Assembly: GCA_016198905.1 (NCBI GenBank)
Contig: JACQHR010000032.1
Location: forward strand, 10,390 to 74,389
Length of the DNA stretch: 64,000 bases
Source of the DNA: Candidatus Omnitrophota bacterium
GTDB lineage: Bacteria; Omnitrophota; Gorgyraeia; Aquiviventales; Aquiviventaceae
Direction: 5' to 3'
Positions 1-64,000 of this stretch are shown here, piece after piece; positions within the stretch are counted from its first letter, which is position 1; each line of letters starts with the position of its first letter. Under the pieces are notes generated by a model. It did no database searches and was not told the origin of the DNA. It saw only the letters and a program-made list of their open reading frames with translations. The translations under genes and the position numbers were made by a program.

Positions 1-2560
1 CCGAGACGGCGACCGGTGGCGACGCCAGTGCCGTGGCCAACGATGACAGCCTCGCGGTGGACGACTCCGGCAACGGCTCGTTCAACTCGGCTAGCTCGGA
101 CAGCTCCGACAGTTCCGACAACAGCAACAGCTCGGACAACTCCAACAGTAGCAGCACCGATCAAGCCAATGCTGGCGATGACAGCGCCTCAGCGAACAAC
201 GGCTCGCTCGCGGTCGAGGACTCCGGCAACGGCAACGACCTCAGCAGCGACACCGAGCTGACGGATTCAGCTAACGCCGACAACTCCGATAACAGCGACA
301 ACTCGGACCACTCCAACAACAGCAGCACCGAGACCGAGACGGCGACCGGTGGCGACGCCAGTGCCGTGGCCAACGATGACAGCCTCGCGGTGGACGACTC
401 CGGCAACGGCTCCTTCAACTCGGCTAGCTCGGACAGCAGCAATAATTCCAACAGCAGCACGAACGATTCGAACAACGACAACAGCAGCGACAACAGCCAG
501 ACTGAGCAAGCCAATGGAGGCGAGGACAGCGCCAACGCCAACAACGGCAGTTTGGCCGTGGATGTGAACGACTCCGGCAACGACAGCTCGAACAACAGTG
601 ACAACAGCGACAACTCGGACCACTCCAACAACAGCAGCACCGAGACCGAGACGGCGACCGGTGGCGACGCCAGTGCCGTGGCCAACGATGACAGCCTCGC
701 GGTGTCCGACTCCGGCAACGGCTCCTTCAACTCCGACAACTCGGACCACTCCGACAACAGCAATACCGAGTCGGAGAGCGCGACTGGCGGCGAGGACAGC
801 GCGGCCGCCAACAACGGGTCGCTGGCAGTTGATGACTCCGGCAATGGTTCGTTCAACGAGTCGGAGAGCGCGACTGGCGGCGAGGACAGCGCTAACGCGA
901 ACAATGGCTCGCTGGCCGTGGATGTGAACGACTCTGGCAACGACAGCAGTGACAACTCCGATCACTCCGACAACAGCGTCAACGACAACTCGGACAACAG
1001 CGAAGCCGAAGTCGAGCACAGCGATGGGAGTGCTGCCGCCAACGGCGGCGGTGACGCCACCACCGACAACTCGGACCACTCCGACAACAGCAACACCGAG
1101 TCGGAGAGCGCGACTGGCGGCGAGGACAGCGCCAACGCGAACAACGGCAGTCTCGCGGTCGATGACTCCGGCAACGGGTCGTTCAACGATGACAACGACA
1201 CCGACAACTCAAACCAGAGTAACACGACCGATTCGAACAACGAGTCAGCCAACGGCGGCGAATCCAGCGCGAATGCCAACAATGGCAGTCTCGCGGTCGA
1301 TGACTCCGGCAACGGCTCCTTTAACTCGGACAGCAGCGAAGCCGAAGTCGAGAACGACAGTGACGGCAGCGCCGCAGCCAACAACGGCGGCATCGCCACG
1401 ACCGACAATTCAGACAACAGCACCGAGACCGAGTATGCGACTGGCGGCGATGACAGCGCCAACGCGAACAACGGCTCGCTGGCGATTGACGTCAACGACT
1501 CCGGCAACGACAGTAGTGACAACAGCGAAGCCGAAGTTGAAGGGAGCACCGGCAGCGCCGCATCCAATGGCGGTGATGCCACGACCGACAACTCGGACAA
1601 CAGCGACAGCAGCACCAACAACTCCGCGGACAACAAGGGCAATGCCGCCAACAACGGCTCCACGATTGTCGCGGACAACTCGGACAACAGCACCGACAAC
1701 AGCGACACCAACAGCGCGGACAACGCTGGTGCAGCGGCCAACGACGGCTCGCTGGCGGTTTCGGTGAGCGACTCGGGCAACAACAACGACCTGAGCTCTG
1801 CTGACAACAGCGGGGATGGGTCGGCCGCGAACAATGGCTCCACCGCTTATGGTGAGTCTGACGTCGATGGGAATGGCACTGCCGTCAACGGCACAGGCAA
1901 CACCGCCACGACCGACAACAGCACGGACAACAGCGACAACAACAGCGCCTCGGGTGAGGCCATTGTTGCGAACGACTACTCCGTCGTACTGTCCGCGCAG
2001 GACTCAGGCAACGACAACGATCTGAGTACGAACGACTCGTACAACGACAACTCGGACAACAGCGAAGCCGAGGTGAAGGACAGCACGGGCAGCGCCGCCG
2101 CGAACAACGGTGGGATCGCCTCTACGGACAACAGCACGAACGACTCCAACAACACCAACACCGACTCGTACAACACCGACAGCAGCACGGAGACCGAGTA
2201 CGCCACGGCCGGTGATGATGGAGCGGCGGCCAACAACGGAGGCCTCGCCATCGAGGACTCCGGCAACGACAACGACCTCAGCTCGCAATCCGCTGGGGAC
2301 GGGGCTGCGGCGAACAACCACTCCACTGCGCAAGGTGAAGCTGACGCCGAGGGTGGCAGTGCCGCGGCGCACGGCGGATCCACGGCGTACGTGAACAACT
2401 CCGACAACTCGGACAACAGCGACCACAGCGACCACAGCAAAGCAAAGGCTGAGGGCGCTAGCGCTGCTGCCAACGGCAGTGGCATCGCGTCGGTCGATAA
2501 CAGCGATCACTCCGACAACAGCGTGAACAACACCGCTGACGGCAAGGGGATCGTTGCCAA
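1..2560 (+). repeat. In-frame degenerate tandem repeat array inside the acidic protein gene
   Basis: The block ccgagacggcgaccggtggcgacgccagtgccgtggccaacgatgacagcctcgcggtg occurs at 1, 334 and 646, giving periods of 333 and 312 bp. About 130 bp around 289-425 is nearly identical to 601-712. Shorter gacaac/agc/tcg units recur along the whole gene. Confidence 0.85.
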
Positions 2561-2795
2561 CGACAACGCTGCAGTCTACGCAATCAATGACTCACAGCTC
2601 GACTTCAGCGACCACAGCGTGACCGAGACCTACACGATCCAGAACAACAACCCGACCGGTTTCTCGATCGGGGTTGGGGACAGCGCCTTCAACAACGTCC
2701 GTGGGATCGTGGGCGTCAACCAGGGTGTCAGCTCAGCCATTCGCTCCGAGGTCAACGTGAGCGTTGGCACCGTCAACACTGGGAGCCAACCCTAA
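1..2795 (+). CDS. Extremely acidic Asp/Ser/Asn/Gly-rich repeat protein (5' end outside window) with a Fap-amyloid-like C-terminal repeat
   Basis: The frame of ORF 33..2795 stays open to position 3: codons 3-32 read ETATGGDASAV, the same unit seen internally. The protein has almost no K, R or aromatic residues. It is built from degenerate units such as GG(D/E)DSANANNGSLAVDDSGNGSFN and DNSDNSDHS tracts. The last ~60 aa switch to GDSAFNNVRGIVGVNQGVSSAIRSEVNVSVGTVNTG. A hairpin terminator follows the gene. Confidence 0.8.
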   Translation, partial: ETATGGDASAVANDDSLAVDDSGNGSFNSASSDSSDSSDNSNSSDNSNSSSTDQANAGDDSASANNGSLAVEDSGNGNDLSSDTELTDSANADNSDNSDNSDHSNNSSTETETATGGDASAVANDDSLAVDDSGNGSFNSASSDSSNNSNSSTNDSNNDNSSDNSQTEQANGGEDSANANNGSLAVDVNDSGNDSSNNSDNSDNSDHSNNSSTETETATGGDASAVANDDSLAVSDSGNGSFNSDNSDHSDNSNTESESATGGEDSAAANNGSLAVDDSGNGSFNESESATGGEDSANANNGSLAVDVNDSGNDSSDNSDHSDNSVNDNSDNSEAEVEHSDGSAAANGGGDATTDNSDHSDNSNTESESATGGEDSANANNGSLAVDDSGNGSFNDDNDTDNSNQSNTTDSNNESANGGESSANANNGSLAVDDSGNGSFNSDSSEAEVENDSDGSAAANNGGIATTDNSDNSTETEYATGGDDSANANNGSLAIDVNDSGNDSSDNSEAEVEGSTGSAASNGGDATTDNSDNSDSSTNNSADNKGNAANNGSTIVADNSDNSTDNSDTNSADNAGAAANDGSLAVSVSDSGNNNDLSSADNSGDGSAANNGSTAYGESDVDGNGTAVNGTGNTATTDNSTDNSDNNSASGEAIVANDYSVVLSAQDSGNDNDLSTNDSYNDNSDNSEAEVKDSTGSAAANNGGIASTDNSTNDSNNTNTDSYNTDSSTETEYATAGDDGAAANNGGLAIEDSGNDNDLSSQSAGDGAAANNHSTAQGEADAEGGSAAAHGGSTAYVNNSDNSDNSDHSDHSKAKAEGASAAANGSGIASVDNSDHSDNSVNNTADGKGIVANDNAAVYAINDSQLDFSDHSVTETYTIQNNNPTGFSIGVGDSAFNNVRGIVGVNQGVSSAIRSEVNVSVGTVNTGSQP

Positions 2796-2809
2796 GTCAT
2801 AGGTACGGT

Positions 2810-2849
2810 CTGGCGGGGGAGGGGCCACCCTCCTCCGCCAGGATTTTTT
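2810..2849 (+). terminator. Rho-independent terminator/attenuator between the repeat-protein gene and the peptidase gene
   Basis: GC-rich hairpin ctggcgggggagggg/ccctcctccgccag (2810-2841) followed by a T6 run (2844-2849). It lies 15 nt after the stop codon and 14 nt before the next ATG. Confidence 0.6.
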
Positions 2850-2862
2850 CAAAGAAGGACGG

Positions 2863-3561
2863 ATGATGCGACAGAGCCTGGCAGGACTGATCGGAGTATG
2901 GCTGATGGCACAGGGCGCTGTGCAGGCAGCGGATCTTTCGTTTCGTCCGGCACAAGGCCTCCTGCGCGTTCACACTTCCGTTGAAAGTTTGCAGGAACGG
3001 CGCTGGAAACACATCGTCAAGCAAGGCATTGATATCAGCTGTGGCTCAGCCACACTAGCCACCATTCTGCAGTACCAATTTGGCGAGCAGGTTGATGAGA
3101 GCGCGCTCATTCGCACGATCCTCAACAACGTGAAACCTGAGGACGTGCGCCAGCGCGGCGGGTTTTCGTTGTTAGATCTCAAACGCGCAGCAACCGGTCT
3201 CGGCTATAGCGTGCAAGGCTACAAGCTCCCCCTAGAGGCGTTAGCGAAGATGGGCGCTCCGGCCATTGTGGCGCTGACGGTTCGTGGCCGAAAGCACTTT
3301 GTCGTGTTTCGCGGCATGGTCGGCGATCGCGTCGTGCTGGCGGATCCCGCCTTCGGCAACATCCTGTTGAAGGAGGACGATTTTCAGGCGTTCTGGCAAG
3401 GAGTAGCGCTCGTGCTCAAGAAGGACGGGAAGGAGCGCGCGCCGTCACTGTTGTCGATTCGCCAAGATGATCTCACGACGATGCAAATCCAGGAATCCGT
3501 GCACTCGAAGCTCGGGCGGGAGGCCGTCGTCTACTCCGTGATGGGCGCCGATGAATTCTAA
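2863..3561 (+). CDS. Periplasmic C39-family cysteine peptidase-like protein (FapD-like)
   Basis: Signal peptide MMRQSLAGLIGVWLMAQGAVQA. Catalytic-type Cys in GIDISCGSATLATILQY. His/Asp region RKHFVVFRGMVGDRVVLADP. Size 232 aa. Confidence 0.75.
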   Translation: MMRQSLAGLIGVWLMAQGAVQAADLSFRPAQGLLRVHTSVESLQERRWKHIVKQGIDISCGSATLATILQYQFGEQVDESALIRTILNNVKPEDVRQRGGFSLLDLKRAATGLGYSVQGYKLPLEALAKMGAPAIVALTVRGRKHFVVFRGMVGDRVVLADPAFGNILLKEDDFQAFWQGVALVLKKDGKERAPSLLSIRQDDLTTMQIQESVHSKLGREAVVYSVMGADEF

Positions 3562-4786
3562 CGGGCGCGGGCAACTGATCTTTGCCGTGGCGGTGGGCGC
3601 GGTCGTGGCCCTCATGGGGCAACTGCCCATGCAACGAAAACTGCAGAACCTGGAACAAGAGGTCTCGCAGCTGCGCCAGCAAATCGCCCAGCAATCGATC
3701 GCGGCGCACGAGATACCGGTGCGCATGGCGGGGTTTTTTAATACGGCGGATGGATCGCTTCCATCCTTATCTTCTCCATCTTCTCCGCTACGCGTGGCCC
3801 AGGCGACCCCTGCATCCTATGAGGATGGGGCCCAGGTAATGAGCGAACGCGAGCTCGATGCGATCTTTGCAGGCGCGGGCGTCGTCGGACCAGGACCCGC
3901 CGCATCAGCTGCGGCGGCCGCGGCGCTGGCCTCCGGTGAAACGGAAGGAGCCGCGACGCGTCTCATTCCCCGGGTAGACCGTGGCGGCGTCTTGTTGCCC
4001 AAAGGTCGCCTGCAGGTGGAGCCCACGATCTCCTACAGCCACCTGTCAAGCAACCGTGTGGGACTGTCAGGATTTTCCGTCTTCGACGTCATCTTTATCG
4101 GTGAAATCCGTTCGGATGAGATCAATCGCGACATTGTCACCTCATCGGTGAATACGCGCTACGGAGTGACCAACAATCTTGAAGTCGAGCTCGATGTCCC
4201 GACCCAGTTTCAGTACGAAGAAGTCCTCAGCGGACCCATCGAAAATCGCGAACAGAGCATCCAAAGCCGCGGCGGCCTCAACGATATCAGCGCGGCCATG
4301 TTCTATCAGTTTGTGCGCGAGCACGGGGCGATGCCCAGCCTGATCGCGAATATGAAGCTCAGAGCCCCGACGGGGCAGGCCCCGAAGCTCGGGTCGGGGA
4401 CGTGGGGCGTGAAGGGCGGCTTGACGATGGTCAAGACGTCCGATCCCGTCGCCCTCTTCTCAAACGTGGGCTACTCCTTGAATCTTCCCGGGACGGTGAA
4501 CGGCCTGTCCATCGATCCTGGAGACTCGTTCGAATACAGCGCGGGCTTGGCGTACGCGCTCAACTATCATCTCGCGGTCAACGGCGGCTTTGAGCAGATT
4601 TTTATCGGCGAATCCAAATCCGGCGGAGGCTCCATCAAAGGCAGTCGCTTGGTGATTTCCAACCTCAAGGCCGGCATCAACTACGCGCTGACGAAGAACC
4701 TCAGCCTCGATTTCTCTGTCGGGGCAGGGCTCACCGAAGATTCTCCTGACGTGACCGTGACGTTCAGTCTCCCCTACACGTTTTAG
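3551..4786 (+). CDS. Outer-membrane beta-barrel protein with N-terminal coiled coil (FapF-like architecture)
   Basis: Overlaps the upstream gene by 11 nt. Hydrophobic N-terminus, heptad segment LQNLEQEVSQLRQQIAQQ, and a Pro/Ala/Ser linker. The C-terminal ~270 aa show an alternating amphipathic pattern and end LPYTF, a C-terminal Phe typical of OMPs. Confidence 0.65.
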   Translation: MNSNGRGQLIFAVAVGAVVALMGQLPMQRKLQNLEQEVSQLRQQIAQQSIAAHEIPVRMAGFFNTADGSLPSLSSPSSPLRVAQATPASYEDGAQVMSERELDAIFAGAGVVGPGPAASAAAAAALASGETEGAATRLIPRVDRGGVLLPKGRLQVEPTISYSHLSSNRVGLSGFSVFDVIFIGEIRSDEINRDIVTSSVNTRYGVTNNLEVELDVPTQFQYEEVLSGPIENREQSIQSRGGLNDISAAMFYQFVREHGAMPSLIANMKLRAPTGQAPKLGSGTWGVKGGLTMVKTSDPVALFSNVGYSLNLPGTVNGLSIDPGDSFEYSAGLAYALNYHLAVNGGFEQIFIGESKSGGGSIKGSRLVISNLKAGINYALTKNLSLDFSVGAGLTEDSPDVTVTFSLPYTF

Positions 4787-4947
4787 CACGACCTTGCCGT
4801 CCTCGACGGCGGGACTCCCCTCAGGTGCCACGCGCGCCCGCGCACACGCTACGGGTCCTTCTAAGCGCATTGCGTCAGACACCGCGTCGCGCGATCCGCT
4901 TTCTGTTATCATAATGCCGACATGGGGCGTCAGGACCTTCCGTTAGC

Positions 4948-7497
4948 GTGACAGCGATGATCGATCCGAAAACCATCAGCGGCCTCTCTGTCCAGGAGGC
5001 GGCCAGTCGACTGGCCGTCGAGGGCTATAACGAATTGCCCTCGAAGAGTCGTCACACGCTGCTGGCGCTCGCCGTGGATGTGCTTCGGGAGCCCATGATC
5101 CTGCTCCTCGTGGCGTGCGGAGCGATCTACCTGGTGCTCGGGGATACGCGAGAGGCGCTCCTGCTCGTCGGTTCCATTGGCGTCATCATCGGGATCAGCC
5201 TGTATCAGGGGAGCAAGACCGAGCGCGCCCTCGAAGCCCTCCATGATCTTTCCAGCCCACGGGCGTTGGTCATCCGGGACGGCCAGCAGCGGCGTATTCC
5301 TGGACGCGAGGTCGTCCGGGGCGACAGCATCGTGCTCGCCGAGGGCGACCGGGTCCCGGCGGACGGTGTCGTGCGCTCATGCTCGCATCTGGCCGTCGAT
5401 GAGTCGCTCCTGACGGGTGAGTCGATGCCGGTTGGCAAGCGCGTGTCATCCGATGGACGCGCGATGGAGCGCCCCGGCGGGGGCGACGACCAACCCTGCG
5501 TGTATGCCGGCACGCTCGTCGTGCAAGGACAGGCCATCGCGGAAGTCCTTGCCATCGGCCTGCAGACAGAGATGGGTACCATCGGCAAGGCGCTGCAGAC
5601 GATCGAGCCGGAAGACACGCGCGTGCAGCGCGAAGTGGGACGCGTGGTGCGCGTGTTTGCCTTCGTCGGCATTTCGCTGTGCGTGTTCGTGGCGATTGTG
5701 TACGGCATCACGCATCAGGATTGGCTGCACGGCTTGCTCGCAGGATTGACGCTGGCCATCTCCATGATCCCTGAGGAGCTGCCCGTCGTGCTCACCGTTT
5801 TTCTGGCGCTCGGCGCATGGCGCATTTCTCGACGAGGCGTCCTGACGCGCCGCGTGCCCGCGGTGGAAATGCTCGGCGCGGCTACGGTGCTGTGCGCGGA
5901 TAAGACGGGTACGCTGACCCTCAACCGCATGACGGTTCAACGCCTCTACGCGCAAGGGCACTGGTGCACGATCGCTTCTGAGGACGAGGGGCCATTGCCC
6001 GAGCACTGCCATGAGCTGGCGGAGCTGAGCATTTTGGCCAGCCATCGCGACCCCTTTGATCCGACCGAACAGGCGCTGCAACGGCTGGGGTCTCGCGTGC
6101 ATCCGGAACATTTACAAGAAGGATGGACTATCGTGCGCGAGTACCCGATGTCGCGGGAGCTGTTGGCGATGTCGCACGTGCGTCGCTCGCCCGATGGACG
6201 CACGCACGTGGTCGCGGCGAAGGGAGCACCCGAGGCGATCGCGGAGATCTGCCGTTTTAGCTCGAGCCAGACGCAAACTCTGGCGGAGACGGTGACCACG
6301 ATGGCACGCGACGGCCTGCGCGTGTTGGGCGTCGCGAAATCCGAAGTGCTCGATGGCGTCATTCCGGATGCGCAACGCGAGTTTACCTTCCAATTTGTCG
6401 GGTTGGTGGGATTGGTCGACCCGGTGCGTCCTGCGGTGCCGGATGCGATCAAGGAATGTCAGACGGCAGGCATCCGCGTCGTCATGATGACCGGCGACTA
6501 TCCGGCCACGGCCCAGCACATCGCGTCGCATATCGGGCTGAGTCCTGTCAGCGACGTCATCAGCGGCAAAGGCTTGGATGCGATGGACGAGGCGACCCTG
6601 CGAAACCGCATCCGCAGCACCAACCTGTTCGCGCGCATCGTGCCGGAGCAGAAGTTGCGGTTGGTCAACGCGTTCAAGGCCAACGGAGAGGTCGTGGCGA
6701 TGACGGGCGATGGCGTCAACGATGCGCCGGCCCTGAAAGCGGCGCATATCGGAATTGCCATGGGCGCGCGCGGGACGGACGTGGCGCGCGAAGCCGCAGC
6801 ACTCGTGCTCTTGGACGATGACTTCTCCTCGATCGTCCACGCGATTCGGTTGGGCCGGCGCGTCTTCGATAACCTCAAGAAAGCGATGGCCTACATCTTC
6901 GCGGTGCACGTCCCGATCGCAGGCTTGGCCCTCATCCCCGTGCTCTTTCACTGGCCGCTCATTCTCCTGCCCGTGCACATCGTGTTTCTCGAGTTGATCA
7001 TCGATCCGGTCTGCTCGATCGTGTTTGAAGCCGAGCCGGCGGAAGCGAACGTGATGACCCGTCCGCCACGCCATCCGCAGGAACCGCTCTTTGGGGCGCG
7101 CACGGTGATCCTGAGCCTGCTGCAGGGGATGAGCGTGCTGCTCATCGTGCTTGCCGTGTTTGTGGTGGCGCGGGCGCGAGGCCACACCGAGGGAGAGGCG
7201 CGCGCCCTCACCTTTACCACGCTCATCATCGCGAACCTGGCACTCATCTTGACGAACCGGTCGTGGTCTCGCAGCATCCTGAGCACGCTGCGCGAGCCCA
7301 ATGCCGCATTGTGGTGGGTCATGGCCGGCGCACTGACCGTCCTCGCGCTCGTCCTGTCTGTGCCGTGGCTGCGGGAGTTATTCCGTTTTGCCGCGTTGCA
7401 CATGGACGATCTGATCGTCTGCCTGGTGGCCGGGACCGTCAGCATCCTCTGGTTTGAAGGCTTGAAAGTGCTTTCCGCTCATCGAAATTCCAGTTGA
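4948..7497 (+). CDS. P-type cation-transporting ATPase (P2-type, Ca2+/Mg2+-like)
   Basis: Motifs LTGES, CADKTGTLT (phosphorylation site) and MTGDGVNDAPALK. About 10 TM segments, 849 aa. The start may be GTG 4948 or ATG 4957. Confidence 0.9.
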   Translation: MTAMIDPKTISGLSVQEAASRLAVEGYNELPSKSRHTLLALAVDVLREPMILLLVACGAIYLVLGDTREALLLVGSIGVIIGISLYQGSKTERALEALHDLSSPRALVIRDGQQRRIPGREVVRGDSIVLAEGDRVPADGVVRSCSHLAVDESLLTGESMPVGKRVSSDGRAMERPGGGDDQPCVYAGTLVVQGQAIAEVLAIGLQTEMGTIGKALQTIEPEDTRVQREVGRVVRVFAFVGISLCVFVAIVYGITHQDWLHGLLAGLTLAISMIPEELPVVLTVFLALGAWRISRRGVLTRRVPAVEMLGAATVLCADKTGTLTLNRMTVQRLYAQGHWCTIASEDEGPLPEHCHELAELSILASHRDPFDPTEQALQRLGSRVHPEHLQEGWTIVREYPMSRELLAMSHVRRSPDGRTHVVAAKGAPEAIAEICRFSSSQTQTLAETVTTMARDGLRVLGVAKSEVLDGVIPDAQREFTFQFVGLVGLVDPVRPAVPDAIKECQTAGIRVVMMTGDYPATAQHIASHIGLSPVSDVISGKGLDAMDEATLRNRIRSTNLFARIVPEQKLRLVNAFKANGEVVAMTGDGVNDAPALKAAHIGIAMGARGTDVAREAAALVLLDDDFSSIVHAIRLGRRVFDNLKKAMAYIFAVHVPIAGLALIPVLFHWPLILLPVHIVFLELIIDPVCSIVFEAEPAEANVMTRPPRHPQEPLFGARTVILSLLQGMSVLLIVLAVFVVARARGHTEGEARALTFTTLIIANLALILTNRSWSRSILSTLREPNAALWWVMAGALTVLALVLSVPWLRELFRFAALHMDDLIVCLVAGTVSILWFEGLKVLSAHRNSS

Positions 7498-7530
7498 CGG
7501 TAGACCACTCTCGAAGGTAGGCTGACGATC

Positions 7531-8187
7531 ATGACCCTTGAACCGTTTTTCCAGTCGATCTCCCTGTTGAAGCGATTGAGCGCGTCGGAACGCCAGCGAC
7601 TCGCCGAGGTCTCCCGGGAAAAGCGTTACGCCAAAGGCGAAGCCGTGTTTCGCCAAGGCGATCCGGCTGAAGCCGTGTGCATCGTGAAGGAGGGTCGCGT
7701 CCATCTCATGAAGTTTCATGACGAAGGACAGGCTTCCACCACGTGCGTGATGACGCCGGGAGAAATCTTCTGCTGTCTGCCCGCGCTGGATCGCAAGCCC
7801 TATCCGGTCGATGCGATTGCGGCCGTCGATTCCATCATCGTGCGCATTCCCACGACGTCTTTTCATGAGCTGCTCCAGAAAAATCCCGCATTTCTCGAAG
7901 CGTCGTTATGCCTGTTCTGCGAACGGCTGCGCCAAGTCGAGAACCAAAGCTGCATGGTCTATGATTCGGTGGAGCGCCGACTGGCGCAGGTGCTGCTGAC
8001 CTTGTCCGAGAAATTTGGCCCTACGATTCCGCTCACCAAGCACGAGCTCGCCGAGATGGCCAACACCACCGTTGAGACCACCATCCGCATCCTCAGCCAT
8101 CTGAAGAAGCAAGGTGCGATCAAGTCTTCGAGAGGCTCGACGACCATCGTCAAGCCCGACATGCTGCGCGACCTCGCAAGTTCGTAA
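7531..8187 (+). CDS. Crp/Fnr-family transcriptional regulator (no N-terminal Cys cluster)
   Basis: cNMP-binding-like barrel (GEAVFRQGDPAEAVCIVKEGRV) plus a C-terminal HTH (LTKHELAEMANTTVETTIRILSHLKKQG). Confidence 0.85.
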   Translation: MTLEPFFQSISLLKRLSASERQRLAEVSREKRYAKGEAVFRQGDPAEAVCIVKEGRVHLMKFHDEGQASTTCVMTPGEIFCCLPALDRKPYPVDAIAAVDSIIVRIPTTSFHELLQKNPAFLEASLCLFCERLRQVENQSCMVYDSVERRLAQVLLTLSEKFGPTIPLTKHELAEMANTTVETTIRILSHLKKQGAIKSSRGSTTIVKPDMLRDLASS

Positions 8188-8395
8188 GGCGTCTCTGCAG
8201 GCTACGCGTTCATCTTAAGGGCGGACGCCCAGGCATGAAACCGCATCAGGCCCCTCCGCAAGATTCTATGATGCACCTCATAGACGTGCGCCATCCGAAG
8301 CATAAGCTAAAAGCCAGGATACGTGTGGCGCGCAGCTCGCGCGCTAGTGGGCCATAAGGGGCTGCCTGGCGCGGGGCTCACGACGGGAGGCTGCG

Positions 8396-8857
8396 ATGGC
8401 ACTCATCAAGTGGAGCGGGCAAAACGTGTGGGAACCGTTTCGGGAACTGGGGCAGTTGCAAGAAGAGATCAATCGGGTCTTCGGCAGATCGCTCGCGCCG
8501 GTGGAGTGGTTACCAAAGAACGGCGGGGAATGGGTGCCGAAAGTGGATATCGTGGAGGAGAAAGATCGCATCCTAGTGCGCACAGATTTGCCTGGAATGA
8601 AGCAAGAAGACATCAGCGTCGAAGTGGAAGGCGACCTGCTCACCATGACAGGCGAACGCAAGCACGAGTATGAAAAGAAGGAAGGACAAGCCTTTCGTAT
8701 TGAACGCAGCTACGGGACGTTCATGAGGAGTTTTACGCTTCCCTCGACGGTGGATGCCACCAAGGTCAACGCGGCATACAAAAACGGCGTGCTCGAAATT
8801 TCGCTGCCAAAACGAGAAGGGACGAAGGCGAAGCATATCACCGTCGACGTCAAGTAA
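8396..8857 (+). CDS. Hsp20/alpha-crystallin small heat-shock protein
   Basis: 153 aa with alpha-crystallin domain features: VDIVEEKDRILVRTDLPGMKQEDISVEVEGDLLTMTGER...FTLPSTVD...AYKNGVLEISLPK. Confidence 0.9.
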   Translation: MALIKWSGQNVWEPFRELGQLQEEINRVFGRSLAPVEWLPKNGGEWVPKVDIVEEKDRILVRTDLPGMKQEDISVEVEGDLLTMTGERKHEYEKKEGQAFRIERSYGTFMRSFTLPSTVDATKVNAAYKNGVLEISLPKREGTKAKHITVDVK

Positions 8858-8920
8858 ATCGCGCCGGAGAGCGGGGAGTCTCCGGGGCGGCGTGGCATGC
8901 GGTCATTGGGAGGATGCGCC

Positions 8921-9241
8921 ATGGTGACAGAGACGAACCGGTTAGCAACGGATGTCCGGTGGGAACCTCCGAACAGGATCAGTGCGCCGAGGTCGTTAAT
9001 GACTCAGATTGGAGTCCTCGAGGGCGAGGTGTTGGCGTTTCTCGATGAGCACGGCAGTACGTCGATGCGTCGGCTCACGCGGGAACTCGACGGACCGTCC
9101 CCACTGATCATGATGGCCATTGGTGCGCTCGTGCGGCAGGGGTTGATCCGCGTAGTCCAGCACGATCTGGAGGTCATCTTCGAGCCGATCGAGACGATGT
9201 CGCAAGCGACTGAGCCAATCCCCGAAGTGTGGGGCGGCTGA
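8921..9241 (+). CDS. Small winged-helix-like protein, function unknown
   Basis: The ATG at 8921 is preceded by ggagga. Segment VLAFLDEHGSTSMRRLTRELDGPSPLIMMAIGALVRQGLIRV resembles a wHTH fold. The ORF track starts earlier, at 8897. Confidence 0.45.
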   Translation: MVTETNRLATDVRWEPPNRISAPRSLMTQIGVLEGEVLAFLDEHGSTSMRRLTRELDGPSPLIMMAIGALVRQGLIRVVQHDLEVIFEPIETMSQATEPIPEVWGG

Positions 9242-9600
9242 CGCGGGAGGCGCGTATGACGCGCCGGCAGTTTTGGATGGCCTGGGGATCCGGATGTCTC
9301 GCCGCGCTGGCGGGGAGCGGGGCCGTGCGGATGAGCATCGGAGTCCCGGTGCTCGTCGGGTACCAGGCAATACCGTGGTGGATGAGCTGGGTGGTGATGG
9401 TCGTCTCCGGAGCGTTATCTTGGAGGCTGGCACGGAAAGCGGGGAAAGCCAAAACCGAAGCATGGATGAGCGTGTGCGAGGTGTGCGATGGGGAAAATGA
9501 TGCCGAGCCAGCAGCCATGCGAGAGCAAGAAAGCATCGGTGAACCGAGCTGTGTCTGCGTCGACGTCTGCGAGGTGGGTCAAGAAGACGAGGACGAGTAG
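9229..9600 (+). CDS. Hypothetical membrane protein with an acidic Cys-containing tail
   Basis: Two hydrophobic segments, then a C-terminus CEVCDGENDAEP...SCVCVDVCEVGQEDEDE. The start is uncertain (alternative Met at 9256). Confidence 0.4.
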   Translation: MGRLTREARMTRRQFWMAWGSGCLAALAGSGAVRMSIGVPVLVGYQAIPWWMSWVVMVVSGALSWRLARKAGKAKTEAWMSVCEVCDGENDAEPAAMREQESIGEPSCVCVDVCEVGQEDEDE

Positions 9601-9734
9601 CGCCCACCAAGAAGGCACGCTGTGGAAGCGCAAGATGCGTAGCCTCGCGACGCGGCTGCCAAAAGGGAAGAGCAAGCGGGAACGGTCTCGCGCCCCGATG
9701 AAACGAGGATGAGGCCAAACGGCAGGAGGCCACG

Positions 9735-10190
9735 ATGGACGTTCGCGAGTTGATGACCCCTGATCCAGTAGCGTGTCTGCCGACGGAGAGTTGTGCGGCG
9801 GCCGGTGACATCATGCGGCGGCGCAACTGCGGTTTTGTTCCCATCGTGGAATCGCAGAGTACCAAGCGCATCATCGGCGTGGTCACGGACCGGGACCTGT
9901 TGTTGCACCTCACGGCGGTGGATCGCGCGCCGAGCCACGTGCCGGTGGAAGCCTGCATGACGAGGGCGGTGGAGTTCGTGGCTCCCAACGCAGGTCTCGA
10001 AGATGCCGCGCGCATTATGGAGCGGGCGGCGATCCATCGGCTGCCGGTCGTGGAAGACGGGCGTCTGGTCGGCATTCTCTCGTTGAAGGACATTGCGTTG
10101 GCAGCGAGAAAGCAGTGGGCGTATGCCGGCCCACACGTGGCCGAGCGGCAAATGACGGAGATTGTCGAAGCCATTGCGGCCGCGCGTTGA
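9735..10190 (+). CDS. CBS-domain pair protein
   Basis: Two CBS-like units (VRELMTPDPVAC...GVVTDRDLLLHL and ACMTRAVEFV...LVGILSLKDIA). An aggagg RBS precedes the ATG. Confidence 0.85.
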   Translation: MDVRELMTPDPVACLPTESCAAAGDIMRRRNCGFVPIVESQSTKRIIGVVTDRDLLLHLTAVDRAPSHVPVEACMTRAVEFVAPNAGLEDAARIMERAAIHRLPVVEDGRLVGILSLKDIALAARKQWAYAGPHVAERQMTEIVEAIAAAR

Positions 10191-10394
10191 GCGTCTCACG
10201 CAGTGGGGGGAGCTGATACGACAACAGGGCAGCCACAGTAACGGACAGCGCACGTCACGGATACGGAGGTGACCCAATGAGGGGCATTTCCAAGAAAGGG
10301 GCAGGTCGCGTGGCGATGAAGTGATGCGCAGGATGGGAAGGCCTACCTACGCTGCTGCATTGAGGAGTAAGATGGTCACGGGTGCCGGGAAGAC

Positions 10395-10997
10395 ATGTTA
10401 CGATTCAGACGCGCAATCCTCTTCATGGTCTGCGGGTTGGTTGTCCTCGCCGGGTGCGCAAGGTTCGAGAGGCGCGAGCGCCTCGCCATGCACAGTCAGG
10501 TCTTAACTGCGCCCAGTGACCGAGTGTGGGAGGCGGCCATTGCGGCAGCTGCGGAATTGGGGTATACGGTGTCCTCGGCGAATCAGACGCGCCGTGTGAT
10601 CGTCGCGTCTCGAGACTATCCGGAAGCCGCGTTTCGGGAGTATGTGGCGGATGCCATCGGGCGTTTGGAGCGACGGTGGTGGCGCCTTGAAGTGACGCTG
10701 ATTCTCTCGGTCACCGATGTGTCCCCCCAGCACACGCGCGTTGCGATCGAGGGGCGTCTCATGGGGCGTGCGAGCCCTGCGTTGCCTGGCGTGCAGCGAT
10801 CTGGACTGACCATCGTGCCGCTTGAGTCCAATGGACGGTTGGAGCAGCAGTTCCTAGAGCGCATCGCGACCGATGTGCGTCGTCGAAACGCGGCGCACGG
10901 ATTAATGAGGCCCCCAGGAGGCGACGCAATAGCCAGACGTTCATCCCACATCCTCCCTGACGCAGGTCATAGAACTTTACCGGCGGTCAAGGCATAG
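10395..10997 (+). CDS. Hypothetical lipoprotein
   Basis: Signal peptide with lipobox LVVLAGC. No recognisable catalytic motif. Confidence 0.5.
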   Translation: MLRFRRAILFMVCGLVVLAGCARFERRERLAMHSQVLTAPSDRVWEAAIAAAAELGYTVSSANQTRRVIVASRDYPEAAFREYVADAIGRLERRWWRLEVTLILSVTDVSPQHTRVAIEGRLMGRASPALPGVQRSGLTIVPLESNGRLEQQFLERIATDVRRRNAAHGLMRPPGGDAIARRSSHILPDAGHRTLPAVKA

Positions 10998-11112
10998 TTG
11001 TGATTGAGAGAAGGAAGTGGCAGGCGCGGGAAACTGAATCCAGCCCTGGCAAGTGCTTCCGGATCTCACCAGGGAAAGGAGGATGTTGGATGGCCCTGGA
11101 GGTTGGTTAGAC

Positions 11113-11167
11113 CCCTGGATTCACCGAGTACGCGCACGAGGCACGACGGTGGATCCAGGGTGTTTTT
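11113..11167 (+). terminator. Long hairpin plus T-run (terminator of the lipoprotein gene, or an attenuator upstream of the VIT1 gene)
   Basis: Arms ccctggattcacc (11113-11125) and ggtggatccaggg (11148-11160) pair at 12 of 13 positions. The hairpin is followed by tgtttttatt. Confidence 0.35.
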
Positions 11168-11390
11168 ATTGCTGTAATCTTCGAGAGACTGCTCCGCCTA
11201 GCAGGGCGCGAAACTTATGGGTCGCGGCGATCAAGGCTTTTGAGAGATTGGTTTCGGTAAGAATGCCGGCGAGGCCGTGGGAGGCGCAGGGATGGGCTCT
11301 AGCAAAACCCATAACAAGGAAGTCGTCAGCGTGTGCTACAATCGTGACGTTGTGATGGACAGCTGATTACGTGAAGGGACGAGGAGCGCC

Positions 11391-12146
11391 ATGAGTCTTG
11401 TTGAACAGCGCCGGCGGGAACACCACGGCGTCTCAGAAGCTGTCCGCAACCGGCTGCGCGAAGCCGTGTTCGGCACCCAAGATGGACTCATCTCGACGCT
11501 GGGCGCCCTGACGGGCATTGCCGCCGGCACGCAGAATGCCGAGGCGGTCGTGGTCGCCGGATTTGTCATTATCGCGGTGGAATCGCTGTCGATGGCCGCG
11601 GGGTCCTACTTATCGTCCAAATCGCAGCGCGAATACTTGGAGCGACTCCTGCGTGAGGAAGAGGCGGAAATCGCCAATGACCCTGAAGGCGAACGGCAGG
11701 AGATCTGGGAGATGTACAAGACGCGCGGTTACACCGATGAGGAAACCGCAATCATCGCCAAGCGACTCATGAGCGATCCCAAGCTCTTGCTAGAGGACAT
11801 GGCCCATAAGGAACTCGGCATCCTGCCGGGGTCGCTGGAAGAGCCGCTGGGGAATGCGCTTGTCATGGGGACGACGTACGTGATCGGCGGACTCATTCCC
11901 GTGTTGCCGTATCTGTTCTTGCCGATGTGGACCGCGATGCCGATTTCAATTATCGGCACGCTGCTGGCTCTCTTTCTCTTCGGAGGACTCAAGGGACGTG
12001 TGGTCAAGCAGGTGTGGTGGCGCAGCGGTCTTGAGATGCTCTTCATTGCCGGAGTGGCGGCACTCGTCGGATTCCTCATCGGCCGCGCAGCCGATCTGTG
12101 GATTACCCATCATCTTCCAGGAACGACGCCCTCCCTCACGTTCTAG
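11391..12146 (+). CDS. VIT1/CCC1-family Fe/Mn transporter
   Basis: Motif AVFGTQDGLISTLGALTGIAAG, a cytoplasmic acidic helix region (EEEAEIANDPEGERQEIWEMY) and a C-terminal TM bundle. 251 aa. Confidence 0.8.
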   Translation: MSLVEQRRREHHGVSEAVRNRLREAVFGTQDGLISTLGALTGIAAGTQNAEAVVVAGFVIIAVESLSMAAGSYLSSKSQREYLERLLREEEAEIANDPEGERQEIWEMYKTRGYTDEETAIIAKRLMSDPKLLLEDMAHKELGILPGSLEEPLGNALVMGTTYVIGGLIPVLPYLFLPMWTAMPISIIGTLLALFLFGGLKGRVVKQVWWRSGLEMLFIAGVAALVGFLIGRAADLWITHHLPGTTPSLTF

Positions 12147-12235
12147 CTGACGCGCACGTTCGTCGGCTCTTTGCTCGTCGTGGCAGTCTGATCTCCGTCA
12201 TAGACGTCGTTTCATGCCTTACGTATCGTAGGGGG

Positions 12236-12946
12236 ATGAACGAGATGCAGACCCTTCAGGAGTTGCCTCTGCTGCAGCATCTCTCGACGAAGCGGCGACA
12301 AGAGATCCTCGCGGCAGGATTGCTGGAACACTACGAGAAAGGCGCCGCGCTCTTTCATCAAGGGGAAGACGCCGCAGCGATTTGGCTCATCCTCAAAGGG
12401 TGGGTACATCTGGTGCGCGCCTCGACGCAGGCCGAAGACGGTGTCGTCATTTTTACCGTGACGCCGGATGAAATACTGTGCGGAGTGTCGGCGATTACGG
12501 CAGACCGGTACAATGTGAGCGCGGTCGCAGGGACGGCGTGCACGACATTTCGGATTCCTGCGGACATCTTTGACGACGCACTCCGTCATGAACCTACAGC
12601 TGCGTACGACGTCGCACAGCTCTGCATCCGGCGCATGCAGCACATCGCGCAGCAGTACGGGGCCATGGCCGAGCCGGTCGCCTCACGGATCGTCCGGACG
12701 ATTCTGCGCTTACGCACGCAATTCGGCAGCACGCTGCCTGTGACGCATCGAGAGCTGGCACAGATGTCGTGGACGACAACGGAAAGTGCGATCCGCTCAG
12801 TCCGGAAACTCAAACACGACGGGTACCTCACAGGTACGCGTGGGTTACTGACCGTTCGAAACGCCAACGCGTTGGCGCGCCTCGTCCATGAAAGCAACGG
12901 TCACGGCGGGCTCACTCCCGTGCTGCACGCATGTCATCGAGGGTAG
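12236..12946 (+). CDS. Crp/Fnr-family transcriptional regulator (second copy, no Fe-S Cys cluster)
   Basis: The ATG at 12236 follows a gtaggggg RBS; the ORF track's 12098 start overlaps the VIT1 gene. cNMP-like domain plus HTH (VTHRELAQMSWTTTESAIRSVRKLKHDG). Confidence 0.8.
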   Translation: MNEMQTLQELPLLQHLSTKRRQEILAAGLLEHYEKGAALFHQGEDAAAIWLILKGWVHLVRASTQAEDGVVIFTVTPDEILCGVSAITADRYNVSAVAGTACTTFRIPADIFDDALRHEPTAAYDVAQLCIRRMQHIAQQYGAMAEPVASRIVRTILRLRTQFGSTLPVTHRELAQMSWTTTESAIRSVRKLKHDGYLTGTRGLLTVRNANALARLVHESNGHGGLTPVLHACHRG

Positions 12947-12981
12947 GCGTGTCAGCGTGAGTGCCGAGCCAGGAGGGTGCG

Positions 12982-14313
12982 ATGGCGGACCACAGCGAGA
13001 AGCTCAACGCCAGCGTTGCGCCGACCATCGCGTGGGATTCCTGCGATGGCATGATGGTGATCGACGCCTCCCGTCGCATTTGCGCGATGAATTCCTCCCT
13101 CGAAGCCTTGTTGGGGTGCCGGGCGAAGGATGTGATCGGCCAGCAGGAGTGCGGCGCGCTCCTTGCATGCAAAGATGATCACGGCTGTCCGCTGCGTCAT
13201 CGTCTCGAGAAATGTCCGGGGCATAGGGCGATTCAGACGGACGAACCGGTCAAAGCGATGGAATATTTCATTCGGGCAGCCGGCGGCCGTCGCATTGCGG
13301 TTAGCGCCAGTTATACACCCTTAGCCCCTCAGCTCGGCGGGCCGCGGTATGCGCTCGTCGTGCTCCGGGACATGACCGCGCAGAAACAGCGTGAGCTGCA
13401 GCTGACCCGTCGCGCGATGCGCGACGTCCTGACCGGCTTACCCAACCGTGCATACTTTCTCAACGCGTGTCGTCATGAGCTCATCCGCGCCGTGCGACAT
13501 CGCCATCCGCTCGCGGTCGCCATGGTCGACCTGGATGGCTTTAAGGTCTACAACGACACGTACGGTCACACGGAGGGCGATGAGCTCCTCAAAGATGTGG
13601 CACGGCTCCTCCAGACCGGACTTCGCCGGACGGAACTCGTGGCGCGTTTCGGGGGAGATGAGTTCGCGCTGCTGTTTCCGGAGACCGACCTGGAAGGGGC
13701 CAGGGTGGTTGCCGAGCGTGTGCGACAGCGAGTCTCACGGTTCCCGTTCCTTCGGGCGGCCCACGGTTCTGGCATCGCGCCAGCCTCGCTGACCCTCAGT
13801 ATTGGGATCGCCGTGTTTCCCGAGGATGGCATTACGGTGGAAGCGTTGCTGGGACGAGCCGACCGCCGCCTCTACGACGCCAAGGAAGCCGGGCGCAATT
13901 GTGTGATCGCTACTCCGCGTCGGGAAGAACGCCGACGAGAGCCGCGCATTCGCTTTGCGGGGCCGATCTTCCTGCGCTATCTTCACGGACGATTGCCGTG
14001 GGGCATCGTCGAAAAAGGCCTGACGCGAGACCTGAGTTTGCGCGGGGTGTATCTGATGGTGCCGGCGCGTGAAGCCGTGACGGTCGGAGGGGCCTGCATG
14101 CTCTCGCTCGGCATCCCAGTGCCGCGCCAGCACGAGTTTCCGATTTCTCGATTGACGACGCGCGGCCACATCGTTCGCATCGAACCGATTCCTCAGCCCC
14201 ACCCTTCCGATTTGCCGCTATCGGGTCTTGCCGTGGCCTTCGATGACGATCTGGTTATGGCAGTCCGGCCGTTCATCATCTCCAACCATTCCCTCGACCG
14301 CGCAGCACGGTAA
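12982..14313 (+). CDS. PAS - GGDEF diguanylate cyclase - PilZ fusion protein
   Basis: RBS aggaggg lies 6 nt before ATG 12982. PAS-like N-terminus with a 4-Cys patch (CGALLACKDDHGCPLRHRLEKCPGH). GGDEF active site RFGGDEFALLF. C-terminal PilZ motifs RRREPR (RxxxR) and DLSLRG (DxSxxG). Confidence 0.8.
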   Translation: MADHSEKLNASVAPTIAWDSCDGMMVIDASRRICAMNSSLEALLGCRAKDVIGQQECGALLACKDDHGCPLRHRLEKCPGHRAIQTDEPVKAMEYFIRAAGGRRIAVSASYTPLAPQLGGPRYALVVLRDMTAQKQRELQLTRRAMRDVLTGLPNRAYFLNACRHELIRAVRHRHPLAVAMVDLDGFKVYNDTYGHTEGDELLKDVARLLQTGLRRTELVARFGGDEFALLFPETDLEGARVVAERVRQRVSRFPFLRAAHGSGIAPASLTLSIGIAVFPEDGITVEALLGRADRRLYDAKEAGRNCVIATPRREERRREPRIRFAGPIFLRYLHGRLPWGIVEKGLTRDLSLRGVYLMVPAREAVTVGGACMLSLGIPVPRQHEFPISRLTTRGHIVRIEPIPQPHPSDLPLSGLAVAFDDDLVMAVRPFIISNHSLDRAAR

Positions 14314-14491
14314 TTGACAAGAGCGCTCCGCCCCTAGATGAATCGCCGTCGAGAATAATTATGACGGCAATCATATACAGGCAAGCAGGTTCTGCGTAAC
14401 CTTGGAAGTGCAACGGGACTGAAGTGACGGCTGGCAGCGGGATCTGCGAGGGTGCGGGAGGTGCCGCCCACGAAAAGACGGGAGGGCCCAA

Positions 14492-15193
14492 ATGAAAGCC
14501 GTCGAGCGGTTGCAACGGGACCATAAAATTCTGCGGGCCAAGCTTGACGTCCTGGAGTCTGCGCTTCGCATGGGGCCGCAGACGTGGTATGTGTTGCGGG
14601 AAACATGTTTCACCCTCTCGCGGCAGTTGCGCGATCACATCCGGCGCGAGGATGACCTCGTGGCCGCGTGCCGTATGGCGATGAATCCCAAGATCTTGGC
14701 CGAGGTGGTCGTGGCGCATCACGACGAGCCTGAGCATTTGCGGATGATCAATCGGCTGTTTGTGAGCGAAGGGCAGCGATCATTTGATCAGATTCAGGAA
14801 GCGCTGACGCAGGTGATCGAGGGGTTGCGGCGGCATATGAGCGAAGAAGAAGCGGAGTTGTTTCCTATTTTCGATCGCGTCCTCACCGATCAGGATGCTA
14901 TCGCAGGCGTGTCGACGGAGCCGCCGGCGCGCTTTGAGGAAACGATGACGGTCAATCGAATCATCCAGCAGTGTCCACAGACAAAGCCTGTCTTCGAGCA
15001 GCTCTTCATCAACATTCCGGTGGAAGGATGCACTTGCCTCGATGAAGTGGCGTGGCGGCATGGAGTGGAGAGTCGCGACCTCGTGCACCATCTGGAAGAG
15101 GTTGCGCACTCCTGTGAATGCGCCCACAAGGTGACGGCAACAGAGGAAAGCAACCTGACGCTTCAGCTGAGTGAGGCCAAGGAAAGCACCTGA
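14492..15193 (+). CDS. Hemerythrin-like (HHE) domain protein with C-terminal DUF1858/ScdA_N-like domain
   Basis: N-terminal helical His/Glu motifs (RDHIRREDD, HHDEPEH, RRHMSEEEAELFP). C-terminal segment MTVNRIIQQCPQTKPVFEQLFINIPVEGCTCLDEVAWRHG. The domain order is reversed relative to YtfE/ScdA (RIC) proteins. Confidence 0.65.
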   Translation: MKAVERLQRDHKILRAKLDVLESALRMGPQTWYVLRETCFTLSRQLRDHIRREDDLVAACRMAMNPKILAEVVVAHHDEPEHLRMINRLFVSEGQRSFDQIQEALTQVIEGLRRHMSEEEAELFPIFDRVLTDQDAIAGVSTEPPARFEETMTVNRIIQQCPQTKPVFEQLFINIPVEGCTCLDEVAWRHGVESRDLVHHLEEVAHSCECAHKVTATEESNLTLQLSEAKEST

Positions 15194-15258
15194 GACGTGC
15201 TCCGTCTGTGGAGGCGTCGGGGTGCAAGTTTCTCGCCAGGCTTCCGTAAGAAGATACA

Positions 15259-15287
15259 TTGACACGAGTCGTCCGCATTTCTACTAT
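15259..15287 (+). promoter_or_regulatory. Putative sigma70-type promoter of nirK
   Basis: TTGACA (15259-15264), a 17-nt spacer, then TACTAT (15282-15287). It lies about 75 nt upstream of the nirK ATG. Confidence 0.35.
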
Positions 15288-15362
15288 AACTCTCTACATG
15301 CATGGAGCGCGGGAGGGTTTCGCGCGGCGTGACGACAGAAGCATGGAACAAGAGGAGGCGCG

Positions 15363-16403
15363 ATGCGTCGCTATGTGGCGGTGATCGTGAGTACCTTGTG
15401 GGTGTGGAGTAGCAGCCCCGTTGCCGACGCAAAACAAAAACACGCACTTCCCGTCGAGGAAGCCACCCTCACATTCGCGCCAGACGTGCCCCCGCCCATT
15501 ACGCGCAAGTCCCCGGCTCTTATCAAAGTCCATCTCGAGGGTGGCATGAAGGAGATGGCGCTGAGCGATACGGTCAAGTACAAGTTCTGGACGTTCAATG
15601 ATCATGTGCCCGGGCCCTTTATCCGCGCGCGCGTCGGCGATACATTGGAAATACATATGACCAACAGCGATGCCAGCGGGATGCCGCACAACGTTGATTT
15701 CCACGCCGTCACCGGTCCTGGAGGGGGTGCCACCGTCACAACCGCGGTGCAAGGCGAAGAAAAGGTCGCATGGTTCAAACTCCTCCACCCAGGCCTTTTC
15801 ATCTATCACTGCGCGGCCCCGCCCGTCATGGATCACATCGCCAATGGGATGTACGGGCTCATTCTCGTGGAGCCCGAGAAGGGGTTGCCCAAGGTCAACC
15901 GGGAGTTTTACGTGCTGCAAAGCGAGTTCTACACGAAGGATCCAGTGCAGGGTTCTGACGTGCTGGAGTTTTCGCACGAGGCAGGCTCGCAGGAGCATCC
16001 GCGGTTTGTGGTCTTCAATGGGCGGATGGGGTCGTTGATTGGTGAGCACGCGCTGAAAGCGAAAACCGGTGACGTCGTGCGAATCTACTTCGGCAACGCC
16101 GGGCCGAACCTCATCTCGTCCTTCCATGTGATCGGAGAAATCTTCGATAAGGTCTACCGCGAAAGCGATTTCATCAGCCCGCCGGGCCGCAGCATTCAGA
16201 CCACACTCGTGCCTGCGGGAGGCTCCACGACGGTGGAGTTCGGGGTCGAAGTCCCCGGCAACTACACGCTCCTCGACCACGCGATCTTCCGTGTCGAGAA
16301 GGGGGCGGTGGGGTATCTGAAAGTCGAAGGCCCGCCTCGGCATGACATCTACGTGTCCCAAGATGAGGCCACGGCTTGTCCAGGCTGTCTCGTCCACCCC
16401 TGA
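15363..16403 (+). CDS. nirK: Copper-containing nitrite reductase
   Basis: Signal peptide. Type-2 Cu motif HNVDFHAVTGPGGG. Type-1 Cu motif FIYHCAAPPVMDHIANGMYG. Two-cupredoxin size (346 aa). Confidence 0.9.
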   Translation: MRRYVAVIVSTLWVWSSSPVADAKQKHALPVEEATLTFAPDVPPPITRKSPALIKVHLEGGMKEMALSDTVKYKFWTFNDHVPGPFIRARVGDTLEIHMTNSDASGMPHNVDFHAVTGPGGGATVTTAVQGEEKVAWFKLLHPGLFIYHCAAPPVMDHIANGMYGLILVEPEKGLPKVNREFYVLQSEFYTKDPVQGSDVLEFSHEAGSQEHPRFVVFNGRMGSLIGEHALKAKTGDVVRIYFGNAGPNLISSFHVIGEIFDKVYRESDFISPPGRSIQTTLVPAGGSTTVEFGVEVPGNYTLLDHAIFRVEKGAVGYLKVEGPPRHDIYVSQDEATACPGCLVHP

Positions 16404-16422
16404 GTGAAGGGTGTGGGGCGCG

Positions 16423-16710
16423 TCAGATGCGCGCGGCGTGAGGGATCAGCGGGTGCGTATTCATAAACGCAATCCATTGGCGCCGGGCCGCAGCGAACGC
16501 CTTGCGTTGCATCGCCACCTGATGACGGAGTGTCGCGACGTACGCCTGTGAGCGCTCCGTCACCGTGACCTGCAAGTACCGCCACTCCTTCTCCAGCCGC
16601 TTCCATTCATATTCAGTGCGCGTTATCTCCAATGATAAGGCACCGTGCAGTGTCTCGTCGTGCACGGAATGGTTGCCCGCTTCCTCCTGGTGCGGTATGA
16701 TGCTAACCAT
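16423..16710 (-). CDS. Possible small helical protein (95 aa) hidden in a long antisense ORF
   Basis: This is the C-terminal part of track ORF 16423..17775(-). It lies in the nirK-nirA intergenic gap and does not overlap the revised nirA start (16738). By my own codon read-out, third positions are mostly G/C. Sequence MVSIIPHQEE...EYEWKRLEKEWRYLQVTVTERSQAYVATLRHQVAMQRKAFAAARRQWIAFMNTHP. No clear RBS. Confidence 0.3.
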   Translation of the reverse strand: MVSIIPHQEEAGNHSVHDETLHGALSLEITRTEYEWKRLEKEWRYLQVTVTERSQAYVATLRHQVAMQRKAFAAARRQWIAFMNTHPLIPHAARI

Positions 16711-16737
16711 AGTAGAAGCGACGTGAAAGGAATCCCC

Positions 16738-18507
16738 ATGGCTGAGACACTTGCCGATACCCGCCTCGAAGAGTTCCTCCGGGAAATGCCCCAGGCAACC
16801 AAAGAGGAAATCACCGAGTTTCGCCAGCTCGTGGAGCGCTACTTCTTGGGTCAGATCACGCCCGATGAGTTCAAGGCCAAGCGCCTCCACATGGGCACGT
16901 ACGGAATCCGCGGCGTCAAAGACATCCACATGATGCGGATCAAAATCCCCGCCGGCAAACTCAACGCCGAGCAGCTGGAGTGCCTCGCCGACCTCGCCGA
17001 GCAATATTCCAAGAGCATCGGGCACATCACGACGCGCCAGGATATGCAGTTGTACTGGATTCCAACCAAGGAGGCCCCGAAGGCGATCATCCGGGCCGCG
17101 GCGGTGGGGCTGACGACGCGCGAAGCCTGCGGCAACAGCGTGCGTAACGTGACCGCCTGCTACCTCGCCGGCGTGAGTCCGACGGAGCTGTTCGATGTGA
17201 CCCAGCACGCCGAGGCGGTGATGCGCCACTTCCTGCGCAATCCCTGCTCGCAAAAGCTGCCGCGCAAATTCAAGATCGCCTTCGAAGGCTGTCCGACCGA
17301 TCATGCCAAGACCGCGATCCACGACATCGGCGCGGTCGCGGCCGTCAAAGAAGAAGGCGGCACACGCATCCTCGGGTTCAAGATCTACGTCGGCGGAGGG
17401 TTGGGGGCGGCTCCGATGCAGGCGATCTTGCTGGAGCCCTTTACGCCGGCGACGGAGTTGCTCCGGACATGCGAGGCGGCGGTGCGCGTCCACGATCGGC
17501 TTGGCGATCGCAAGAACAAGGCGACCGCCCGCATCAAGTTTGTCGTGAAGCGCTTGGGGCCGGATGCGTTTCGGAAAGAAGTCTTCGAGGAGCGCGCGAA
17601 GCTGCCGCAGTATCCGTATCCTGAAATGCACGTGACTGAAACCAACGAACAGCCGCCCAAACCCGTCGACATCAAACCCGCCACGCCCGTCAACACCACC
17701 TACGCACGGTGGATGCTCACGAACGTCACCGGACAAAAGCAAGCCGGCTACTCCACCGTCATCATCCGGCTGCAACTTGGCGACATCTCCTCCTCGCAGA
17801 TGCGCGCGTTGGCCAAGATCATTCGACGCTACTGCGGCGGCATCGTCCGTACGATGATTACACAGAACTTAGCACTGCGCTGGATTCGTACCGAGCATCT
17901 CGCCCCACTTTTCAATGAGTTGCATGCGGTGGGGCTTGCCGAGCCGGAAGCGGAGCGGCTCTACGACGTGACCTCGTGTCCGGGTGCGGAGACCTGCCAA
18001 TTGGGTATTTCGGCCTCGAGAGGGCTCGCGCGGGCCTTGGAGGCGCGCTTGAAAGCCTCCGGCCTTGGGGGTGAGGACCTCGACCGGTTGCACATCAAAG
18101 TCAGCGGCTGTCCCAACTCGTGCGGGCAGCACCACATCGCGGATATCGGATTCTTCGGTGGCGCGAAAAAGGTCAACGACCATTTGACCCCGCACTTTCA
18201 GCTTATGCTCGGCGGTCTCGCGGAGGAAGGCAAGGCGGAATTTGGCCAGCCGATCTTGAAGCTACCGGCGCGTCGGATTCCTGATGCGGTCATCCGGATT
18301 CTCGAGCGCTATCGCCAGGATCGGCAGTCCGTGCAGGAGCCCTTCAAAATCTTCGCCAGGCGCGTTGGAATCGACTATTGGAAACGTACGCTCGAAGAGT
18401 TCACGACGCTGCCGGCCTATGAAACGTCGCCCGAAGCCTACCGCGATTGGGGCGCCGAAGAAGAGTTCTCCCTTGGCGGCATGGGGCCGGGGGAGTGCGC
18501 GGCGTAA
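16738..18507 (+). CDS. nirA: Ferredoxin-dependent siroheme nitrite/sulfite reductase (NirA-like)
   Basis: The ATG at 16738 follows aaagga. Siroheme-[4Fe-4S] Cys motifs are TSCPGAETCQLG and VSGCPNSCGQHH, and the half-domain is duplicated. Nitrite versus sulfite specificity cannot be decided by eye; the position next to nirK favours nitrite. Confidence 0.75.
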   Translation: MAETLADTRLEEFLREMPQATKEEITEFRQLVERYFLGQITPDEFKAKRLHMGTYGIRGVKDIHMMRIKIPAGKLNAEQLECLADLAEQYSKSIGHITTRQDMQLYWIPTKEAPKAIIRAAAVGLTTREACGNSVRNVTACYLAGVSPTELFDVTQHAEAVMRHFLRNPCSQKLPRKFKIAFEGCPTDHAKTAIHDIGAVAAVKEEGGTRILGFKIYVGGGLGAAPMQAILLEPFTPATELLRTCEAAVRVHDRLGDRKNKATARIKFVVKRLGPDAFRKEVFEERAKLPQYPYPEMHVTETNEQPPKPVDIKPATPVNTTYARWMLTNVTGQKQAGYSTVIIRLQLGDISSSQMRALAKIIRRYCGGIVRTMITQNLALRWIRTEHLAPLFNELHAVGLAEPEAERLYDVTSCPGAETCQLGISASRGLARALEARLKASGLGGEDLDRLHIKVSGCPNSCGQHHIADIGFFGGAKKVNDHLTPHFQLMLGGLAEEGKAEFGQPILKLPARRIPDAVIRILERYRQDRQSVQEPFKIFARRVGIDYWKRTLEEFTTLPAYETSPEAYRDWGAEEEFSLGGMGPGECAA

Positions 18508-18579
18508 GGCCCCTCATTGACCCTCGTCATAGACGACCGCGGCCATCCCACGTAGACTTGCCGGGATTGGGAGGTGGCG

Positions 18580-18810
18580 ATGAGCAGCGACACACCGGTG
18601 ACATTCCGCTACGAGCCGAAGCACTGCGCGTTGTTGGGCAAACACGTATGGGCGATTCAGGCGTGTCAGGCCGATGGCACGTGGAAGATCGTGAACTGTC
18701 TGGATAAAGACGAGTCGTGTTTTGCGCTGGAGTGCGCGTTTACCAGCGATCATGGTGCGTGGCCCTACCCAAAGGCCACGAGCGGGCAAGCCTCCAAACG
18801 CGGAGTGTAA
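18580..18810 (+). CDS. Small Cys-rich hypothetical protein (76 aa)
   Basis: RBS ggagg lies 6 nt before ATG 18580. Five Cys in HCALLGKHVWAIQACQADGTWKIVNCLDKDESCFALECAF. Confidence 0.45.
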   Translation: MSSDTPVTFRYEPKHCALLGKHVWAIQACQADGTWKIVNCLDKDESCFALECAFTSDHGAWPYPKATSGQASKRGV

Positions 18811-18856
18811 CGGCGCTTGAGCGCCCCGCCCTCTGCTACCGACGGACGGAACCTCG

Positions 18857-20935
18857 ATGATCTACCACGACAAGATGAAGTCATACACTGAGACGAGCCG
18901 AATGAAGACGACGCACAAGACCCGCCGGCTGGTGATCTACCTCATTAAGCCTTCGAAGTACGATGAGAGCGGCTATGTCATCCGGTACTGGAGAGGCGTG
19001 CTGCCGAGTAATTCCTTAACGTGTCTCTATGGGTTAACGGAGGATGTGCGCGAGCGGGGCGTGCTGGGGCCGGCGCTCAACTGGAAGATCGAACTCATCG
19101 ATGAGACCGTCCAGCGTGTGGAGACCCGGAAGATCCTGCGGCGAAGCCGGCGGCCTGGCACGACCGTGCTCGTCTGTCTCGTCGGGGTGCAGTCCAATCA
19201 ATTTGTCCGGGCGGCGGATTTAGCGCGGATCTTTCGTGCGGGCGGCCTCGATGTGTTGATCGGAGGATTCCATGTGAGCGGCTCGCTGGCGATGCTGCCG
19301 CAGATTCCTGCAGAGATCCGGGCGTTGCTCGATATTGGCGTGACGGTTGTGGCAGGAGAAATTGAGGGAAAGTGGGACGCCATCCTCAGCGACGTGCTGC
19401 ACCGGCGCTTGCAGCCCATCTACAATTTTCTCTCAACCTCCCCGTCGCTGGAGACGGCTCCGATGTCCAAGATTCATCCACGCTACGTGCGGCGCTTTGT
19501 CTCGACGACCTTCAGTACGCTGGACTGCGGGCGCGGTTGTCCCTTCAACTGTTCGTTCTGCACCGTCATCAATGTCCAGGGACGCGCGATGCGCTTGCGT
19601 CATGTCGACACCGTCCTAGCCACGATTCGGGAGAACTATCGCCGGCATCGCATCGGCTCCTACTTCTTTACGGACGACAACTTCTGCCGCAATAAGCATT
19701 GGGAAGCCCTCTTCGATGGCCTCATCCGGATGCGGACGCACGACAAGATCCGTATCGGGTTCATGATCCAGGCGGATACACAATCCTACAAGCTGCCCAA
19801 TTTTATCGCCAAGGCCAAGGCCGCGGGCTGCTCGCAAGTCTTTATCGGACTGGAGAGCCTCAACCCGCAGAATCTCGAGGCCGCCGGGAAACGGCAGAAC
19901 AAGATCGAACAGTTTCAGGCGCTGATCCAGGCCTACCGGCACGCCGGCATCAACACCCACGTCGCCTACATCATCGGGTTTCCGTTCGATACCTCCGCGT
20001 CGGTAGCACGAGACATCCGCCGGCTGACGGACGAGCTAGGACCGGAGCAAGCGTCGTTCTTCATGTTGACCCCGCTGCCCGGGTCGCAGGATCACGTCGA
20101 GCTGTGCCGGCGGGGCGCGTCGATGGACGCGGATCTGAATCGCTACGATTCGTTTCATGCCACGACCGACCATCCGCGCATGTCGCGCGAAGAGTGGACG
20201 CAGGCGTACCACGAGGCGTGGACGTCATTTTACGGTCTTGAGAACATGACCCGGATTTTGCAACGCGTCAGCGCGGAAAACTACTGGGCGGTCTTTGCGA
20301 ATTTCATCTGGTACAAGAATTCGACGATGGTGGAACAAGGCCATCCGATGATCCATGGGTTCATCCGGTTGAAAGGGCGCGATCAGCGCCGACCGGACCT
20401 TTCGCGGGAATCCTGGTGGGTGTATGCGAAGCGCCGTGCGAGCGATCTGTGGCGCTACGTCAGGCTCTGGCCGCGTGTGGCGTTCGAAATGGAGGAGGTG
20501 TGGTTGCAGACGCGCCCTCGCAGCGCGCTCGAGCAGCGGGTGGTCGAGGAGCTCGCGCGCATCCCAGTGAGCGCGAGGGGATGGCGGCGGATGCGCGTGG
20601 CGGAGCTCCAACAGGCGTACCGACGAGCGATGACCGCGTTGCATCGCAGCGTCCCGGAAGAGCTGGCGCTCCGGGTGACCGTGCCCTCGCGCCTGCGATT
20701 GTGGCTGGTGCGAGTGAATCCGTTCGCCCACTCGCTGACATCGTCGCGCCGGTCCCTGACGCGCTTCTGGCGCATGTGCGCGCATCAGGTGAGACACGGC
20801 CGGTTCGACCGGCTTGACGTGAGCGGCCTCGCCTTCAATAGTCTGCAAGAGGTAACGTTGTTCGGGACGTTCGCGTTCCTCTTTTTCTCCCGGCTGCTTC
20901 ATCGGCTGATGGCCCGGCCTCGCATGGTCGCATAA
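18857..20935 (+). CDS. B12-binding-domain radical SAM protein with a long Arg-rich C-terminal extension
   Basis: N-terminal Rossmann-like B12 domain (VLVCLVGVQSNQF...LIGGFHVS). Radical SAM cluster motif CGRGCPFNCSFC. 692 aa. Confidence 0.75.
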   Translation: MIYHDKMKSYTETSRMKTTHKTRRLVIYLIKPSKYDESGYVIRYWRGVLPSNSLTCLYGLTEDVRERGVLGPALNWKIELIDETVQRVETRKILRRSRRPGTTVLVCLVGVQSNQFVRAADLARIFRAGGLDVLIGGFHVSGSLAMLPQIPAEIRALLDIGVTVVAGEIEGKWDAILSDVLHRRLQPIYNFLSTSPSLETAPMSKIHPRYVRRFVSTTFSTLDCGRGCPFNCSFCTVINVQGRAMRLRHVDTVLATIRENYRRHRIGSYFFTDDNFCRNKHWEALFDGLIRMRTHDKIRIGFMIQADTQSYKLPNFIAKAKAAGCSQVFIGLESLNPQNLEAAGKRQNKIEQFQALIQAYRHAGINTHVAYIIGFPFDTSASVARDIRRLTDELGPEQASFFMLTPLPGSQDHVELCRRGASMDADLNRYDSFHATTDHPRMSREEWTQAYHEAWTSFYGLENMTRILQRVSAENYWAVFANFIWYKNSTMVEQGHPMIHGFIRLKGRDQRRPDLSRESWWVYAKRRASDLWRYVRLWPRVAFEMEEVWLQTRPRSALEQRVVEELARIPVSARGWRRMRVAELQQAYRRAMTALHRSVPEELALRVTVPSRLRLWLVRVNPFAHSLTSSRRSLTRFWRMCAHQVRHGRFDRLDVSGLAFNSLQEVTLFGTFAFLFFSRLLHRLMARPRMVA

Positions 20936-20936
20936 G

Positions 20937-22058
20937 ATGCCTGCGCCGACCACGCACCCTGCGATGAAACGCCCAGCAGCGGTGAATTTCGATGAGACTC
21001 CCTTCATCGTCATTTGGGAGACGACGCAAGCGTGTGACCTGGCCTGCGTGCATTGCCGCGCGAAAGCGCAGCCCAACGCGTCACCCGACCAGCTCACGAC
21101 GGCCGAAGGATTCGCCCTCATTGATCGGATCGCCGCGATGGGAACACCGATCCTTGTCCTGAGCGGCGGCGATCCGCTCTCGCGGCCGGATCTGCCCGAG
21201 CTGATACGACATGGCAAAGCGCGCGGTCTGCGCATGGCGACGATTCCGGCGGCGACGCCGCGGTTGACGGCTGAAGCGGTCCACACACTGAAGGCAGCCG
21301 GACTGGATCAGATGGCGCTGAGCCTCGACGCGAGCACAGCCGAGGCGCACGATCGGTTTCGCGGTGTGCCGGGCGCATTCGAGAAAACGATGGCGGCGGC
21401 TGCGTGGGCGCATAAGGTTGAACTGCCGCTGCAAATCAACACCGTCATGACTGCGCAGAATATTGACGACATCGACCGGCTCGTGGCACTGGTGGGACAA
21501 CTCGGCATCGTGTTTTGGGAAGTGTTCTTTCTGGTGCCGGTCGGACGCGGGGTCTGCGTGACGGGCTTGACGGCGCAACAATACGAAGGCGTCTTTGCGA
21601 AGCTCTACGCGGCAGAACGATCAGTCCCCTTCATCATCAAAGTGACGGAAGGATTGCACTACCGCCGCTTCCGAGTCCAGCAGGCCATGGCGCAACACGA
21701 CGCATCCAAGAGCGCGGAGCCTCGTTGGGGGGAGCACGGTCCTGGAGGCTCAATCGGTGTCGCGCCACAAACCGTCAACGCCGGGAAAGGGCACCTCTTC
21801 ATTTCGCACACCGGTGAGGTGTTTCCGAGCGGATTTCTGCCGCTCTCCGCAGGGACGATCCGAGAGACGGACCTTGCGAGACTCTATCGCACCGCGCCGC
21901 TTTTCCGCGCGCTGCGCAATCCTAACGCGTTGAAGGGGCGTTGCGGCCGCTGCGAATTTCGGTCGCTCTGCGGCGGCTCACGCTCGCGCGCCTACGCGAT
22001 GGCCGGGGACTATCTCGCCGAAGATCCGTGCTGCGGGTATCAGCCTGTTGGCCGGTAG
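20937..22058 (+). CDS. Radical SAM/SPASM-domain protein (AhbD/NirJ-like fold)
   Basis: CDLACVHCRA (CxxxCxxC) motif, VFWEVFFLVPVGRG, and a C-terminal Cys-rich SPASM-like tail (GRCGRCEFRSLCGGSRSRAY...DPCCGY). Confidence 0.75.
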   Translation: MPAPTTHPAMKRPAAVNFDETPFIVIWETTQACDLACVHCRAKAQPNASPDQLTTAEGFALIDRIAAMGTPILVLSGGDPLSRPDLPELIRHGKARGLRMATIPAATPRLTAEAVHTLKAAGLDQMALSLDASTAEAHDRFRGVPGAFEKTMAAAAWAHKVELPLQINTVMTAQNIDDIDRLVALVGQLGIVFWEVFFLVPVGRGVCVTGLTAQQYEGVFAKLYAAERSVPFIIKVTEGLHYRRFRVQQAMAQHDASKSAEPRWGEHGPGGSIGVAPQTVNAGKGHLFISHTGEVFPSGFLPLSAGTIRETDLARLYRTAPLFRALRNPNALKGRCGRCEFRSLCGGSRSRAYAMAGDYLAEDPCCGYQPVGR

Positions 22059-23301
22059 CACCGGGATGATTCGGTGGGGCGGCCTTCGTCGTGAGCCATT
22101 TCGGATTTTTTTTCCTCTTGGCATCTGCTTTAGCTTACTCGGTGTCAGTCACTGGCTCTTCTACGCCATCGGCGTGACACACACCTACTCCGGATTCTAC
22201 CATGCGACGATTCAGGTCGGCTCGTACATGGCCTGTTTTGTGTTCGGGTTTCTCCTGACCGCCCTGCCACGGTTCGCCAGCGCCCCACCGGCGACAACCA
22301 CCGAGCTGCTGACCATCATCGGATTGTTCATGGTCCAGTTGCTGTGCGTTTCTTGGGGGCGGTGGATCTTCGCAGAGCTCTGTTTTATAGGGCTCCTGGT
22401 CATGCTGGCCATCTTCGCGGGACGTCGATTTGCCGGACGGTCTTCGAGCGTTGGACCACCGACAGAGTTTGTGTGGATTCTTGTGAGTCTCCTCTTTGGT
22501 GTCAGTGGCACGGCGTTGCTGATCCTCGGACAACTGGGTGTGCTGGGATTGTGGGCGCTCGCGATGGGACGACCCATGGTCCAGCAAGGATTTCTCTTGA
22601 GCATTGTCATGGGCGTTGGCGGCTTCATGGCTCCACGGCTCATGGGACGCGGGTTTCCAACGGTGACCCCAACATTAGAGGAAGCTCGGCGCATCCGGCA
22701 GCGACGTACGCGACTGCATATGCTAGCAGCCGTGGTGCTGGGGAGTACCTTTTGGATGGAGCAGGCCGGGGCGATGCGCGTTGCCTACCTTGTCCGAGCG
22801 CTCGTCGTGACCGCGGAGCTTGCATGGACGACGCAATTCTATCGACCCGCGAAAGTGGCCGACCTCTATGTGCGGTTCGTGTGGATCTCACTATGGATGA
22901 TCGTGGCGGGCCTGTGGCTCATCGTTCTTGTGCCGGCCCATCGCGTCGCACTGCTGCATATCGTGTTTCTTGGGGGATTCAGTGTGATGGCCTTCGCAGT
23001 GGGGACCATGGTGGTGCTCAGTCATAGCGGCCAAGCACCCTTGCTGCGTCGCCCGTTGTGGGTGCTGCGACTCACCGGCACCATGTTGGCAGCCGCGCTG
23101 GCGTTTCGCCTCGCCGCAGATGTTCTGCCGCACCAATTCTTTGCATTGCTCGGCATCGCTGCGGCGTGCTGGATCATCGCGGGAATGGGGTGGCTCATGT
23201 TTGTCGCCCCACGACTTGGCCAGCAGCCTGCCGCGGATGAGTTTGAGCGGCTCCATGCCGAAGCCAAACAGCGACTCCTCAACACGACCCCTGTATGCTA
23301 G
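22048..23301 (+). CDS. NnrS-like polytopic membrane protein
   Basis: About 12 TM helices, N-terminal EPFRIFFPLG motif, ~400 aa, in a nitrite/NO gene context. This is a family assignment by resemblance only. Confidence 0.5.
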   Translation: MAGSTGMIRWGGLRREPFRIFFPLGICFSLLGVSHWLFYAIGVTHTYSGFYHATIQVGSYMACFVFGFLLTALPRFASAPPATTTELLTIIGLFMVQLLCVSWGRWIFAELCFIGLLVMLAIFAGRRFAGRSSSVGPPTEFVWILVSLLFGVSGTALLILGQLGVLGLWALAMGRPMVQQGFLLSIVMGVGGFMAPRLMGRGFPTVTPTLEEARRIRQRRTRLHMLAAVVLGSTFWMEQAGAMRVAYLVRALVVTAELAWTTQFYRPAKVADLYVRFVWISLWMIVAGLWLIVLVPAHRVALLHIVFLGGFSVMAFAVGTMVVLSHSGQAPLLRRPLWVLRLTGTMLAAALAFRLAADVLPHQFFALLGIAAACWIIAGMGWLMFVAPRLGQQPAADEFERLHAEAKQRLLNTTPVC

Positions 23302-23395
23302 AGCCCATCCCCACACCTCCTCGAATCGCTCCAGATTATCTATATGATTGATATCATGGTGTCTTATTTCGCAGTAAGATACCGTAACTTCCAAA

Positions 23396-24604
23396 TTGAC
23401 GCGGATGCAAAGAGTTGCTATTGTGCGAGATGCCTGCATGATTGGACAACAAGTGTGTGACACGCAAAGCAGCGCTGTGATTTCTCTGGTTCACCCTTCC
23501 CATCCCCGCCGCGTAACGATTCAACCGCATCTGCTTCTTGTGGGTGTCAACTATCGGACGGCTCCCGTTGAGCTTCGCGAACGGCTGGCGATTCCTTCCC
23601 GCGACCTTCCCGAGGCCCTTCGCACCCTTCGAGCGATCCCCGGCGTTGATGAAGCCGTGATCCTCTCCACGTGCAACCGAATCGAATGCTACGTCGTGAC
23701 TGCACAGCCCGACTCCGTGTTCTCACAGCTGGTAGAGTTCCTCGCTTATCGCAGTCGCGTGCCTGCCACGATCGTGCAATCCGCCTCCTATCACTTCACG
23801 GACAACGAGGTGATGACGCACGTCTGCCGCGTCGCGGCGGGCTTGGATTCCATGGTCCTCGGAGAGTGCGAGGTGACGGCGCAGGTCAAGCAGGCGTATC
23901 TGCTCGCGCACGCCCACCACGCGACCGGGCCGGTGCTGAATCGCCTCTTCCAAAAAACTCTCCACACGACGAAGCAGCTTCGGTGCAACACGACCATTGC
24001 GCAGGGCCGCACTTCCATCGGATCGATCGTGGCCGCACTGGCGGCACAGCCGTTCGACAATCGATTGGATGCGTGCGAAGCGCTGCTGTGGGGCGCAGGC
24101 AAGGCGGCCGAAGCGACGGCAAAGCATCTCATCAAAGGGGGCATTCGGCAGCTCTGGATCGTGAACCGGACGCAAACCAAGGCGCAAGACCTGGCCCTCC
24201 TGTGCGAGGGCGGATGGCTCTCGTGGGAGCAGGCGTTGAAACATCTGGCGCACGTCGATATCGTCATCGTGTGCACGCAAGCGCCGCATTATGTGATTGA
24301 CCGTCACGACGTGGAGGCCATCCGAGCCGCGCGTGGCGGACGGCCGCTGTGCATCGTGGACTTGGCGGTTCCGCGCAACGTCGATCCCGTCCTGAAAGAT
24401 GTGGCGGGGGTCTTTCTCTACAACGTCGACGATCTCCAGGCGATGGCCTGCGCGGGGCAGACGCAGCGCCAACGCACCCTCGCATTGTGCGATGAGCTCA
24501 TCGCGCGGCAAGCGACGCTCTTCATGGCATGGTGGCAGGCAACGATGGCAACTACGAAGGAGGGCGCAGGATGTCAGCTCGACCAGTCGCGCGCATCGGT
24601 GTAG
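23396..24604 (+). CDS. hemA: Glutamyl-tRNA reductase
   Basis: LLLVGVNYRTAPVELRERLA, catalytic-Cys motif LSTCNRIECY, and NADPH-binding LLWGAGKAAEATAKHL. The start is uncertain (23396 or 23438). Confidence 0.9.
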   Translation: MTRMQRVAIVRDACMIGQQVCDTQSSAVISLVHPSHPRRVTIQPHLLLVGVNYRTAPVELRERLAIPSRDLPEALRTLRAIPGVDEAVILSTCNRIECYVVTAQPDSVFSQLVEFLAYRSRVPATIVQSASYHFTDNEVMTHVCRVAAGLDSMVLGECEVTAQVKQAYLLAHAHHATGPVLNRLFQKTLHTTKQLRCNTTIAQGRTSIGSIVAALAAQPFDNRLDACEALLWGAGKAAEATAKHLIKGGIRQLWIVNRTQTKAQDLALLCEGGWLSWEQALKHLAHVDIVIVCTQAPHYVIDRHDVEAIRAARGGRPLCIVDLAVPRNVDPVLKDVAGVFLYNVDDLQAMACAGQTQRQRTLALCDELIARQATLFMAWWQATMATTKEGAGCQLDQSRASV

Positions 24605-24963
24605 GCCTCGCAGGGATCGTGTGGCTCGCCACACCCGCGTGGGCGACGATCGATAACTTCAAGAGTTACAAAGCGGCCTATCCAGGCAAAGACGCCAAAG
24701 CCTACTCGTGCAAGGTCTGCCATCAACACCCCGTTGGACGTGCGGGCGATCTCAATGCGTACGGGAAGGCGTTGCAGCAGTCGAAGGCGCAGATCGGCGC
24801 CAAGAAGCTGACGGTCGAGGACTATCGTGCGAGTGAGAAGGGTGACGCCGACAGTGACGGCGCCTCGAACGTCGAGGAGATCAACGCAGGAACGTCTCCG
24901 AGCGATCCGGCATCCGTTCCAAAAGGGATTCATACTCCGCACGCTGCAGGCAAGGCCAAGTAA
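24571..24963 (+). CDS. Secreted monoheme cytochrome c with a thrombospondin-type-3-like acidic Ca-binding repeat
   Basis: RBS gaaggaggg precedes ATG 24571, which overlaps the hemA 3' end by 34 nt. Signal peptide ...ATPAWA. One CKVCH motif. DADSDGASNVEEINAGTSPSDPASVP repeat. Confidence 0.75.
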   Translation: MSARPVARIGVGLAGIVWLATPAWATIDNFKSYKAAYPGKDAKAYSCKVCHQHPVGRAGDLNAYGKALQQSKAQIGAKKLTVEDYRASEKGDADSDGASNVEEINAGTSPSDPASVPKGIHTPHAAGKAK

Positions 24964-25032
24964 ATGAGCGAGCAAGAGCGACGGAAAAAGACTGGGGCAG
25001 GGAAGGCGCAACGCGAGGAGGGGAGACAGTGC

Positions 25033-26259
25033 ATGCGGAGAGCATGGATCGGCATGGGGGTGGTGAGCGTGGTGTTGGCTGGCGTGAGCGACGCGTGGGC
25101 GATCCCGGCCTTCGCGCGCAAGTACGGGGTTTCCTGCAACGTGTGCCATCGGCCGAACGTGCCGCGGCTGAACGACTATGGCCATCGGTTTCGGAAGCTT
25201 GGCTATCGCGTACCTGAAGAGGTGGGGCAACAGCCGGAATACAAGGAGATTGGCAACTTTATTTCCATGCGCGGCCGGATGCGCTATGACTACGAGGACT
25301 TCGAGCGAGGGCGCAACACCAGCGGTTTTAGGTGGAACGATGCGACGCTGTTCTACGCCGGTTCCGTGACGAAAAACCTGTCCTCCTTTTTCGAGTGGGA
25401 ATGGGAGGATGAAAACGAGATCGGGTTGAACGGACAATTCTCATGGTTGTTTGGTGGACCGGACCGCTACGCCCAGATCCGCTTGGGACAGATGCACACC
25501 CTGTCGCGTGTGGGGTGGGCCGGGTTTGATCGACCTTCCGGCATCTCCACGACCGACGTGATCGGCAGTACGCTGACGACGACTGCGGTGCCGTTTACGC
25601 TCGCGAAGGACCAGCGTGGGCTGGAGCTTGCCGTTGGACTCAATCCGGACATTCGGCTGATCGGCCAGATCTTAAATGGGCTCGATACGAGTGGGAGCGG
25701 GACGACCGGCACGCGGGATAATGATACCAGCAAGGACGTGCTGCTCGCCTACGAGCACATGTTAGGCAAGCACGGCTCCGGCGTGACCGGGGTCTTCTAT
25801 CGGGGGACATGGCACCAAGCGGCTGGCACGGTCGTGAGCGGCACCGCCTTACCGGACGATAATGCGTTCACGAAATTTAATTTTTACCGCTACGGCCTCA
25901 CCGGAAGTTTCGTGTTTGATACGCCCTTCTGGTCGGGTCACGAGAGCGAGTTCAACGGCGGAGCGATCTTCGCCCATGATCAGGGCCCCAGCGCGTATCC
26001 AGGCGGAAAACCCAACGCCGACGGACAGGCCTATTTCTTGGGAGTGGAACAGTACTTGCAGGACGCCTCGGTGTTCAGCCGGTTCGACTTCCGCAATATC
26101 GAAGTGAGCGGCGAGGACAATTGGCGTCGGAAGTACACCGTCGGAACGGCCAAGCAGGTCAACGACTACCTGCGGCTGGCTCTCGAAGGCTTCGTGAAGG
26201 ACCAGGAGTCCGCTAACGACAGCTTCGGGGCGCAGGTGGAGGCGATGTTCAATTTCTAG
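25033..26259 (+). CDS. Cyc2-like fused monoheme cytochrome-porin (outer membrane)
   Basis: Signal peptide ...VSDAWA, then immediately IPAFARKYGVSCNVCH (single CXXCH). About 360 aa of alternating beta-strand-like sequence follow, ending EAMFNF (terminal Phe). 408 aa. Confidence 0.7.
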   Translation: MRRAWIGMGVVSVVLAGVSDAWAIPAFARKYGVSCNVCHRPNVPRLNDYGHRFRKLGYRVPEEVGQQPEYKEIGNFISMRGRMRYDYEDFERGRNTSGFRWNDATLFYAGSVTKNLSSFFEWEWEDENEIGLNGQFSWLFGGPDRYAQIRLGQMHTLSRVGWAGFDRPSGISTTDVIGSTLTTTAVPFTLAKDQRGLELAVGLNPDIRLIGQILNGLDTSGSGTTGTRDNDTSKDVLLAYEHMLGKHGSGVTGVFYRGTWHQAAGTVVSGTALPDDNAFTKFNFYRYGLTGSFVFDTPFWSGHESEFNGGAIFAHDQGPSAYPGGKPNADGQAYFLGVEQYLQDASVFSRFDFRNIEVSGEDNWRRKYTVGTAKQVNDYLRLALEGFVKDQESANDSFGAQVEAMFNF

Positions 26260-26326
26260 GTCGAGCGGCAACCTTTACGACGGAGGGCATACAGTACGCG
26301 CGTGGCTGCTGACGGCTGGTCTGCTG

Positions 26327-26926
26327 GTGGTCATGGCCGAGCCAGCGCTGGCAGCCACGCGTGTCACCATTCGAGAGCTCAAGGAGCACCCTCAGCGCTA
26401 TTACGGAGAGGAACTGCTCCTTGAGTGCTACTACGATAAAGAAAGCCCTGTCTGGGTGCGTGCGCTGCCGGATGCCGATGAGTGGGTTGGGTTTTTCGTG
26501 ACCGGACGGCCCGACAAAACACTGACCTGGAGCGGAGAGTATTACAATCTCCTCTTTACGCCCGCTCGCACGCGGGAGGCGCTACGGACCTTTCGTGGTG
26601 GCGACAAGATTACGGTGATCGGGGAAGGATTTCGTTACGCCTCGACAAGTCTGGAGGGAGTTGGCATCCACGTGAGGCAATTCCTCGCGGGGTGGGGTCC
26701 GTCTGCCAAATCGATTCACGGCTCAGGGAACACTGCCCCGATGCCAGCCGCTTCTGTGGCTCCCGGCGCCCCACCGTCCTCAGAAGTGAGCATGTCTGCT
26801 CCGCCGCCACTTGAGGGTGGGGAGAAACTTGCGGTGACCATCAACGGGAAGCACTACACCGGCCTGCGGTTTGGCGACGCCTATAACTTCGATGGAATCG
26901 AGTTTCAGGTGGACAAGTCACGTTAG
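26327..26926 (+). CDS. Hypothetical protein, probably secreted (true start possibly upstream at 26294)
   Basis: The ORF-track GTG start gives no signal peptide. The in-frame upstream codons (26294-26326) encode V-RAWLLTAGLL, which joins VVMAEPALA|A into a textbook Sec signal. A GGAGGG box lies 6 nt before codon GTA 26294. Confidence 0.5.
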   Translation: MVMAEPALAATRVTIRELKEHPQRYYGEELLLECYYDKESPVWVRALPDADEWVGFFVTGRPDKTLTWSGEYYNLLFTPARTREALRTFRGGDKITVIGEGFRYASTSLEGVGIHVRQFLAGWGPSAKSIHGSGNTAPMPAASVAPGAPPSSEVSMSAPPPLEGGEKLAVTINGKHYTGLRFGDAYNFDGIEFQVDKSR

Positions 26927-27033
26927 AGCGCTTCACGTTTACCCGATGAATCTTGGCGCAGGATGCTGCGTGAGTCGCCAGTAGAAGATTTTCGGACTTA
27001 GTGAAATCGCAGGAAGAATAAGGAGGCTGGCCC

Positions 27034-28227
27034 ATGTCGATCCGTCGAGGTGTTGTCCTCGCTCTAGGCGTGTCGCTGACGACGTGTCTACTGTGGGGGG
27101 TTCCCGCATGGGCGACTATTGAGGATCTCAAGAGTTTCAAGCAGGCCTATCCAGGCAAAGAGCCCAAGGCCTACTCGTGCAAGGTCTGCCACCTTAGCCT
27201 GGTGGGCAAGAAAGGCGAGCTCAACGCCTACGGGCTGGCCCTCCAGAAGCTCAACGTTCCTGCCGATCCGAAGAAGCTGACGGTTGACGATTACCGGGCG
27301 ATTGAAACGGAGGATGCGGATCAAGACGGCGCACCGAATGGAGATGAGATCAAGGCAGGAACGGATCCCGCCGATCCGGCCTCGGTTCCGGCTGGGATGA
27401 AGCCGTCCGAGACGAAAGAGGAGAAACAAGAGGAAGGGGTGGGAGAGAGCAAGCCCGAGAAACCCTCATCCGCCGCTCCGTTTCGACGTCCGAGACTCAG
27501 CTCGTTGGACGAGTTCATCATGCCAAACGCCTGGGCGGCCAAGACCGAATCCGAAGAGTCGCAGTCGCCGCCACCAAAAGCCGAGTACGTGGGCACCGAC
27601 ACCTGCGCCGGCTGCCATGTGAAGCAGGCTGAAGAGTTCAAACATTCCACTCACGCCCAGATTGCCGTGCCCGGCGAAGGTGTCGGTGCGCAAGGCTGCG
27701 AGGCATGCCATGGCCCAGGCAGCCTCCACGCGGAAGCCGGCGGCGGCAAGGGAGTCGGCGGCATCATCAATCCGCGCAAGGATCCCAGCACCTGTTTTGC
27801 CTGCCATCTCGACAAGAAAGCCGAGTTCCGATTGCCGTACCATCACCCGGTGATGGAAGGCAAGATGAGCTGCGCTGACTGTCACAGCGCGCACGGAGAA
27901 GACGTGCGGCCGTGGTCAGCCACCAGCCTCAAGGACATTAACGAGGCATGCTTCAAGTGCCACAAGGACCAGCGCGGCCCGTTCGTGAATGAGCATGAGG
28001 CACTGCGCGAGGGCTGTACGACCTGTCACAAGGTCCATGGCTCCATTCACGAGAAAATGCTGTTGGCGAGGGACAGCAATCTGTGTCTGCGCTGCCATAC
28101 GCAGACCAACTTCCCAACCATCGGCGGATCAGGCCACACCGGTCGATTGAATCAAAGCACGTGTTTCAGCGCCGGGTGTCATACGGCGGTCCACGGCTCG
28201 AATTTTGATGAACACCTGCGCTACTAA
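27034..28227 (+). CDS. Periplasmic multiheme cytochrome c: N-terminal monoheme/TSP3 module fused to an 8-motif (7 CXXCH + CX4CH) MtoA/PioA-like heme domain
   Basis: Eight CXXCH motifs (CKVCH, CAGCH, CEACH, CFACH, CADCH, CFKCH, CTTCH, CLRCH) plus one CFSAGCH (CX4CH). The N-terminal ~110 aa are paralogous to 24571..24963. Confidence 0.85.
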   Translation: MSIRRGVVLALGVSLTTCLLWGVPAWATIEDLKSFKQAYPGKEPKAYSCKVCHLSLVGKKGELNAYGLALQKLNVPADPKKLTVDDYRAIETEDADQDGAPNGDEIKAGTDPADPASVPAGMKPSETKEEKQEEGVGESKPEKPSSAAPFRRPRLSSLDEFIMPNAWAAKTESEESQSPPPKAEYVGTDTCAGCHVKQAEEFKHSTHAQIAVPGEGVGAQGCEACHGPGSLHAEAGGGKGVGGIINPRKDPSTCFACHLDKKAEFRLPYHHPVMEGKMSCADCHSAHGEDVRPWSATSLKDINEACFKCHKDQRGPFVNEHEALREGCTTCHKVHGSIHEKMLLARDSNLCLRCHTQTNFPTIGGSGHTGRLNQSTCFSAGCHTAVHGSNFDEHLRY

Positions 28228-28240
28228 AAGGAGGCCCTTG

Positions 28241-30322
28241 ATGCGTGCCACAAGATGCTGGGTGTTGGCGGTCGTCATAGGCAGCAGCGCGTTCGCGGGA
28301 ATGCATGCGGCCACCGCCGCAGATGCCGAGGGTTTCATCACAACGGTGCCGATGAGGTACATCGTTGTGGACGGAGATTCCGGGAAGTTTCGGGCGCATC
28401 ATTGGATGAATGACGGGTACGCCGGCGGCATCAAGGACGCCTCCGGGCATTTCGCGTTGCCGGATGGGACTGAGGTTTCCGGAGAAGGGCACGCCCTCAT
28501 TGATGCCAACGATTTGGGAGCGGCGCTGTCGATCAAGAAGGAGCATCTGGGGTTCTTCGATTTCGATTACTCGGAGTTTCGGAAGTATTTCGATACCGGC
28601 GCCGGTGCGCATCGCCGGTTTGCGACCTTGCAGTCGCCCGATACGGATAAAGACTTGCAGTTGGACATCGGGAAATTCGGGCTGGAGACCGGGTTGACGC
28701 TTGAGGGATGGCCGGAGCTGAGCGTGGAGTATGAGCGGGAGTTCAAAGATGGCACCAAATCGCGCCTGACGTGGACATCGGTGAAGGAGGCCAGTGAGAC
28801 GCGTAGTATCGGGCCGTCCTGGCAGGAGATCGATGAGACCGTGGACTCGTTTGCTTTGAAGGCGAACGATGACATCGCCGGATTTGCCCTGCACGGGGAG
28901 CAGCGGTGGGAGTTTGCCCGCGCGGAGACCCTCCGGGAGGAGAAGTACCTGGCGACGACGGGAGTGGCGTCCGATACCAAGATCCGTCGGCAAAATCAGG
29001 GACCGCAGGCCATCGTCTTGACGACGACGTTGGGAGGCGAGCGCAGCTTCCTGGAAGATAAGGTGTTTATGTCCTCCGGGTATCATTTCAACCATCTGAA
29101 GAATCGCGAGATTGAATCGATCACGGAGACGGACGCGGCAGGCGTCATCACGAACTTCTCACGCGGCGAAAACAAAACCGACGCTCGGTCGGACAGCGAC
29201 TACGACTCGCACACCTGGGTGCAACACGTCATGTTCAACCCGTGGCAGACGGTCAGCATCGGGACGAAGCTCAAATCCGAGGTCATCACGCGCCATGGCA
29301 ATTCCACTTATCCATCCTACGCGGAATCCTCCGCCACGCCGGAGGCTTTCGATACCGTGCTTGATCACACGGAGGTGACGCTGTCGGATGCGAAAGCGGC
29401 GCGGTGGGGTGAAGGACTCTCCCTGCGATTTACCGGGGTTCCGCGGACCGCGCTGTATACGGAATTGGAGTTTGAGCAATCTCGTACGCTGCTGCGCGAG
29501 GATCGCCGGAGCCTTGACGGCCCGGATACCGGTGACGACTCTGTGGCGACTGAGGTCTTTCAGCGGGAGACCGTCACGGAGGTTCGTCGCGGCGCGTGGA
29601 CGTTGGGCGGACGGACGAGCCCCTGGCGGTTCGTTGATCTCACCACGCAGGTGCGGCGTCGGGTGTATAACAATGACTATGACGACCAGCGGGAAACTGT
29701 GGCCTCCGGCGCTCGCTCAGCGTTCTTCGACGGGCAGAGCATCCACACCGATGAGTTTTCCACACGGCTCACGCTCAAGCCCTGCCGGTGGTTTAAGCCC
29801 TCCTTCCGCTACCAGCTTCGGGCGGATAAGTACGCGACCAGGGCGGAAGCGCAGCCGATCGTCAAAACGGAGTCCCTCTCAAACATTTATACGTTTGACG
29901 TGATGGTGCAACCTGTGCGCGATCTGATCACGACGGCGACGTTTTCGCGACAGACCGCCTCCACCACCACCCCGGCGAGCGTGTTTTCCACCGCGTCCAG
30001 CAATATCCCCACGTTCAACGCGGATGTGAATACGTGGCTGCTGGGCGCGGACTATACGTTCAAGCCGAACATCACGCTTAACGGCGCGCTCCAGTACTCT
30101 TCGGCGAACAACTTCAACGACTATGCCAATACGGGGCTACCGCTGGGTGCCGACTTCCACAAGCTCGATCTCACGGCAGGTATGAAGTGGTCGCCGATGA
30201 GGCTCAAGGATACGTCGATCGGAGCCGAATACGGCTTGTACACGTACAATCCCAACGAGAACGTCGAGGTCGGCGACTACAAAGCGCATATGATCTCGTT
30301 CGAAGTGTCCCGGACGTTCTAA
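28241..30322 (+). CDS. Large outer-membrane beta-barrel porin (MtoB/PioB/MtrB-like partner of the upstream cytochrome)
   Basis: RBS aaaggagg precedes ATG 28241, 13 nt after the cytochrome stop. Signal peptide ...AATAADA. 694 aa rich in alternating aromatic/polar strands, ending FEVSRTF. Confidence 0.7.
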   Translation: MRATRCWVLAVVIGSSAFAGMHAATAADAEGFITTVPMRYIVVDGDSGKFRAHHWMNDGYAGGIKDASGHFALPDGTEVSGEGHALIDANDLGAALSIKKEHLGFFDFDYSEFRKYFDTGAGAHRRFATLQSPDTDKDLQLDIGKFGLETGLTLEGWPELSVEYEREFKDGTKSRLTWTSVKEASETRSIGPSWQEIDETVDSFALKANDDIAGFALHGEQRWEFARAETLREEKYLATTGVASDTKIRRQNQGPQAIVLTTTLGGERSFLEDKVFMSSGYHFNHLKNREIESITETDAAGVITNFSRGENKTDARSDSDYDSHTWVQHVMFNPWQTVSIGTKLKSEVITRHGNSTYPSYAESSATPEAFDTVLDHTEVTLSDAKAARWGEGLSLRFTGVPRTALYTELEFEQSRTLLREDRRSLDGPDTGDDSVATEVFQRETVTEVRRGAWTLGGRTSPWRFVDLTTQVRRRVYNNDYDDQRETVASGARSAFFDGQSIHTDEFSTRLTLKPCRWFKPSFRYQLRADKYATRAEAQPIVKTESLSNIYTFDVMVQPVRDLITTATFSRQTASTTTPASVFSTASSNIPTFNADVNTWLLGADYTFKPNITLNGALQYSSANNFNDYANTGLPLGADFHKLDLTAGMKWSPMRLKDTSIGAEYGLYTYNPNENVEVGDYKAHMISFEVSRTF

Positions 30323-30570
30323 ACCGGGACGTGAGCATTCATCGGCGAGATTCGGCCGGCGCCAACTGAACGTCAAGACCGGTCGTCGCAGCGGCGCTCA
30401 CCCTGTCATCTGCTTCGCGCGTCTCTCACAAAAGACCCGCACAGCCGCGTTGGAGTCGCAATGGCGAGCCCGCAAGGCACGAAGAGGAAGCCAGAACACT
30501 GACCGTTGCTTCTAGTCGGTAGTGTGTGCGGTGTGTCGGACCAGCAGAAGAAACAATCGAGGGGGTGACA

Positions 30571-31452
30571 ATGATGGGGACGCATCCGTTGGTGGTACTG
30601 CTCTTTGTCTTGGCCTGTGGGATTGGGCTGCTCGTTGGGGCGCTTTCAGGCAATCCCTGGGCGATGGTCGGCAGCATCGCGGCGGGCTTGCTGGTGAGCG
30701 TGTCGATCCGCGTGGCGAAGCAGTGGCAGAAAGCCGTCGTGCTGCGCCTTGGAAAATTCCACCGGCTCAAAGGGCCCGGCTTCTTTGCGATCCTGCCCTT
30801 TGTCGACACCGTCCCATACTGGATTGATTTGCGGACGATCACGACCCCATTCACAGCGGAGCAAACCCTGACAAAGGATAGCATCCCGGTCGATGTGGAC
30901 GCCGTGTTGTTCTGGCGCGTGGTTGATTCGACGAAGGCCGCGCTCGAAGTCGAGAATTACCGAGAGGCCATCGCCTGGGCCTCTCAGACGGCCCTTCGGG
31001 ATGTGATCGGCAAGACGGATCTTTCGGAGATGCTGGTGGGCCGGGAAAAGATCGACGCCCTGCTGTGCGAGATGATCGATCATCGTTCCGAACCGTGGGG
31101 CATCAAGGTGCACTCCGTGGAGATCCGGGACGTGAAGATTCCTGTCGGCCTGCAAAACGCGATGTCCATGCAGGCCCAGGCCGAGCGGGAACGGCAAGCC
31201 CGGATCATCTTGGGGGATTCAGAGCGTCAAGTGGCCATGTCGTTTGCTGAGGCCTCCCGATCGTATGTGGAGAATCCCACCGCGCTGCATCTGCGCGCGA
31301 TGAACATCCTGCTCGAAGGCATGCGCCAGAGCTCCACCGTCATCATTGTCCCAAGCACCGCTGTGGAGACGATGGGGCTTGGAGCGATGGCAGGATTGAC
31401 CGCGCTTGCCAAAGATACGAAGCCTGCTGCGCCACCGCAATCGGCTGCGTAA
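30571..31452 (+). CDS. SPFH/band-7 (stomatin/HflC-like) membrane protein
   Basis: N-terminal TM helices, then VVLRLGKFHRLKGPGFFAILPFVD...VDAVLFWRVVD...IRDVKIP...AERERQARI. Confidence 0.85.
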   Translation: MMGTHPLVVLLFVLACGIGLLVGALSGNPWAMVGSIAAGLLVSVSIRVAKQWQKAVVLRLGKFHRLKGPGFFAILPFVDTVPYWIDLRTITTPFTAEQTLTKDSIPVDVDAVLFWRVVDSTKAALEVENYREAIAWASQTALRDVIGKTDLSEMLVGREKIDALLCEMIDHRSEPWGIKVHSVEIRDVKIPVGLQNAMSMQAQAERERQARIILGDSERQVAMSFAEASRSYVENPTALHLRAMNILLEGMRQSSTVIIVPSTAVETMGLGAMAGLTALAKDTKPAAPPQSAA

Positions 31453-31483
31453 CGTCTTCCTCGGTGCCGTCTCATAGCGTCAG

Positions 31484-32008
31484 ATGAGGGAGCGTCTCTT
31501 GTTGCTTGTGGGCCTTGCGGTGCTGGTGGGTGCTGCGCTGTATGCGGCTCGAGAACGCGCGCGCCAGGCCCCGCTGGTCGTCCAGCCCTCCATCCCGTTT
31601 CCCCACAAGACCCACGTGGACGCTGGATTGACGTGCACGACCTGCCATGCGACCGCCGACAGCCAGTCCTTTGCGGGTCTTCCCGCTGTGCGCGACTGTT
31701 TGGACTGCCATGCCGCGGTCGGCGCCGACACACCCCTCCTTGCTCAGGTCACACCACAGCTTGAGCAAGCCGCGTCGCGCAAAGAAGAGCTGCCCTGGAA
31801 GCAGGTCTATCAAGTGCCTGCGCATGTGTACTTCTCGCATCAGCGTCATGTGACGCTAGCACGGTTAGACTGTGAGGTCTGTCATGGTCAGGTTAAGAAG
31901 CTGACGAGCCCCGTCGTGCGGCAGGATGTTGCCATCAGCATGGAACGCTGTGTGACGTGCCATCAACAACAGCGGGTTACGGCCGACTGCTTGGCCTGCC
32001 ATCGGTAG
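31484..32008 (+). CDS. Membrane-anchored pentaheme cytochrome c (ActA/QrcA-like)
   Basis: N-terminal TM helix. Five CXXCH motifs (CTTCH, CLDCH, CEVCH, CVTCH, CLACH). 174 aa. Confidence 0.8.
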   Translation: MRERLLLLVGLAVLVGAALYAARERARQAPLVVQPSIPFPHKTHVDAGLTCTTCHATADSQSFAGLPAVRDCLDCHAAVGADTPLLAQVTPQLEQAASRKEELPWKQVYQVPAHVYFSHQRHVTLARLDCEVCHGQVKKLTSPVVRQDVAISMERCVTCHQQQRVTADCLACHR

Positions 32009-32012
32009 CGAG

Positions 32013-34277
32013 ATGGAAGTCACGCGCCGCGCTTTTCTGCAGTTGACCGGCCTGATGGCCGGCACCACAGGGGCCTTCGAGCGCTTCATCAGGCATCGGT
32101 TGATGGGGCTGCCGGCGCCTGCAGACGATGTATTACTGACACCGCACGCTCCTGAGCAGTGGCTGCCCTCTGTGTGCCAACTCTGTCCCGCAGGCTGTGG
32201 GGTGGCCGCGCGGGTGGTCAACGGTCGGGTGGTGAAGCTTGAAGGCCTGCCCGCGCATCCGATCAACCAAGGCAGCCTCTGTCCCCGTGGCCTGGCAGGG
32301 CTGACTGAACTCTACCACCCCGACCGCCTGCTGCAGCCGATGAAGCGCATCGGCGAGCGCGGCGAGGGCCGGTTTGAGCCCATCGGCTGGGACGAGGCGA
32401 TCCGCACACTCATCGATCGTCTGCGCACGCTGCATCAGCGTGGCGAGTCGCATCGAGTGGCTTGGCTCTCCGGTCATACCGCGGGCATCGCACCGCAACT
32501 CATCGAGCGGTTCTTGCGCGGGTATGGCGCTACCCGGCATTTCGTCCTGAGCCCTCCGACCGGAGAGCTGCCTGTTGATGCCTTTCATATGATGGTCGAT
32601 TGGCAGGGGCAGATGCTCTACGATCTCGCCCAAGCCACCCTCATCCTGTCCTTCGGGATGGATTGGCTGCAGGCGTATCCCTCGCCTGTTGAGGCTTCGC
32701 GCGCGTATGGGCATCTTCGTCGAGGCCAGCCGGATCGCCGCGTGCGCGTGGTCCAGATTGAGCCGCGTCTGTCGGTGACCGCGGCCAAAAGCGATGAATG
32801 GCTCCCTGTGCGTCCGGGCCAAGAAGGATGGCTGGCCTTAAGCATGGCGCATGTCTTGATCCGTGACCGGCTCTTTCATGAGCGATTCGTGCAGGACTCC
32901 GCAGTGGGCTTCGAGGAATTTTCGCGCTTCGTCGAATCGCACGCGTCCCCTGAGCAGGTGGCCGAGCCCACCGGCATCCCGGCAGAGACCATCGTTCGCG
33001 TGGCCACGGAGTTTGGACTAAGACGAGGGCTGGCTGTGGGCAGCCGCGCCGATGCGCTGACGCAGTGGGCCGTGATGAGCCTCAACGGGTTGGTCGGCAA
33101 CATTGATGCGCGCGGCGGCATCTTGCGACGGTGGGAACCGGAAGCGCTTTCGCTGCCGGCGGCGGTGACGCCAACCGATGCGCCGATGCTGCCAACCGAT
33201 GCGCAGGCCCTGCCGGCGTTGCTTCAATCGCAACAGCCGTCTCCCATCGAAGTCCTGGTGCTCTCGTCCGCTAATCCGTGTTTTCTCAGCCCTTCGCCGT
33301 CACGGTGGGCTGACGCCTTCAAGGCGGTGCCATGGATTGTCAGTTGCACCGCATTCCTCGATGAGACAGCGCTGCACGCGGATTTGCTGTTGCCGACGGC
33401 CACCGCGCTTGAGCAGTGGCAGTATGCGCCGACCACCGCAAGCGATGGAACGGTCGTGGCGACGATCTGCCGTCCTGTGCTGGCCCCGCGCAACGAGGCG
33501 CGCGGGCTGCCGGATCTCATCCTGCAACTGGCCCAGGCGTTCGGTCCGCCGCTTGACAACGCGCTGCCCTGGCATTCCTTGGAGCAGCTCGTGATGGATC
33601 GCCTCCATGCCCTGTACGACGCCAAGGTAGGCTTGCTGTTGCCACCGATCAGCGTGCCTGGGACGCCAGCGCCTTCCGTGGAGAAGCCGGCGATGAACGT
33701 GGAGGAGTTCGGCAAGGAGCTGCTCGCGCGGGGCGGCCTCCTCTGGCCGGCAGAGGCGTCCCCCTGGCCTGAGTTTCGGACTCCATCGCGTCAATTCGAG
33801 TTTGTTCCCCGCGCGATTGCTGAGCGCCTGAAGGCCTCACCAACGCTGTTTCCGACGGAGGAGTCGGCTGCGGCAGCCGGCTTTCCCTTGCAGCTCTACC
33901 TCTATTCACCGCTGGCGTTCCTCAACGGCTACGGCGCGCACCTGCCGCATCTGCAACAGATTGCCGGCAGCCAACTCCATGAGGCGTGGGTCACCTGGGC
34001 AGAAATCCACCCGAGCACCGCAGGCGCACTTGGCATCCGCGATGGCGAATCGATCTGGGTTGCCTCGGCCCACGGGCGCATCACCGTCAAGGCGCGCTGG
34101 TCCGAAGGGATCCAGCCGTCCGTCATTGCCATCCCGCTTGGGCTGGGGCACACCGCGCACGGCCGTTGGGCCCAGGGTATTGGAGAAAATCCGGCCTGCT
34201 TGATCGAGGCGAAGCGCGATCCACAGACGGGCCAACCACTTTGGCAGGGGACATGGGTGAAAGTCTGGAAGGCGTGA
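32013..34277 (+). CDS. Molybdopterin-oxidoreductase-fold subunit (ActB1/QrcB/PsrA-like), Tat-exported
   Basis: Twin-arginine signal MEVTRRAFLQLTGLMAG. N-terminal Fe-S motif CQLCPAGCG...C. 754 aa. Whether a Mo cofactor is bound cannot be judged by eye. Confidence 0.8.
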   Translation: MEVTRRAFLQLTGLMAGTTGAFERFIRHRLMGLPAPADDVLLTPHAPEQWLPSVCQLCPAGCGVAARVVNGRVVKLEGLPAHPINQGSLCPRGLAGLTELYHPDRLLQPMKRIGERGEGRFEPIGWDEAIRTLIDRLRTLHQRGESHRVAWLSGHTAGIAPQLIERFLRGYGATRHFVLSPPTGELPVDAFHMMVDWQGQMLYDLAQATLILSFGMDWLQAYPSPVEASRAYGHLRRGQPDRRVRVVQIEPRLSVTAAKSDEWLPVRPGQEGWLALSMAHVLIRDRLFHERFVQDSAVGFEEFSRFVESHASPEQVAEPTGIPAETIVRVATEFGLRRGLAVGSRADALTQWAVMSLNGLVGNIDARGGILRRWEPEALSLPAAVTPTDAPMLPTDAQALPALLQSQQPSPIEVLVLSSANPCFLSPSPSRWADAFKAVPWIVSCTAFLDETALHADLLLPTATALEQWQYAPTTASDGTVVATICRPVLAPRNEARGLPDLILQLAQAFGPPLDNALPWHSLEQLVMDRLHALYDAKVGLLLPPISVPGTPAPSVEKPAMNVEEFGKELLARGGLLWPAEASPWPEFRTPSRQFEFVPRAIAERLKASPTLFPTEESAAAAGFPLQLYLYSPLAFLNGYGAHLPHLQQIAGSQLHEAWVTWAEIHPSTAGALGIRDGESIWVASAHGRITVKARWSEGIQPSVIAIPLGLGHTAHGRWAQGIGENPACLIEAKRDPQTGQPLWQGTWVKVWKA

Positions 34278-34300
34278 TCCCACCGCCGACAGGAACTGCG

Positions 34301-35107
34301 ATGGTTTCACGACGCGCGCTGCTTCAGCGCGCCGTCGTCGCGGCCGGCGCGTTGGTGTTCCTTCGGCGCGCACCGACTGCGCAGGCGGCATCCGGTCAAG
34401 AGGCGGACGCGCCGCGTCCCACCCATACGCCTCGGTGGGGCATGGTGATCGACCTTGATAAATGCACCAGCTGTCAGGCATGCGTCGTCGCCTGCTGGGC
34501 CGAGAATAATCAGCCGTTACCCGGTCCTGAAGCGCACCGAGCGGGTCGGGTGATTGAATGGATGAAACTCCTCTCCGTTCACGAGGGCAGCTATCCCCGC
34601 GTCCGCCAGCGCCTCCTGCCGATCCCTTGCCAACAGTGCGATCAGCCTCCCTGCACCACGGTCTGTCCGGTCTTCGCCACGTACAAGAACCCCGAAGGGC
34701 TCGTTGCCCAGATCTACCCGCGCTGCATCGGCTGCCGCTACTGCGTCAACGCCTGTCCCTACACCTGCAAGTTCTTCAACTGGTCCGAAGCCCGGTGGCC
34801 CGCCTCCATGGCCCAGGAGCTCAACCCTGATGTGTCGGTCCGGCCCAAAGGGGTCACGGAGAAATGCACCTTCTGCCACCACCGGCTCCAGCGAGCCAAA
34901 GAACAGGCTGCGAGCGAAGGCAGGGTGCTGCAGGCAGGCGACTATGTGCCGGCCTGTATGCAAGCGTGTCCGGCCCAAGCCATCGTCTTCGGCGACCTGA
35001 ATGATCCGGCGAGCGACGTCTCCAAGGCGCAAGACAATCCGCGCCGGTTTCGGCTCCAAGAGGAACTCGGGACGGAGCCGAAAGTCACGTATCTCTCTGA
35101 GGCATGA
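34301..35107 (+). CDS. 4x[4Fe-4S] ferredoxin-like subunit (ActB2/QrcC/PsrB-like), Tat signal
   Basis: ATG 34301 gives MVSRRALLQRAVVAAGA (Tat signal). Clusters CTSCQACVVAC, CQQCDQPPCTTVCP, CIGCRYCVNACP and CTFCHHR...CMQACP. The ORF-track start 33986 overlaps the upstream gene. Confidence 0.85.
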   Translation: MVSRRALLQRAVVAAGALVFLRRAPTAQAASGQEADAPRPTHTPRWGMVIDLDKCTSCQACVVACWAENNQPLPGPEAHRAGRVIEWMKLLSVHEGSYPRVRQRLLPIPCQQCDQPPCTTVCPVFATYKNPEGLVAQIYPRCIGCRYCVNACPYTCKFFNWSEARWPASMAQELNPDVSVRPKGVTEKCTFCHHRLQRAKEQAASEGRVLQAGDYVPACMQACPAQAIVFGDLNDPASDVSKAQDNPRRFRLQEELGTEPKVTYLSEA

Positions 35108-36477
35108 GCATGGAACAACCTCGAGATATCGCGTCTGATATTGTGACGCCCATGATTCGTTGGCCGCGCGGCTACGGTGTGTTCGTGGGCTGTCTTCTCG
35201 CTGTGATCGCCTTCGCCGCGTACGCGTGGACGCAGCAACTCCGCTTCGGTCTGGGGGTCACCGGGCTGACCCGTCCGGTCTTTTGGGGCCTCTATATTAC
35301 CAACTTCGTTTTCTTCATCGGCATCAGCCATGCCGGGACGCTCATTTCCGCCATCCTGCGCCTCTGCCGAGCCGAGTGGCGCCGGCCGATTACGCGCATG
35401 GCCGAGGCCATCACGGTCCTCGTCCTGTTCATTGGGGCAGGGAACGTCATCATGGATCTGGGCCGTCCTGATCGAGCGCTGAATGTCATCCTCCATCCCA
35501 ATTTCCGGTCGCCCCTGTTATGGGACATCACCAGCATCACCACGTACCTGACCGCGAGCATGCTGTACCTCTACCTGCCGCTCATTCCAGATCTGGCCAT
35601 CCTTCGCGATCGGCTGCCCAGGCGACGGTGGTTCTATCGACCCTTAGCGCTTGGCTGGACCGGGACACCGCAACAGCACCGGCGGCTTGAGCGGGCCATT
35701 GCCATCATGGCGGTGGTCGTGATCCCGATCGCGATCTCGGTCCATACGGTAGTCTCCTGGGTGTTTGCCATGACCATCCAGCCGATGTGGCACAGCACGA
35801 TCTTCGGACCGTATTTTGTGGCCGGCGCGATCTTCTCCGGCATCGCCGCCCTCATCGTGGCCATGGCGATCTTGCGCAAGGTGTACCATCTGGAGGCGTA
35901 CCTCAAGCCCATCCATTTCAATAACCTGGGGATTCTGCTGCTCGTCATGGCCTGTCTGTGGCTGTACTTCACGTTTGCCGAGTACCTGACCACCTTCTAT
36001 GGGCATCAACCGGAGGAGATGGCCGTCTTCTGGACGAAGATCACTGGTCCGTTCGCGCCCTATTTCTGGGCCATGGCCGTGTGCTGTTTCGTGATCCCGG
36101 TGATCCTCCTGGGTATCCCGCGATTGCGGACGATTTCCGGCACCGTGGCGGCTTCAGGCTTCATTCTTATTGGGATGTGGTTGGAGCGGTTCCTCATCGT
36201 CGTGCCCTCCCTCATCAATCCCCGGTTGCCCTTTCCAGGGGGTGTCTACCACCCGAGTTGGGTGGAGCTGGCGATCACCGCAGGAGCCTTTGCGACCTTC
36301 CTCCTCTTCTATTGTCTCTTCATCAAGGTGTTCCCGATCATTTCCATCTGGGAGGTTCAGGAAGGACAGGAGCGCGGCGTGGACGAGACGGTGGAACGGT
36401 TGAAGACCTACCTTCCCACCGCAGTATCCCAGCCACCGCAGCCGGCGACATCCAGATTTCAGACCAAGTGGAGCTGA
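35104..36477 (+). CDS. NrfD/PsrC-family polytopic quinone-interacting subunit (ActC/QrcD-like)
   Basis: 4-nt ATGA overlap with the FeS gene. 457 aa with ~10 TM helices, matching ActC in size. Confidence 0.8.
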   Translation: MSMEQPRDIASDIVTPMIRWPRGYGVFVGCLLAVIAFAAYAWTQQLRFGLGVTGLTRPVFWGLYITNFVFFIGISHAGTLISAILRLCRAEWRRPITRMAEAITVLVLFIGAGNVIMDLGRPDRALNVILHPNFRSPLLWDITSITTYLTASMLYLYLPLIPDLAILRDRLPRRRWFYRPLALGWTGTPQQHRRLERAIAIMAVVVIPIAISVHTVVSWVFAMTIQPMWHSTIFGPYFVAGAIFSGIAALIVAMAILRKVYHLEAYLKPIHFNNLGILLLVMACLWLYFTFAEYLTTFYGHQPEEMAVFWTKITGPFAPYFWAMAVCCFVIPVILLGIPRLRTISGTVAASGFILIGMWLERFLIVVPSLINPRLPFPGGVYHPSWVELAITAGAFATFLLFYCLFIKVFPIISIWEVQEGQERGVDETVERLKTYLPTAVSQPPQPATSRFQTKWS

Positions 36478-36998
36478 TGCGTCTGAGACCCGTGACGTGG
36501 TGCACGGTGATGGTCGGTGCGTTCAGCCTCTGGGCCGCCCTGCGGTCTGATGCCCAGGAATCTCTCCGCGGGGGGACGCAGACCGAGGAAGAAGTCAAGG
36601 AAGCGGCCAAGCAACCGTATGCGAATGACCTGGGTTCTGATACTATTGATGTCTCGAGCTATCCACCTCAGATGCAGCGAGCCCACGTCCTGTTTTCGCA
36701 GAAATGCTCCCGTTGTCATACGCTGGCTCGACCCATCAATTCCCAATGGGCCACCGCGGTCTTCTGGGAACACTATGTGAAGCGGATGTGGCGCAAGCCG
36801 GGCAGCGGCATCAACGGAGCGGAGGCGAAACAGATCTGGGAATTTCTTGTCTACGACTCCCAGGTGCGCAAACTCGATCATCGAGAGGTATTCAAGGCGT
36901 TCCGAAGACGACTGCTGGAGGAGTTCAGGCAGCGTTACCCCGCCAGGTTCCAGGAGCTCTACGGTGGCGCGGAAGAAGACGCCGTGCGACTCTGGTAA
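36477..36998 (+). CDS. Monoheme cytochrome c (ActE-like position)
   Basis: ATG 36477 overlaps the ActC-like stop (gcTGATGc). Signal/anchor MRLRPVTWCTVMVGAFSLWAAL. One CSRCH motif. The track ORF 35958..36998 is an artefactual 5' extension. Confidence 0.7.
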   Translation: MRLRPVTWCTVMVGAFSLWAALRSDAQESLRGGTQTEEEVKEAAKQPYANDLGSDTIDVSSYPPQMQRAHVLFSQKCSRCHTLARPINSQWATAVFWEHYVKRMWRKPGSGINGAEAKQIWEFLVYDSQVRKLDHREVFKAFRRRLLEEFRQRYPARFQELYGGAEEDAVRLW

Positions 36999-37017
36999 AT
37001 ACGGGAGGTGATTCTTA

Positions 37018-37464
37018 GTGATGTGTCCCAGGCAACGGATCAGCCGACGGGAGTTTTTGCGGTACCTGCTCAAGAGCGGTGGGGTTGCATTCCTGGGGGC
37101 GGCGATCTATCCCATTGCGCGGTACCTCTACCCCCCGCGGGGGGTCGAGTCGTCCGTCTCCACCGTCGTGGCCGCAACGCTCGGGGAGCTGGCGGTGAAC
37201 ACAGCCAAGATCTTCCGGTTCGGCAGCCGTCCGGGACTCCTGATCAACACCCCGCAGGGTGAACTCAAAGCGTTTTCCGCGGTGTGCACGCACCTCAATT
37301 GCACCGTGCAATACGAGCCGGACAACAGCCTGATCTGGTGCGCCTGCCACAACGGCAAGTATGACTTAAACGGCCAGGTGATTTCCGGCCCGCCTCCCCG
37401 GCCGCTTGAGGCCTATCAGGTGAACGTCCGGGGCGAGGAGATCCTCGTCTCGAAGCCGGCGTAA
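37018..37464 (+). CDS. Rieske [2Fe-2S] protein
   Basis: Tat signal RISRREFLRYLLKSGG. Rieske boxes CTHLNCTV and CACHNGKYD. Confidence 0.9.
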   Translation: MMCPRQRISRREFLRYLLKSGGVAFLGAAIYPIARYLYPPRGVESSVSTVVAATLGELAVNTAKIFRFGSRPGLLINTPQGELKAFSAVCTHLNCTVQYEPDNSLIWCACHNGKYDLNGQVISGPPPRPLEAYQVNVRGEEILVSKPA

Positions 37465-37468
37465 CTCG

Positions 37469-38542
37469 ATGAGGCCCCTCGAACGCCTTCGAGCCTTCTT
37501 TCGCGAACGCTACCCCCTCGGCGGGCTGGCAGAGTTCGCCACGCACAAGACCGTCCCCGTCCACCGCCACAGCTTCTGGTACTACTGGGGCGGGATGACC
37601 CTCGCCCTTATCGGCATGCAGATCGCCAGCGGCGTGCTGCTCCTGCTCTACTACCGTCCTTCCGCCCAGGAGGCCTTCGAATCGGTCCGCTTCATCATGA
37701 CCAAGGTGCAGTTCGGATGGCTGGTGCGATCGGTCCACGCGTGGGCGGCGAACCTGGTCATTTTCTCGGCCATGGTGCATCTGGCCAGCGTCTTTTTCCT
37801 CAAGGCCTATCGGCCCCCGCGTGAGCTGACTTGGGTGACCGGGGCGGTGCTTCTGTTCCTCTTGATGGGGTTCGGGTTTACGGGCTATCTCTTACCCTGG
37901 AACACGCTGGCCTTCTTCGCCACAAAAGTCGGCACAGAGATCGCCGGCGTCGTGCCAGTCATGGGGCCGATCATACAGGTGTTCCTGCGCGGCGGCAGCG
38001 ATGTCGGCGATGTAACGCTCACGCGGTTTTTCTGGCTGCATATCGCGATTCTGCCGCTGATGGTGGTCGGTGTCATCGGGCTGCATCTGGTGATGGTGCA
38101 GCTCCAAGGGATGAGCAAGCCGCTTACCGTGCGCGAGGAGCGCTCCATCCCGTTTTTTCCGAATTTCTTCCTGCGGGACTTGATCGCCTGGGCGCTCATC
38201 CTTGGAGCGGTCCTGTCGGTCAGCGTGTACTGGCCTGCGACGCTGGGAGAGAAGGCGGATCCCTTTGCGCCGACCCCGGCAGGCATTCAGCCGGAATGGT
38301 ATTTTTTGTGGATGTTTCAGACGCTGAAGCTGGTGCCGGGACATGTCTTCGGGCTCGAAGGGGAACTGGTCGCCGTCGGGGCCACAGGAGTCGCCGGCCT
38401 GGCCTTGCTCTTGGTGCCATGGCTTGACCGGCCGGCGAGGCGCGGACGATCTCATTGGATGGTGCTCGCCGCGGGGATCCTGGCTGTGCTGTATGTCGTC
38501 GGCATGACGGGCTACGCGCTCTGGATCGGTCATCGGCCATGA
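37469..38542 (+). CDS. Cytochrome b (fused b6 + subunit IV-like)
   Basis: 357 aa with ~8 TM helices. Contains FWYYWGGMTLAL, His-bearing helices, and the Qo-site PEWY motif (GIQPEWYFLWMFQTLK). Confidence 0.9.
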   Translation: MRPLERLRAFFRERYPLGGLAEFATHKTVPVHRHSFWYYWGGMTLALIGMQIASGVLLLLYYRPSAQEAFESVRFIMTKVQFGWLVRSVHAWAANLVIFSAMVHLASVFFLKAYRPPRELTWVTGAVLLFLLMGFGFTGYLLPWNTLAFFATKVGTEIAGVVPVMGPIIQVFLRGGSDVGDVTLTRFFWLHIAILPLMVVGVIGLHLVMVQLQGMSKPLTVREERSIPFFPNFFLRDLIAWALILGAVLSVSVYWPATLGEKADPFAPTPAGIQPEWYFLWMFQTLKLVPGHVFGLEGELVAVGATGVAGLALLLVPWLDRPARRGRSHWMVLAAGILAVLYVVGMTGYALWIGHRP

Positions 38543-39837
38543 CGAGCCGCATGATGCGGGCGAGCCTTGGCCTGGTCTTCTGGATGGCCGCGCTTCGGTT
38601 CGGGGTGGTGGTCGAGGCGGCCAATAGCTGTGTCGAGTGTCATCAGCAATTTGAATCCGGAGCATCGGCGCCGACTCAGGTGATGGCGCATGATGTCCAC
38701 ATCCAACGCGGCCTCTCCTGCTCGGACTGCCACGGCGGCGATCCCGCCGCTACCGAGGCGACATCGGCAATGGATCCGGCCAAGGGATTCATCGGCCGCC
38801 CCGCGCGAGCCGAAATCCCACAGTTCTGCGCACGTTGCCACGCCGATCCTGCCTACATGCGCAAGTACAACCCCAACCTCCCCACCGACCAGTACGCCAA
38901 GTACCTCACGAGCCAGCACGGCAAGCGCCTGGGCAGCGGAGATGCAGACGTGGCCGTGTGCACGAGCTGCCACGGCGCTCATGGGATTCGATCCAAGAAA
39001 GACCCGCAATCACCGGTGTATGCGATGAACATCCCGGGCACCTGCGCTGTGTGCCACACAAACGCGAGGCTCATGGAGCGCCACGGGCTGCCGACAAATC
39101 AGTACGCAGACTATTCGCAGAGTGTGCATGGCCAGGCGCTGCTCGTGCGCGGCGATCGGGCCGCGCCCCACTGCGCCAGTTGCCACGGTTCGCATGAAGC
39201 CTCGCGGCCGAAGGTGGTCGCCATCGGGAATATCTGCGCCCAGTGCCATGGTCTCACACGCGACCTATTTACCAAGAGCCCCCACAAACGGGCCCATGAG
39301 GTGCTGGGGCTTCCGGAATGCGAGGTGTGTCACGGCAACCATCTGATCCGCAAGCCGACGGATGAGATGCTGGGAACCGGATCGGATGCGGTCTGCGTCA
39401 ACTGTCATGAGCCCGGCTCCGCCGGCTACGTCACCGCCCAGCAGATGCGCGAAGCCATTGAACGCCTAAATACGCAGATGACCGGCGCCCAGGTGACCGT
39501 CGCGCAGGCCGCACAGCTTGGGATGGAGGTGGCCGATGCGGAGTTCGCCCTCAACCAGGCGACGGCGCAACTCACCCAGGCACGGACCTATGTGCATTCG
39601 TTCTCCGCCTCAACAATGGAGCCCATCGCCGAGGAGGGCATCCGTTATGCTCGGCAGGCCGAAACTCAGGGTCAGCAGGCGATTCACGAGTTCGGGTTCC
39701 GCCGCCATGGATTATGGATGACCTTAGCGATTCTGTTCTTGGTGGTCGGCGGGCTCGCGCTCTTCATTCGAGATCTTGAACGACCGAACTCCTCAGGCAA
39801 GCAGGATCCGCCGGCACCGCCTCACGGACCTGCCTGA
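38539..39837 (+). CDS. Nonaheme cytochrome c with C-terminal coiled region and TM anchor
   Basis: ATGA overlap with the cytochrome b stop. Nine CXXCH motifs (CVECH, CSDCH, CARCH, CTSCH, CAVCH, CASCH, CAQCH, CEVCH, CVNCH). C-terminal TM helix WMTLAILFLVVGGLALFI. Confidence 0.85.
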   Translation: MTSRMMRASLGLVFWMAALRFGVVVEAANSCVECHQQFESGASAPTQVMAHDVHIQRGLSCSDCHGGDPAATEATSAMDPAKGFIGRPARAEIPQFCARCHADPAYMRKYNPNLPTDQYAKYLTSQHGKRLGSGDADVAVCTSCHGAHGIRSKKDPQSPVYAMNIPGTCAVCHTNARLMERHGLPTNQYADYSQSVHGQALLVRGDRAAPHCASCHGSHEASRPKVVAIGNICAQCHGLTRDLFTKSPHKRAHEVLGLPECEVCHGNHLIRKPTDEMLGTGSDAVCVNCHEPGSAGYVTAQQMREAIERLNTQMTGAQVTVAQAAQLGMEVADAEFALNQATAQLTQARTYVHSFSASTMEPIAEEGIRYARQAETQGQQAIHEFGFRRHGLWMTLAILFLVVGGLALFIRDLERPNSSGKQDPPAPPHGPA

Positions 39838-41364
39838 TTGTCCGCGATGACGCATAGCGATCACCCTAAGTCTCCAAGTCTCCTGCGCAATCCCGTCAGT
39901 TTTGTGGGCATTGTGGTTGCGGCGATGAGCACCGCGTTCGGCCTGCCGCTCATGTTTCTCGATATGGTGAGCCGGCGGACGCATCCGTATCTTGCCGTGC
40001 TCATTTATCTCGTCTTGCCATTTGTGGCGACGGGCGGGGTCGGGCTCATTGTGTTTGGGGCGCTGTGGGAACGATGGCGGAGACGGCGCCGGCCAGAACT
40101 GATCGTGCCGCCGCTGCCGCAGATTGACTTGAATCAGCCTGCGCACCAGGCAGCCGTGGTGGCAGCGGTGACCGCCACCATGGTGATCGTGATCCTCTTG
40201 TCGATCACCGGCTATCGGGCGTACCACTTCACCGAGTCGGTCAAGTTCTGCGGCTTGGTCTGCCACCAGGTCATGAAACCGGAGTACACGGCCTATCAGT
40301 ACTCGCCGCACGCGCGGGTGGCCTGCACGCAGTGCCACGTCGGACCGGGGGCGGACTGGTTTGTGCGCTCGAAGCTGAGCGGTCTGTATCAGGTGTACGC
40401 GGTGACCACTCACCGCTATCCGCGGCCGATCGAGACCCCGGTCAAGAGTTTACGGCCGGCGCAAGAGACGTGCGAGCAATGCCACTGGCCGGCGAAATTC
40501 TTCGGCGCGCAACAGAAGACGTTTACGCATTACCTTTCGGATGAGGCGAATAGTCCTTGGCAGATCCAGATGCTGATCAAGGTCGGCGGCGGCAATCCGG
40601 CCACCGGCGGGGCCTCCGGCATCCATTGGCATATGAACATTGCCAAAACGATTGAGTATGTTGCCGCGGATAAACAGCGCGAAGTGATTCCCTGGGTGCG
40701 GGTGACCGAGCCCGGTGGGCACGTGAGGGTGTACCAAAGTACGGAGGTACCGCTCTCCCCGGCGCAAGTGACCGCGGCTACCCCGCGGCAGATGGATTGC
40801 GTGGACTGCCACAACCGGCCCTCGCACATCTACACGCCGCCGGATCGCGCCCTCGATGCGGCATTGGAACAAGGGCGCATTGACTCGTCGCTGCCGTATG
40901 TCAAGCGCGAGGCGGTGCGCTTGTTGGCGGGCACGTACCGCAGCGAGGCGCAGGCCATGGCTGCGATCCGCACAGGCCTCACACGTTTCTATGAGACGAC
41001 CTATCCGGATATGTGGCGACAGCGGCAGGCGGACATCCAGCGCGCCGCCGAGGAAACGGCGAAGGTGTTTGCCCGCACCATCTTTCCTGAAATGAAGGCC
41101 GACTGGCGCGTGCATCCGAACCACATCGGCCATCGCAACACGGATGGGTGTTTTCGTTGTCACGACGGCCAGCATGCGAGCGCCGACGGCCACGTGATCA
41201 CGAAAGACTGCAACGCCTGCCACACGATCCTCGCACAGGGCGCTCCGGCTACCCTGCAGGGCCAACCGTTGCGGGAGCAGCCCTTCCAACACCCCGTGGA
41301 TATGGGGATGGACGTCACCGAGCAAAAATGCAGTCTCTGTCACAACGGCACGACCGGGCTCTAA
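39838..41364 (+). CDS. Inner-membrane multiheme cytochrome c, NapC/NirT-related (ImcH-like architecture)
   Basis: Three N-terminal TM helices. An FCGLVCH motif (CX3CH) stands where NapC/NrfH proteins have FCxxCH. Six CXXCH motifs follow (CTQCH, CEQCH, CVDCH, CFRCH, CNACH, CSLCH). 508 aa. The start is TTG 39838 or ATG 39847. Confidence 0.75.
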   Translation: MSAMTHSDHPKSPSLLRNPVSFVGIVVAAMSTAFGLPLMFLDMVSRRTHPYLAVLIYLVLPFVATGGVGLIVFGALWERWRRRRRPELIVPPLPQIDLNQPAHQAAVVAAVTATMVIVILLSITGYRAYHFTESVKFCGLVCHQVMKPEYTAYQYSPHARVACTQCHVGPGADWFVRSKLSGLYQVYAVTTHRYPRPIETPVKSLRPAQETCEQCHWPAKFFGAQQKTFTHYLSDEANSPWQIQMLIKVGGGNPATGGASGIHWHMNIAKTIEYVAADKQREVIPWVRVTEPGGHVRVYQSTEVPLSPAQVTAATPRQMDCVDCHNRPSHIYTPPDRALDAALEQGRIDSSLPYVKREAVRLLAGTYRSEAQAMAAIRTGLTRFYETTYPDMWRQRQADIQRAAEETAKVFARTIFPEMKADWRVHPNHIGHRNTDGCFRCHDGQHASADGHVITKDCNACHTILAQGAPATLQGQPLREQPFQHPVDMGMDVTEQKCSLCHNGTTGL

Positions 41365-43220
41365 TCCCCCTAGGGTTGGCGCTGACGCTGGGCGTCGTGG
41401 CGGCGGCCACAGCCGCCGGCGCCGAGAACATCGATAACCCCACGTGTCTGGCCTGCCATGGTGATGCGGCGAGCCCGCGATTTGTAGATGGCCAGAAATT
41501 CTCGGCATCGGTCCACAGCGCGTTGACCTGCACCAGCTGCCACACAGACATCAGCAGCGTGCCGCATGCCGTGCCCGCACAGCCTGTCAGCTGCAGCCAG
41601 TGTCACACCTTGGAAGCCGAGGTCTACCTGCGCAGCGACCACGGGCAGGCGGTTCATCGCGGAGTGACGGAGGCCGCGTCCTGCCGTGATTGCCACGGCA
41701 ATGCTCACACGCTGCTTTCCGTCCACGACCCGGCCTCGCCTGTGACGCGAGCCAACATTCCCCAAACGTGCGCGCAATGCCACGGCAAGACACAGGACAT
41801 GGCCAAATTTCGCTTGGCGCAGAAAACTCCCATCCGCTCATATCTCGAGAGCGTCCATGGTTTGGCCTTCCAAAAGGGCAATACCGCCGCAGCCGTCTGT
41901 ACCGACTGCCATGGCTCGCACGATTTGCACCGGGCCACGAATCCCCAATCCAAGCTCTACTGGCAGGTGATTCCTGCTACGTGCGGCAAGTGTCATGAGA
42001 ACATTCGGGAAACGTTTAGGCGCAGCATCCACGGGCAGGCGGTCGCAACCGGCAAGCGCGATGCCCCCGTCTGTACCGATTGTCACGGCGAGCATTCCAT
42101 CGACGCGGTCAAGCAAGCCACGTCGAAAGTGTTTCCCTCGAATATCCCCGAGACCTGCGGCCAGTGCCATGCGGCTGAGCGGATCATCACCAAGTACCAA
42201 CTGCCCTCTCACGTCGTCGATACGTATATGAAGAGTTTCCATGGCCTCTCGCTGCAATTGGGATCGCTACGGGCGGCGAATTGCGCCTCGTGCCATGGAG
42301 CGCACGACATCTTGCCGTCCAATGACCCGCGCTCCGCCGTGCATCCGAATAATCTGGCGAAGACCTGCGGCCAGTGTCATCCCGGCGTCAGTCTCCAGGT
42401 CACCAGAGGCCAGATCCATTCAGGCACGCAACCCGGTTTGGAGCACCGCGCGGTGGGATGGGTGCGCCGCCTCTACCTCATCCTCATCGTAACAGTTGTC
42501 GGCGGGATGTTGCTGCACAACTTCCTGGATTTTCGCAAGAAGCTGCAAGTGCATCGCCAGCGAATGACCGCGGTGTCCGGGCCGCTGCGCATGACCCTGA
42601 ATGAGCGCATCCAGCATGCGGTGCTGGCCATCGCATTCATCGCGCTGGCCTACACGGGATTTGCGCTGAAACATCCGCAGGCATGGTGGGCCAGCCCGTT
42701 TGTGGGTCGCGTTGACTGGCGCAGCCTGAGCCATCGCGGAGCCGCACTCGTCTTCTGTGTGCTTGGAGCCTACCATATCTGGTTTGTGTGCCGCACGGAC
42801 CGGGGACGCAAGCACCTGCGCGCACTCTTGCCCATGCGTTCGGATCTGATTCAATTCGGACAGATGCTCGGCTACGACGTGGGCCTGCGGGGGCAACGGC
42901 CCATGATGGGGCACTACAGCTATGTGGAAAAAATCGAATACTGGGCGTTGGTATGGGGCTCCATGGTCATGGTGGTGACCGGCGCCTTGATGACTTGGCA
43001 AGACTGGACGCTGCGGTTATTTCCCAAGTGGATTTTTGATGTCATCACGTCGATCCATTACTACGAGGCGATCCTGGCGTGTCTGGCGATTCTGCTCTGG
43101 CATGGCTACTTCACCATGTTCGATCCCGACGAGTATCCGATGAAATGGACCTGGCTCACCGGGCGGCCTTCGGAATCAGATGAACACCACCGCAAGGAAG
43201 ACGAGCCGGCGCAGCACTGA
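41328..43220 (+). CDS. Fusion of an 11-heme cytochrome c domain to a diheme cytochrome b (FdnI/HydC-like) membrane domain (CbcL-like)
   Basis: ATG 41328 gives signal LIPLGLALTLGVVAAATAAGA. Eleven CXXCH motifs. The C-terminal ~230 aa have 4-5 TM helices with conserved His (ERIQHAVLAIAFIALAYTGF..., YHIWF, IHYYEAILACLAILLWHGY). Overlaps the upstream gene by 37 nt. Confidence 0.8.
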   Translation: MQSLSQRHDRALIPLGLALTLGVVAAATAAGAENIDNPTCLACHGDAASPRFVDGQKFSASVHSALTCTSCHTDISSVPHAVPAQPVSCSQCHTLEAEVYLRSDHGQAVHRGVTEAASCRDCHGNAHTLLSVHDPASPVTRANIPQTCAQCHGKTQDMAKFRLAQKTPIRSYLESVHGLAFQKGNTAAAVCTDCHGSHDLHRATNPQSKLYWQVIPATCGKCHENIRETFRRSIHGQAVATGKRDAPVCTDCHGEHSIDAVKQATSKVFPSNIPETCGQCHAAERIITKYQLPSHVVDTYMKSFHGLSLQLGSLRAANCASCHGAHDILPSNDPRSAVHPNNLAKTCGQCHPGVSLQVTRGQIHSGTQPGLEHRAVGWVRRLYLILIVTVVGGMLLHNFLDFRKKLQVHRQRMTAVSGPLRMTLNERIQHAVLAIAFIALAYTGFALKHPQAWWASPFVGRVDWRSLSHRGAALVFCVLGAYHIWFVCRTDRGRKHLRALLPMRSDLIQFGQMLGYDVGLRGQRPMMGHYSYVEKIEYWALVWGSMVMVVTGALMTWQDWTLRLFPKWIFDVITSIHYYEAILACLAILLWHGYFTMFDPDEYPMKWTWLTGRPSESDEHHRKEDEPAQH

Positions 43221-43241
43221 ACCATCTGCCGGAGAAGGGCA

Positions 43242-44195
43242 ATGGCTGCAAGATCGAAACATTCCGTTAGTCATCCGTTGGCAGCGTGCGTGTTCTTGAG
43301 CATTCTTTTTTCCGCGACCTCCCTATTAAGAGCGGAGCCTGCCGTATCTCAAAAGAGGCCTGAGTTTGCAGGGCCTGAAACGTGCGCGGGCTGTCACGCG
43401 GCTGAGTACGAAGAATGGAAACACTCGCGCCATGCGGGCGCATTCGGCGAGCCTTTCGCTTCTTATTGGAACGCGCACGGCAAGAGTGCCGAATGCCTCG
43501 GCTGCCATACGACAGGTTTTGATTCGCCCAGCGGCCAATTTGCTTTTGAAGGGGTGAGCTGCGAATCTTGCCACGGGCCCTACCACGAGGGGCATCCCGA
43601 AGCGGGTGTGACCATGCACCTGGCTACGGATTCATCGGCGTGCGCCACCTGCCACCGCCAGACGTTTCTTGAGTGGCAACTCAGCAAGCACGGGCAAAAG
43701 GGCATCCGCTGTTTTGATTGCCACCGCGTGCACCAACAAGGGCTTCGCCACCCGAGCGTTGAAGCGCAGTGCGGCGCCTGCCATGCCGAACGACTTCAGG
43801 ATTTTGCGCACGCCACCCATCACGCATCCGGATTGACGTGTGCGACCTGCCATCTGCCCGAACCGAAGACCACAGGCGTGGGGGGCACGGGTGCCGCCAG
43901 CCACACGTTCCTCGTCGGTGCGGAAACATGTGCCGCGTGCCATGAGGAGACCGTGCACAAGAGCCAGAAGATGCAGCAGTTGGAGTCGGCGGTCACGCGG
44001 TTAAGCACCCAGCCCTCAGCAGAAGAATTGGCGCGGCTCCAAGAGGAAGTCAGGCAGTTGGAATTTGTTGCGGATGTGCAGCGCGCCGGACGCGCGCGGA
44101 TGATACTGCTGGCGTTATTGATTGGCGTGGCTTTCGGCAGTCTCATGGTGCTCATTTCCCTGGGGCGTTCGCGCAAAGACGGCGGGCCATCCTGA
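43242..44195 (+). CDS. Octaheme cytochrome c with C-terminal TM anchor
   Basis: Eight CXXCH motifs (CAGCH, CLGCH, CESCH, CATCH, CFDCH, CGACH, CATCH, CAACH). C-terminal TM helix MILLALLIGVAFGSLMVLISL. Confidence 0.85.
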   Translation: MAARSKHSVSHPLAACVFLSILFSATSLLRAEPAVSQKRPEFAGPETCAGCHAAEYEEWKHSRHAGAFGEPFASYWNAHGKSAECLGCHTTGFDSPSGQFAFEGVSCESCHGPYHEGHPEAGVTMHLATDSSACATCHRQTFLEWQLSKHGQKGIRCFDCHRVHQQGLRHPSVEAQCGACHAERLQDFAHATHHASGLTCATCHLPEPKTTGVGGTGAASHTFLVGAETCAACHEETVHKSQKMQQLESAVTRLSTQPSAEELARLQEEVRQLEFVADVQRAGRARMILLALLIGVAFGSLMVLISLGRSRKDGGPS

Positions 44196-45094
44196 TGGAT
44201 TCCAGAATGACCCGCAGGACATTTTTACGCCATTCAACCGTCGGCGCACTCGGTGCTTGCGCCGTCTGCGCCGGCGTGGCGGACGGTTCAATCGCCGCAT
44301 CGGCTGCAACCGATGCCACACGCATCGGGACGCTGGTTGACGTGACGCGCTGTATTGGCTGCCGCGCGTGCGTGCGCGCCTGCAATCAACGCAACGGGTT
44401 GCCGCAGCCTGAGAAGCCGAGCACCGTCTGGAACGGGCCGGTGGAGGAGCTTAACTTCGGCCGCTGGACGACGGTGAATCTGCAGGGTACGCCGGCGAAC
44501 GGTGCAGCCGTGCCGGTGAAGCGCCAGTGCATGCACTGTCTTGAGCCAGCCTGTGTTTCCGTTTGCCCCGTCGCAGCACTTCAGCAGTTACCCAATGGCG
44601 TGGTGATGTATCGAAAAGAGCGCTGCATCGGCTGCCGCTACTGCATGTTTGCTTGTCCCTTTGGGATCCCGAAGTTCGAGTGGGAGGCCAGCCTTGATCC
44701 CGAAATCGGCAAGTGCCAATTTTGCGCGCAACACGCGGTGTTTACCGGGCCTGCGTGCGCGCAAGCGTGCCCGACCGGAGCGCTGAAGTTCGGCTCCCGT
44801 CAGGCGCTCCTGGCGGAAGCCAAGGCGCGCATTCATGTGCGCCCTGAGCGCTATCGGGATCATGTCTATGGAGAGCACGAGGCAGGTGGCACCGCCTGGC
44901 TGTACTTATCGAGCAGGTCTTTTTCGGATTTAGGTTTCAACACCCAACTGCCAAGGTTCGGGCTTCCACGGTTAACCTGGGTGGCCCTCAAGCTGGTGCC
45001 CGGGGTCGTGATCGCCCTTGTGATTGTCTTAACCTCGGTTTCTTTCAGGATGGGGCGTCTCGCACAGCAGGCGGCCGTGCATGATCGCACATGA
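44195..45094 (+). CDS. Tat-exported 4x[4Fe-4S] protein with C-terminal TM helix (HybA/NrfC-like)
   Basis: TGATG stop/start overlap. Tat signal MTRRTFLRHSTVGALG. Clusters CIGCRACVRAC, CMHCLEPACVSVCP, CIGCRYCMFACP and CQFC...CAQACP. TM helix LKLVPGVVIALVIVLTSV. Confidence 0.85.
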   Translation: MDSRMTRRTFLRHSTVGALGACAVCAGVADGSIAASAATDATRIGTLVDVTRCIGCRACVRACNQRNGLPQPEKPSTVWNGPVEELNFGRWTTVNLQGTPANGAAVPVKRQCMHCLEPACVSVCPVAALQQLPNGVVMYRKERCIGCRYCMFACPFGIPKFEWEASLDPEIGKCQFCAQHAVFTGPACAQACPTGALKFGSRQALLAEAKARIHVRPERYRDHVYGEHEAGGTAWLYLSSRSFSDLGFNTQLPRFGLPRLTWVALKLVPGVVIALVIVLTSVSFRMGRLAQQAAVHDRT

Positions 45095-46263
45095 TTGAAG
45101 TTTTTTTCATCCTGGCCTATGCGATTATTGTGGCCGCTTTTGTGCGCTCCAAGACCCATCTGCGCTTGCATACGCGCTTGGAAGTGCTGCTGCTGGCGTC
45201 CGCTGCTTTGGCGGTGGGGCTGTATGCGCTGACCCAGCGCATGACCCAGGGTTTGGGAGCGACCACACACCTTTCGGATAGCTTTCCGTGGGGTATTTGG
45301 ATCAGTGTTGATTTATGCGGCATTGCGTTGGCTTCCGGCGGATTTATCCTCGCGGGCATTGTCCACCTGTTTCGCGTGCATCGGCTGGAGCCCATTTTGC
45401 GCCCCACAGTGTTAACCGCCTTTATCGCGTACCAATTAGTTGCGGCCATTCTGGTTTTGGATTTAGGCAGGCCGCTGCGCTTTTGGCACCCGCTGGTCAT
45501 GTGGCAGCACCATTCGGTGATGTTTGAGATCACCTTGTGCCTTGCGTTGTACACGGTGGTTCTCGCTCTGGAATTCAGTCCTGTGCTTTTCGAATACCTG
45601 GGCTTCCATAGGGCAGTCGAGGCTCTGCAGAAGATGACGTTGCCGGTAGTCATGGCGGGAGTCATCCTTTCAACTCTGCACCAGTCATCCTTCGGGTCGC
45701 TGTTTCTGATTGTGCCGCAGAAGTTATCGCCTTATTGGTACACGCCGATCCTGCCCATCCTGTTTCTGTTGTCTGCTGTCTGCGCGGGATTAGGGGTAGC
45801 ACTGCTTGAGTGCGTCCTGTTCGAGCGGGCGGCAGGCGGCGAGCGCTTGGATGCCGGCATTGTGCCGATGCTGGCCCGCTGGACCAGTCGAGCGCTCATG
45901 CTCTATGTGATCGTGCGGCTGACGGACTTACTGGTTCGCGGCAGCTGGAGGGCGGTGTTCCAGCATCCTTGGCTGGACGCTTCGTTGGCGGTTGAGATCA
46001 TCGCCGGAAGCCTTCTTCCGGCGCTCTGGCTTGGCCGCATCGCCAAGAGGAATGCGCATCAGGCCGCTGCCGCAGCGGTGACTGTGCTAGGGGGAGTTGT
46101 CTGGCACAGGCTCAATGTGTCCTGGTTCGGGCTCATCCCGGCATCAGGAGTCTTTTATGTGCCGAGCTGGCTTGAGATCGCCATCACCCTTGCCTTGGTG
46201 ATGATCGGCATACTGGTGTTTATTGCTGCGGCGCAATTATTGCCGGTTTTTCCTCGCCGATAA
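45091..46263 (+). CDS. NrfD/HybB-family polytopic membrane subunit (second copy)
   Basis: ATGA overlap with the FeS gene. 390 aa with ~10 TM helices. Confidence 0.8.
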   Translation: MIEVFFILAYAIIVAAFVRSKTHLRLHTRLEVLLLASAALAVGLYALTQRMTQGLGATTHLSDSFPWGIWISVDLCGIALASGGFILAGIVHLFRVHRLEPILRPTVLTAFIAYQLVAAILVLDLGRPLRFWHPLVMWQHHSVMFEITLCLALYTVVLALEFSPVLFEYLGFHRAVEALQKMTLPVVMAGVILSTLHQSSFGSLFLIVPQKLSPYWYTPILPILFLLSAVCAGLGVALLECVLFERAAGGERLDAGIVPMLARWTSRALMLYVIVRLTDLLVRGSWRAVFQHPWLDASLAVEIIAGSLLPALWLGRIAKRNAHQAAAAAVTVLGGVVWHRLNVSWFGLIPASGVFYVPSWLEIAITLALVMIGILVFIAAAQLLPVFPRR

Positions 46264-46293
46264 GGCCCATCGACGGGAGCCCTAAAATAGGCT

Positions 46294-46420
46294 ATGATGA
46301 ACTGCAAGAAAACGTATCCGGACGCGATTTGACGCGGCGGACAACGATCAAGACGGCGCGACCAACCGGGCAGAGCTCAACGCTGGCACCAACCTGAACG
46401 AGCCCACCTCAAAGCCCTAA
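46294..46420 (+). pseudogene. Degraded relic of the monoheme-cytochrome/TSP3 module (no CXXCH, frameshifted)
   Basis: My own translation. Frame 1 (46294-) reads MMNCKKTYPDAI*; compare FKQAYPGK in the paralogs. The +1 frame (46301-46420) reads ..RFDAADNDQDGATNRAELNAGTNLNEPTSKP*; compare YRAIETEDADQDGAPNGDEIKAGTDPADPASVP at 27034... The heme-binding segment between these two pieces is missing. Confidence 0.55.
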
Positions 46421-46444
46421 GACAGGGCTTCACCCTGAGAGCGC

Positions 46445-48226
46445 ATGAAACAGTGGACGCGTCTCCTCGGGTCTCTCAAAGTCGCTGTGCCGCTGCTGGT
46501 GACCATTGCGGCTGTGCTGGCGTGGGGGACCATCTATGAGGCCACATTCGGCACAGCGGCCGTGCAGCAGTTCGTGTATCACGCCTGGTGGTTCCAGGCG
46601 CTGCTGGGATTCCTCGCGGTGAATCTTACCATTGCGGCTCTGCAGCGCTATCCCTGGAAACGGCAGCACCTGCCGTTTGTCCTCGCACACCTCGGGATCA
46701 TCCTCATTTTGATCGGCGGAATTCTCGGCGGCCGGTTCGGCGTCGAGGGCCAAATGATCATTCCGGAAGGGCAAGCCGCGCATACCTTGGAAACGCCCGG
46801 CAACGTGCTCGTTGTGCGCCAGCAGCATCCGGAGCTCCGCGTGGAGATTCCCACGCAATTTGAAACGCAAGCCTGGGTGCATGAGCCCAAGATGACCGTG
46901 CCCGTGCAACTTGGCGCGCGGAGCATCGCATTGACCATTGACCGCTACTATCCCGATGCGGTCATGGACGAAGAGATAGCGAACGATGGTACGGACGACA
47001 ACCCTGCGATCCAACTGACGCTCGAGCACGCCGGTCAACACGACACCGTATGGTTAATCGCTCGGGACCCGGAGCGGTTTGGCACGGGGTGGGGCGACGC
47101 GCACGTGTTGTTCCTAGAGCCCAGGACCGAGGAAGATCTCAAGCAACTCATCGGCAGCGCCGCACACCCCAGTCGCGCGAGAGGCGTGGTGTCGCTGACG
47201 CTGCCGGGTGCCAAGCGAGCACGCGAGATTGAGGTGCCTGACGTCTTGGATCACACCGTACCTCTTGAAGGGACCTCGTACAGCCTGACCTTCAAGGACT
47301 ACTTTCCGGATTTTGCGCTCACAGAGCACGGGCCGGCGAGCCGCTCGATGCAACCGAACAATCCTGCAGTCTCGTTGACCCTCAACGGGCCGGAAGGCAC
47401 CGACACCTACCTGTTATTTGCGCTCCATCCCGAGTTTCAGTCGATCCACGACTTCCAGCACGTGATTCCAGCAACGGTAAGTTACACGCATCCCGCAGGC
47501 GCGAGTCTGCCGCCGAACGGCATCAGTGTCCTTCGAACGGCCTCAGGCGGATTGCTTGCCGTGCTGACGGACGGTGCTGCAAAGCGACAGGTGATCAATC
47601 CCGTCGCCGTCGGCACCGAGTACACACACCCCTCGTTGGGATACCATTTCACCATTGCCGCGTATGCTCCACGCGCGCAGGTGACCCAACACATCACGAA
47701 TCGATCCAATGAGGTGCATGCGGAGATGTTGCATCTCATTGGGCGTGAGGGTGCACGTGCAACAGAGGCCTGGGTTGGCATGCGTGGCACCGCCCAACTC
47801 GAATTGGGAGAAGCCCCACTGATGGTTGAGTATCGGCCCGCGCAGCGAGCGTTGCCCGTGACGATCAAATTGCTCGATTTTCGCAAGCTTGATTACCCCG
47901 GCACGCAAATGGCCTCCAGCTTCGAGAGCGACGTGGAAATGACCGATGCCGCGCGCGGAATCATCCTGATGCGCACCATTAAAATGAACCATCCGTTGCA
48001 GTACCGCGGGCATAGTTTCTACCAATCCAGTTACATTGATGGCCCGACGCAAACCACCATCCTCTCGGTGCGCAGCGACCCGGGCACACCATTCGTCTAT
48101 GCGGGGTTCCTCGTCGTCATTGGTGGAGTATTGAGTTTGTTCATCGTCAGAGGCGCGCGCAAGGACGCCGCCCTCACACGAGCCGAACGGGAGTCGCTCA
48201 AACGCCTACAGAAAGGACGCGCATGA
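46445..48226 (+). CDS. resB: System II cytochrome c biogenesis protein ResB/Ccs1
   Basis: N-terminal TM helices (SLKVAVPLLVTIAAVLAWGTIYE, WWFQALLGFLAVNL), a large periplasmic domain and a C-terminal TM helix. Directly coupled to ccsA. Confidence 0.85.
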   Translation: MKQWTRLLGSLKVAVPLLVTIAAVLAWGTIYEATFGTAAVQQFVYHAWWFQALLGFLAVNLTIAALQRYPWKRQHLPFVLAHLGIILILIGGILGGRFGVEGQMIIPEGQAAHTLETPGNVLVVRQQHPELRVEIPTQFETQAWVHEPKMTVPVQLGARSIALTIDRYYPDAVMDEEIANDGTDDNPAIQLTLEHAGQHDTVWLIARDPERFGTGWGDAHVLFLEPRTEEDLKQLIGSAAHPSRARGVVSLTLPGAKRAREIEVPDVLDHTVPLEGTSYSLTFKDYFPDFALTEHGPASRSMQPNNPAVSLTLNGPEGTDTYLLFALHPEFQSIHDFQHVIPATVSYTHPAGASLPPNGISVLRTASGGLLAVLTDGAAKRQVINPVAVGTEYTHPSLGYHFTIAAYAPRAQVTQHITNRSNEVHAEMLHLIGREGARATEAWVGMRGTAQLELGEAPLMVEYRPAQRALPVTIKLLDFRKLDYPGTQMASSFESDVEMTDAARGIILMRTIKMNHPLQYRGHSFYQSSYIDGPTQTTILSVRSDPGTPFVYAGFLVVIGGVLSLFIVRGARKDAALTRAERESLKRLQKGRA

Positions 48227-49869
48227 TGAAGAAACTGATTTCAGCTTTCGCCTGCGGACTGCTCGCGTTTGCAGCGACGAGTCCAGTGGCGGCCGATCGT
48301 GACACGCCGATCCCTCCCCAAGCGCTGCAAACGATCCGGCACATGGCGATTCAACATAACGGGCGCGTCAAGCCCTTCGAAAGTTTCGCACGGGAGACGC
48401 TCAGCCTCATTACGGGGGAACCGCAGTGGGGTCATGACGACCCGGTGCAAACGGTTGTCTCGATGATGGCGAACCCCGATCATTGGCAGCAGATACCGAT
48501 GCTGACCGTCCCGTTTATTCCGCTGCGCGAGCCGCTCGGGCTCGCTCGCAAGACGAAGCGTATCTCCTACAATGACCTTGTGGCCACACGGAAACTGATG
48601 GGGATGCTACCGGCGATCGTCGGCAAGCAACGGCGCGATGAGAAATTGACGATTGCAGAGAATGAAACCATGGATCTCTTTCAGCGTTTTGTCACACTCA
48701 GCGACGTGCTGGAGCAGAAAATCAGCATCGTGCCTCCAGCCGTGGCAACCGAGCACGTGTGGGTGTCGGTAACCGAGCTGACAGGCTATGCTTCGCAGCA
48801 GCAGGAGGTGTTGCGCGGCGCTTGGGTGAGTTTTCTTGAGGCGGTGCGTGTTGGACAATCGTCCGTCGTGGATGAGCGCGCCACCCAGCTCGTCCAACAA
48901 CTCACCGCGGCCAATCCATCGGCCTATCCAGCCAGGTGGCGTTTGAATCTTGAAGTGTGGTACCACCATGCCCAACCGTTTCGCATCGCGTGGGTCGCCT
49001 ATCTCGTGGCAGTGATTGCGCTGTTGGTGAATCTCGGCTCCGCAAGAACGTCAACGACGGTTCTTGGGGCGGTGGCCCTCGGCACGGCGTTTATCGTCCA
49101 TGCGGGCGGCATCCTGTGCCGGGTGATCCTCGGGGGACGGCCTCCGGTATCCAATTTCTTTGAAACGATGCTCTGGTTACCGTTTGTCGCGGTCGTCGTT
49201 TCGTTGATTCTCGAGCGCATCTATCGCGCGCGCTACATCAGCCTGGCCGCTGCGATGCTCGCGGCGATCACACTCATATTAGCTGAGCATGTGCCGTTGG
49301 ACTCAAGCATCTCGCCAGTCGTTGCCGTGTTGCACAGTAATTTATGGCTGACGATTCATGTGCTCACCATCGTGGCAAGTTACGGCGCGCTCGCGCTGGC
49401 CACGGTCCTGGCGCATGTCTACGGGTGGCTCTACGTGACGCGACGCACACCGCACCCGGCTTTGCCGGCGCTCGGCTTGTTCCTCTACCGTGTCATCCAA
49501 GTCGGGGTCGTCCTGCTCGCCGGAGGCATTATGCTCGGGGCGGTGTGGGCCAACGCGTCGTGGGGGCGGTATTGGGGGTGGGATCCAAAAGAGACGTGGT
49601 CGCTCATCACGTTATTATGGTTTCTTGCGATCCTCCACGGCCGGTTCGCCGGGTGGATCAAAGGCGTCGGAGTGGCGTTGTCGACGATCACTGGTTTCTT
49701 TCTCCTCTTGATGACGTACTACGGGGTGAGTTTCTATCTCGTCGGGCTGCACAGTTACGCTGGCGGGCACGCAAAGCCCTTGCCGGCACTGCTCATCACG
49801 TATCTCGTCGTCGAAGCGGCATTCATCATCACAGTCGGTGCCGTAGCCGCACGGCGGCGTACGACGTAA
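48223..49869 (+). CDS. ccsA: System II cytochrome c biogenesis protein CcsA/ResC (with N-terminal periplasmic extension)
   Basis: ATGA overlap with resB. Trp-rich heme-handling motif WANASWGRYWGWDPKETW. Multiple TM helices. 548 aa. Confidence 0.9.
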   Translation: MMKKLISAFACGLLAFAATSPVAADRDTPIPPQALQTIRHMAIQHNGRVKPFESFARETLSLITGEPQWGHDDPVQTVVSMMANPDHWQQIPMLTVPFIPLREPLGLARKTKRISYNDLVATRKLMGMLPAIVGKQRRDEKLTIAENETMDLFQRFVTLSDVLEQKISIVPPAVATEHVWVSVTELTGYASQQQEVLRGAWVSFLEAVRVGQSSVVDERATQLVQQLTAANPSAYPARWRLNLEVWYHHAQPFRIAWVAYLVAVIALLVNLGSARTSTTVLGAVALGTAFIVHAGGILCRVILGGRPPVSNFFETMLWLPFVAVVVSLILERIYRARYISLAAAMLAAITLILAEHVPLDSSISPVVAVLHSNLWLTIHVLTIVASYGALALATVLAHVYGWLYVTRRTPHPALPALGLFLYRVIQVGVVLLAGGIMLGAVWANASWGRYWGWDPKETWSLITLLWFLAILHGRFAGWIKGVGVALSTITGFFLLLMTYYGVSFYLVGLHSYAGGHAKPLPALLITYLVVEAAFIITVGAVAARRRTT

Positions 49870-49926
49870 GCTTATCGCGCATCCTCACTTTTGACTCAAA
49901 CAGCCGCGAAGCGAAAATAAGAAAAA

Positions 49927-49963
49927 CCCCCATGTGGCAACGCCACATGGGGGTAGATTTTTT
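49927..49963. terminator. Bidirectional rho-independent terminator between the convergent ccsA and PEP-CTERM genes
   Basis: Perfect 12-bp stem cccccatgtggc/gccacatggggg with a 3-nt loop. An A5 run lies upstream and T6 (49958-49963) downstream. Confidence 0.75.
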
Positions 49964-49986
49964 AACGAATCACAACAGGCGGTGAC

Positions 49987-50712
49987 TTAGGTTCGGCGCT
50001 TGCGTCGAGCAAGCAGTCCTGCGAGGGAGCCAAGCCCGAACAGAAGGCCGGTCGCCGGTTCAGGAATCGGAGGAGGAGGCGGGGGTGAAGGTTCTTGCAT
50101 GATCCAGCGCCAGTTGCCATGGCTTCGATCGCCATTCGTGTCGGGATCGTTCGTGACTTGCCACCAGCCGCTTTCAATGACGAGATAGGGTTGACCAGGT
50201 TGACCGATGACACGCCGATGAATGTCCAAATCCTCACCGCCGTATTGGGGAAGATTGTTCGTGTTGTTCACCCACGCCCTGGCACCGGTATACGTCGGAT
50301 TGACAACGGTGGGTGTGATAGCAAACTCGGCTTCCTGATAAAAGATGCGCGCGTTGTTGTCGCCGTTGGTCAGCAGCTCGTCGAACATCGCGTCAAATGG
50401 GACCGGGGGCAGACTGTTCCAGAACGTCCCGCTGGACCCGATGCCGTCGAACATGCCGCTGAAGCCCCAGAGCTCGCTGCTGTTGACATGGACGACGGTT
50501 CCGGACAAATTCGCCTTGCCGGTTGAGGTGTCTACCAACATCTGCGCGTTGACAAAATCAAAATCGTCTGTCCCGCCAACCGGATGGAACGCCTGGCCGT
50601 CGTTCGGATGCTTATCAAGATCAAACGTTAGGATGAGGGCCTCGGCTCTCGTTGAGCCAGCCAAGAGCAGCACGGCCGACAGTGCGCCTGCCGCAAGGAC
50701 CCGCCGAATCAT
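49987..50712 (-). CDS. PEP-CTERM sorting-domain secreted protein
   Basis: C-terminus PPPPPPIPEPATGLLFGLGSLAGLLARRKRRT (PEP motif, TM helix, basic tail). The signal peptide is taken from Met MIRRVLAAGALSAVLLLAGSTRAEA; the ORF-track start is 50760. Confidence 0.85.
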   Translation of the reverse strand: MIRRVLAAGALSAVLLLAGSTRAEALILTFDLDKHPNDGQAFHPVGGTDDFDFVNAQMLVDTSTGKANLSGTVVHVNSSELWGFSGMFDGIGSSGTFWNSLPPVPFDAMFDELLTNGDNNARIFYQEAEFAITPTVVNPTYTGARAWVNNTNNLPQYGGEDLDIHRRVIGQPGQPYLVIESGWWQVTNDPDTNGDRSHGNWRWIMQEPSPPPPPPIPEPATGLLFGLGSLAGLLARRKRRT

Positions 50713-50978
50713 TGAGACTGCATAAAGGGTGTTGGTCATAATCAGCATAAGAATGTGCAACTAACGTGCCAGGACTCTATGTAAAATGCGAATTCTATAA
50801 AATATGTAACTTACAGTGAATAAACAAGTTGCATTCGAAACCCACCAGTGTACTTACTATGTAATGTTTCAAATGTATCCCCAGTCAGGGGCGGTGTCAA
50901 CATACCGGCGCGAATACGCGACGGTAAACTTTTTTCCCCTCGCGGCGTCCAACTAGATAGGACAAGGAGGACGCTGCC

Positions 50979-52385
50979 ATGAAGAGACTCGTGTGGGGAT
51001 TGATCCTGGCCGGCATCATCGGCGCTTCGGGTGCGGTTTTTGCCGAACCTCCTGCTGGGGGCGGAGCGGATCGGCGGGCCCGCCCCGGCGACGGGGATAA
51101 TCGGGCCGGGGAAAATGTCCGCGACCGTCGTGAAGACGTCGCCGACCGTCGCGAAGACGTCCGCGATCATCGTGAGGATCGGCGGGATCGCGCCGAAGAC
51201 GCCGCGGATCGCCAGGACGGCGGGGAGCTCCAGCGGCTGCGCAAGCTGAAGGAAGAGAACCCCGAAGCCTTCCGGCAGGCCATCGACGAGCGCAAAGCGC
51301 AACTGCGCGAGAAAATGGCGCATCTGAAAGAGACCAACCCCCAAGCCTTTGAAGCGGCCAAGCAGCGGCTCCAGGAGCACCGGCAACAGGTGCTCAGTCA
51401 TCTCAAAGAGGCCAATCCGCAGCGCTATCAGCAGGTGGTCCAAGAGCACCGGGCCCAGGTGGAGCAGCGGCTTCAGAACCTCAAGACGGAGAACCCGCAG
51501 CGGTATGAAGCGCTCATGCAGCGGCGCGATGAATGGCGCCAGCAGCGGCTTGAGCAGTTGAAGCAAAACCATCCGGAGGCGTTCGAGCGGTTCAAGGCCA
51601 ACCACCCGGAGTGGACGAAGAAGCGTGAAGAGCTTCAGCAGGACCGTCAGGAGATTCGGGGAGATCGCCAAGAGCTGCGCAACGATCGCAAAGACTACCA
51701 GTCCGACCGGCAAGCGCTGAGGGAAGATCTTCGTGAAGGCAACCGCGATGAGATTCGCGGGGACCGTGAAGCGCTCCGTCAAGATCATCAGGAAATCCGC
51801 GGGGACCGCCAAGAGCTTCGGCAGGATGGCCGTGCGCTGCAGCGTGATCGCCGCAACGGTCTTCCTGATGGACCAGGGACAGATCGAGTCGAAGATCGCC
51901 GTGATCGCCGTGAGGATGTCAGGGATCATCGCGAAGATGTGCGCGACCGTCGAGAGAATATCCGCGACCGCCGCGAAGATCGGTGGGATGCGAAACATGA
52001 TGGTGGGCGACTGGACCGGATGGAGGATCGCCGGGACCGCCGCGAAGACGTGCGTGATCGACGAGAAGATGTGCGCGACCGACGGGAAGACCGGTACGAT
52101 CGTCGCGAGGATGTCCGGGATCGCCGCAATGGTCCTCCCGGCGAACGCATGCGGGAGCACACGAATCAAGGCGTGCGTGACCATGGCATGGGTGAGGGGC
52201 GCGGCGGGGTCGGGCAGGGCGGCGAGCGCCGTGGCGGACCGAGTATAGGATCCGGCCCTGGCGGGCGCGGTCCTGGGATGGGTCAAGGACCTGCGGGGCA
52301 TGGAGGTCCAGGCGGTGGGGCAGGCAAGGGCTCTGGGCCAGTGCGTCGAGGGTCTGGCGGCGGCGGTCGACGCGGTGGCCGCTAA
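50979..52385 (+). CDS. Secreted Arg/Glu/Asp (RED) repeat polyampholyte with helical NP(E/Q)xF/Y repeats and a Gly/Arg-rich tail
   Basis: RBS aaggagg and signal peptide MKRLVWGLILAGIIGASGAVFA. Two blocks of DRREDVRD-type octads, about 5 copies of LKE(E/T/A)NP(E/Q)(A/R)(F/Y), DRQE(I/L)R(G/N)DR units, and a C-terminal GRGGVGQGG...GGGGRRGGR tail. Confidence 0.7.
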   Translation: MKRLVWGLILAGIIGASGAVFAEPPAGGGADRRARPGDGDNRAGENVRDRREDVADRREDVRDHREDRRDRAEDAADRQDGGELQRLRKLKEENPEAFRQAIDERKAQLREKMAHLKETNPQAFEAAKQRLQEHRQQVLSHLKEANPQRYQQVVQEHRAQVEQRLQNLKTENPQRYEALMQRRDEWRQQRLEQLKQNHPEAFERFKANHPEWTKKREELQQDRQEIRGDRQELRNDRKDYQSDRQALREDLREGNRDEIRGDREALRQDHQEIRGDRQELRQDGRALQRDRRNGLPDGPGTDRVEDRRDRREDVRDHREDVRDRRENIRDRREDRWDAKHDGGRLDRMEDRRDRREDVRDRREDVRDRREDRYDRREDVRDRRNGPPGERMREHTNQGVRDHGMGEGRGGVGQGGERRGGPSIGSGPGGRGPGMGQGPAGHGGPGGGAGKGSGPVRRGSGGGGRRGGR

Positions 52386-52504
52386 GGCCCCGCGAGCATT
52401 TCGCGAGCATGCACCGGGCTGATGGATATGCGCTTGAGCGACAGGGACGTCTTGAAAAAACGATCAGCCAGCGAGTGGGATGGGATGTTATACTACCTGC
52501 AACC

Positions 52505-53101
52505 ATGGATGAGAGTGATGCCGCGGCGATCGATGCGGTGCTTCGCGGCAACGTGGATCGCTACGCGGACCTGGTGGATAAGTATCAGCAGCAGGCCATC
52601 CGACTTGCCTTCAGCCTTCTGGGTAACGAAGCCGATGCCCACGACGTCTCTCAAGAAGCCTTCGTCAGCGCCTACCGATCCTTGGGGCAGTTTCGCGGGG
52701 GCGCCAAGTTTTCGACGTGGCTCTACCGCATCGTGGTCAATAAATGCAAAGATGCGTACAAACGTCATGCTCGTCGACCCTTCGTGGTGGCGCAAGTGGG
52801 CGAGGCCGTCCCTGAGTCAGACGACGAGGGCAGTCTCTTTGTGGACGTGGCTGATCCCACAACCGATCCCAGTGACCACCTGGCGACTCGAGAACTGTCC
52901 CAGCAGATCACCGCAGCGATTGGCACACTGCCGATGAAGCAGCGCACCGCCTTCATGCTCCATCATGTGCAGGGCTGCTCGCTAGAAGAAGCGGCTGTTG
53001 TGATGAATTGCCGCGTCGGTACCGTGAAATCTCACGTCTTTCGTGCGACAGAGCATTTGCGCGTTCAACTGACTCCCCGGCTCGAAAAGGAGGGACGGTG
53101 A
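52505..53101 (+). CDS. ECF (group IV) sigma-70 factor
   Basis: The region 2 / region 4 pattern is VDKYQQQAIRLAFSLLGNEADAHDVSQEAFVSAY...FSTWLYRIVVNKCKD...LPMKQRTAFMLHHVQGCSLEEAAVVMNCRVGTVKSHVFRA. The start is taken at ATG 52505 rather than the track start 52409. Confidence 0.85.
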   Translation: MDESDAAAIDAVLRGNVDRYADLVDKYQQQAIRLAFSLLGNEADAHDVSQEAFVSAYRSLGQFRGGAKFSTWLYRIVVNKCKDAYKRHARRPFVVAQVGEAVPESDDEGSLFVDVADPTTDPSDHLATRELSQQITAAIGTLPMKQRTAFMLHHVQGCSLEEAAVVMNCRVGTVKSHVFRATEHLRVQLTPRLEKEGR

Positions 53102-53652
53102 TGGAATTTACGGCGTGGATTCGTCAGCGGCTGACTCAACATCCGCTTAAGACTCCGGAACAGGTCAGTCGTGAGACCTATACCGCCCAGGTGATGGCGC
53201 GCGTCAAAGGCGAGGTGGGGCAGGCGGCGTCGCCGCTCCACGCAGCGCGATCGGTGCGCATTGCATGGCCATGGCCGCGATTGGCGCTGGCAGCTCTTAC
53301 GGCCGCCGCAGTCGTCATCATCGTGACGAATATGCGGCAAGAAACAACGCTTCGCCTCGCCCAAGAGGTGACCCGCGATGCGCAATTCTTAGCCGCCTTG
53401 GGCGAGCCGGTCACTGACTCAATGGCGCCACGCGATCTCGAGGCCATGGCAAAGGAGCTGGAAGAAGCCGATCGTCTCATGCTCGCCGAGGCCCCTCCAA
53501 GCGATGATCAGTGGCTTGAGCAGACGCTTCAGCTGCTTGAACAGTTCGACGAAGATGCTTCAGCTGGGAAAACCGATGACGCCTCATCCGATGAAGACTT
53601 GCTCAAAGAATTACAGAACGACGAACAGTCAGACTTCGCCTCCGCCGCGTAA
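53101..53652 (+). CDS. Putative anti-sigma factor (single-pass, acidic periplasmic tail)
   Basis: Start overlaps the sigma stop (gGTGATGg). Central TM helix LALAALTAAAVVIIVT. C-terminal acidic segment DEDASAGKTDDASSDEDLLKELQNDEQSD. The role is assigned by position only. Confidence 0.5.
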   Translation: MEFTAWIRQRLTQHPLKTPEQVSRETYTAQVMARVKGEVGQAASPLHAARSVRIAWPWPRLALAALTAAAVVIIVTNMRQETTLRLAQEVTRDAQFLAALGEPVTDSMAPRDLEAMAKELEEADRLMLAEAPPSDDQWLEQTLQLLEQFDEDASAGKTDDASSDEDLLKELQNDEQSDFASAA

Positions 53653-53733
53653 CATTTTCGCCTAGCTTTCGACTCGTCAAGAGCCGCCGAACTCCCTCAA
53701 GAAATACACCCTGTAGCCCACCCTCGAACCATT

Positions 53734-53751
53734 TGTTGAACCAGTTCAACA
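53734..53751. promoter_or_regulatory. Perfect inverted repeat TGTTGAAC-CA-GTTCAACA (candidate operator)
   Basis: Read directly from an AT-rich intergenic region ~200 nt upstream of the mini-MerR gene. Confidence 0.3.
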
Positions 53752-53894
53752 GTCTGTCAGTTTAGTCGATTTAATAAGTTGAGAGTCCAAGCAGAATATA
53801 AACTAATTTTTAGAATCTAACTCGTATTTTTACAGTATGTTATGACTGTTACCTCTATTAGAAAACACTACCATGGCACGCCTACTGCTTCTAT

Positions 53895-53911
53895 GACTGT
53901 CCTAGACAGTC
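53895..53911. promoter_or_regulatory. Perfect inverted repeat GACTGTC-CTA-GACAGTC (candidate operator)
   Basis: Read directly. TATGACTGT also occurs 51 bp upstream (53841-53849). The repeat lies 37 nt before ATG 53948. Confidence 0.3.
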
Positions 53912-53947
53912 TTAGTGTAAAACATTCAATCTGGAGGTTGGGTAGGA

Positions 53948-54130
53948 ATGTTAGAAGGTCGACTGAGTATTACAGAGGTGGCAGAGCAGCTTGGGGTGAC
54001 CACCAAGACGATTACCCGCTGGGAGAAGTCTGGAAAAGTCAAACCAGCCAAGCGGGACTGGAGAGGGTGGAGAGTCTATTCCTCTGAGGATCTCCAGGAA
54101 ATGAAAAGTTTCGTTGAGACCGTGTACTAA
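53948..54130 (+). CDS. Stand-alone MerR-type HTH DNA-binding protein (60 aa, no effector domain)
   Basis: LSITEVAEQLGVTTKTITRWEKSGKVKPAKRDWRGWRVYSSEDL matches the MerR N-terminal HTH-wing pattern. RBS ggaggttgggtagga. Confidence 0.65.
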   Translation: MLEGRLSITEVAEQLGVTTKTITRWEKSGKVKPAKRDWRGWRVYSSEDLQEMKSFVETVY

Positions 54131-54168
54131 CTCATTCGCATATGGAGTGCGCAGCGACAGGAGGACGG

Positions 54169-55110
54169 ATGAACAGATTCTGGAACATGGTGCAGGCTGG
54201 GGCGCTGGTGCTGCTCGTGTTGAGCGGATCGGCGGCCCAAGCTTGGGCTGTGGATATCGATGCGGACGCAAACGAACAACCCGGCTCATCGACTCCGCAA
54301 GCCGGGTACCCACAGACAAGTTATCCGCAGGCGGGGGCGGCTGCGTCTGAAGTCGTGATCGGCTATCAACCGATTCCGAATAGCACGTTAGCAGCGATTA
54401 GCTCAACGCAGGCGACCGCTCAGACCGTCAGCCCGCTGCAGCAGCCCGGAGGGCCGATTGCCCCTTCGCGCAACACTAAAGGGTCGCAGCGGGAACAAGC
54501 CTACGATTTCACGACGTGGTTCGTGGGGCAGGGGCCCTACACCCTCGGGCGCGATGATGCCATTCGTATTCAAGTGCGCAACCAGCCGGAGTTCAGCGGC
54601 GATTTCCTCATCGGGCCGGAAGGTGAAATTCAGTACAACTACCTCGGCGACATCCCGATTGCTGGCTTGACGAAGTACGAGGTGCAGCAGGTGCTCGAGA
54701 AGATGCTCGCGCGGTACATCAGAGTGCCGGCGGTGAATGTCACGATCGTCGGCTACAATTCCAAGGTCGTCTACGTGATCGGGGAAGTGAACCGGCCCGG
54801 CAAGTACATCATGCGGGGCGACGTGATCAAGCTGCGCGAAGCGATCATTGCGGCGGGGCTGCCGACTGGAACGGCGGCATTGCGGCGCACGCACGTGATC
54901 AAACCCGACTTGCGCAAACCGCGCGACCGAAAAGTAGACCTGAAGCGGATTCTCTATAAGGGCAAGCTCAAGGATGACATCGACCTGTATCCCGGCGAGA
55001 TCGTCGTCGTGCCCTCCACCGTGCTGGCGTCGGTGAACAGCTTCCTGAGCCAGCTGCTCAATCCGCTCACCCACGCAGCGACCGTTGCGGCACTCGGAGC
55101 GGGCCTGTAA
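54169..55110 (+). CDS. Polysaccharide export outer-membrane/periplasmic protein (Wza-like, PEP-CTERM-locus type)
   Basis: RBS caggagga precedes ATG 54169, followed by a signal peptide. Poly_export-like core YTLGRDDAIRIQV...GPEGEIQYNYLGDIPIAGLT and an SLBB-like segment VYVIGEVNRPGKY. Confidence 0.8.
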   Translation: MNRFWNMVQAGALVLLVLSGSAAQAWAVDIDADANEQPGSSTPQAGYPQTSYPQAGAAASEVVIGYQPIPNSTLAAISSTQATAQTVSPLQQPGGPIAPSRNTKGSQREQAYDFTTWFVGQGPYTLGRDDAIRIQVRNQPEFSGDFLIGPEGEIQYNYLGDIPIAGLTKYEVQQVLEKMLARYIRVPAVNVTIVGYNSKVVYVIGEVNRPGKYIMRGDVIKLREAIIAAGLPTGTAALRRTHVIKPDLRKPRDRKVDLKRILYKGKLKDDIDLYPGEIVVVPSTVLASVNSFLSQLLNPLTHAATVAALGAGL

Positions 55111-56642
55111 TGATGAACACTGAGACGCAGATTGGGTGGCAAGACTACTTGGCGATCATCATTCGCCGTCGGTGGTTTTTCGCGATTCCCTGCATCATCC
55201 TCGTGAGCAGTTCCTTGATCGCCGGCCTCTTCATGCAGAAGATCTACCGGGCCGAGACGGTCCTCATGGTGCAGGAACAGAACGTGGCGAACCCGCTCAT
55301 CCAAGGGTTGGCGGTCTCGACACCGGTGGGCGAGCGGCTGCGCGTCCTGCGCGAAGAGCTGCTCAGCTGGACCAGCCTCAGCCGCTTGGTCAATGAGCTG
55401 AAGCTCGATCGGAACGCCAAGAACCCGGCCGCGTTCGAGTCGCTCATCCGCCGCTTGCAGCAGGACATCAACGTGCGGATGCGCGGAGGCAACCTCATCG
55501 CGATCGGCTACGAAGACCCCGAGCCGAAGCATGCCCAGACCATCGTCAACGCGATCACCAAAATCTACATGGATCGCAACATCGAGTCGCAGAACGCCGA
55601 TACCGAGACGGCGATCAGCGTCATCGAAAGCGAAATGAAGGTCTACAAGCAGCAGCTGGAAGACGCCGAGCGCGCGCTGCGCGATTTCAAAGAGCTCTAC
55701 GTCATGCAGATGCCTGTGGCCACACAACTCAACGAGCAGATCGTGAGCTTGGAGGTCAACCTCGCCCAGTTGCTTGTGGAAAACACGGAAGCGCACCCGA
55801 CGGTCATGCAAGTGAGGGAGCATATCAAAGAACTGAAGCAGAAGCGCAACGACGAGATCAAGCGGGTTATCGCCACGGCGATTGCCAAAGGTCACGATGC
55901 AGAGGTCTACCGCGATCTTGCGGAGGCGCTCGAGCAGCCTGCCGATTCCGGCAAGAACGCGGATCCAACGGTGCGCGCGGCTAAAGAAGCCTACCAGGCG
56001 TGGATCAAGCGGCTGGACAGCAACCCCGACACGTCAACGGGAGGCAACGGTCCGCAGATCCAAGTGGCGGTGGTGGCTCCTTCGAAGAACGGGGCCGGCC
56101 CGATGGAGATGGTCGGTACCAGCGGATCGACCTCGCTCTCCTTGGAGCCTCGTGAGGAGCAAGAGTTGGCGCGGCTGACGCGTGACTACCAAGTGTACAG
56201 CGGCACCTACCAATCCATGCAGGAGCGCCTTGAGCGCGCGAAGATGACGCAACGGTTAGGCAAGATCGACGAGGGCACCAAGTTCAAAGTCCTTGAACCC
56301 GCGCGCTTACCGCTGCGCCCGGTGCGCCCGAACTACGGCAAGATCTTCGTCTTCGGACTGCTGTTGGGGATCTGTCTCGGCGCGGGTGTCGCATTCGTCG
56401 CCGAATACCTCGATCAATCCTTCCAGTCGGCCGAAGAGGTGCAGGCTGCGCTGGAGATTCCGGTGATCGGCTCGATCTCGACGATCGTGACCGACGCGGA
56501 CGTCGCCGCGCGTCACGAACGCCAGAAGGGCTGGGTCTCGGTTAAAGGCCAGCTCTTGCGCGTGAAGCGCTATGCGATGACGTACGTGATCGGTCCGGTG
56601 TGGGGAGCGTGCGATCGCGTGTTGGTCAAATGGGGACTGTAA
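55110..56642 (+). CDS. Polysaccharide chain-length determinant (Wzz/GumC-like) protein
   Basis: N-terminal TM helix after WQDYLAIIIRRRWFF, a long coiled-coil periplasmic region, and a C-terminal TM helix (IFVFGLLLGICLGAGVAFVAEYLD). Confidence 0.8.
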   Translation: MMNTETQIGWQDYLAIIIRRRWFFAIPCIILVSSSLIAGLFMQKIYRAETVLMVQEQNVANPLIQGLAVSTPVGERLRVLREELLSWTSLSRLVNELKLDRNAKNPAAFESLIRRLQQDINVRMRGGNLIAIGYEDPEPKHAQTIVNAITKIYMDRNIESQNADTETAISVIESEMKVYKQQLEDAERALRDFKELYVMQMPVATQLNEQIVSLEVNLAQLLVENTEAHPTVMQVREHIKELKQKRNDEIKRVIATAIAKGHDAEVYRDLAEALEQPADSGKNADPTVRAAKEAYQAWIKRLDSNPDTSTGGNGPQIQVAVVAPSKNGAGPMEMVGTSGSTSLSLEPREEQELARLTRDYQVYSGTYQSMQERLERAKMTQRLGKIDEGTKFKVLEPARLPLRPVRPNYGKIFVFGLLLGICLGAGVAFVAEYLDQSFQSAEEVQAALEIPVIGSISTIVTDADVAARHERQKGWVSVKGQLLRVKRYAMTYVIGPVWGACDRVLVKWGL

Positions 56643-56759
56643 CTGCTGGGGCAGGAGACAGGGGGCGGGAGACGGGGGACATGCACGCAAGGTCGGCAAT
56701 ACTCTTGAGGATCACCCGCGCCCCTCGCCCCGTGCCCCCGACTCGCTGGGTTAACAACT

Positions 56760-57590
56760 ATGTATGAGTCATTTTTTGGCCTCAAAGAAAAACCGTTCCA
56801 GATGACGCCGGATACGCGGTACTTCTATCCGTCGGCGAAGCACACGGATGCGCTCAACCACATGGTCTACGCCATCCAGGACCGTCGCGGGTTCGTCGTC
56901 ATCACGGGCGAGATCGGCTCCGGCAAGACCACGCTGTCGCGCGTGCTGTTCCAGAAGCTGGACCGCCGCACGAAGACGGCCATCATCCGCAACACGCACC
57001 TGACGGCGAAAGACCTCGTCACACAAACGGTGGAAGAGCTCGAAATTCCCTACCGGACGGGATGCACCAAGACGCATCTCATCAACCTGCTCAACGAATA
57101 TCTGATCGAGCAATTGCGCGAGAACAACAACGTCGTCCTCCTCATTGATGAGGCGCAGAACCTCAAGCCGAACGTCCTGGAGGAAGTGCGCATGCTCTCG
57201 AATCTGGAGACCGAGCGCGAGAAGCTCATCCAAATTATTTTGATGGGCCAACCGGAGCTGAAGGCCAAGCTGTGGCTGAAAGAGCTCACCCAGTTGCGGC
57301 AACGGGTGACGCTGCACTACCACCTGTTACCGTTGGATGAGAGGGAAACCGCTTCGTACATCGCTCACCGGTTGCATGTCGCCGGAGTCAACGGGGCGCC
57401 GGTATTTGCCTCCACCGCGCTGCCGAAAATCTTTCAATACACGCAAGGGGTGCCGAGGCTGATCAACGGCCTGTGCGACCAGGCGTTGCTGACCGGCTAC
57501 GTGAATGAGGCCAGAACGATCGGCCCCGAGATCATCGACGAAGTCGCCAGCGAGCTTCCGTCGCTGATGCAAGAACCGATTGCCGCGTGA
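56760..57590 (+). CDS. ExeA-like AAA ATPase (PEP-CTERM/EPS-locus associated)
   Basis: FGLKEKPFQMTPDTRYFY N-terminus, Walker A GEIGSGKTT, Walker B VVLLIDEAQ. Confidence 0.8.
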   Translation: MYESFFGLKEKPFQMTPDTRYFYPSAKHTDALNHMVYAIQDRRGFVVITGEIGSGKTTLSRVLFQKLDRRTKTAIIRNTHLTAKDLVTQTVEELEIPYRTGCTKTHLINLLNEYLIEQLRENNNVVLLIDEAQNLKPNVLEEVRMLSNLETEREKLIQIILMGQPELKAKLWLKELTQLRQRVTLHYHLLPLDERETASYIAHRLHVAGVNGAPVFASTALPKIFQYTQGVPRLINGLCDQALLTGYVNEARTIGPEIIDEVASELPSLMQEPIAA

Positions 57591-57627
57591 CGCGCGCAAC
57601 GACTACGCAGATAACACAGGAGCATAG

Positions 57628-58563
57628 ATGAGCAAAATCACGAAGGCACTGGAGAAGGCGGCGCGCGAACGGATTCAGCGCCACGAAGAGCACGCAACCG
57701 TCAAAGCATCCGAGGCGGTCGAGATCCCCGTGGAAATCTCCTCGCGGCTTGGCGAGGGCACGCCGATCAACCGCATCAAGATCGACCCCCACATCGTGGC
57801 GGCGTCGGATTCCTCCTCGCCCATCGCCGAGCAGTACCGCATTTTGCGCACGAATCTGCAGTCGCTGCGGTTGCGGCCGGGCGCTAAGACGATCGTGGTG
57901 ACGAGTTCGATCCACAACGAAGGCAAGTCGGTGACGTCCATCAACCTGGCCATGACGCTCGCGCGGCAAGAAGGCGTGCGCGTGGTCCTCGTCGACGCGG
58001 ATCTGCGCAAAGGCTCCATCCAGAAGTGGCTCGGGCTCGAGGATCAGCAGGAAGGCCTCTCGACGGTGCTCGCGCGCGGCGGCGAATTGAATGGCGCGCT
58101 CGTGAAGCTCAAGCAACCGGGATTATCGGTGCTCACATCCGGGCCCCATCCGGAGCACCCGGCCGAGCTGCTCGAGTCTTCGAGCATGAAGCGGCTGCTT
58201 GAACGACTACGTGCGCAATTCGATGTGATCATCATCGACGCGCCCCCCGTGCTGCCGGTGGCGGATCCGGGGATTCTCGCGGCGCACGCTGACGGGGTGC
58301 TCCTCGTCGTCCAAGCGGGCAAGACCCAGCGCAAGACCGTGACGCAAGCGCAAGCGCTCCTGAGGCAGATGAAGGCAAACATTCTCGGCTGCGTGTTGAC
58401 TCACGTCGAGTACTACCTGCCCGGCTACTACCGCTATTACCACCAATATCGCTACGGCACCAAGGACGCCGTCAAAGCGGCGAATGGCAACGCGACATCA
58501 CCCGTGATCAATGACAGCAACACAGAGCGAGCGCCGTCAACCCCGCAGGAAGCCACATCATGA
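57628..58563 (+). CDS. CpsD/CapB-type polysaccharide tyrosine autokinase
   Basis: Walker A-like VTSSIHNEGKSVTSINLA, VVLVDADLRK, IIIDAPPVLPVADP, and a Tyr-rich tail YYLPGYYRYYHQYRY. Confidence 0.8.
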   Translation: MSKITKALEKAARERIQRHEEHATVKASEAVEIPVEISSRLGEGTPINRIKIDPHIVAASDSSSPIAEQYRILRTNLQSLRLRPGAKTIVVTSSIHNEGKSVTSINLAMTLARQEGVRVVLVDADLRKGSIQKWLGLEDQQEGLSTVLARGGELNGALVKLKQPGLSVLTSGPHPEHPAELLESSSMKRLLERLRAQFDVIIIDAPPVLPVADPGILAAHADGVLLVVQAGKTQRKTVTQAQALLRQMKANILGCVLTHVEYYLPGYYRYYHQYRYGTKDAVKAANGNATSPVINDSNTERAPSTPQEATS

Positions 58564-59024
58564 ACCCTTCTCCGGAATTCAAGGTGACGAACCGGCTCTC
58601 GAAGTTTCAGACCACGGCGCTCAAAGGCACCGGCGTGCTGGTGACGTGGAAACCGGTTGCGCATCGTAGCTGGACGCAAGCGTTGCGTTGCGCGATGCAG
58701 GGCGTGTGCGACGCTTGGATGGACGAGCCGAACTTCCGCGTGCACGCCTACGCCGGCGTCGGTATCACCGCGCTGGGATTCTTCGTGCATCTGTCGCTGA
58801 CGGAGTGGCTCTGGATCAGTTTTGCGATCGGCCTGGTCATCTTCGCTGAGCTGATGAACACGGCCATCGAAGGGACGGTCGATCTTGTCGTCGGACAGCA
58901 GTCGGATCCGCTGGCGCGCCGCGTGAAGGACATCGCCGCCGGCTGCGTGTTGGTGGCGGCCATTTTGTCGACGGTCATCGGCGCACTCACGTTCTTCCCA
59001 CACCTCATCATCCGGGGCGTCTAA
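58560..59024 (+). CDS. dgkA: DgkA-family lipid kinase (diacylglycerol/undecaprenol kinase)
   Basis: FRVHAYAGVGITALGF...FAELMNTAIEGTVDLV motif. Three TM helices. 4-nt overlap with the kinase gene. Confidence 0.75.
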   Translation: MNPSPEFKVTNRLSKFQTTALKGTGVLVTWKPVAHRSWTQALRCAMQGVCDAWMDEPNFRVHAYAGVGITALGFFVHLSLTEWLWISFAIGLVIFAELMNTAIEGTVDLVVGQQSDPLARRVKDIAAGCVLVAAILSTVIGALTFFPHLIIRGV

Positions 59025-59030
59025 ACGACC

Positions 59031-59816
59031 ATGTTGGTGGCACACCTCAAAGAGCTCTACCACTACCGCGATTTGCTGACGAGCCTCGCGTGGCGGGACA
59101 TCCAGGTCCGCTACCGCCAGACGTTTCTGGGATTCGCCTGGGCGATCGCGCAGCCGTTGGCGTACATGCTCATCTTCACGGTGGTGTTCGCGGGGTTCGG
59201 CCAGGTCAGCTCGGATGGGAGTCCCTACCCGATCTTCTCTTACACCGGGCTGGTGCCCTGGACATTCTTCGCCACGGCGCTGGGGTTATCGGCCAACTCC
59301 ATTGCCGCCAACATGAGCCTCGTCAAGAAAATTTACTTTCCCCGCGAAGTCTTCCCGCTCGGCGCCATCATGGGATGCCTCGTCGATTTCCTGGTCGCCT
59401 CCCTGCTGGTGGTCGGGCTGATGGCGATCTATCGCGTCCCGCCCAAGCCACAGCTGCTCTGGCTGCCCTGGCTGATCGGGTTGGAATTGGGCTTTCTCAT
59501 CAGCCTCAGCCTGCTGGTCTCCGCCATGAACGTCTTCTATCGCGACATCAAGTACATCGTGCCGCTGTGCGTGCAACTGGGCATGTTCGTTACCCCGGTC
59601 ATCTATCCGGTCTCGAAAGTCCCCGAGCACTTGCGCGCCTGGTACATGCTCAACCCGATGGCCGTGGTCGTCGATGGCGTGCGGCGCGTCGTGCTGTACG
59701 GGCAAACGCCGGCCATGGGACCGCTCCTGGTAAGCACGATCTTTGTGAGCCTCTTTGGGGTGGCTGCCTATATATTCTTCAAGCGCGTCGAAGTCAGATT
59801 TGCGGATCTCATTTAA
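59031..59816 (+). CDS. ABC-2-type polysaccharide/O-antigen export permease (Wzm-like)
   Basis: LAWRDIQVRYRQTFLGFAWAIAQPL N-terminal signature and six TM helices. Confidence 0.85.
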   Translation: MLVAHLKELYHYRDLLTSLAWRDIQVRYRQTFLGFAWAIAQPLAYMLIFTVVFAGFGQVSSDGSPYPIFSYTGLVPWTFFATALGLSANSIAANMSLVKKIYFPREVFPLGAIMGCLVDFLVASLLVVGLMAIYRVPPKPQLLWLPWLIGLELGFLISLSLLVSAMNVFYRDIKYIVPLCVQLGMFVTPVIYPVSKVPEHLRAWYMLNPMAVVVDGVRRVVLYGQTPAMGPLLVSTIFVSLFGVAAYIFFKRVEVRFADLI

Positions 59817-59848
59817 CAGGGCCGCTGATTAGAGAGGAACGAGCGATC

Positions 59849-61063
<1,215 letters not shown>

Positions 61064-61075
61064 GGACGGCGCGCG

Positions 61076-62347
61076 ATGCCACGACAGCTCGCCTATGTCT
61101 TCAGATCAAGCGGATTTGGCGGAGCCGAGCAGATCGTGTTGACCATGCTGCAGCGGCTGAATCGGCGCGATTTCGCCCCGCGCGTCTATTGGTACGGGGT
61201 CAACGCCGCCATCGATGCACGGATGCGCGCGGAGTTTCGGCGGCTTGACGTGCCCGTCCGGAGCCTGGATCAAGACGGCGTGCTCCTGGCCGAGCCGCGT
61301 TGTGGCGCGGCAACTGTGGCGGACCACGCCGAATCGACTCCCCAAGATTTCCATGGACGCGCCCTGCGGGTGCGACTCCCGAAGAGCCTGGCACTCCTGG
61401 CGTACTACCGACGCCGCGTCGCTGTGGCGACCGAGCGACTGCGGCAAGAGCGGCTTGATATCATCCATTTCCTGCACGGCGGCTACCCGTCGTTTGTCAT
61501 CCCGATGATCGCCAGCCGGCGAGCGGGAATTCCGGTGCGCATTGCCGATGTCCTGCTGGATCCGCGCAGCGTGCGAGATGCGGATCTTGGATGGACCCGC
61601 GGAGCTCTGGCGTGGCGAGCGGGCCGGGGCATGACCCATGTGCGCGCCATGAGCCGGCGGATGCGGCGGCAGCTTCAACGTCGATGGGGCATGTCGTCTC
61701 ATCGCATCCATGTGATCAGCAATTGGGTGGATGTCAGCCGGTTCGAATCTCTCGACGGTGCGGCACAGCTCAGAGCCGATTTAGGATTGCCGTCCCACGC
61801 GACGCTGGTGACCGTGGCTGCGCGGCTCTCGCCGGAGAAAGGCCACGCGGTGCTTTTGAAAGCCGCAGCTCGGATCAGAGCCCGTTACCCCCGCGCGCAC
61901 TACCTGCTGGCGGGCGAGGGCTTGCTGCGGCAACAGTTGGAAACGCTCGTCGGAGAATTGCAGCTGCAGGACATCGTGCACTTCCTGGGATTCCGCGACG
62001 ATATCCCGCAGCTCATGTCGGCATCCGATCTCATCCTGCTGCCCTCGCTGGCAGAGGGTGTGCCGGGGACGGTGCTGGAAGGCATGGCGTCCGGCAAGCC
62101 CATCATCGCCACCGACGTCGGAGGGGTCGCGGAGGTGCTCCACGATCAGCAGACCGGGCGAGTGGTGCCGCCGGGCGATGCCGCCGCATTGGCGCAGGCG
62201 CTGGAGGAGATGCTCGGCGCTGAGCCTGCGGTGCTGGCGCGCATGGGCGAACAGGCCCGCCGGCAGGTGAGGGCGCAGCACGGCGTCGACTCTATCCTGG
62301 CCAAACTCTTTGCGCTCTACGGGACGACCTCGGAGCGTCATCGATGA
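61076..62347 (+). CDS. GT4-family (GT-B) glycosyltransferase
   Basis: C-terminal EGVPGTVLEGMASGKPIIATDVGGVAEV motif (E-x7-E type). 423 aa. Confidence 0.8.
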   Translation: MPRQLAYVFRSSGFGGAEQIVLTMLQRLNRRDFAPRVYWYGVNAAIDARMRAEFRRLDVPVRSLDQDGVLLAEPRCGAATVADHAESTPQDFHGRALRVRLPKSLALLAYYRRRVAVATERLRQERLDIIHFLHGGYPSFVIPMIASRRAGIPVRIADVLLDPRSVRDADLGWTRGALAWRAGRGMTHVRAMSRRMRRQLQRRWGMSSHRIHVISNWVDVSRFESLDGAAQLRADLGLPSHATLVTVAARLSPEKGHAVLLKAAARIRARYPRAHYLLAGEGLLRQQLETLVGELQLQDIVHFLGFRDDIPQLMSASDLILLPSLAEGVPGTVLEGMASGKPIIATDVGGVAEVLHDQQTGRVVPPGDAAALAQALEEMLGAEPAVLARMGEQARRQVRAQHGVDSILAKLFALYGTTSERHR

Positions 62348-64000
62348 CCGCCGGGCACAAGATGGCTGACAATGCTCTTCTGTCGCTGGATGTGTTTGAT
62401 ACGGTTCTGACGCGAACAACCGGATCGCCCGCGGCGACGCTCTTGCTCTTTGGCAGAACGCTGCATCGGCAAGGGATGATTTCCTGTGCAGGGGAGAAGT
62501 TCGCGCGCGTCCGGCTCGAGGCCGAACGCGACGCGTACCAGGAAGTCGGTTCACGGACGACGTTGCATGACATCTATCGACTCATCGGCGCCCGGCTGCA
62601 ATTAACAGCGTCGGCGCGCGAACAGCTGATGGTGTTGGAGCAGGCATTCGAGGCCAGAGTCCTGCGTCCGGTTCCTCTGATGACTGCGCGTCTTCGGAGG
62701 TGGCGAGCCGAAGGCAAGCGCATCGCCTTTGTGAGTGACATGTATCTGTCAAGCCGCTTTGTGAAGGAGCGGCTCGTCGAGCATGGTCTTTTCGAGGAAG
62801 GGGATGTCTGTTACGTGTCGTGTGAAGCGGGACAGTCGAAACGCAACGGTCTTTTTACGAGCGTGCTCTGCGCGGAACGCGTGCGGCCACACGAGGTGAC
62901 GCATGTGGGCAACCAGCGCAACGAGGATATGGTGGCGCCGAAACGGTTGGGTATTCGAGTGGAGCCGTACATCGCGGCAAACTTCAATCGGCATGAGCAG
63001 CTCCTTGATCGGGAGGGGTGGGTCACGGAAGGCGTATCGTCCGCAATGGCGGCTGCCAGCCGAATGACTCGGCTATCCATTCATGTAGACAAAGCGCGCG
63101 AGGAGGCGATCCGAGACGTCGCTGCGGGGGTCGTGGCGCCAACACTCATCGGGTACGTGCTATGGGTGCTGGAGATGGCTCGGCAACACAACATCAATCG
63201 GCTCTACTTCGTGTCACGTGACGGGCAGGTGTTGCATGAGCTGGCCCAGCGGCTCATCAAGAAACTGCAGCAACCCGTCGAGCTTCGCTATTTGTTTGGC
63301 AGCCGGCAGGCGTGGAATCTGGCTGCCGCGTCCGACGTGTCTGCACAGCAGCTGCTGTGGATGTGGGACGCAACCGATGTGCTGTCGGTTCGCAGCTTGC
63401 TCGCCCGTGCGCATCTGCAGCCTGAGCACGTTCGGGCAACCCTCTACCGATTCGGGTTTGATGAACGCAACTGGAATCGGAATCTCCTCTCAAGCGAACG
63501 CAGGCGCCTGCGCGCCCTCTTCAAGGATGAAGCGTTCCGCGCGGCGGTGCTCGAGCGCATTGCACAACAGCGGCGCCTCACGCTGAGGTATTTTCGGCAA
63601 GAGGGATTGTGCGACGGGAGGCCCTCCGTGCTGGTCGATATGGGTTGGACCGGCAGCCTGCAGAACGCGGCCGGCGAGCTCGTGAGGGAGGCGGGAGGAT
63701 GTCTGACCGGCGGGTTGTATTTCGGCATCCGGCACGATGCCCGTCGGAATCACTTTGGATTTCGGCACGCGTACCTGTTTGACGAGTCGCACGGCGGGCT
63801 GACAGCGGCGATGCGGATGAAACTGATCCGCGTCCTTGAGCTGTTTACGGCAGCCGACCACGGCACCGTCATGGGCTACGAGGAAACCGGCGCTGGCATC
63901 CGGCCGCAGCTTCGGGAGGCTCACAACCAACAGGCGCTTGACTGGGGTCTTCCATTGGTACGGCAGGTCGTGCTGCGCGTGGCGGATGAGCTGATGCTGG
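62344..64000 (+). CDS. HAD-like N-terminal domain protein (3' end outside window)
   Basis: This ORF is not in the track because it has no stop in the window. My own translation from ATG 62344 (ATGA overlap with the GT stop) stays open to 64000. It starts MTAGHKMADNALLSLDVFDTVLTR (HAD motif I-like DxFDT), with later ...IAFVSDMYL. Confidence 0.5.
   Translation, partial: MTAGHKMADNALLSLDVFDTVLTRTTGSPAATLLLFGRTLHRQGMISCAGEKFARVRLEAERDAYQEVGSRTTLHDIYRLIGARLQLTASAREQLMVLEQAFEARVLRPVPLMTARLRRWRAEGKRIAFVSDMYLSSRFVKERLVEHGLFEEGDVCYVSCEAGQSKRNGLFTSVLCAERVRPHEVTHVGNQRNEDMVAPKRLGIRVEPYIAANFNRHEQLLDREGWVTEGVSSAMAAASRMTRLSIHVDKAREEAIRDVAAGVVAPTLIGYVLWVLEMARQHNINRLYFVSRDGQVLHELAQRLIKKLQQPVELRYLFGSRQAWNLAAASDVSAQQLLWMWDATDVLSVRSLLARAHLQPEHVRATLYRFGFDERNWNRNLLSSERRRLRALFKDEAFRAAVLERIAQQRRLTLRYFRQEGLCDGRPSVLVDMGWTGSLQNAAGELVREAGGCLTGGLYFGIRHDARRNHFGFRHAYLFDESHGGLTAAMRMKLIRVLELFTAADHGTVMGYEETGAGIRPQLREAHNQQALDWGLPLVRQVVLRVADELML

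Follow-up and report, generated by a model that had tools for sequence, protein, structure and literature searches.

Among the closest described counterparts of the locus presented here is the fapABCDEF operon of Pseudomonas, in which FapD is a catalytically required periplasmic C39 peptidase with an unknown substrate and FapF exports unfolded substrates, whereby the Fap proteins are without the canonical form of a double-glycine leader (PMC5557850). FapD/FapF pairs outside of fap operons have already been published (PMC6173800; PMC11798529), and the idea of a divergent Fap-like two-gene export module is thus not new. Co-localised fapD/fapF homologues from other phyla (PMC6173800) and the putative pilus "Fil" of Acinetobacter share the two-gene core of our locus; no cargo for the fapD/fapF pairs of other phyla is described in the searched literature. 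A further example is the nap island of Neisseria, which encodes the C39 peptidase NapP, the FapF-like channel NapF, and the GG peptides NapA-C (PMC11798529). Here, a stand-alone C39/FapF-like pair occurs without other fap genes but together with small GG-motif proteins, which corresponds in architecture to the loci from relatives described below.

The DNA analyzed in this study is a stretch of 64,000 nucleotides from an uncultured Omnitrophota bacterium (referred to as the window), which combines homologues of the two core Fap export proteins with an unusual, huge, and negatively charged putative cargo. The gene at 2863..3561 (forward strand) encodes a FapD-like periplasmic C39 cysteine peptidase of 232 aa, as had been proposed in a preliminary description of the sequence. 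The product matches the Pfam family Peptidase_C39 (PF03412) with 78 bits at a cut-off of 22 and has a Sec-type N-terminus (MMRQSLAGLIGVWLMAQGAVQA|AD), with the signal peptide spanning aa 1-22. The catalytic set is intact and comprises Q54, C60 (nt 3040-3042), H145 (nt 3295-3297), and D161, whereby Q54 and C60 are spaced by 6 and H145 and D161 by 16 residues, and the Cys and His align with those of FapD. The best NCBIfam match is FapD (135.1 bits, E 2e-39), although below the equivalog cut-off of 330 bits; FilB, also below its cut-off, scores near FapD with 125 bits. The identity to Pseudomonas FapD amounts to 34% (E 2e-35), and judged by sequence FapD is the family nearest to the window peptidase.

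The adjacent gene at 3551..4786 (forward strand) overlaps with the peptidase gene by 11 nt, as it does in every relative examined, and encodes a predicted FapF-type outer-membrane channel of 411 aa. The protein is composed of an N-terminal signal/anchor helix, a coiled coil, a linker, and a barrel. In the AlphaFold (AF2) model, which has an overall pLDDT of 76.5 and values of mostly >90 in the barrel, aa 25-52 (nt 3623-3706) form a Q-rich heptad coiled-coil helix (LQNLEQEVSQLRQQIAQQ), aa 54-143 are disordered, and aa 154-411 (nt 4010-4783) form the barrel, which ends with LPYTF. This is the layout that had been suggested before. A plug helix had been expected as well, and while the FapF-type barrel and the coiled-coil helix are found in the model, no helix is modelled at aa 144-153. 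Foldseek searches with the model returned the FapF structures 5o65, 5o67, and 5o68 as top matches (E 3e-21, TM 0.77-0.81), and a profile of the channel family built from 36 homologues matched only FapF chains among the PDB sequences (E 1.8e-65). FapF is also the best NCBIfam match (125.4 bits, E 2.5e-36; equivalog cut-off 700 bits), whereas FilC matches weakly with 37 bits, and the identity to Pseudomonas FapF is 26% over the full length (E 5e-42). Thus, both the sequence profile and the predicted fold place the barrel nearest to FapF.

Like the fapABCDEF operon, the window therefore encodes a periplasmic C39 peptidase with intact catalytic residues and a predicted 12-strand FapF-type barrel, with a Q-rich coiled coil and then a disordered linker on its N-terminal side, and as in Fap, Sec-exported N/Q/S/G-rich cargo subunits are encoded upstream. 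It differs from the operon in that both proteins score far too low for an equivalog assignment (135 bits against 330 for FapD and 125 bits against 700 for FapF), in that FapA, FapB, and FapC are missing, and in that no FapE gene is located between the overlapping peptidase and channel genes. Since both proteins stay below the cut-offs for FapD and FapF and no gene for FapA, FapB, FapC, or FapE is present, we consider the two genes a Fap-related export pair and not a fap operon, which agrees with the FapD/FapF-like pair of the preliminary description. The cargo is different, too, as it consists of an anionic repeat protein of >930 aa and, in relatives, a subunit with about 60 aa in its mature form.

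The repeat protein is encoded directly upstream of the peptidase gene at 3..2795 (forward strand), where an open frame (frame 3) extends from base 3 up to its stop codon at 2793-2795 and runs past the left edge of the window. Thus, 930 codons plus the stop codon are located within the window, which does not include the 5' end and the signal peptide expected there. The visible part consists of 20% S, 17% N, 14% D, 13% A, and 10% G and contains only 7 K+R and 18 F+Y, no W, C, or M, and 176 D+E, which results in a net charge of -169; the protein had accordingly been noticed as being nearly devoid of K, R, and aromatic residues. An iterated HMM search delineated roughly 20 core units with the pattern (A)TGG[DE]DSAxANNGSLAVDDSGNG(SFN), of which 12 strict units score 36-51 bits, with D/N/S/T/E linkers in between. 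Profile searches with the 930-aa protein yielded no Pfam or NCBIfam domain. RTX or type I calcium-binding repeats (GGxGxDxUx, HemolysinCabind) were considered and rejected, as there is no Pfam match at E<=1 over the 930 aa, be it to RTX or to another metal-binding domain; an ABC or MFP export gene does not adjoin the giant gene. Long D/S/N tracts with a strongly negative charge and few K, R, and aromatic residues are also characteristic of staphylococcal SD-repeat proteins and of the DSS repeats of dentin phosphophoryn, to which the giant protein is similar by analogy, whereas export route and organism differ. Mineral templating by the giant protein is speculative. The suggested calcium or metal binding and the connection to the cytochrome genes of the window derive from the composition and are not supported further: the D+E content varies among orthologues from 10 to 22%, and in the loci of relatives, the window's neighboring genes, including a Ca-type ATPase, are not conserved beside the module.

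A genome scan yielded 77 FapF-like loci with a C39 gene nearby. Orthologues of the giant protein with 786-1559 aa are encoded directly upstream of the C39 and channel genes in loci L004, L084, L086, L088/89, L094, L095, and L096. These orthologues use the same frame, begin with a signal peptide, and have the C-terminal unit at their end, which shows that the open frame is genuine and does not result from low complexity. The question of a secretion signal, which had been raised for the repeat protein, is answered by the orthologues, which have a Sec signal peptide wherever the N-terminus is visible. Overall, the giant gene precedes the C39 and channel genes in 8/8 related lineages, in line with the earlier proposal that repeat protein and export pair belong together. 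In all six loci that reach far enough, a gene for a small subunit is located just upstream of the giant gene, so that the conserved order is small subunit, giant, C39 peptidase, and channel. The export module had been described as pared down and without a FapB- or FapE-like partner, which is not supported in view of this small leader-bearing subunit, whose position in our locus lies past the left edge of the window. No FapA-like gene was seen in the modules of relatives. Homologues of the giant's tail are rare, with one true homologue among 1.84 billion representatives and four JGI loci, and the conservation statistics therefore rest on few lineages.

The last ~60 aa of the giant protein change in sequence to ...NNNPTGFSIGVGDSAFNNVRGIVGVNQGVSSAIRSEVNVSVGTVNTGSQP, as was already recognized before. 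The C-terminal unit (aa 878-930; 2634..2792, forward strand) is homologous over about 45 aa to the ~60-aa mature core of the relatives' small subunits. An HMM built from four small subunits matches the C-termini of five giants with 21-31 bits, compared to a maximum of 12.3 bits in 5000 shuffles, and its sole significant match in the six frames of the window is this unit (E 5e-4). Unit and small core align without gaps and have nine invariant columns. It had been suggested that the giant carries a single amyloid-like repeat at its C-terminus. This is true insofar as the first half of the FapB/FapC repeat resembles the "AFxxxxGx[IV]GVNQ" stretch: an HMM of 155 Fap repeats gives one match to the tail, restricted to positions 1-15 (16.2 bits), and hhalign aligns 17 columns with a probability of 76%. 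However, the clear homologue of the unit is the small-subunit core. FapB/FapC-type subunits with three imperfect GVNxAAGxxNxQxN repeats have no NCBIfam or Pfam match in cargo or tail, and with the FapE HMM, neither the tail of the cargo nor the small subunit scores above shuffles. For the last 200 aa of the giant, AF2 predicts no confident fold (pLDDT 47.7), and a cross-beta assembly is therefore without structural support.

In the small subunits of the relatives, a Sec signal is followed by a double-glycine-type leader (LSDEELxxVxAG/GG) and the ~60-aa core. The same three parts are present in 16 further small subunits, all of which carry the leader motif, with either AG or GG at the predicted cleavage site and with D40 and G49 invariant. 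The mature peptides are anionic, free of K and R, and strongly conserved between lineages. Position by position, LSDEELxEVSAG/GG of the small subunits corresponds to LSxxELxxIxGG of class II bacteriocins and microcins, the substrates of ABC exporters whose C39 domains belong to the same peptidase family as the window peptidase. However, classical GG leaders are located at the extreme N-terminus of a cytoplasmic precursor and are cut by an ABC-fused cytoplasmic domain, whereas in our system a Sec signal precedes the leader, the peptidase is free and periplasmic, and there is no ABC transporter. From the motif and from knowledge of the family, the C39 peptidase is predicted to cleave the leader after GG, GA, or AG. 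The leader is also present on the giants of L088 and L096 but not on those of L004, L084, L086, and L094, and since most giants are thus without leader, the peptidase may leave the giant untouched.

A leader-like motif is also present in the window channel, where MSERELDAIFAG|AG (aa 97-108; 3839..3874, forward strand) lies in the periplasmic linker. It is the sole regex match in the 104,481 residues of the six window frames, and motifs of this type are kept in 27/27 outer-membrane proteins of the clade, whereas the rest of the linker is variable. With a PSSM from 16 small-subunit leaders, the motif ranks first of the 91,567 12-mers of the window, although with a margin of only 0.9 bit over the next 12-mer; an HMM of the same type of leaders did not report it. 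Across 1.2 M ORF residues, the regex found 18 leader matches. Fap-type modules account for 14 of these, or for 11 distinct ones when the window locus, present in three copies, is taken as one. Among the other loci without FapE, subunit genes with leader-like motifs were found in L006, L011, L014, L016, and L021, which are from Planctomycetia, Verrucomicrobiota, Nitrospinae, and Armatimonadota. Near-canonical double-glycine-type leaders on subunits and channel thus distinguish these systems from Fap, and the cleavage-signal-like motif of the small subunits would offer a testable answer to the question of what the Fap peptidase cuts. The motif in the linker suggests that the peptidase may dock on or clip the channel in order to gate it. 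In the literature searched, we found no description of the giant anionic cargo, of the unit common to small and giant subunits, or of the leader-like motif of the channel.

Taken together, the three genes are rather probably the distal part of a conserved module of four genes for a surface polymer in an Omnitrophota lineage, with the small-subunit gene expected just to the left of the window. Both subunits would reach the periplasm via Sec, as the signal peptides of the orthologues suggest. The small subunit would be a pro-protein from which the C39 peptidase removes the LSDEELxxVxAG/GG leader, leaving the ~60-aa N/Q/V-rich core, and in some lineages the giant would be processed likewise; docking on, or clipping of, the channel linker might then control gating. 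By analogy with FapF, the subunits, which are K/R-poor, Cys-free, and predicted to be disordered, could cross the 12-strand barrel in unfolded form. Outside of the cell, the ~45-aa common unit may drive a beta-strand co-assembly, in which filaments or anchors of the small subunit would carry the long, strongly anionic, and hydrated tails of the giant. Such an anionic coat might serve in cation binding, adhesion, or protection.

It could also be that the common unit serves for targeting or secretion, as a C-terminal signal that is read by channel or peptidase, so that the giant is a soluble or surface-retained polyanion and the small protein a separate secreted peptide. Other export routes across the outer membrane often use C-terminal secretion signals, and the unit indeed closes the sequence of each giant, accounts for almost all of the mature small protein, and belongs to a tail without predicted fold. 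We nevertheless regard this as unlikely, as the alternating hydrophobic/N-Q-S-T pattern and the partial match to the Fap repeat are typical of stacking beta units and the small-subunit version has a very hydrophobic strand, VIVNIYL, at its end. Moreover, a design of major and minor subunits is the rule in Fap and in other FapE-less loci. In the examined loci from Planctomycetia, Verrucomicrobiota, NC10, Nitrospinae, and Agitococcus, one or two NSGTA-rich, K/R-poor subunits are encoded upstream of adjacent C39 and channel genes, but with 100-480 aa none of these is a giant.

The small protein might instead be a bioactive peptide for toxicity, autolysis, or signaling, which is processed by the C39 peptidase and exported through the FapF-like pore; the giant would then have an accessory function, for instance as decoy, immunity factor, or unrelated adhesin. 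A leader of the classical bacteriocin type, a weak match of the small subunits to the NCBIfam "CTB family bacteriocin" (17.8 bits at a cut-off of 32), and the precedent from Neisseria (PMC11798529) would fit. Nap peptides are, however, cationic, microcin-like, and autolysis-promoting, whereas the small subunit is anionic, has a Sec signal, and shares its unit with the giant, a homology that a bacteriocin model would not accommodate. Its mature peptides are without K and R and highly conserved, in contrast to fast-evolving bacteriocins, and the loci of relatives share no immunity or regulator gene near the module, which makes this explanation improbable. Finally, the best Pfam match of the channel is Phenol_MetA_deg (PF13557, 65 bits), and the COG4313 structure 4rl8 is the second Foldseek match (E 3e-13), as would be expected for an uptake channel for hydrophobic compounds that lies beside repeat protein and peptidase by coincidence. 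This is very hard to reconcile with the clearly closer relation to FapF in both profile and fold, the coiled coil and disordered linker, the 11-nt overlap with the C39 gene, and the conservation of the module in eight lineages; C39 partners are unreported for COG4313 channels (PMC6173800).

Between the stop codon of the giant gene and the start of the peptidase gene, a consensus scan revealed a GC-rich hairpin with a 15-bp stem followed by ATTTTTTCAA (2809..2842, forward strand). L004, L084, and L088 have comparable hairpins in this position, but L086 does not. With a fold energy of -33.9 kcal/mol, the hairpin in the window appears terminator- or attenuator-like.

The two export genes of the locus lie on the plus strand and overlap by 11 nt. 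The first (2863..3561) encodes a 232-aa peptidase with a Sec-type signal peptide, a match to Pfam Peptidase_C39 (78 bits) and all residues of the catalytic set (Q54, C60, H145, and D161), and the second (3551..4786) encodes a 411-aa outer-membrane channel. A Fap-like character had been proposed for both, and the profile search agreed with this: the peptidase scored best with the NCBIfam model FapD (135 bits, E 2e-39) and the channel with FapF (125 bits, E 2.5e-36), followed by Acinetobacter FilB and FilC, respectively, whereby all scores, including those for FilB and FilC, are far lower than the equivalog cut-offs of 330 bits (FapD) and 700 bits (FapF). Pairwise comparison with Pseudomonas entomophila yielded 34% identity to FapD (E 2e-35) for the peptidase and 26% identity to FapF over the full length (E 5e-42) for the channel. 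When a profile of 36 aligned channel homologues was searched against all PDB sequences, FapF was the sole match (E 1.8e-65). The AlphaFold2 model made from the same alignment consists of a helix with a clean Gln-rich heptad (residues 25-52), a disordered stretch (54-143) and a barrel (154-411) mostly with pLDDT >90, and FapF structures were its top Foldseek matches in the PDB (E 3e-21, TM 0.77-0.81). A Q-rich coiled coil has been described as a hallmark of FapF homologues (PMC6173795). The model contains a FapF-like barrel and a helix with a heptad of the coiled-coil type, as had been expected, and no confidently modelled plug helix. Taking the NCBIfam, pairwise, profile and fold matches together, we regard the pair as FapD/FapF-type by descent and architecture, which is no equivalog and stands outside any fap operon.

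Upstream of the pair, frame 3 of the plus strand remains open between base 3 and a stop codon at 2793-2795 and represents the 3' part of a giant gene that begins outside the window. Its 930 visible residues are dominated by S (20%), N (17%), D (14%), A (13%), and G (10%), include only 7 K+R and 18 F+Y, lack W, C, and M, and have a net charge of about -169. With an iterated profile, about 20 core units of the type (A)TGG[DE]DSAxANNGSLAVDDSGNG(SFN) were identified, which are separated by SDNSDNSDHS- and SEAEVE-type linkers, and the final ~60 residues differ from the repeats (NNNPTGFSIGVGDSAFNNVRGIVGVNQGVSSAIRSEVNVSVGTVNTGSQP). The factual statements of the preliminary description (frame, composition, ~60-aa tail, C39 gene, and 411-aa OMP) were all borne out. 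Between the stop codon of the giant gene and the peptidase gene there is a strong hairpin (2809..2842) with a 15-bp GC-rich stem and a T-run, and similar hairpins occur at the same position in the homologous loci L004, L084, and L088. Such a hairpin could allow high subunit and low machinery expression, or could stabilise the subunit mRNA.

The channel is 100% identical to a protein of an Omnitrophica/Omnitrophota MAG. About 30 relatives of the channel were found (46-76% identity), and the flanking DNA was read for seven of them (L004, L084, L086, L088/89, L094, L095, and L096). In all seven, a giant low-complexity gene is located directly upstream of the C39 and OMP genes, which likewise overlap by 11 nt. 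The giants of the relatives comprise 786 to 1559 aa with net charges of -78 to -313 and have the same ~45-aa unit at their end; the D+E content of the giants ranges from 10 to 22%, and the 26-aa repeat unit in its strict form is confined to the lineages of the window and L004. Wherever the N-terminus of a giant is visible, it carries a Sec signal peptide (e.g., MAKIRLALALLLALGFSAPVWA/DDS in L004). Furthermore, in six of the six loci that reach far enough, the gene before the giant gene is a small one encoding 98-153 aa. The locus had been taken for a two-gene module with one cargo; on account of this small gene it is to be seen as a four-gene module instead, the first gene of which should lie just left of the window.

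The giant of one and the same species measures 1463 aa in one sample (L088:4837-9228) and 1559 aa in another (L089:4549-9228), which reflects either repeat-number polymorphism or assembly collapse. For L086:6113-9223 and L087:1-2205, the source annotation cuts the giant gene into about 10 short minus-strand ORFs, where a plus-strand ORF of 989 aa with signal peptide and conserved tail exists. In exact-protein look-ups, Logan contigs ended inside the giant gene. Miscalls of this kind and contig breaks inside the repeats are probably the reason why databases yield small subunits and almost no giants.

A word-index protein search with the last 113 aa of the giant gave no matches, and an exhaustive HMMER search with its tail gave one true homologue (the database protein P0107) and three spurious repeat proteins. 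A profile of the ~45-aa terminal unit brought in 16 further small proteins, all with one layout, namely a signal peptide, a spacer, a leader LSDEELxEVSAG, and a ~60-aa core. The leader ends in GG in P0114, P0115, and one protein of L014, and D40 and G49 are invariant. The core is highly conserved (...FDVxIxDNxAGxFTMDIAQSAFxGAQGVFTTLQAVNSAVDLTVIVNIYL). For an HMM built from four small subunits only, five giants gave C-terminal matches of 21-31 bits, compared to a maximum of 12.3 bits for 5000 composition-matched shuffles, and in the six frames of the window the giant was its only significant match (E 5e-4). The core alignment of small subunits and giant tails is gapless with nine invariant columns. 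Given the HMM matches above the shuffles and the gapless alignment, the tail of the giant is a copy of the core of the small subunit. An HMM of 155 FapB/C repeats matched the shared unit over positions 1-15 of the repeat (DSAFNNVRGIVGVNQ) at 16.2 bits (shuffles ≤9.5), and hhalign aligned the unit with the Fap repeats over 17 columns (probability 76%), which points to a kinship that is real but short. A metagenome scan with the small-subunit profile revealed no further lineage. By eye, the tail had also appeared convincingly similar to non-Pseudomonas FapE; a FapE HMM ruled against the tail being a FapE C-terminal domain, as it scored 2.4-7.1 bits and shuffles reached up to 12.1.

The classical double-glycine leader has the consensus LSxxELxxIxGG (cited in PMC5557850 and PMC11798529), and the leader of the small subunit agrees with it at each position. 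A leader regex gave 18 matches in the 1.2 million residues of all ORFs from all loci, of which 14 lie in Fap-type modules (11 distinct ones when the window locus, present in three copies, is counted a single time). These belong to subunits of L004, L006, L011, L014, L016, and L021 as well as to the OMPs of the window and L004. The window contains a single match in 104,481 residues, MSERELDAIFAG/AG in the channel linker. This element is present in 27 of 27 clade OMPs, the linkers of which are otherwise unalignable, and is missing from nine more distant homologues. A PSSM of 16 small-subunit leaders ranked the channel motif first among 91,567 12-mers of the window (10.7 versus 9.8 bits for the next), whereas an HMMER model of the small-subunit leaders did not report it. 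Thus, it is plausible, not proven, that the channel motif is equivalent to the leader. The channel linker of L004 (L004:9920-11365) has two tandem leader-like motifs, LLSDEELGQVVAG/S at aa 129 and LTAEELDAVVAG/AG at aa 169. Among the giants, a leader follows the signal peptide in L096 (YLSDAQLDSVVAG/DD) and, in weaker form, in L088; the leader search found none in four others. A polyprotein reading, with the GG of each repeat (..ESATGG/EDSA..) as C39 sites, was rejected as unsupported, since the repeats lack the hydrophobic residues that the leader consensus has at -4/-7/-12 and the leader HMM reported nothing in the visible part of the window giant.

A leader-like segment is also nearly universal in proteins at the FapE position (L026-L079 of the Pseudomonas fap operons, e.g., L026:9917..; also L015, L074, and L077), where it stands directly behind the signal peptide as (F)KPIEL[KNS]DQELAxLRG[RG][YF]V. 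In the non-Pseudomonas examples, the segment has a true GG (VKETELEKLRGG/Y in L015, RLDDIRGG/F in L074). With a relaxed regex, 45 of 56 distinct FapE-position proteins were matched (background 0.008 per 90 aa), and the segment may be the FapD recognition site. At the FapA position (L026:5793-6233 and the equivalent ~145-aa ORFs of other Pseudomonas loci), ELSDGDFAGISSG/SG is found at about residue 72; it matches the leader model weakly (E 4-50 singly) at a consistent position.

The channel profile scan, with one genome per species, returned 80 loci, and a C39 gene was located close by in 77 FapF-like loci. In Pseudomonas loci, a FapE of ~250 aa is encoded between D and F, as in the classical order, and those of Thermodesulfobacteria, Halanaerobiales, and Guyparkeria resemble complete fap operons. 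In a third class, C39 and OMP genes are adjacent without FapE and follow one or two subunits that are rich in NSGTA and poor in K/R; its hosts include Planctomycetia, Omnitrophota, NC10, Verrucomicrobiota, Nitrospinae, Armatimonadota, and Agitococcus. Co-localisation of fapD and fapF homologues has been reported for five further phyla (Rouse et al., PMC6173800), and in Neisseria a C39 peptidase and a FapF-like channel flank GG-motif peptides (2025; PMC11798529). The stand-alone FapD/FapF-type pair is therefore a known kind of system and not new in principle. Within the searched literature, no description was found of a giant anionic low-complexity cargo, of a two-subunit design with a common terminal unit, of the Sec plus double-glycine leader arrangement, or of a conserved leader-like element in the channel.

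FapD is a catalytically essential periplasmic C39 peptidase, whose substrate and recognition sequence have been an open question since 2017 (PMC5557850, PMC6173800). In the Omnitrophota module and its relatives, the peptidase/channel pair stands beside proteins with near-canonical double-glycine leaders behind a Sec signal peptide, and the small-subunit leaders, the channel-linker motif and the weaker version with which nearly all FapE proteins begin offer concrete peptides for this question. We rate the interest of the locus as moderate to good, mainly because the FapD target becomes a specific and cheaply testable matter. Judging from the locus, cargo of ~800 to 1560 residues may also be able to take the 12-strand FapF route if it stays unfolded and anionic, which would widen the expected range of FapF-type secretion.

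The established part of a possible mechanism comprises the conserved gene order, the family and fold of both export proteins, the signal peptides of the orthologues, the leader motif, and the homology of tail and core. From what is known of the families, the periplasmic C39 enzyme would take the leader off the small pro-subunit and also off some giants, and would dock on or clip the channel linker; a suspicion that FapF is processed close to GG/GA motifs in this region was already voiced by Rouse et al. (PMC5557850). The subunits would then cross the barrel unfolded. An AlphaFold2 run on the last 200 aa of the giant with the small-subunit alignment gave no fold (pLDDT 47.7), which fits an unfolded export substrate and backs no structure whatever. 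More tentatively, the shared unit might drive extracellular beta-strand co-assembly, and filaments or anchors of the small subunit might thereby bear long anionic tails.

The main rival to co-assembly takes the shared unit, common to small subunits and giant tails, as a targeting signal. It is less likely that the small proteins are bacteriocin-like, a reading that could draw on their match to the NCBIfam 'CTB family bacteriocin' model, which is weak and below the cut-off (17.8 bits). An uptake channel of the COG4313 type is likewise less likely: the COG4313 channel 4rl8 took second place in the Foldseek search (E 3e-13), behind FapF and with autotransporter, FadL, and porin barrels far behind. 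Extending co-assembly to its furthest form, the ~60-aa subunit would form cross-beta filaments bearing polyanionic tails of kilodalton scale like a bottle-brush, exported without ATP through a FapF-type pore that the partner peptidase licenses via a double-glycine leader in the channel linker; the brush would be a cation sink or mineral template in a lineage with multihaem cytochromes, and, as a corollary, the canonical FapD target would be ELxDQELAxLRG[RG] at the FapE N-terminus. That all of this holds jointly we consider improbable.

The calcium or metal binding and the cytochrome-linked mineral templating that had been proposed for the giant are conjectures drawn solely from its composition; no RTX or other metal-binding domain was detected in it. 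For groundwater Omnitrophota, a coat that binds cations or templates minerals is an attractive idea, likewise drawn solely from composition. The multihaem cytochrome genes are 20-40 kb away from the module. They form a cluster of c-type cytochromes (24496..44192) with 5-11 CXXCH motifs each, one of them fused to a cytochrome b561-like domain. A further ORF of 431 aa (24964..26256) has one CXXCH, at residue 58, and matches neither Pfam nor NCBIfam models; it could be the Cyc2-like protein named in the preliminary description. Directly downstream of the channel gene lies a P-type ATPase gene (4948..7497), the best NCBIfam match of which is to calcium pumps of the PMR1/SERCA type (504 bits; equivalog cut-off 798 bits). 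A functional tie to this ATPase was rejected, since unrelated genes occupy that position in the relatives; the adjacency of the Ca-type ATPase, VIT1, and GGDEF genes to the module is not kept there. The downstream region 7531..12900 (5618..12873 in locus L002) includes genes for two Crp/Fnr regulators, Hsp20, a CBS protein, a VIT1 iron/manganese transporter, a PAS-GGDEF protein, and a hemerythrin, a gene content that hints at metal or redox and c-di-GMP signalling. In three relatives, PEP-CTERM-type proteins are encoded a few kb from the module (L004:12194-13078, L090:1279-2196, and L088:3015-3923), whereby that of L088 also has ice-binding/adhesin-like domains, and these neighbours hint at a shared surface or exopolymer neighbourhood.

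Follow-up and report, generated by a model that had tools for sequence, protein, structure and literature searches.

Among the genetic markers for microbial iron oxidation, Cyc2 is the one in widest use, and what its divergent homologs mean is an acknowledged open question. The 64-kb stretch of DNA analysed here (the window) raises this question in concrete form: does the gene at 25033-26259 on the + strand, read as a Cyc2-like fused cytochrome-porin in a first-pass annotation made from the sequence alone, encode a member of the family, and if so, in which direction and for which substrate may it pass electrons across the outer membrane?

A fused cytochrome-porin with Cyc2 hallmarks

Going by translation, motifs and predicted structure, the gene encodes a Cyc2-family fused monoheme cytochrome-porin of 408 aa, laid out as a signal peptide (residues 1-23), a cytochrome domain (about residues 24-76) and a 16-strand barrel (residues 77-407). 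Its N-terminus, MRRAWIGMGVVSVVLAGVSDAWA, combines a basic n-region and a hydrophobic core with an A-W-A (AXA) cleavage site followed by IP; the signal peptide call is a reading of these sequence features, and the AlphaFold model has a low-confidence helix at residues 2-16. Directly after the signal peptide comes IPAFARKYGVSCNVCH, which carries the sole CXXCH of the protein, and the chain ends in ...AMFNF with Phe as its last residue. All the features first described here (signal peptide, IPAFARKYGVSCNVCH containing the lone CXXCH, a barrel with Phe at its end, 408 aa in total) are thus present in the translation. As for the start codon, a strong Shine-Dalgarno sequence (GAGGAGGGGAG) lies just 5' of the ATG at 25033, and a public groundwater MAG labelled Candidatus Omnitrophica contains an identical protein annotated with 408 aa (P0001). 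Because of both we prefer 25033 over the in-frame ATG at 24964; the longer 431-aa ORF that would begin there was rejected on these grounds and on the lengths of the homologs.

Cyc2 proteins have been defined by a signal peptide, one CXXCH, a length of at least 365 aa and the motif AXPXFAR[Q/K][T/Y] upstream of CXXCH, which is described as unique to the family, together with a PXL four residues after CXXCH and a 16-strand porin resembling OprO/OprP (Keffer 2021, PMC8406198). With its signal peptide and 408 aa, the protein studied here has its single N-terminal CXXCH in the form of CNVCH (residues 35-39), which is preceded by A23-I-P-A-F-A-R-K-Y31 and a GVS spacer and followed by RPNV and then P44-R-L46. 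The full motif that defines it (IPAFARKY-GVS-CNVCH-RPNV-PRL, residues 24-46; 25102-25170, + strand), heme attachment site and Cyc2 signature in one, is found a single time when the 64-kb window is translated in all six frames. Once the signal peptide is removed, the heme-ligating His becomes mature residue 16, the same position that it takes in a model of Acidithiobacillus ferrooxidans Cyc2 (Jiang et al.). Among 57 aligned homologs C35, C38, H39, R29, Y31, P44 and L46 are invariant, as are about 15 barrel positions, and the invariance of these seven residues argues that the heme/Cyc2 motif is not due to chance.

The barrel, too, appears to be of the expected kind. AlphaFold2, given the 57-sequence alignment and modelling the protein chain without heme, returned a model (mean pLDDT 88.1, pTM 0.85) in which 16 long beta-strands run through residues 77-407 and short helices cover residues 26-31, 48-55 and 70-76. 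The stretch of about 360 aa that had been called beta-barrel-like from its letters is hence predicted to be a barrel indeed, and structure prediction, which the first-pass annotation had proposed as a check, gives a confident 16-strand barrel plus a helical N-terminal domain (for the protein chain only). Foldseek searches of the PDB matched the model to the 16-strand porins PorB, OmpU, OmpT, Omp32, OprP (2o4v) and OprO (4rjx), with E values of about 1e-9 to 1e-7, TM scores of 0.5-0.7 and sequence identities of 7-15%; OprP and OprO are also the templates reported for Cyc2 PV-1 (PMC8406198), and by AlphaFold2 and Foldseek together the barrel is OprO/OprP-like with 16 strands. OprP/OprO, PorB, OmpU and Omp32 share with the 408-aa protein the barrel fold and the number of strands but are without a heme domain. 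Within the barrel, conservation is highest in the loop that connects strands 5 and 6 (residues ~156-192, RVGWAGFDRPSGIS...; 25498-25608, + strand), which follows the pattern Gx[AG]GFDRP[TS]G and comes just after H155, a residue conserved to 98%. In 16-strand porins this position is taken by the constriction loop L3, which suggests that the segment may serve as a pore constriction or as a metal/substrate site.

Family libraries add little to this picture. Pfam and NCBIfam scans of the 408-aa protein gave no meaningful match, and neither library includes a Cyc2 model; among the Pfam porin models none was significant on the protein itself, and Porin_O_P was detected in some relatives. PDB sequence searches, with the single sequence as well as with a profile, found no relative with a solved structure.

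By the published sequence criteria and by its predicted fold, we take the 408-aa protein to be a new, uncharacterised member of the Cyc2 family; every sequence feature of the definition is present, and a helical N-terminal heme domain of about 50 residues precedes the predicted 16-strand porin, so that the notion of a Cyc2-like fused cytochrome-porin stands. With the characterised proteins, i.e. Cyc2 PV-1 of Mariprofundus ferrooxydans, A. ferrooxidans Cyc2 and Leptospirillum Cyt572, it has in common the signal peptide that runs into AXPXFAR[K][Y], the single CXXCH with PXL four residues on, a length of about 400 aa, the aromatic C-terminus, the predicted OprO/OprP-like 16-strand barrel and an adjacent gene for a periplasmic c-type cytochrome. 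It differs from them in that it comes from an uncultured groundwater MAG without known iron-oxidizing physiology and in that the adjacent cytochrome is not of the Cyc1 or class I type.

Relatives and recurrent gene linkage

A database search returned 87 relatives, 72 of which match most of the query at E <1e-30, and an exhaustive profile search extended the family to 3,314 cluster representatives at E ≤ 0.001 (1,037 at E ≤ 1e-10), many of them full length. Nearly all full-length profile matches have one CXXCH after a variant of the motif and an aromatic C-terminal residue. The distant ones are 21-26% identical to the 408-aa protein, a divergence that is normal for Cyc2, since accepted Cyc2 proteins of different clusters are only 15-23% identical to each other. 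All relatives retrieved in the database searches are MAG proteins. A broad profile combined with six synthetic FARQT bait fragments (used as word-match seeds only) returned the same MAG proteins, a search with P0139, guessed to be Cluster 1-like, returned only hypothetical proteins from MAGs, and tblastn against plasmids, seeking validated Cyc2, found nothing.

Close homologs (77-84% identity) are found in MAGs labelled Omnitrophota and Planctomycetales, while full-length homologs at 38-40% identity are present in MAGs of Nitrospira and Ca. Manganitrophaceae (both Nitrospirota); the close clade also extends to Verrucomicrobia and Gemmatimonadota, and all of its members share the same architecture. 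Cyc2 as such is not new to these groups, as metagenomic surveys already call cyc2 in MAGs of Planctomycetota, Gemmatimonadota and Acidobacteriota, and homologs have been reported in Nitrospirota lineages including Manganitrophaceae/Troglogloeales and Nitrospirales (Yu et al. 2022, PMC9040806). We matched the latter to our set by lineage: the Nitrospirota MAG homologs at 38-40% identity show the same motif and architecture and belong to the same clade with the GFDRP loop. They differ from the 408-aa protein in mostly having PAW.R.Y (Trp) where it has Phe, and the window organism lies outside Manganitrophaceae. This exchange is typical of most of the GFDRP-loop clade, where Trp stands at the position that is Phe in the published motif; the 408-aa protein itself, with its Phe, would pass the published Cyc2 motif screen. 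Because that screen requires Phe, it would largely have filtered out the clade, which to judge by these sequences is probably under-represented in published Cyc2 trees.

What these proteins have beside them is perhaps more telling. At least 25 of the 36 loci with enough flanking sequence carry a same-strand gene for a c-type cytochrome within 400 bp, and those adjacent cytochromes that were tested in other phyla are class I cytochromes c. Cytochrome b is encoded within 2.5 kb in 12 of the 22 loci that are flanked by 2.5 kb or more on either side, mostly together with a Rieske gene: downstream in Omnitrophota-labelled, Verrucomicrobia and Nitrospiraceae loci, and directly upstream, as a cytochrome b-c fusion, in Gemmatimonadota. 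Since the linkage to cytochrome and cytochrome b genes is kept under different gene orders, we argue for functional coupling. The first-pass annotation had proposed an outer-membrane electron entry or exit point, and its claim finds support in this context of c-type cytochromes and Rieske/cytochrome b genes recurring beside the clade in several phyla; a role of the 408-aa protein as an outer-membrane electron conduit is, to our minds, well supported. Taken alone, the window gene adds little, being one more uncharacterised homolog from an uncultured groundwater bacterium. Modestly new are the recurrent linkage of the clade to Rieske/cytochrome b complexes and its predominant use of Trp for Phe, and the linkage to these complexes and to small c-type cytochromes provides independent genomic evidence for respiratory electron transfer by divergent homologs.

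The locus in the window

In the four closest relatives (L001-L004) the gene sits in a collinear core that begins with two Crp regulators, hemA, a monoheme cytochrome gene, the Cyc2-like gene and a gene for a 199-aa protein, and goes on with a Rieske protein, cytochrome b and two multiheme cytochromes, followed in L004 by ResB. The window has the same parts. Glutamyl-tRNA reductase HemA, which catalyses the first step of heme synthesis, is encoded directly upstream (23396-24604, + strand; collinear in L001-L004 and L006), ahead of the 130-aa secreted monoheme c-type cytochrome (24571-24963, + strand). Downstream of the Cyc2-like gene and co-conserved with it in L001-L004 is the 199-aa gene (26327-26926, + strand), the product of which has no family match; its frame is open upstream into a hydrophobic signal-like segment, which leaves the true start uncertain. 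A Rieske protein with a TAT signal (37018-37464), cytochrome b (37469-38542) and two multiheme c-type cytochromes (38455-41364; one with 9 CXXCH, the other NapC/NirT-like with 6 CXXCH and 1 CX4CH), all on the + strand, complete the set, and the multiheme pair is collinear in relatives. Because the Rieske and cytochrome b genes directly follow the 199-aa gene in L001-L004, we regard them as native neighbours of the Cyc2-like operon. In keeping with an operon, no terminator-like sites were found on the + strand between 23.2 and 30.6 kb, i.e. from hemA to the 705-aa gene described below. In A. ferrooxidans, cyc2 is part of the cox/rusticyanin (rus) operon; the native linkage here is instead to a Rieske/cytochrome b-multiheme complex.

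The 199-aa gene and the Rieske gene are separated in the window by an inserted block (about 26.95-37.0 kb) that is absent from L001-L004. It contains a gene for an MtrA/DmsE-type multiheme cytochrome (27034-28227, + strand; 8 CXXCH and 1 CX4CH; PDB match 6r2q_A, E = 1.8e-30), the stop of which is overlapped by 23 bp by a gene for a 705-aa signal-peptide protein ending in ...SRTF (28205-30322, + strand). The 705-aa protein has no detectable family in Pfam or NCBIfam and is a putative outer-membrane porin partner of the MtrA homolog. Also encoded in the block are an SPFH protein and a molybdopterin oxidoreductase with FeS and NrfD subunits. We considered whether the MtrA-like gene and the 705-aa gene belong to the conserved Cyc2 module and rejected this, given the absence of the block from the four closest relatives. 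With MtrAB, MtoAB and PioAB, the Cyc2-like protein has in common the principle of an outer-membrane electron conduit made of a beta-barrel and c-type heme, and the MtrA homolog with its putative porin lies 0.8 kb downstream of the Cyc2-like gene in the same orientation. Those systems, however, pair a separate barrel of about 26 strands with a membrane-spanning decaheme wire (PMC8406198), while one chain with one heme and 16 strands is found here; an MtrAB/PioB-type complex was therefore rejected as the identity of the 408-aa protein, the MtrA homolog being encoded by a neighbouring gene.

The block also bears on the monoheme cytochrome, which had been claimed to be a dedicated soluble partner encoded just upstream. 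There is such a cytochrome at 24571-24963, with a signal peptide, a CKVCH and a TSP3-like Asp-rich segment, and it is a candidate periplasmic electron carrier. Its dedication to the Cyc2-like protein is plausible, albeit weak: this gene is conserved upstream of the Cyc2-like gene only in L001-L004, Pfam and NCBIfam gave no match to a class I cytochrome family, and the MtrA homolog, over its first 120 or so residues with the signal peptide counted in, matches it at 59% identity (E = 1e-44). Since it is copied at the N-terminus of the MtrA homolog, the monoheme protein looks from its sequence like a module common to both systems rather than a uniquely dedicated partner of Cyc2. Its mature sequence contains no Met; the heme may for this reason be bis-His ligated and of lower potential, which would not obviously suit a high-potential donor chain.

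The remainder of the window, too, abounds in genes for electron transfer and heme. Upstream there are genes for an AhbD-like radical SAM protein and NnrS, besides hemA. The window also encodes a two-domain multicopper oxidase, a nitrite/sulfite reductase (NIR_SIR), a hemerythrin, the two Crp regulators, VIT1 and a P-type ATPase.

Direction of electron flow and substrate

How might such a protein work? In the reading we favour, at a probability of roughly 55% and by analogy with characterised Cyc2, a Cyc2-family porin with a one-heme domain of about 50 residues at its mature N-terminus would take electrons from Fe2+ and pass them via heme and a periplasmic cytochrome to a Rieske/cytochrome b complex. 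From outside, a reduced metal ion in solution (Fe2+ most probably) would enter the pore, where the heme at its periplasmic mouth would accept one electron; from there the electron would go to a small periplasmic c-type cytochrome, here perhaps the upstream monoheme protein, and on to the inner-membrane Rieske/cytochrome b complex with the multiheme c subunits encoded next door. The sequence features, the predicted barrel fold, the conservation within the family and the gene linkage come from the analysis itself; where the heme lies with respect to the pore, what the substrate and the partner are and which way the electrons run are inferred. Dissolved Fe(II) as the likeliest substrate and inward as the likeliest direction are our best guess, modelled on the three characterised members. 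Counting against an Fe(II) oxidase are the anaerobic/N-oxide flavour of the window (Crp, NnrS, NIR_SIR, hemerythrin) and the fact that neither terminal oxidase nor carbon-fixation genes were found within its 64 kb.

The same flavour, together with the lack of a terminal oxidase gene in the window, may instead point to an electron exit: with the same family and fold, electrons would run from quinol through the Rieske/cytochrome b-multiheme complex and periplasmic cytochromes to the heme and out to a soluble extracellular acceptor that enters the pore, for example chelated Fe(III) or some other small oxidant. That the gene is tightly linked to those for Rieske/cytochrome b and multiheme cytochromes, for which quinol to cytochrome c is the usual direction, would fit such a path, as would the adjoining MtrA-type conduit and the description of electron flow through A. 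ferrooxidans Cyc2 as reversible. Nonetheless we consider an exit unlikely. All biochemically characterised Cyc2 proteins have been shown to be Fe(II) oxidases, and the midpoint potential measured for Cyc2 PV-1 is +208 mV (PMC8406198). Moreover, bc complexes serve in the uphill branch of iron oxidizers as well as in ordinary quinol oxidation, so that gene linkage does not fix the direction of the electrons.

A scenario that does away with respiration altogether, in which a Cyc2-superfamily porin uses its heme for redox sensing, ion-selective pore gating, metal uptake or detoxification, strikes us as improbable. Its appeal lies in the barrel, which resembles anion- and phosphate-selective porins, in VIT1 and the P-type ATPase of the window, and in the genes it is linked to, hemA and heme-related radical SAM genes; what is more, homologs of Cyc2 abound in Burkholderia, Ralstonia and Xanthomonas, which are not known as iron oxidizers, and those who defined the family call the function of its divergent homologs most uncertain (PMC8406198). 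The metal-transport genes, however, lie 13-20 kb off and do not keep their collinearity in relatives, and linkage to c-type cytochromes and Rieske/cytochrome b that recurs in independent arrangements in four phyla speaks for respiratory electron transfer.

Electron uptake from Fe(II), the reading preferred here, also has to be set against a more specific one, namely Mn(II) oxidation as proposed for Cyc2 of Candidatus Manganitrophus. It is speculative and draws on the homologs at 38-40% identity in Manganitrophaceae MAGs. Against it count the very high potential of the Mn(II)/Mn(III) couple, the lack of any Mn-specific gene in the window and the closest relatives of the 408-aa protein, which are not Manganitrophaceae. 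Furthermore, Cyc2 is among the Mn(II)-oxidation candidates of Yu et al. but is not specific to Manganitrophaceae, the family-restricted candidates being PCC_1, TO_2 and Complex_I_3 (PMC9040806). A dedicated Mn(II) oxidase is thus highly improbable.

Going beyond the single gene, one may envisage that the clade with the G.AGFDRP[TS]G loop and mostly PAW.R.Y is a distinct branch of Cyc2 that forms a three-part electron-uptake module (Cyc2-like porin, small cytochrome c, Rieske/cytochrome b complex) in Nitrospirota, Gemmatimonadota, Verrucomicrobia and Omnitrophota-labelled groundwater bacteria, here combined with an inserted MtrA-type conduit. We hold this idea to be doubtful. If true, it would imply unrecognised metal lithotrophy in abundant uncultured lineages, possibly as Fe(II) oxidation coupled to N-oxide reduction, and one locus would have routes for dissolved as well as solid-phase electron donors, the MtrA-type conduit re-using the monoheme module. 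Should the proteins be true metal oxidases, then the iron-oxidizing potential of Nitrospirota, Gemmatimonadota and related lineages from groundwater and soil would be underestimated.

Further multiheme cytochromes and genes for System II cytochrome c biogenesis lie downstream in the window.

A monoheme module shared by two cytochromes

The MtrA/DmsE-type multiheme cytochrome encoded at 27034-28227(+), which carries eight CXXCH motifs plus one CX4CH, resembles at its N-terminus the 130-aa monoheme cytochrome encoded upstream of it at 24571-24963(+) (59% identity, E = 1e-44). The copy on the MtrA homolog, a module duplication or fusion, includes both the signal peptide and the TSP3-like Asp-rich segment. 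The next gene (28205-30322(+)), which overlaps the stop of the MtrA homolog by 23 bp, encodes a 705-aa signal-peptide protein with the C-terminus ...SRTF. It had no match in Pfam, NCBIfam or PDB sequence searches, its single-sequence AlphaFold model reached a pLDDT of 28, and it may be an unclassified porin partner of the MtrA homolog.

Gene order around the Cyc2-like gene in related loci

Directly downstream of the Cyc2-like gene lies the gene for a 199-aa protein unassigned to any family (26261-26926(+), including the open upstream frame; GTG at 26327), and the two genes are kept together in the loci of all four closest relatives (L001-L004). Upstream of the 199-aa protein the frame stays open through a hydrophobic, signal-like segment (..VRAWLLTAGLLVVMAEPALAA) and, because this open frame holds no ATG, GTG or TTG 5' of the GTG at 26327, the gene start may be non-canonical. 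What follows in the window is a block of about 10 kb (~26950-37000) that is missing from four of the four closest relatives, in which the 199-aa gene directly precedes those for the Rieske protein and cytochrome b. Besides the MtrA homolog and the 705-aa protein, this block encodes an SPFH protein, a molybdopterin oxidoreductase together with its FeS and its NrfD subunit, and a small monoheme cytochrome (about 36480-36998). A second block (~41.4-46.4 kb) is missing in L004. Among the further loci of the clade, five from Gemmatimonadota (L032, L034, L036, L044, L045) place a cytochrome b of ~490-505 aa, with a class I cytochrome c domain fused C-terminally, directly 5' of the Cyc2-like gene and a class I cytochrome c of 112-131 aa directly 3' of it.

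Electron-transport and heme-related genes in the window

An extended series of electron-transport genes occupies 37018-49869(+). It begins with a Rieske protein that has a TAT signal, cytochrome b, a cytochrome with 9 hemes and a NapC/NirT-like cytochrome, and continues with a fusion of an 11-heme protein to cytochrome b561, a c554-like protein with 8 hemes, and proteins of the FeS and NrfD types; System II genes for cytochrome c biogenesis (ResB, CcsA) come after them. Immediately 5' of the cytochrome genes at the Cyc2-like locus, a run of heme-related genes (18857-24604(+)) encodes a B12-binding radical SAM protein, NnrS, HemA and an AhbD-like TIGR04053 radical SAM/SPASM protein, which scores 451 bits where the cutoff is 395. 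Further upstream (7531-18507), two regulators of the Crp/Fnr type are encoded along with the Fe/Mn transporter VIT1, a PAS-GGDEF protein and a hemerythrin; the same stretch holds genes for a multicopper oxidase with two domains (15363-16403) and for a nitrite/sulfite reductase (16645-18507). Together these genes suggest low-oxygen or N-oxide-responsive regulation. At 2863-4786(+), a C39 peptidase-domain protein precedes an outer-membrane barrel of 411 aa that belongs to the Phenol_MetA_deg family, a Pfam annotation also found on one distant Cyc2-like match (P0079).

Variants within the Cyc2-like family

Five longer Cyc2-like profile matches from outside the window (P0114, P0128, P0135, P0159, P0223; 487-578 aa) carry a second CXXCH ~60-70 residues past the first and would appear to be diheme forms of the cytochrome-porin fusion. 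In most of the window protein's clade (loci L006-L048 and profile matches) PXFAR is replaced by a Trp-bearing PAW[A/G/S]R[K/R]Y, so that these members would be excluded by the published Cyc2 screen (Keffer et al. 2021, PMC8406198), which demands PXFAR.

Follow-up and report, generated by a model that had tools for sequence, protein, structure and literature searches.

A proposed set of separable membrane redox modules, tightly packed and probably co-transcribed, beside a Cyc2 gene in a groundwater Omnitrophota genome

Gene content and organization of the locus

We analyzed a window of 64,000 nucleotides (the whole stretch of DNA considered here) from a groundwater Omnitrophota, an uncultivated MAG whose contig is metagenome-assembled. 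ORF calls with start refinement place thirteen genes (g1 to g13) at 31484-46263, all on the + strand. These genes and their neighbors are as follows, with the supporting matches.

25033..26259, + strand: Cyc2-family fused monoheme cytochrome-porin (ORF from 24964; NCBI start 25033)
26327..26926, + strand: p199, conserved 199-aa protein travelling with Cyc2
27034..28227, + strand: 8-heme periplasmic cytochrome (MHC), MtrA/DmsE family; 8 CXXCH
28241..30322, + strand: 693-aa putative outer-membrane porin, partner of the 8-heme cytochrome
30571..31452, + strand: SPFH/Band-7 membrane scaffold protein; Pfam Band_7, E = 2.6e-33
31484..32008, + strand: g1, membrane-anchored pentaheme cytochrome, ActA/QrcA-like; PDB ActA 8k9e_A 96 bits, 6f0k_A 70 bits
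32013..34277, + strand: g2, Tat-exported MopB-fold subunit, ActB1/QrcB-like, without Mo ligand; Pfam, NCBIfam
34301..35107, + strand: g3, Tat-exported four-cluster FeS subunit, ActB2/QrcC/DsrO-like; NCBIfam
35104..36477, + strand: g4, 10-TM NrfD-family quinone-interacting subunit, ActC-like; PDB ActC chains, hydropathy
36477..36998, + strand: g5, monoheme class-I-like cytochrome c in the ActE position; one CXXCH
37018..37464, + strand (GTG start): g6, Rieske 2Fe-2S protein, bc/b6f type; Pfam Rieske and PetC TM anchor
37469..38542, + strand: g7, cytochrome b with b6 and subunit-IV parts fused; Pfam Cytochrome_B, E = 1.2e-48
38539 or 38551..39837, + strand: g8, nonaheme cytochrome c with C-terminal TM anchor; 9 CXXCH, TM residues 388-406
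39847..41364, + strand: g9, ImcH-family heptaheme inner-membrane cytochrome, 505 aa; layout
41328..43220, + strand: g10, CbcL/MtrH/MtoC-family fusion of an 11-heme c part and a di-heme b membrane domain; 11 CXXCH, Ni_hydr_CYTB
43242..44195, + strand: g11, octaheme cytochrome c with C-terminal TM anchor; 8 CXXCH, TM residues 287-305
44195..45094, + strand: g12, Tat-exported FeS protein with C-terminal TM anchor, HmcB/HybA-like; NCBIfam
45091..46263, + strand: g13, NrfD-family membrane subunit, HmcC/HybB-like; NCBIfam, Pfam NrfD E = 2.4e-21
46445..49869, + strand: ResB and CcsA (System II cytochrome c maturation); Pfam ResB E = 8e-32, Cytochrom_C_asm E = 1.5e-32

The junctions from g1 to g13 measure, in order, +4, +23, -4, -1, +19, +4, -4 (or +8), +9, -37, +21, -1 and -4 nt; several are ATGA or TGATG overlaps, and reading frames and overlaps are unbroken at every one. 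A preliminary description of this DNA had reported a co-directional thirteen-gene run with junctions between -37 and +23 nt, and the ORF calls bear this out, except that the tight packing probably begins one gene before g1, at the SPFH gene (30571), which has a strong RBS (GAGGGGG) ahead of it and lies 31 nt from g1. On its upstream side the tight block is set off by a 248-nt gap, on its downstream side by one of 181 nt. Co-directionality by itself is not distinctive, because nearly the entire stretch from 18.8 to 49.9 kb is encoded on the + strand. A scan for promoter and terminator patterns found no excess over shuffled sequences (3 vs 4.3; 17 vs 12.3), a result that is consistent with a single transcription unit without proving one.

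Searches of Pfam, NCBIfam and PDB confirmed the domain calls for all thirteen genes, and with them the gene-by-gene list and modular nature proposed earlier. The 40 c-type hemes counted previously correspond to the CXXCH motifs of six cytochromes (5+1+9+6+11+8 = 40), but a CX3CH site in g9 raises the predicted total to 41; the 'CTFCH' of the FeS protein g3 is not a heme site. Five quinone interfaces are present as claimed; they represent four structural families: NrfD (twice), cytochrome b, NapC/NirT-type and FdnI/HydC-type b. The block contains no terminal oxidase, as had been noted, nor a terminal reductase, since its MopB subunit g2 lacks the Mo-ligand residue, and the outer-membrane conduits said to lie upstream are recovered as Cyc2 and the MtrA/DmsE-family 8-heme cytochrome with its putative porin.

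Comparison of the modules with known systems

The genes can be assigned to four proposed modules, A (SPFH and g1-g5), B (g6-g9), C (g10) and D (g11-g13), each of which would link periplasmic multiheme cytochromes with the quinone pool. Judged by sequence, g1-g5 are a unit resembling Alternative complex III (ACIII) with a split ActB. The likeness to ActA in g1 and, strongly, to ActC in g4 (full-length matches to 6f0k_C at 248 bits, 6lod_C at 242 and 6btm_C at 241; ~10 TM helices in a hydropathy scan; just 49 bits to NCBIfam QrcD) is accompanied by a monoheme gene after the ActC-like gene and by a B subunit divided between a MopB-like gene and an FeS gene, an arrangement shared with the actAB1B2CDEF clusters of Ferriphaselus (PMC4643136). 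Unlike ActABCDEF, the unit has no ActD or ActF, its g2 and g3 score best to QrcB and QrcC, and g2 retains the FS0 [4Fe-4S] motif, whose CX2CX3C is conserved in 120 homologs. In g5, ActE similarity was not detectable, and the matches are weak (SorB family, 2e-5; PscC c-551). The QrcABCD menaquinone reductase of sulfate reducers has the same four-gene order of multiheme c, cofactor-less MopB, FeS and NrfD subunits (PMC6303296), and QrcA, QrcB and QrcC are the top NCBIfam matches of g1 (80.6 bits, cutoff 180), g2 (313 bits, cutoff 440) and g3 (283.7 bits, cutoff 400; DsrO 196.7 bits, cutoff 200). However, none of the four scores reaches its equivalog cutoff, the membrane subunit resembles ActC, and a monoheme gene is added. 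Homologs of g2 above 60 % identity number 4 in 5.8 billion proteins, versus more than 70 homologs of g8 at 60 % or above.

In module B, the CTHLNC...CACH boxes of g6 contain the disulfide cysteines, and g7 has four His with b6-type spacing, a PEWY motif and NCBIfam matches to cytochrome b6 (219.7 bits) and ExtP (204.4 bits, below the cutoff of 290). We assign g8 as the predicted cytochrome subunit of a bc-type complex; the Rieske-cytochrome b-nonaheme order is kept in 65 of 66 loci from many phyla, ImcH adjoins it in 26 of the 66, and P0115 is a natural fusion of cytochrome b and the nonaheme protein. The ext/Cbc6 cluster of Geobacter sulfurreducens (GSU2930-2940; ExtHIJKL with ExtM, N, O, P, Q, S) also has Rieske and b6-like cytochrome b genes together with several multiheme cytochromes and a porin-like outer-membrane protein (PMC5877670, PMC2825233), but g7 is a fusion of cytochrome b with the subunit-IV part, its partner cytochrome has 9 hemes rather than the 10 and 12 of Geobacter, and ext/Cbc6 lacks ACIII-like, ImcH, CbcL and Hmc-like genes.

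We likened g9 and g10 to Geobacter ImcH and CbcL by layout and family membership. Three TM helices at the N terminus, a CX3CH immediately behind the third and six CXXCH give g9 exactly the layout of ImcH and of its Omnitrophica ortholog OGX39360.1 (A3C53_01135), listed in Table S3 of the study that catalogued Omnitrophica ImcH and CbcL homologs already in 2018 (PMC6295460); the next locus tag, A3C53_01140, belongs to a g8 homolog (P0015). The ImcH and CbcL genes are unlinked in Geobacter, whereas g9 and g10 are adjacent, overlap by 37 nt and follow the Rieske/cytochrome b unit. The Pfam Ni_hydr_CYTB domain of g10 (E = 7e-13) has His397, 469, 577 and 592 invariant across 18 homologs, and the architecture is that of CbcL, with 11 hemes instead of 9 (PMC2825233, Table 5); an 11-heme Omnitrophica member of the family appears in Table S2 of PMC6295460. 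Another member, MtoC, is encoded in the mtoAB clusters of iron oxidizers (PMC6295460). As here, the Mto clusters (MtoA, MtoB, MtoC, MtoD) of Gallionella, Sideroxydans and Dechloromonas bring together an MtrA-family cytochrome, a porin and a CbcL-family cytochrome, and in relatives with a visible left flank g10 is found only with the MtrA-like cytochrome and putative porin. The present locus differs from Mto in that its MtrA-like protein has 8 hemes rather than 10, its putative porin has no detectable MtrB/MtoB similarity, and a bc-type unit separates these two genes from g10.

Module D has the gene order of Hmc/HybAB: a membrane-associated multiheme cytochrome, an HmcB/HybA-like FeS protein and an HmcC/HybB-like 10-TM NrfD protein. 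Related to the Hmc-type and HybAB-type modules are the Nhc and Ohc complexes of Desulfovibrio. The Pfam match of g11 is Cytochrome_C554 (E = 5.6e-14), while NCBIfam places g12 with HmcB (264 bits, cutoff 420) and HybA (222 bits, cutoff 263) and g13 with HmcC (261 bits, cutoff 550) and HybB (249 bits, cutoff 450). Compared with Hmc, g11 has 8 hemes instead of 16, HmcDEF and a hydrogenase are missing, and the scores lie under the equivalog cutoffs.

Flanking genes and conservation of the locus in relatives

The upstream Cyc2 is genuine and agrees with all published criteria, including the AIPAFARKY-x3-CNVCH-x4-PRL motifs required by PMC8406198; its AF2 model (pLDDT 81) has a small N-terminal heme domain and 16 strands, and porins with 16 strands, OprP and OprO among them, are its best PDB fold matches. 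Next to it, p199 found no match in Pfam or NCBIfam and adjoins Cyc2 also in the relatives L081, L002 and L083. The MtrA/DmsE-family cytochrome scores 153.6 bits to NCBIfam TIGR03508 (cutoff 192) and 156 bits to the GSU2203 family. Its putative porin partner (signal peptide, C-terminal '...SRTF', no internal TM helix; pLDDT 27.7 in a single-sequence AF2 model) matched no family in searches and lies directly 3' of the MtrA-like gene in every relative carrying them. ResB/CcsA close the locus on the right in 11 relatives of the Omnitrophota lineage (L002, L003, L004, L010, L013, L017, L019, L081, L082, L083, L084).

Between these ends, gene content varies. In L081, the nearest relative (80 % identity in g8, 75-91 % in the flanks), the corresponding locus consists of just Cyc2-p199-g6-g9-ResB-CcsA, with nine of the thirteen genes missing. 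L002 reads Cyc2-p199-g6-g9-ResB; L003, L010, L013 and L017 read MHC-porin-g6-g10-ResB; L004 is MHC-porin-g6-g9-ResB without g10; and L006 is MHC-porin-g6-g9, its contig stopping within g9. Elsewhere, L077 has MHC-porin-SPFH-g1-g5-g6-g8 (the SPFH gene again preceding g1), L011 adds g11-g13 so that g10-g13 is conserved, and L083 has Cyc2-p199-MHC-porin-g6-g9 followed by other cargo (NHL-repeat proteins, cytochromes, a 672-aa protein). Among Omnitrophota, g6-g9 is conserved almost everywhere. Of the 40 species-representative loci with 5 kb or more on each side, not one carries g1-g5 beside this core, and g11-g13 occur in one (L011) of the eight close relatives among those 40. No locus other than the window has all thirteen genes together.

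The conserved backbone delineated by gene order is HemA ... [Cyc2 and/or MtrA-like cytochrome with putative porin] - B - ResB/CcsA with two variable slots, in which A, C and D are optional cargo; this genome has all of them. Modules may have been lost in relatives rather than gained in this lineage.

Discussion

Overall, we consider the block best explained, with somewhat better than even confidence, as four separable membrane redox modules whose genes are closely packed and probably transcribed together. The modules would be parallel, independent quinone:cytochrome c oxidoreductases tuned to differing potentials or directions, and would not form one obligate complex. Because the locus encodes a genuine Cyc2, the likeliest role would be handling electrons from extracellular Fe(II). 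In line with what the literature proposes for bc1, ACIII and MtoC of iron oxidizers, at least one module may work uphill, from cytochrome c to quinone at the cost of proton-motive force; models for these organisms include Cyc2, a split-ActB ACIII and a reversed bc1 (PMC4643136). Other electrons would pass downhill to a terminal enzyme whose gene lies outside the block; the NirK at 15363-16403 is a candidate.

The same modules could instead work outward, as quinol oxidases feeding the MtrA-like cytochrome and putative porin and, through them, extracellular Fe(III) or Mn(IV), as Geobacter ImcH and CbcL do; we regard this as unlikely, though a serious contender. Membership of g9 and g10 in the ImcH and CbcL families, the MtrA/DmsE-family cytochrome and putative porin upstream, and the up-regulation on Fe(III) oxide of the Geobacter ext/Cbc6 cluster, with its Rieske/cytochrome b core, all speak for it. 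ImcH in particular points to outward flow, since the only role assigned to its homologs up to now is quinol oxidation in metal reducers (PMC6295460). However, ACIII and bc-type complexes also belong to iron-oxidizer models, and iron oxidizers carry CbcL-family members as MtoC. Cyc2 is a marker of Fe(II) oxidation. Its place in the conserved backbone counts against the outward direction and, as far as gene content can tell, favors electron uptake from Fe(II).

The preliminary description had instead envisaged all thirteen products as one integrated, bidirectional periplasm-to-quinone hub or supercomplex. The short and overlapping junctions, the SPFH scaffold gene at the block head and promoter- and terminator-like sites no commoner than in shuffles are what such a hub might show, but we find it improbable: each module alone is a complete, known type of quinone-interacting complex, the modules assort independently at the same locus in close relatives, and sub-blocks are conserved separately (SPFH-g1-g5-g6 in L077, g10-g13 in L011, and g6-g9). 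Nine genes are absent from the nearest relative, and the complete set is confined to the window; conservation of the thirteen-gene order, whose absence in relatives the earlier proposal had named as evidence against itself, does not hold.

Very little probability attaches to g2-g4 being an active Psr/Phs/Arr-type molybdoenzyme, a terminal reductase for polysulfide, thiosulfate or arsenate. Pfam finds all three molybdopterin oxidoreductase domains in g2, which among solved structures best matches ArrA (183 bits), followed by the Thermus thiosulfate/polysulfide reductase (129 bits), and which scores 261 bits to NCBIfam PhsA, but QrcB tops its NCBIfam matches, the partners g1 and g4 match ActA and ActC, and the ArrA Mo-ligand Cys aligns to the Thr of 'SPPTGEL' in a column that is variable over 120 homologs, with no conserved Cys, Ser or Sec. 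Least credible is an assembly chimera of co-occurring strains with different modules, for although the contig is metagenome-assembled and the window is the union of architectures found separately in relatives, frames and overlaps are intact at all junctions and independent contigs repeat most of the junction types (up705-SPFH-g1...g5-g6 in L077, g10-g11-g13 in L011, Cyc2-p199-...-MHC-porin-g6 in L083), g13-ResB being the sole junction unique to the window.

Conclusions

The block is a new combination of known modules, for which ext/Cbc6 of Geobacter and the Mto clusters offer partial precedents; the earlier statement that no described system joins all of them in one unit met no contradiction in the searchable literature. 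Tight translational coupling and the SPFH gene at the block head could mean that the modules are physically associated in this organism. Comparison of gene orders with relatives shows a conserved four-gene core with optional add-on modules rather than one fixed machine.

Layout of the gene block

Thirteen co-directional genes, which we number g1 to g13, were delimited in the window by ORF listing and start refinement. Three database proteins with HY352 locus tags (P0001, P0121 and P0241) match proteins of the window at 100 % identity. The genes and neighbors on which most of the analysis turns are:

24964-26259 (NCBI start 25033), + strand: Cyc2-type fused cytochrome-porin, from motifs and an AF2 model
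30571-31452: SPFH/Band-7 gene directly 5' of g1
31484-46263, + strand: g1-g13, comprising an ACIII-like unit (g1-g5), a Rieske/cytochrome b/nonaheme triad (g6-g8) followed by an ImcH-family gene (g9), a CbcL-like gene (g10) and an Hmc/HybAB-like set (g11-g13)

From g1 to g13, the 12 junctions measure +4, +23, -4, -1, +19, +4, -4 (or +8), +9, -37, +21, -1 and -4 nt; g8 starts at 38551 in the NCBI model, with an alternative at 38539. These ORF calls and refined starts confirm the tight junction range of the preliminary description, and each of its domain calls is borne out by Pfam, NCBIfam and PDB sequence searches. The SPFH/Band-7 gene has a strong RBS and ends 31 nt from g1. The resulting 14-gene block is set off by gaps larger than any others in the region (248 nt 5' of the SPFH gene and 181 nt 5' of ResB). 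In a consensus scan, promoter-like and terminator-like sites were no more numerous than in shuffled sequence, which is compatible with a single transcription unit without proving one. The modules are packed together and probably co-transcribed in this genome.

The 40 CXXCH motifs counted earlier in the cytochromes of the block stand, while the total rises to 41 predicted c-type hemes once a CX3CH motif in g9 is added; four b-hemes are predicted as well. A CTFCH in g3 was rejected as a heme site, being a coincidence in an FeS protein. GC3 is 0.66-0.70 in g11-g13 (43242-46263) versus 0.75-0.83 in g6-g9 (37018-41364), a difference that faintly suggests a separate history for g11-g13 and is insufficient to prove recent transfer.

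Genes flanking the block

Published criteria for Cyc2 (PMC8406198) call for a protein of 365 aa or more that has a signal peptide, only one CXXCH, with PxFAR[Q/K][T/Y] upstream of it and PxL downstream, and a 16-stranded beta-barrel fused to the cytochrome domain. The 408-aa protein in the window (AIPAFARKY-GVS-CNVCH-RPNV-PRL) has all of the sequence features, and its AF2 model (pLDDT 81.3) has 16 strands and matches 16-stranded porins among solved structures, including OprP (2o4v) and OprO (4rjw). Judged by motifs and model, the product of 25033-26259 is a genuine Cyc2, with predicted Fe(II) oxidase activity.

The three genes after Cyc2 encode, in order, a conserved protein of 199 aa, an 8-heme cytochrome probably of the MtrA/DmsE family, and a secreted protein of 693 aa. 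The cytochrome scores 153.6 bits against TIGR03508 (cutoff 192.2) and has 8 hemes versus the 10 of the MtrA type. The 693-aa protein has no Pfam or NCBIfam match, and its single-sequence AF2 model reaches a pLDDT of only 27.7; it has a signal peptide, a C-terminal Phe and a conserved adjacency to the 8-heme cytochrome, and is probably the porin of that cytochrome. ResB and CcsA lie 3' of the block. Upstream of the island, 15363-24604 encodes the copper nitrite reductase NirK, whose NCBIfam score exceeds the cutoff, along with a siroheme enzyme resembling NirA, two radical-SAM proteins, NnrS and HemA; the radical-SAM-NnrS-HemA stretch is syntenic in the closest relative. Near the start of the window (33-2795) is a 920-aa ORF in which long low-complexity repeats are rich in Ser, Asp and Asn (SSDNSNSS...).

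A mosaic locus with a constant core

The decisive evidence in our analysis comes from comparative genomics. With a profile of g8 we collected 76 loci from one-genome-per-species contigs, which were then searched by tblastn with all proteins of the window. In the Omnitrophota lineage, the chromosomal locus running from HemA to ResB-CcsA is a mosaic.

Gene content of homologous loci (L numbers). p199, conserved 199-aa protein found with Cyc2; MHC-porin, 8-heme MtrA-like cytochrome plus 693-aa putative porin.
L081 (closest relative; identity 80 % for g8, 75-91 % for flanking genes): only Cyc2-p199-g6-g7-g8-g9-ResB-CcsA
L002: only Cyc2-p199-g6-g7-g8-g9-ResB-CcsA
L003, L010, L013, L017: MHC-porin-g6-g9-g10-ResB-CcsA
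L004: MHC-porin-g6-g9-ResB-CcsA, without g10
L006: MHC-porin-g6-g9; sequence stops inside g9, right side not visible
L011: adds a 19-heme CbcL paralog and g11-g13
L077: MHC-porin-SPFH-g1-(small HTH gene)-g2-g5-g6-g7-g8
L083: Cyc2-p199-MHC-porin-g6-g9, then different cargo, then ResB

The locus consists of a constant core and two variable slots, one between porin and Rieske genes and the other between ImcH and ResB. The window accordingly unites all the modules that are found separately elsewhere. Cyc2 belongs to the conserved backbone of L081, L002 and L083. Conservation of the 13-gene synteny in relatives, which the preliminary description had proposed as a check, does not hold: L081 and L002 carry g6-g9 alone of the thirteen genes. 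The idea of a single, obligate 13-subunit hub is not supported either, as the modules assort differently among the relatives' loci. An assembly chimera is very unlikely, most junction types having been found again on independent contigs.

Among 40 species-representative loci flanked by 5 kb or more on each side, none has g1-g5 beside the core. The SPFH/Band-7 (HflK-like) gene accompanies the ACIII-like unit both in the window and in L077, and its product might be an organizer of membrane complexes. In L083, the ImcH-ResB slot (12854-20869) holds two NHL-repeat proteins, four multiheme cytochromes and a 672-aa protein; this cargo may be a second cytochrome-porin conduit.

The Rieske/cytochrome b/nonaheme core and its ImcH-family neighbor

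The first core gene, g6, encodes a bc-type Rieske protein (Pfam Rieske E = 2.2e-12, a TM_PetC anchor and CTHLNC...CACH boxes). Its neighbor g7 combines fused b6 and subunit-IV parts (Pfam Cytochrome_B E = 1.2e-48), with four heme-ligand His (VHAW...MVH, LHIA...GLH) and a PEWY Qo motif, and lies near cytochrome b6 and Geobacter ExtP in NCBIfam. The nonaheme cytochrome g8 has a C-terminal TM anchor and follows cytochrome b, with the Rieske gene also present, in 65 of the 66 loci whose upstream sequence is long enough. Cytochrome b and the nonaheme cytochrome also occur naturally as a single 741-aa fusion protein (P0115), which supports g7 and g8 as subunits of one complex. Loci carrying the triad are labelled Omnitrophota, KSB1, Acidobacteriota, Verrucomicrobiota, Planctomycetota, Zixibacteria, Ignavibacteria, Bacteroidota, Gemmatimonadota, Chloroflexota and others.

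ImcH homologs were defined by Zhong and Shi by a length of 495-519 aa, three N-terminal TM motifs, a CX3CH beside the TM domain and six CX2CH, over a range of 31.5-100 % homology to G. sulfurreducens ImcH; the family is assigned a role as quinol oxidase for high-potential extracellular acceptors (PMC6295460). All four features of this layout are present in g9, which is 505 aa long, with TM helices at 20-38, 51-69 and 102-120, the CX3CH (CGLVCH) at residue 135 right after TM3, and CXXCH at 160, 209, 318, 435, 455 and 495. The motif and TM positions are at most one residue off those of OGX39360.1 (A3C53_01135), a 505-aa protein of an Omnitrophica MAG that appears in the ImcH Table S3 of PMC6295460. 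The locus tag that follows, A3C53_01140, belongs to P0015, a protein 72 % identical to g8, so orthologs of g9 have already been catalogued in the ImcH family. By layout and catalogued ortholog, g9 is an ImcH-family member with a predicted role as quinol oxidase.

In 26 species-representative loci from several phyla, the triad has an ImcH-like gene no more than 800 nt away; this gene follows the triad in Omnitrophota and Ignavibacteria and precedes it in Verrucomicrobiota, Zixibacteria and Bacteroidota. A further 25 loci whose flanks are adequate have no ImcH-like gene near the triad. The searchable literature yielded no paper describing a linkage of ImcH to Rieske/cytochrome b. We tentatively raise the possibility, though we think it rather unlikely, that g6-g9 encode a widespread, so far undescribed four-subunit bc-type complex in which ImcH would be a partner or second quinone site rather than a quinol oxidase acting alone; the locus in Omnitrophota would then be a hot-spot where more quinone modules are added to this core.

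The ACIII-like unit

The g1 product is a membrane-anchored pentaheme cytochrome (5 CXXCH and an N-terminal TM helix) matching ACIII ActA in a PDB sequence search (96 bits to 8k9e_A, 70 bits to 6f0k_A). The Tat-exported MopB-fold protein g2 has QrcB as its top NCBIfam match (313 bits, under the 440 cutoff); its nearest solved structures are ArrA and the Thermus Psr/Phs enzyme, and its match to ActB itself is weak (55-81 bits). We rejected g2 as a catalytic molybdoenzyme: the Mo-ligand motif of ArrA, HSSVCAEA, aligns with LSPPTGEL of g2, and across 120 homologs neither Cys, Ser nor Sec is conserved in this column, whereas the FS0 CX2CX3C motif is retained. We therefore place g2, which lacks a Mo ligand, with the cofactor-less scaffolds of the QrcB/ActB1 type and not with terminal reductases, in agreement with the earlier statement that the block contains none.

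A four-cluster FeS protein is encoded by g3 (NCBIfam QrcC 283.7 bits, cutoff 400; DsrO about 197 bits). The cofactor-less MopB-like g2 and g3 together correspond to ActB as separate genes; a split ActB (B1 and B2) occurs in iron oxidizers (PMC4643136). The g4 product fits the ActC type, a 10-TM NrfD-like quinol-binding subunit, and matches ActC (6f0k_C) with 248 bits over its full length. In the ActE position is the monoheme cytochrome g5, with weak class-I similarities and no ActE chain among its PDB matches even at E <= 1. ActD and ActF genes are absent, g5 being the sole gene between g4 and g6; nor does g13 qualify as ActF, as it has no PDB sequence match of any kind, ActF chains included. 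The g1-g5 unit differs from ACIII in lacking ActD and ActF but has ActA-, ActB- and ActC-type subunits. Against QrcABCD, all four subunits fall below the equivalog cutoffs (score/cutoff 80.6/180 for QrcA, 313/440 for QrcB, 283.7/400 for QrcC and 49.3/570 for QrcD), and the membrane subunit g4 is ActC-like, not QrcD-like. The unit is best described as ACIII-like with a split ActB.

Homologs of g2 above 60 % identity number only four in a set of 5.8 billion proteins, versus more than 70 for g8. In L077, an 80-aa HTH_3 (XRE-type) gene (4674-4916) separates the g1 and g2 orthologs, where the window has a 4-nt gap instead. A distant metagenome contig (L080, 914-7374) has a g1-g4-like unit immediately preceded by a gene resembling Cyc2 at 25 % identity and a g5-like monoheme gene, an independent Cyc2/ACIII-like association. 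'Ca. Calidihabitans tengchongensis' (L034, 11713-16500) has MopB-FeS-NrfD genes, with 28-41 % identity to g2-g4, after the Rieske-cytochrome b-nonaheme triad. The bc-type and MopB-FeS-NrfD module types are here again paired independently.

The CbcL-family and Hmc-like modules

Members of the CbcL/MtrH/MtoC family combine an N-terminal multiheme c domain (3-23 CX2CH) with a C-terminal TM domain in 416-1034 aa (PMC6295460). This architecture is found in g10 (630 aa, 11 CXXCH, PF01292 of the Ni_hydr_CYTB/FdnI type at residues 422-597), as are the conserved b-heme His ligands of the family: His397, 469, 577 and 592 are invariant in 18/18 homologs, His430 is kept in 17/18 and His483 in 16/18. A simple hydropathy scan (threshold 1.6) finds only a signal anchor and three TM segments, versus about six for the family (PMC6295460). 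Table S2 of the same paper lists an 11-heme Omnitrophica CbcL/MtoC homolog. A second CbcL-family paralog with about 19 hemes, matching a 910-aa Omnitrophica entry in that table, adjoins the 11-heme form in L011 (13643-15460), L037 and L041. Among loci with a visible left flank, a small sample, g10 is present only with the MtrA-like cytochrome and putative porin, a co-occurrence that recalls MtoABC.

The octaheme cytochrome g11 has a C-terminal TM anchor, and the top NCBIfam matches are HmcB/HybA for g12 and HmcC/HybB for g13 (score/cutoff 264/420 for HmcB and 261/550 for HmcC). With 8 hemes in g11 versus 16 in HmcA, no HmcDEF and no further genes before ResB, g11-g13 are Hmc/HybAB-like, not Hmc.

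Direction of electron flow and implications

Our results support reading the locus as a modular island whose quinone:cytochrome c oxidoreductases act in parallel. Which way the electrons flow we can only infer. Because Cyc2 is part of the conserved backbone and models of iron oxidizers offer parallels (Cyc2, a split-ActB ACIII and a reversed bc1, PMC4643136; MtoC beside MtoAB, PMC6295460), the locus points to electron uptake from Fe(II), in which case part of the flow would go uphill into the quinone pool. Outward electron transfer is a live rival, favored by the known association of ImcH with metal reducers; the Cyc2 in the backbone speaks for uptake.

Every module is of a known kind, and the Geobacter ext/Cbc6 cluster already combines a porin-like protein, multiheme cytochromes and a Rieske/cytochrome b core. 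Five quinone-interacting subunits stacked in one block were not found in the searchable literature, and the preliminary claim that no described system has the whole stack is in line with the literature within reach.

The mosaic locus is a natural experiment that separates the core (Rieske/cytochrome b/nonaheme plus ImcH) from optional modules (ACIII-like, CbcL/MtoC-like and Hmc-like), and this split can guide models of the electron path from extracellular iron to the quinone pool. The conserved four-gene core is a more promising lead than the 13-gene maximum, and the recurrent ImcH-bc linkage provides a testable hypothesis for the mechanism of ImcH, which is still unknown. Omnitrophota are usually discussed as small, host-dependent or fermentative cells, and the literature we searched makes only passing mention of members with multiheme cytochromes or Cyc2. 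A groundwater lineage of high GC content that combines Cyc2, a cytochrome paired with a putative porin and as many as five quinone-linked modules suggests that some Omnitrophota are lithotrophic or electroactive.
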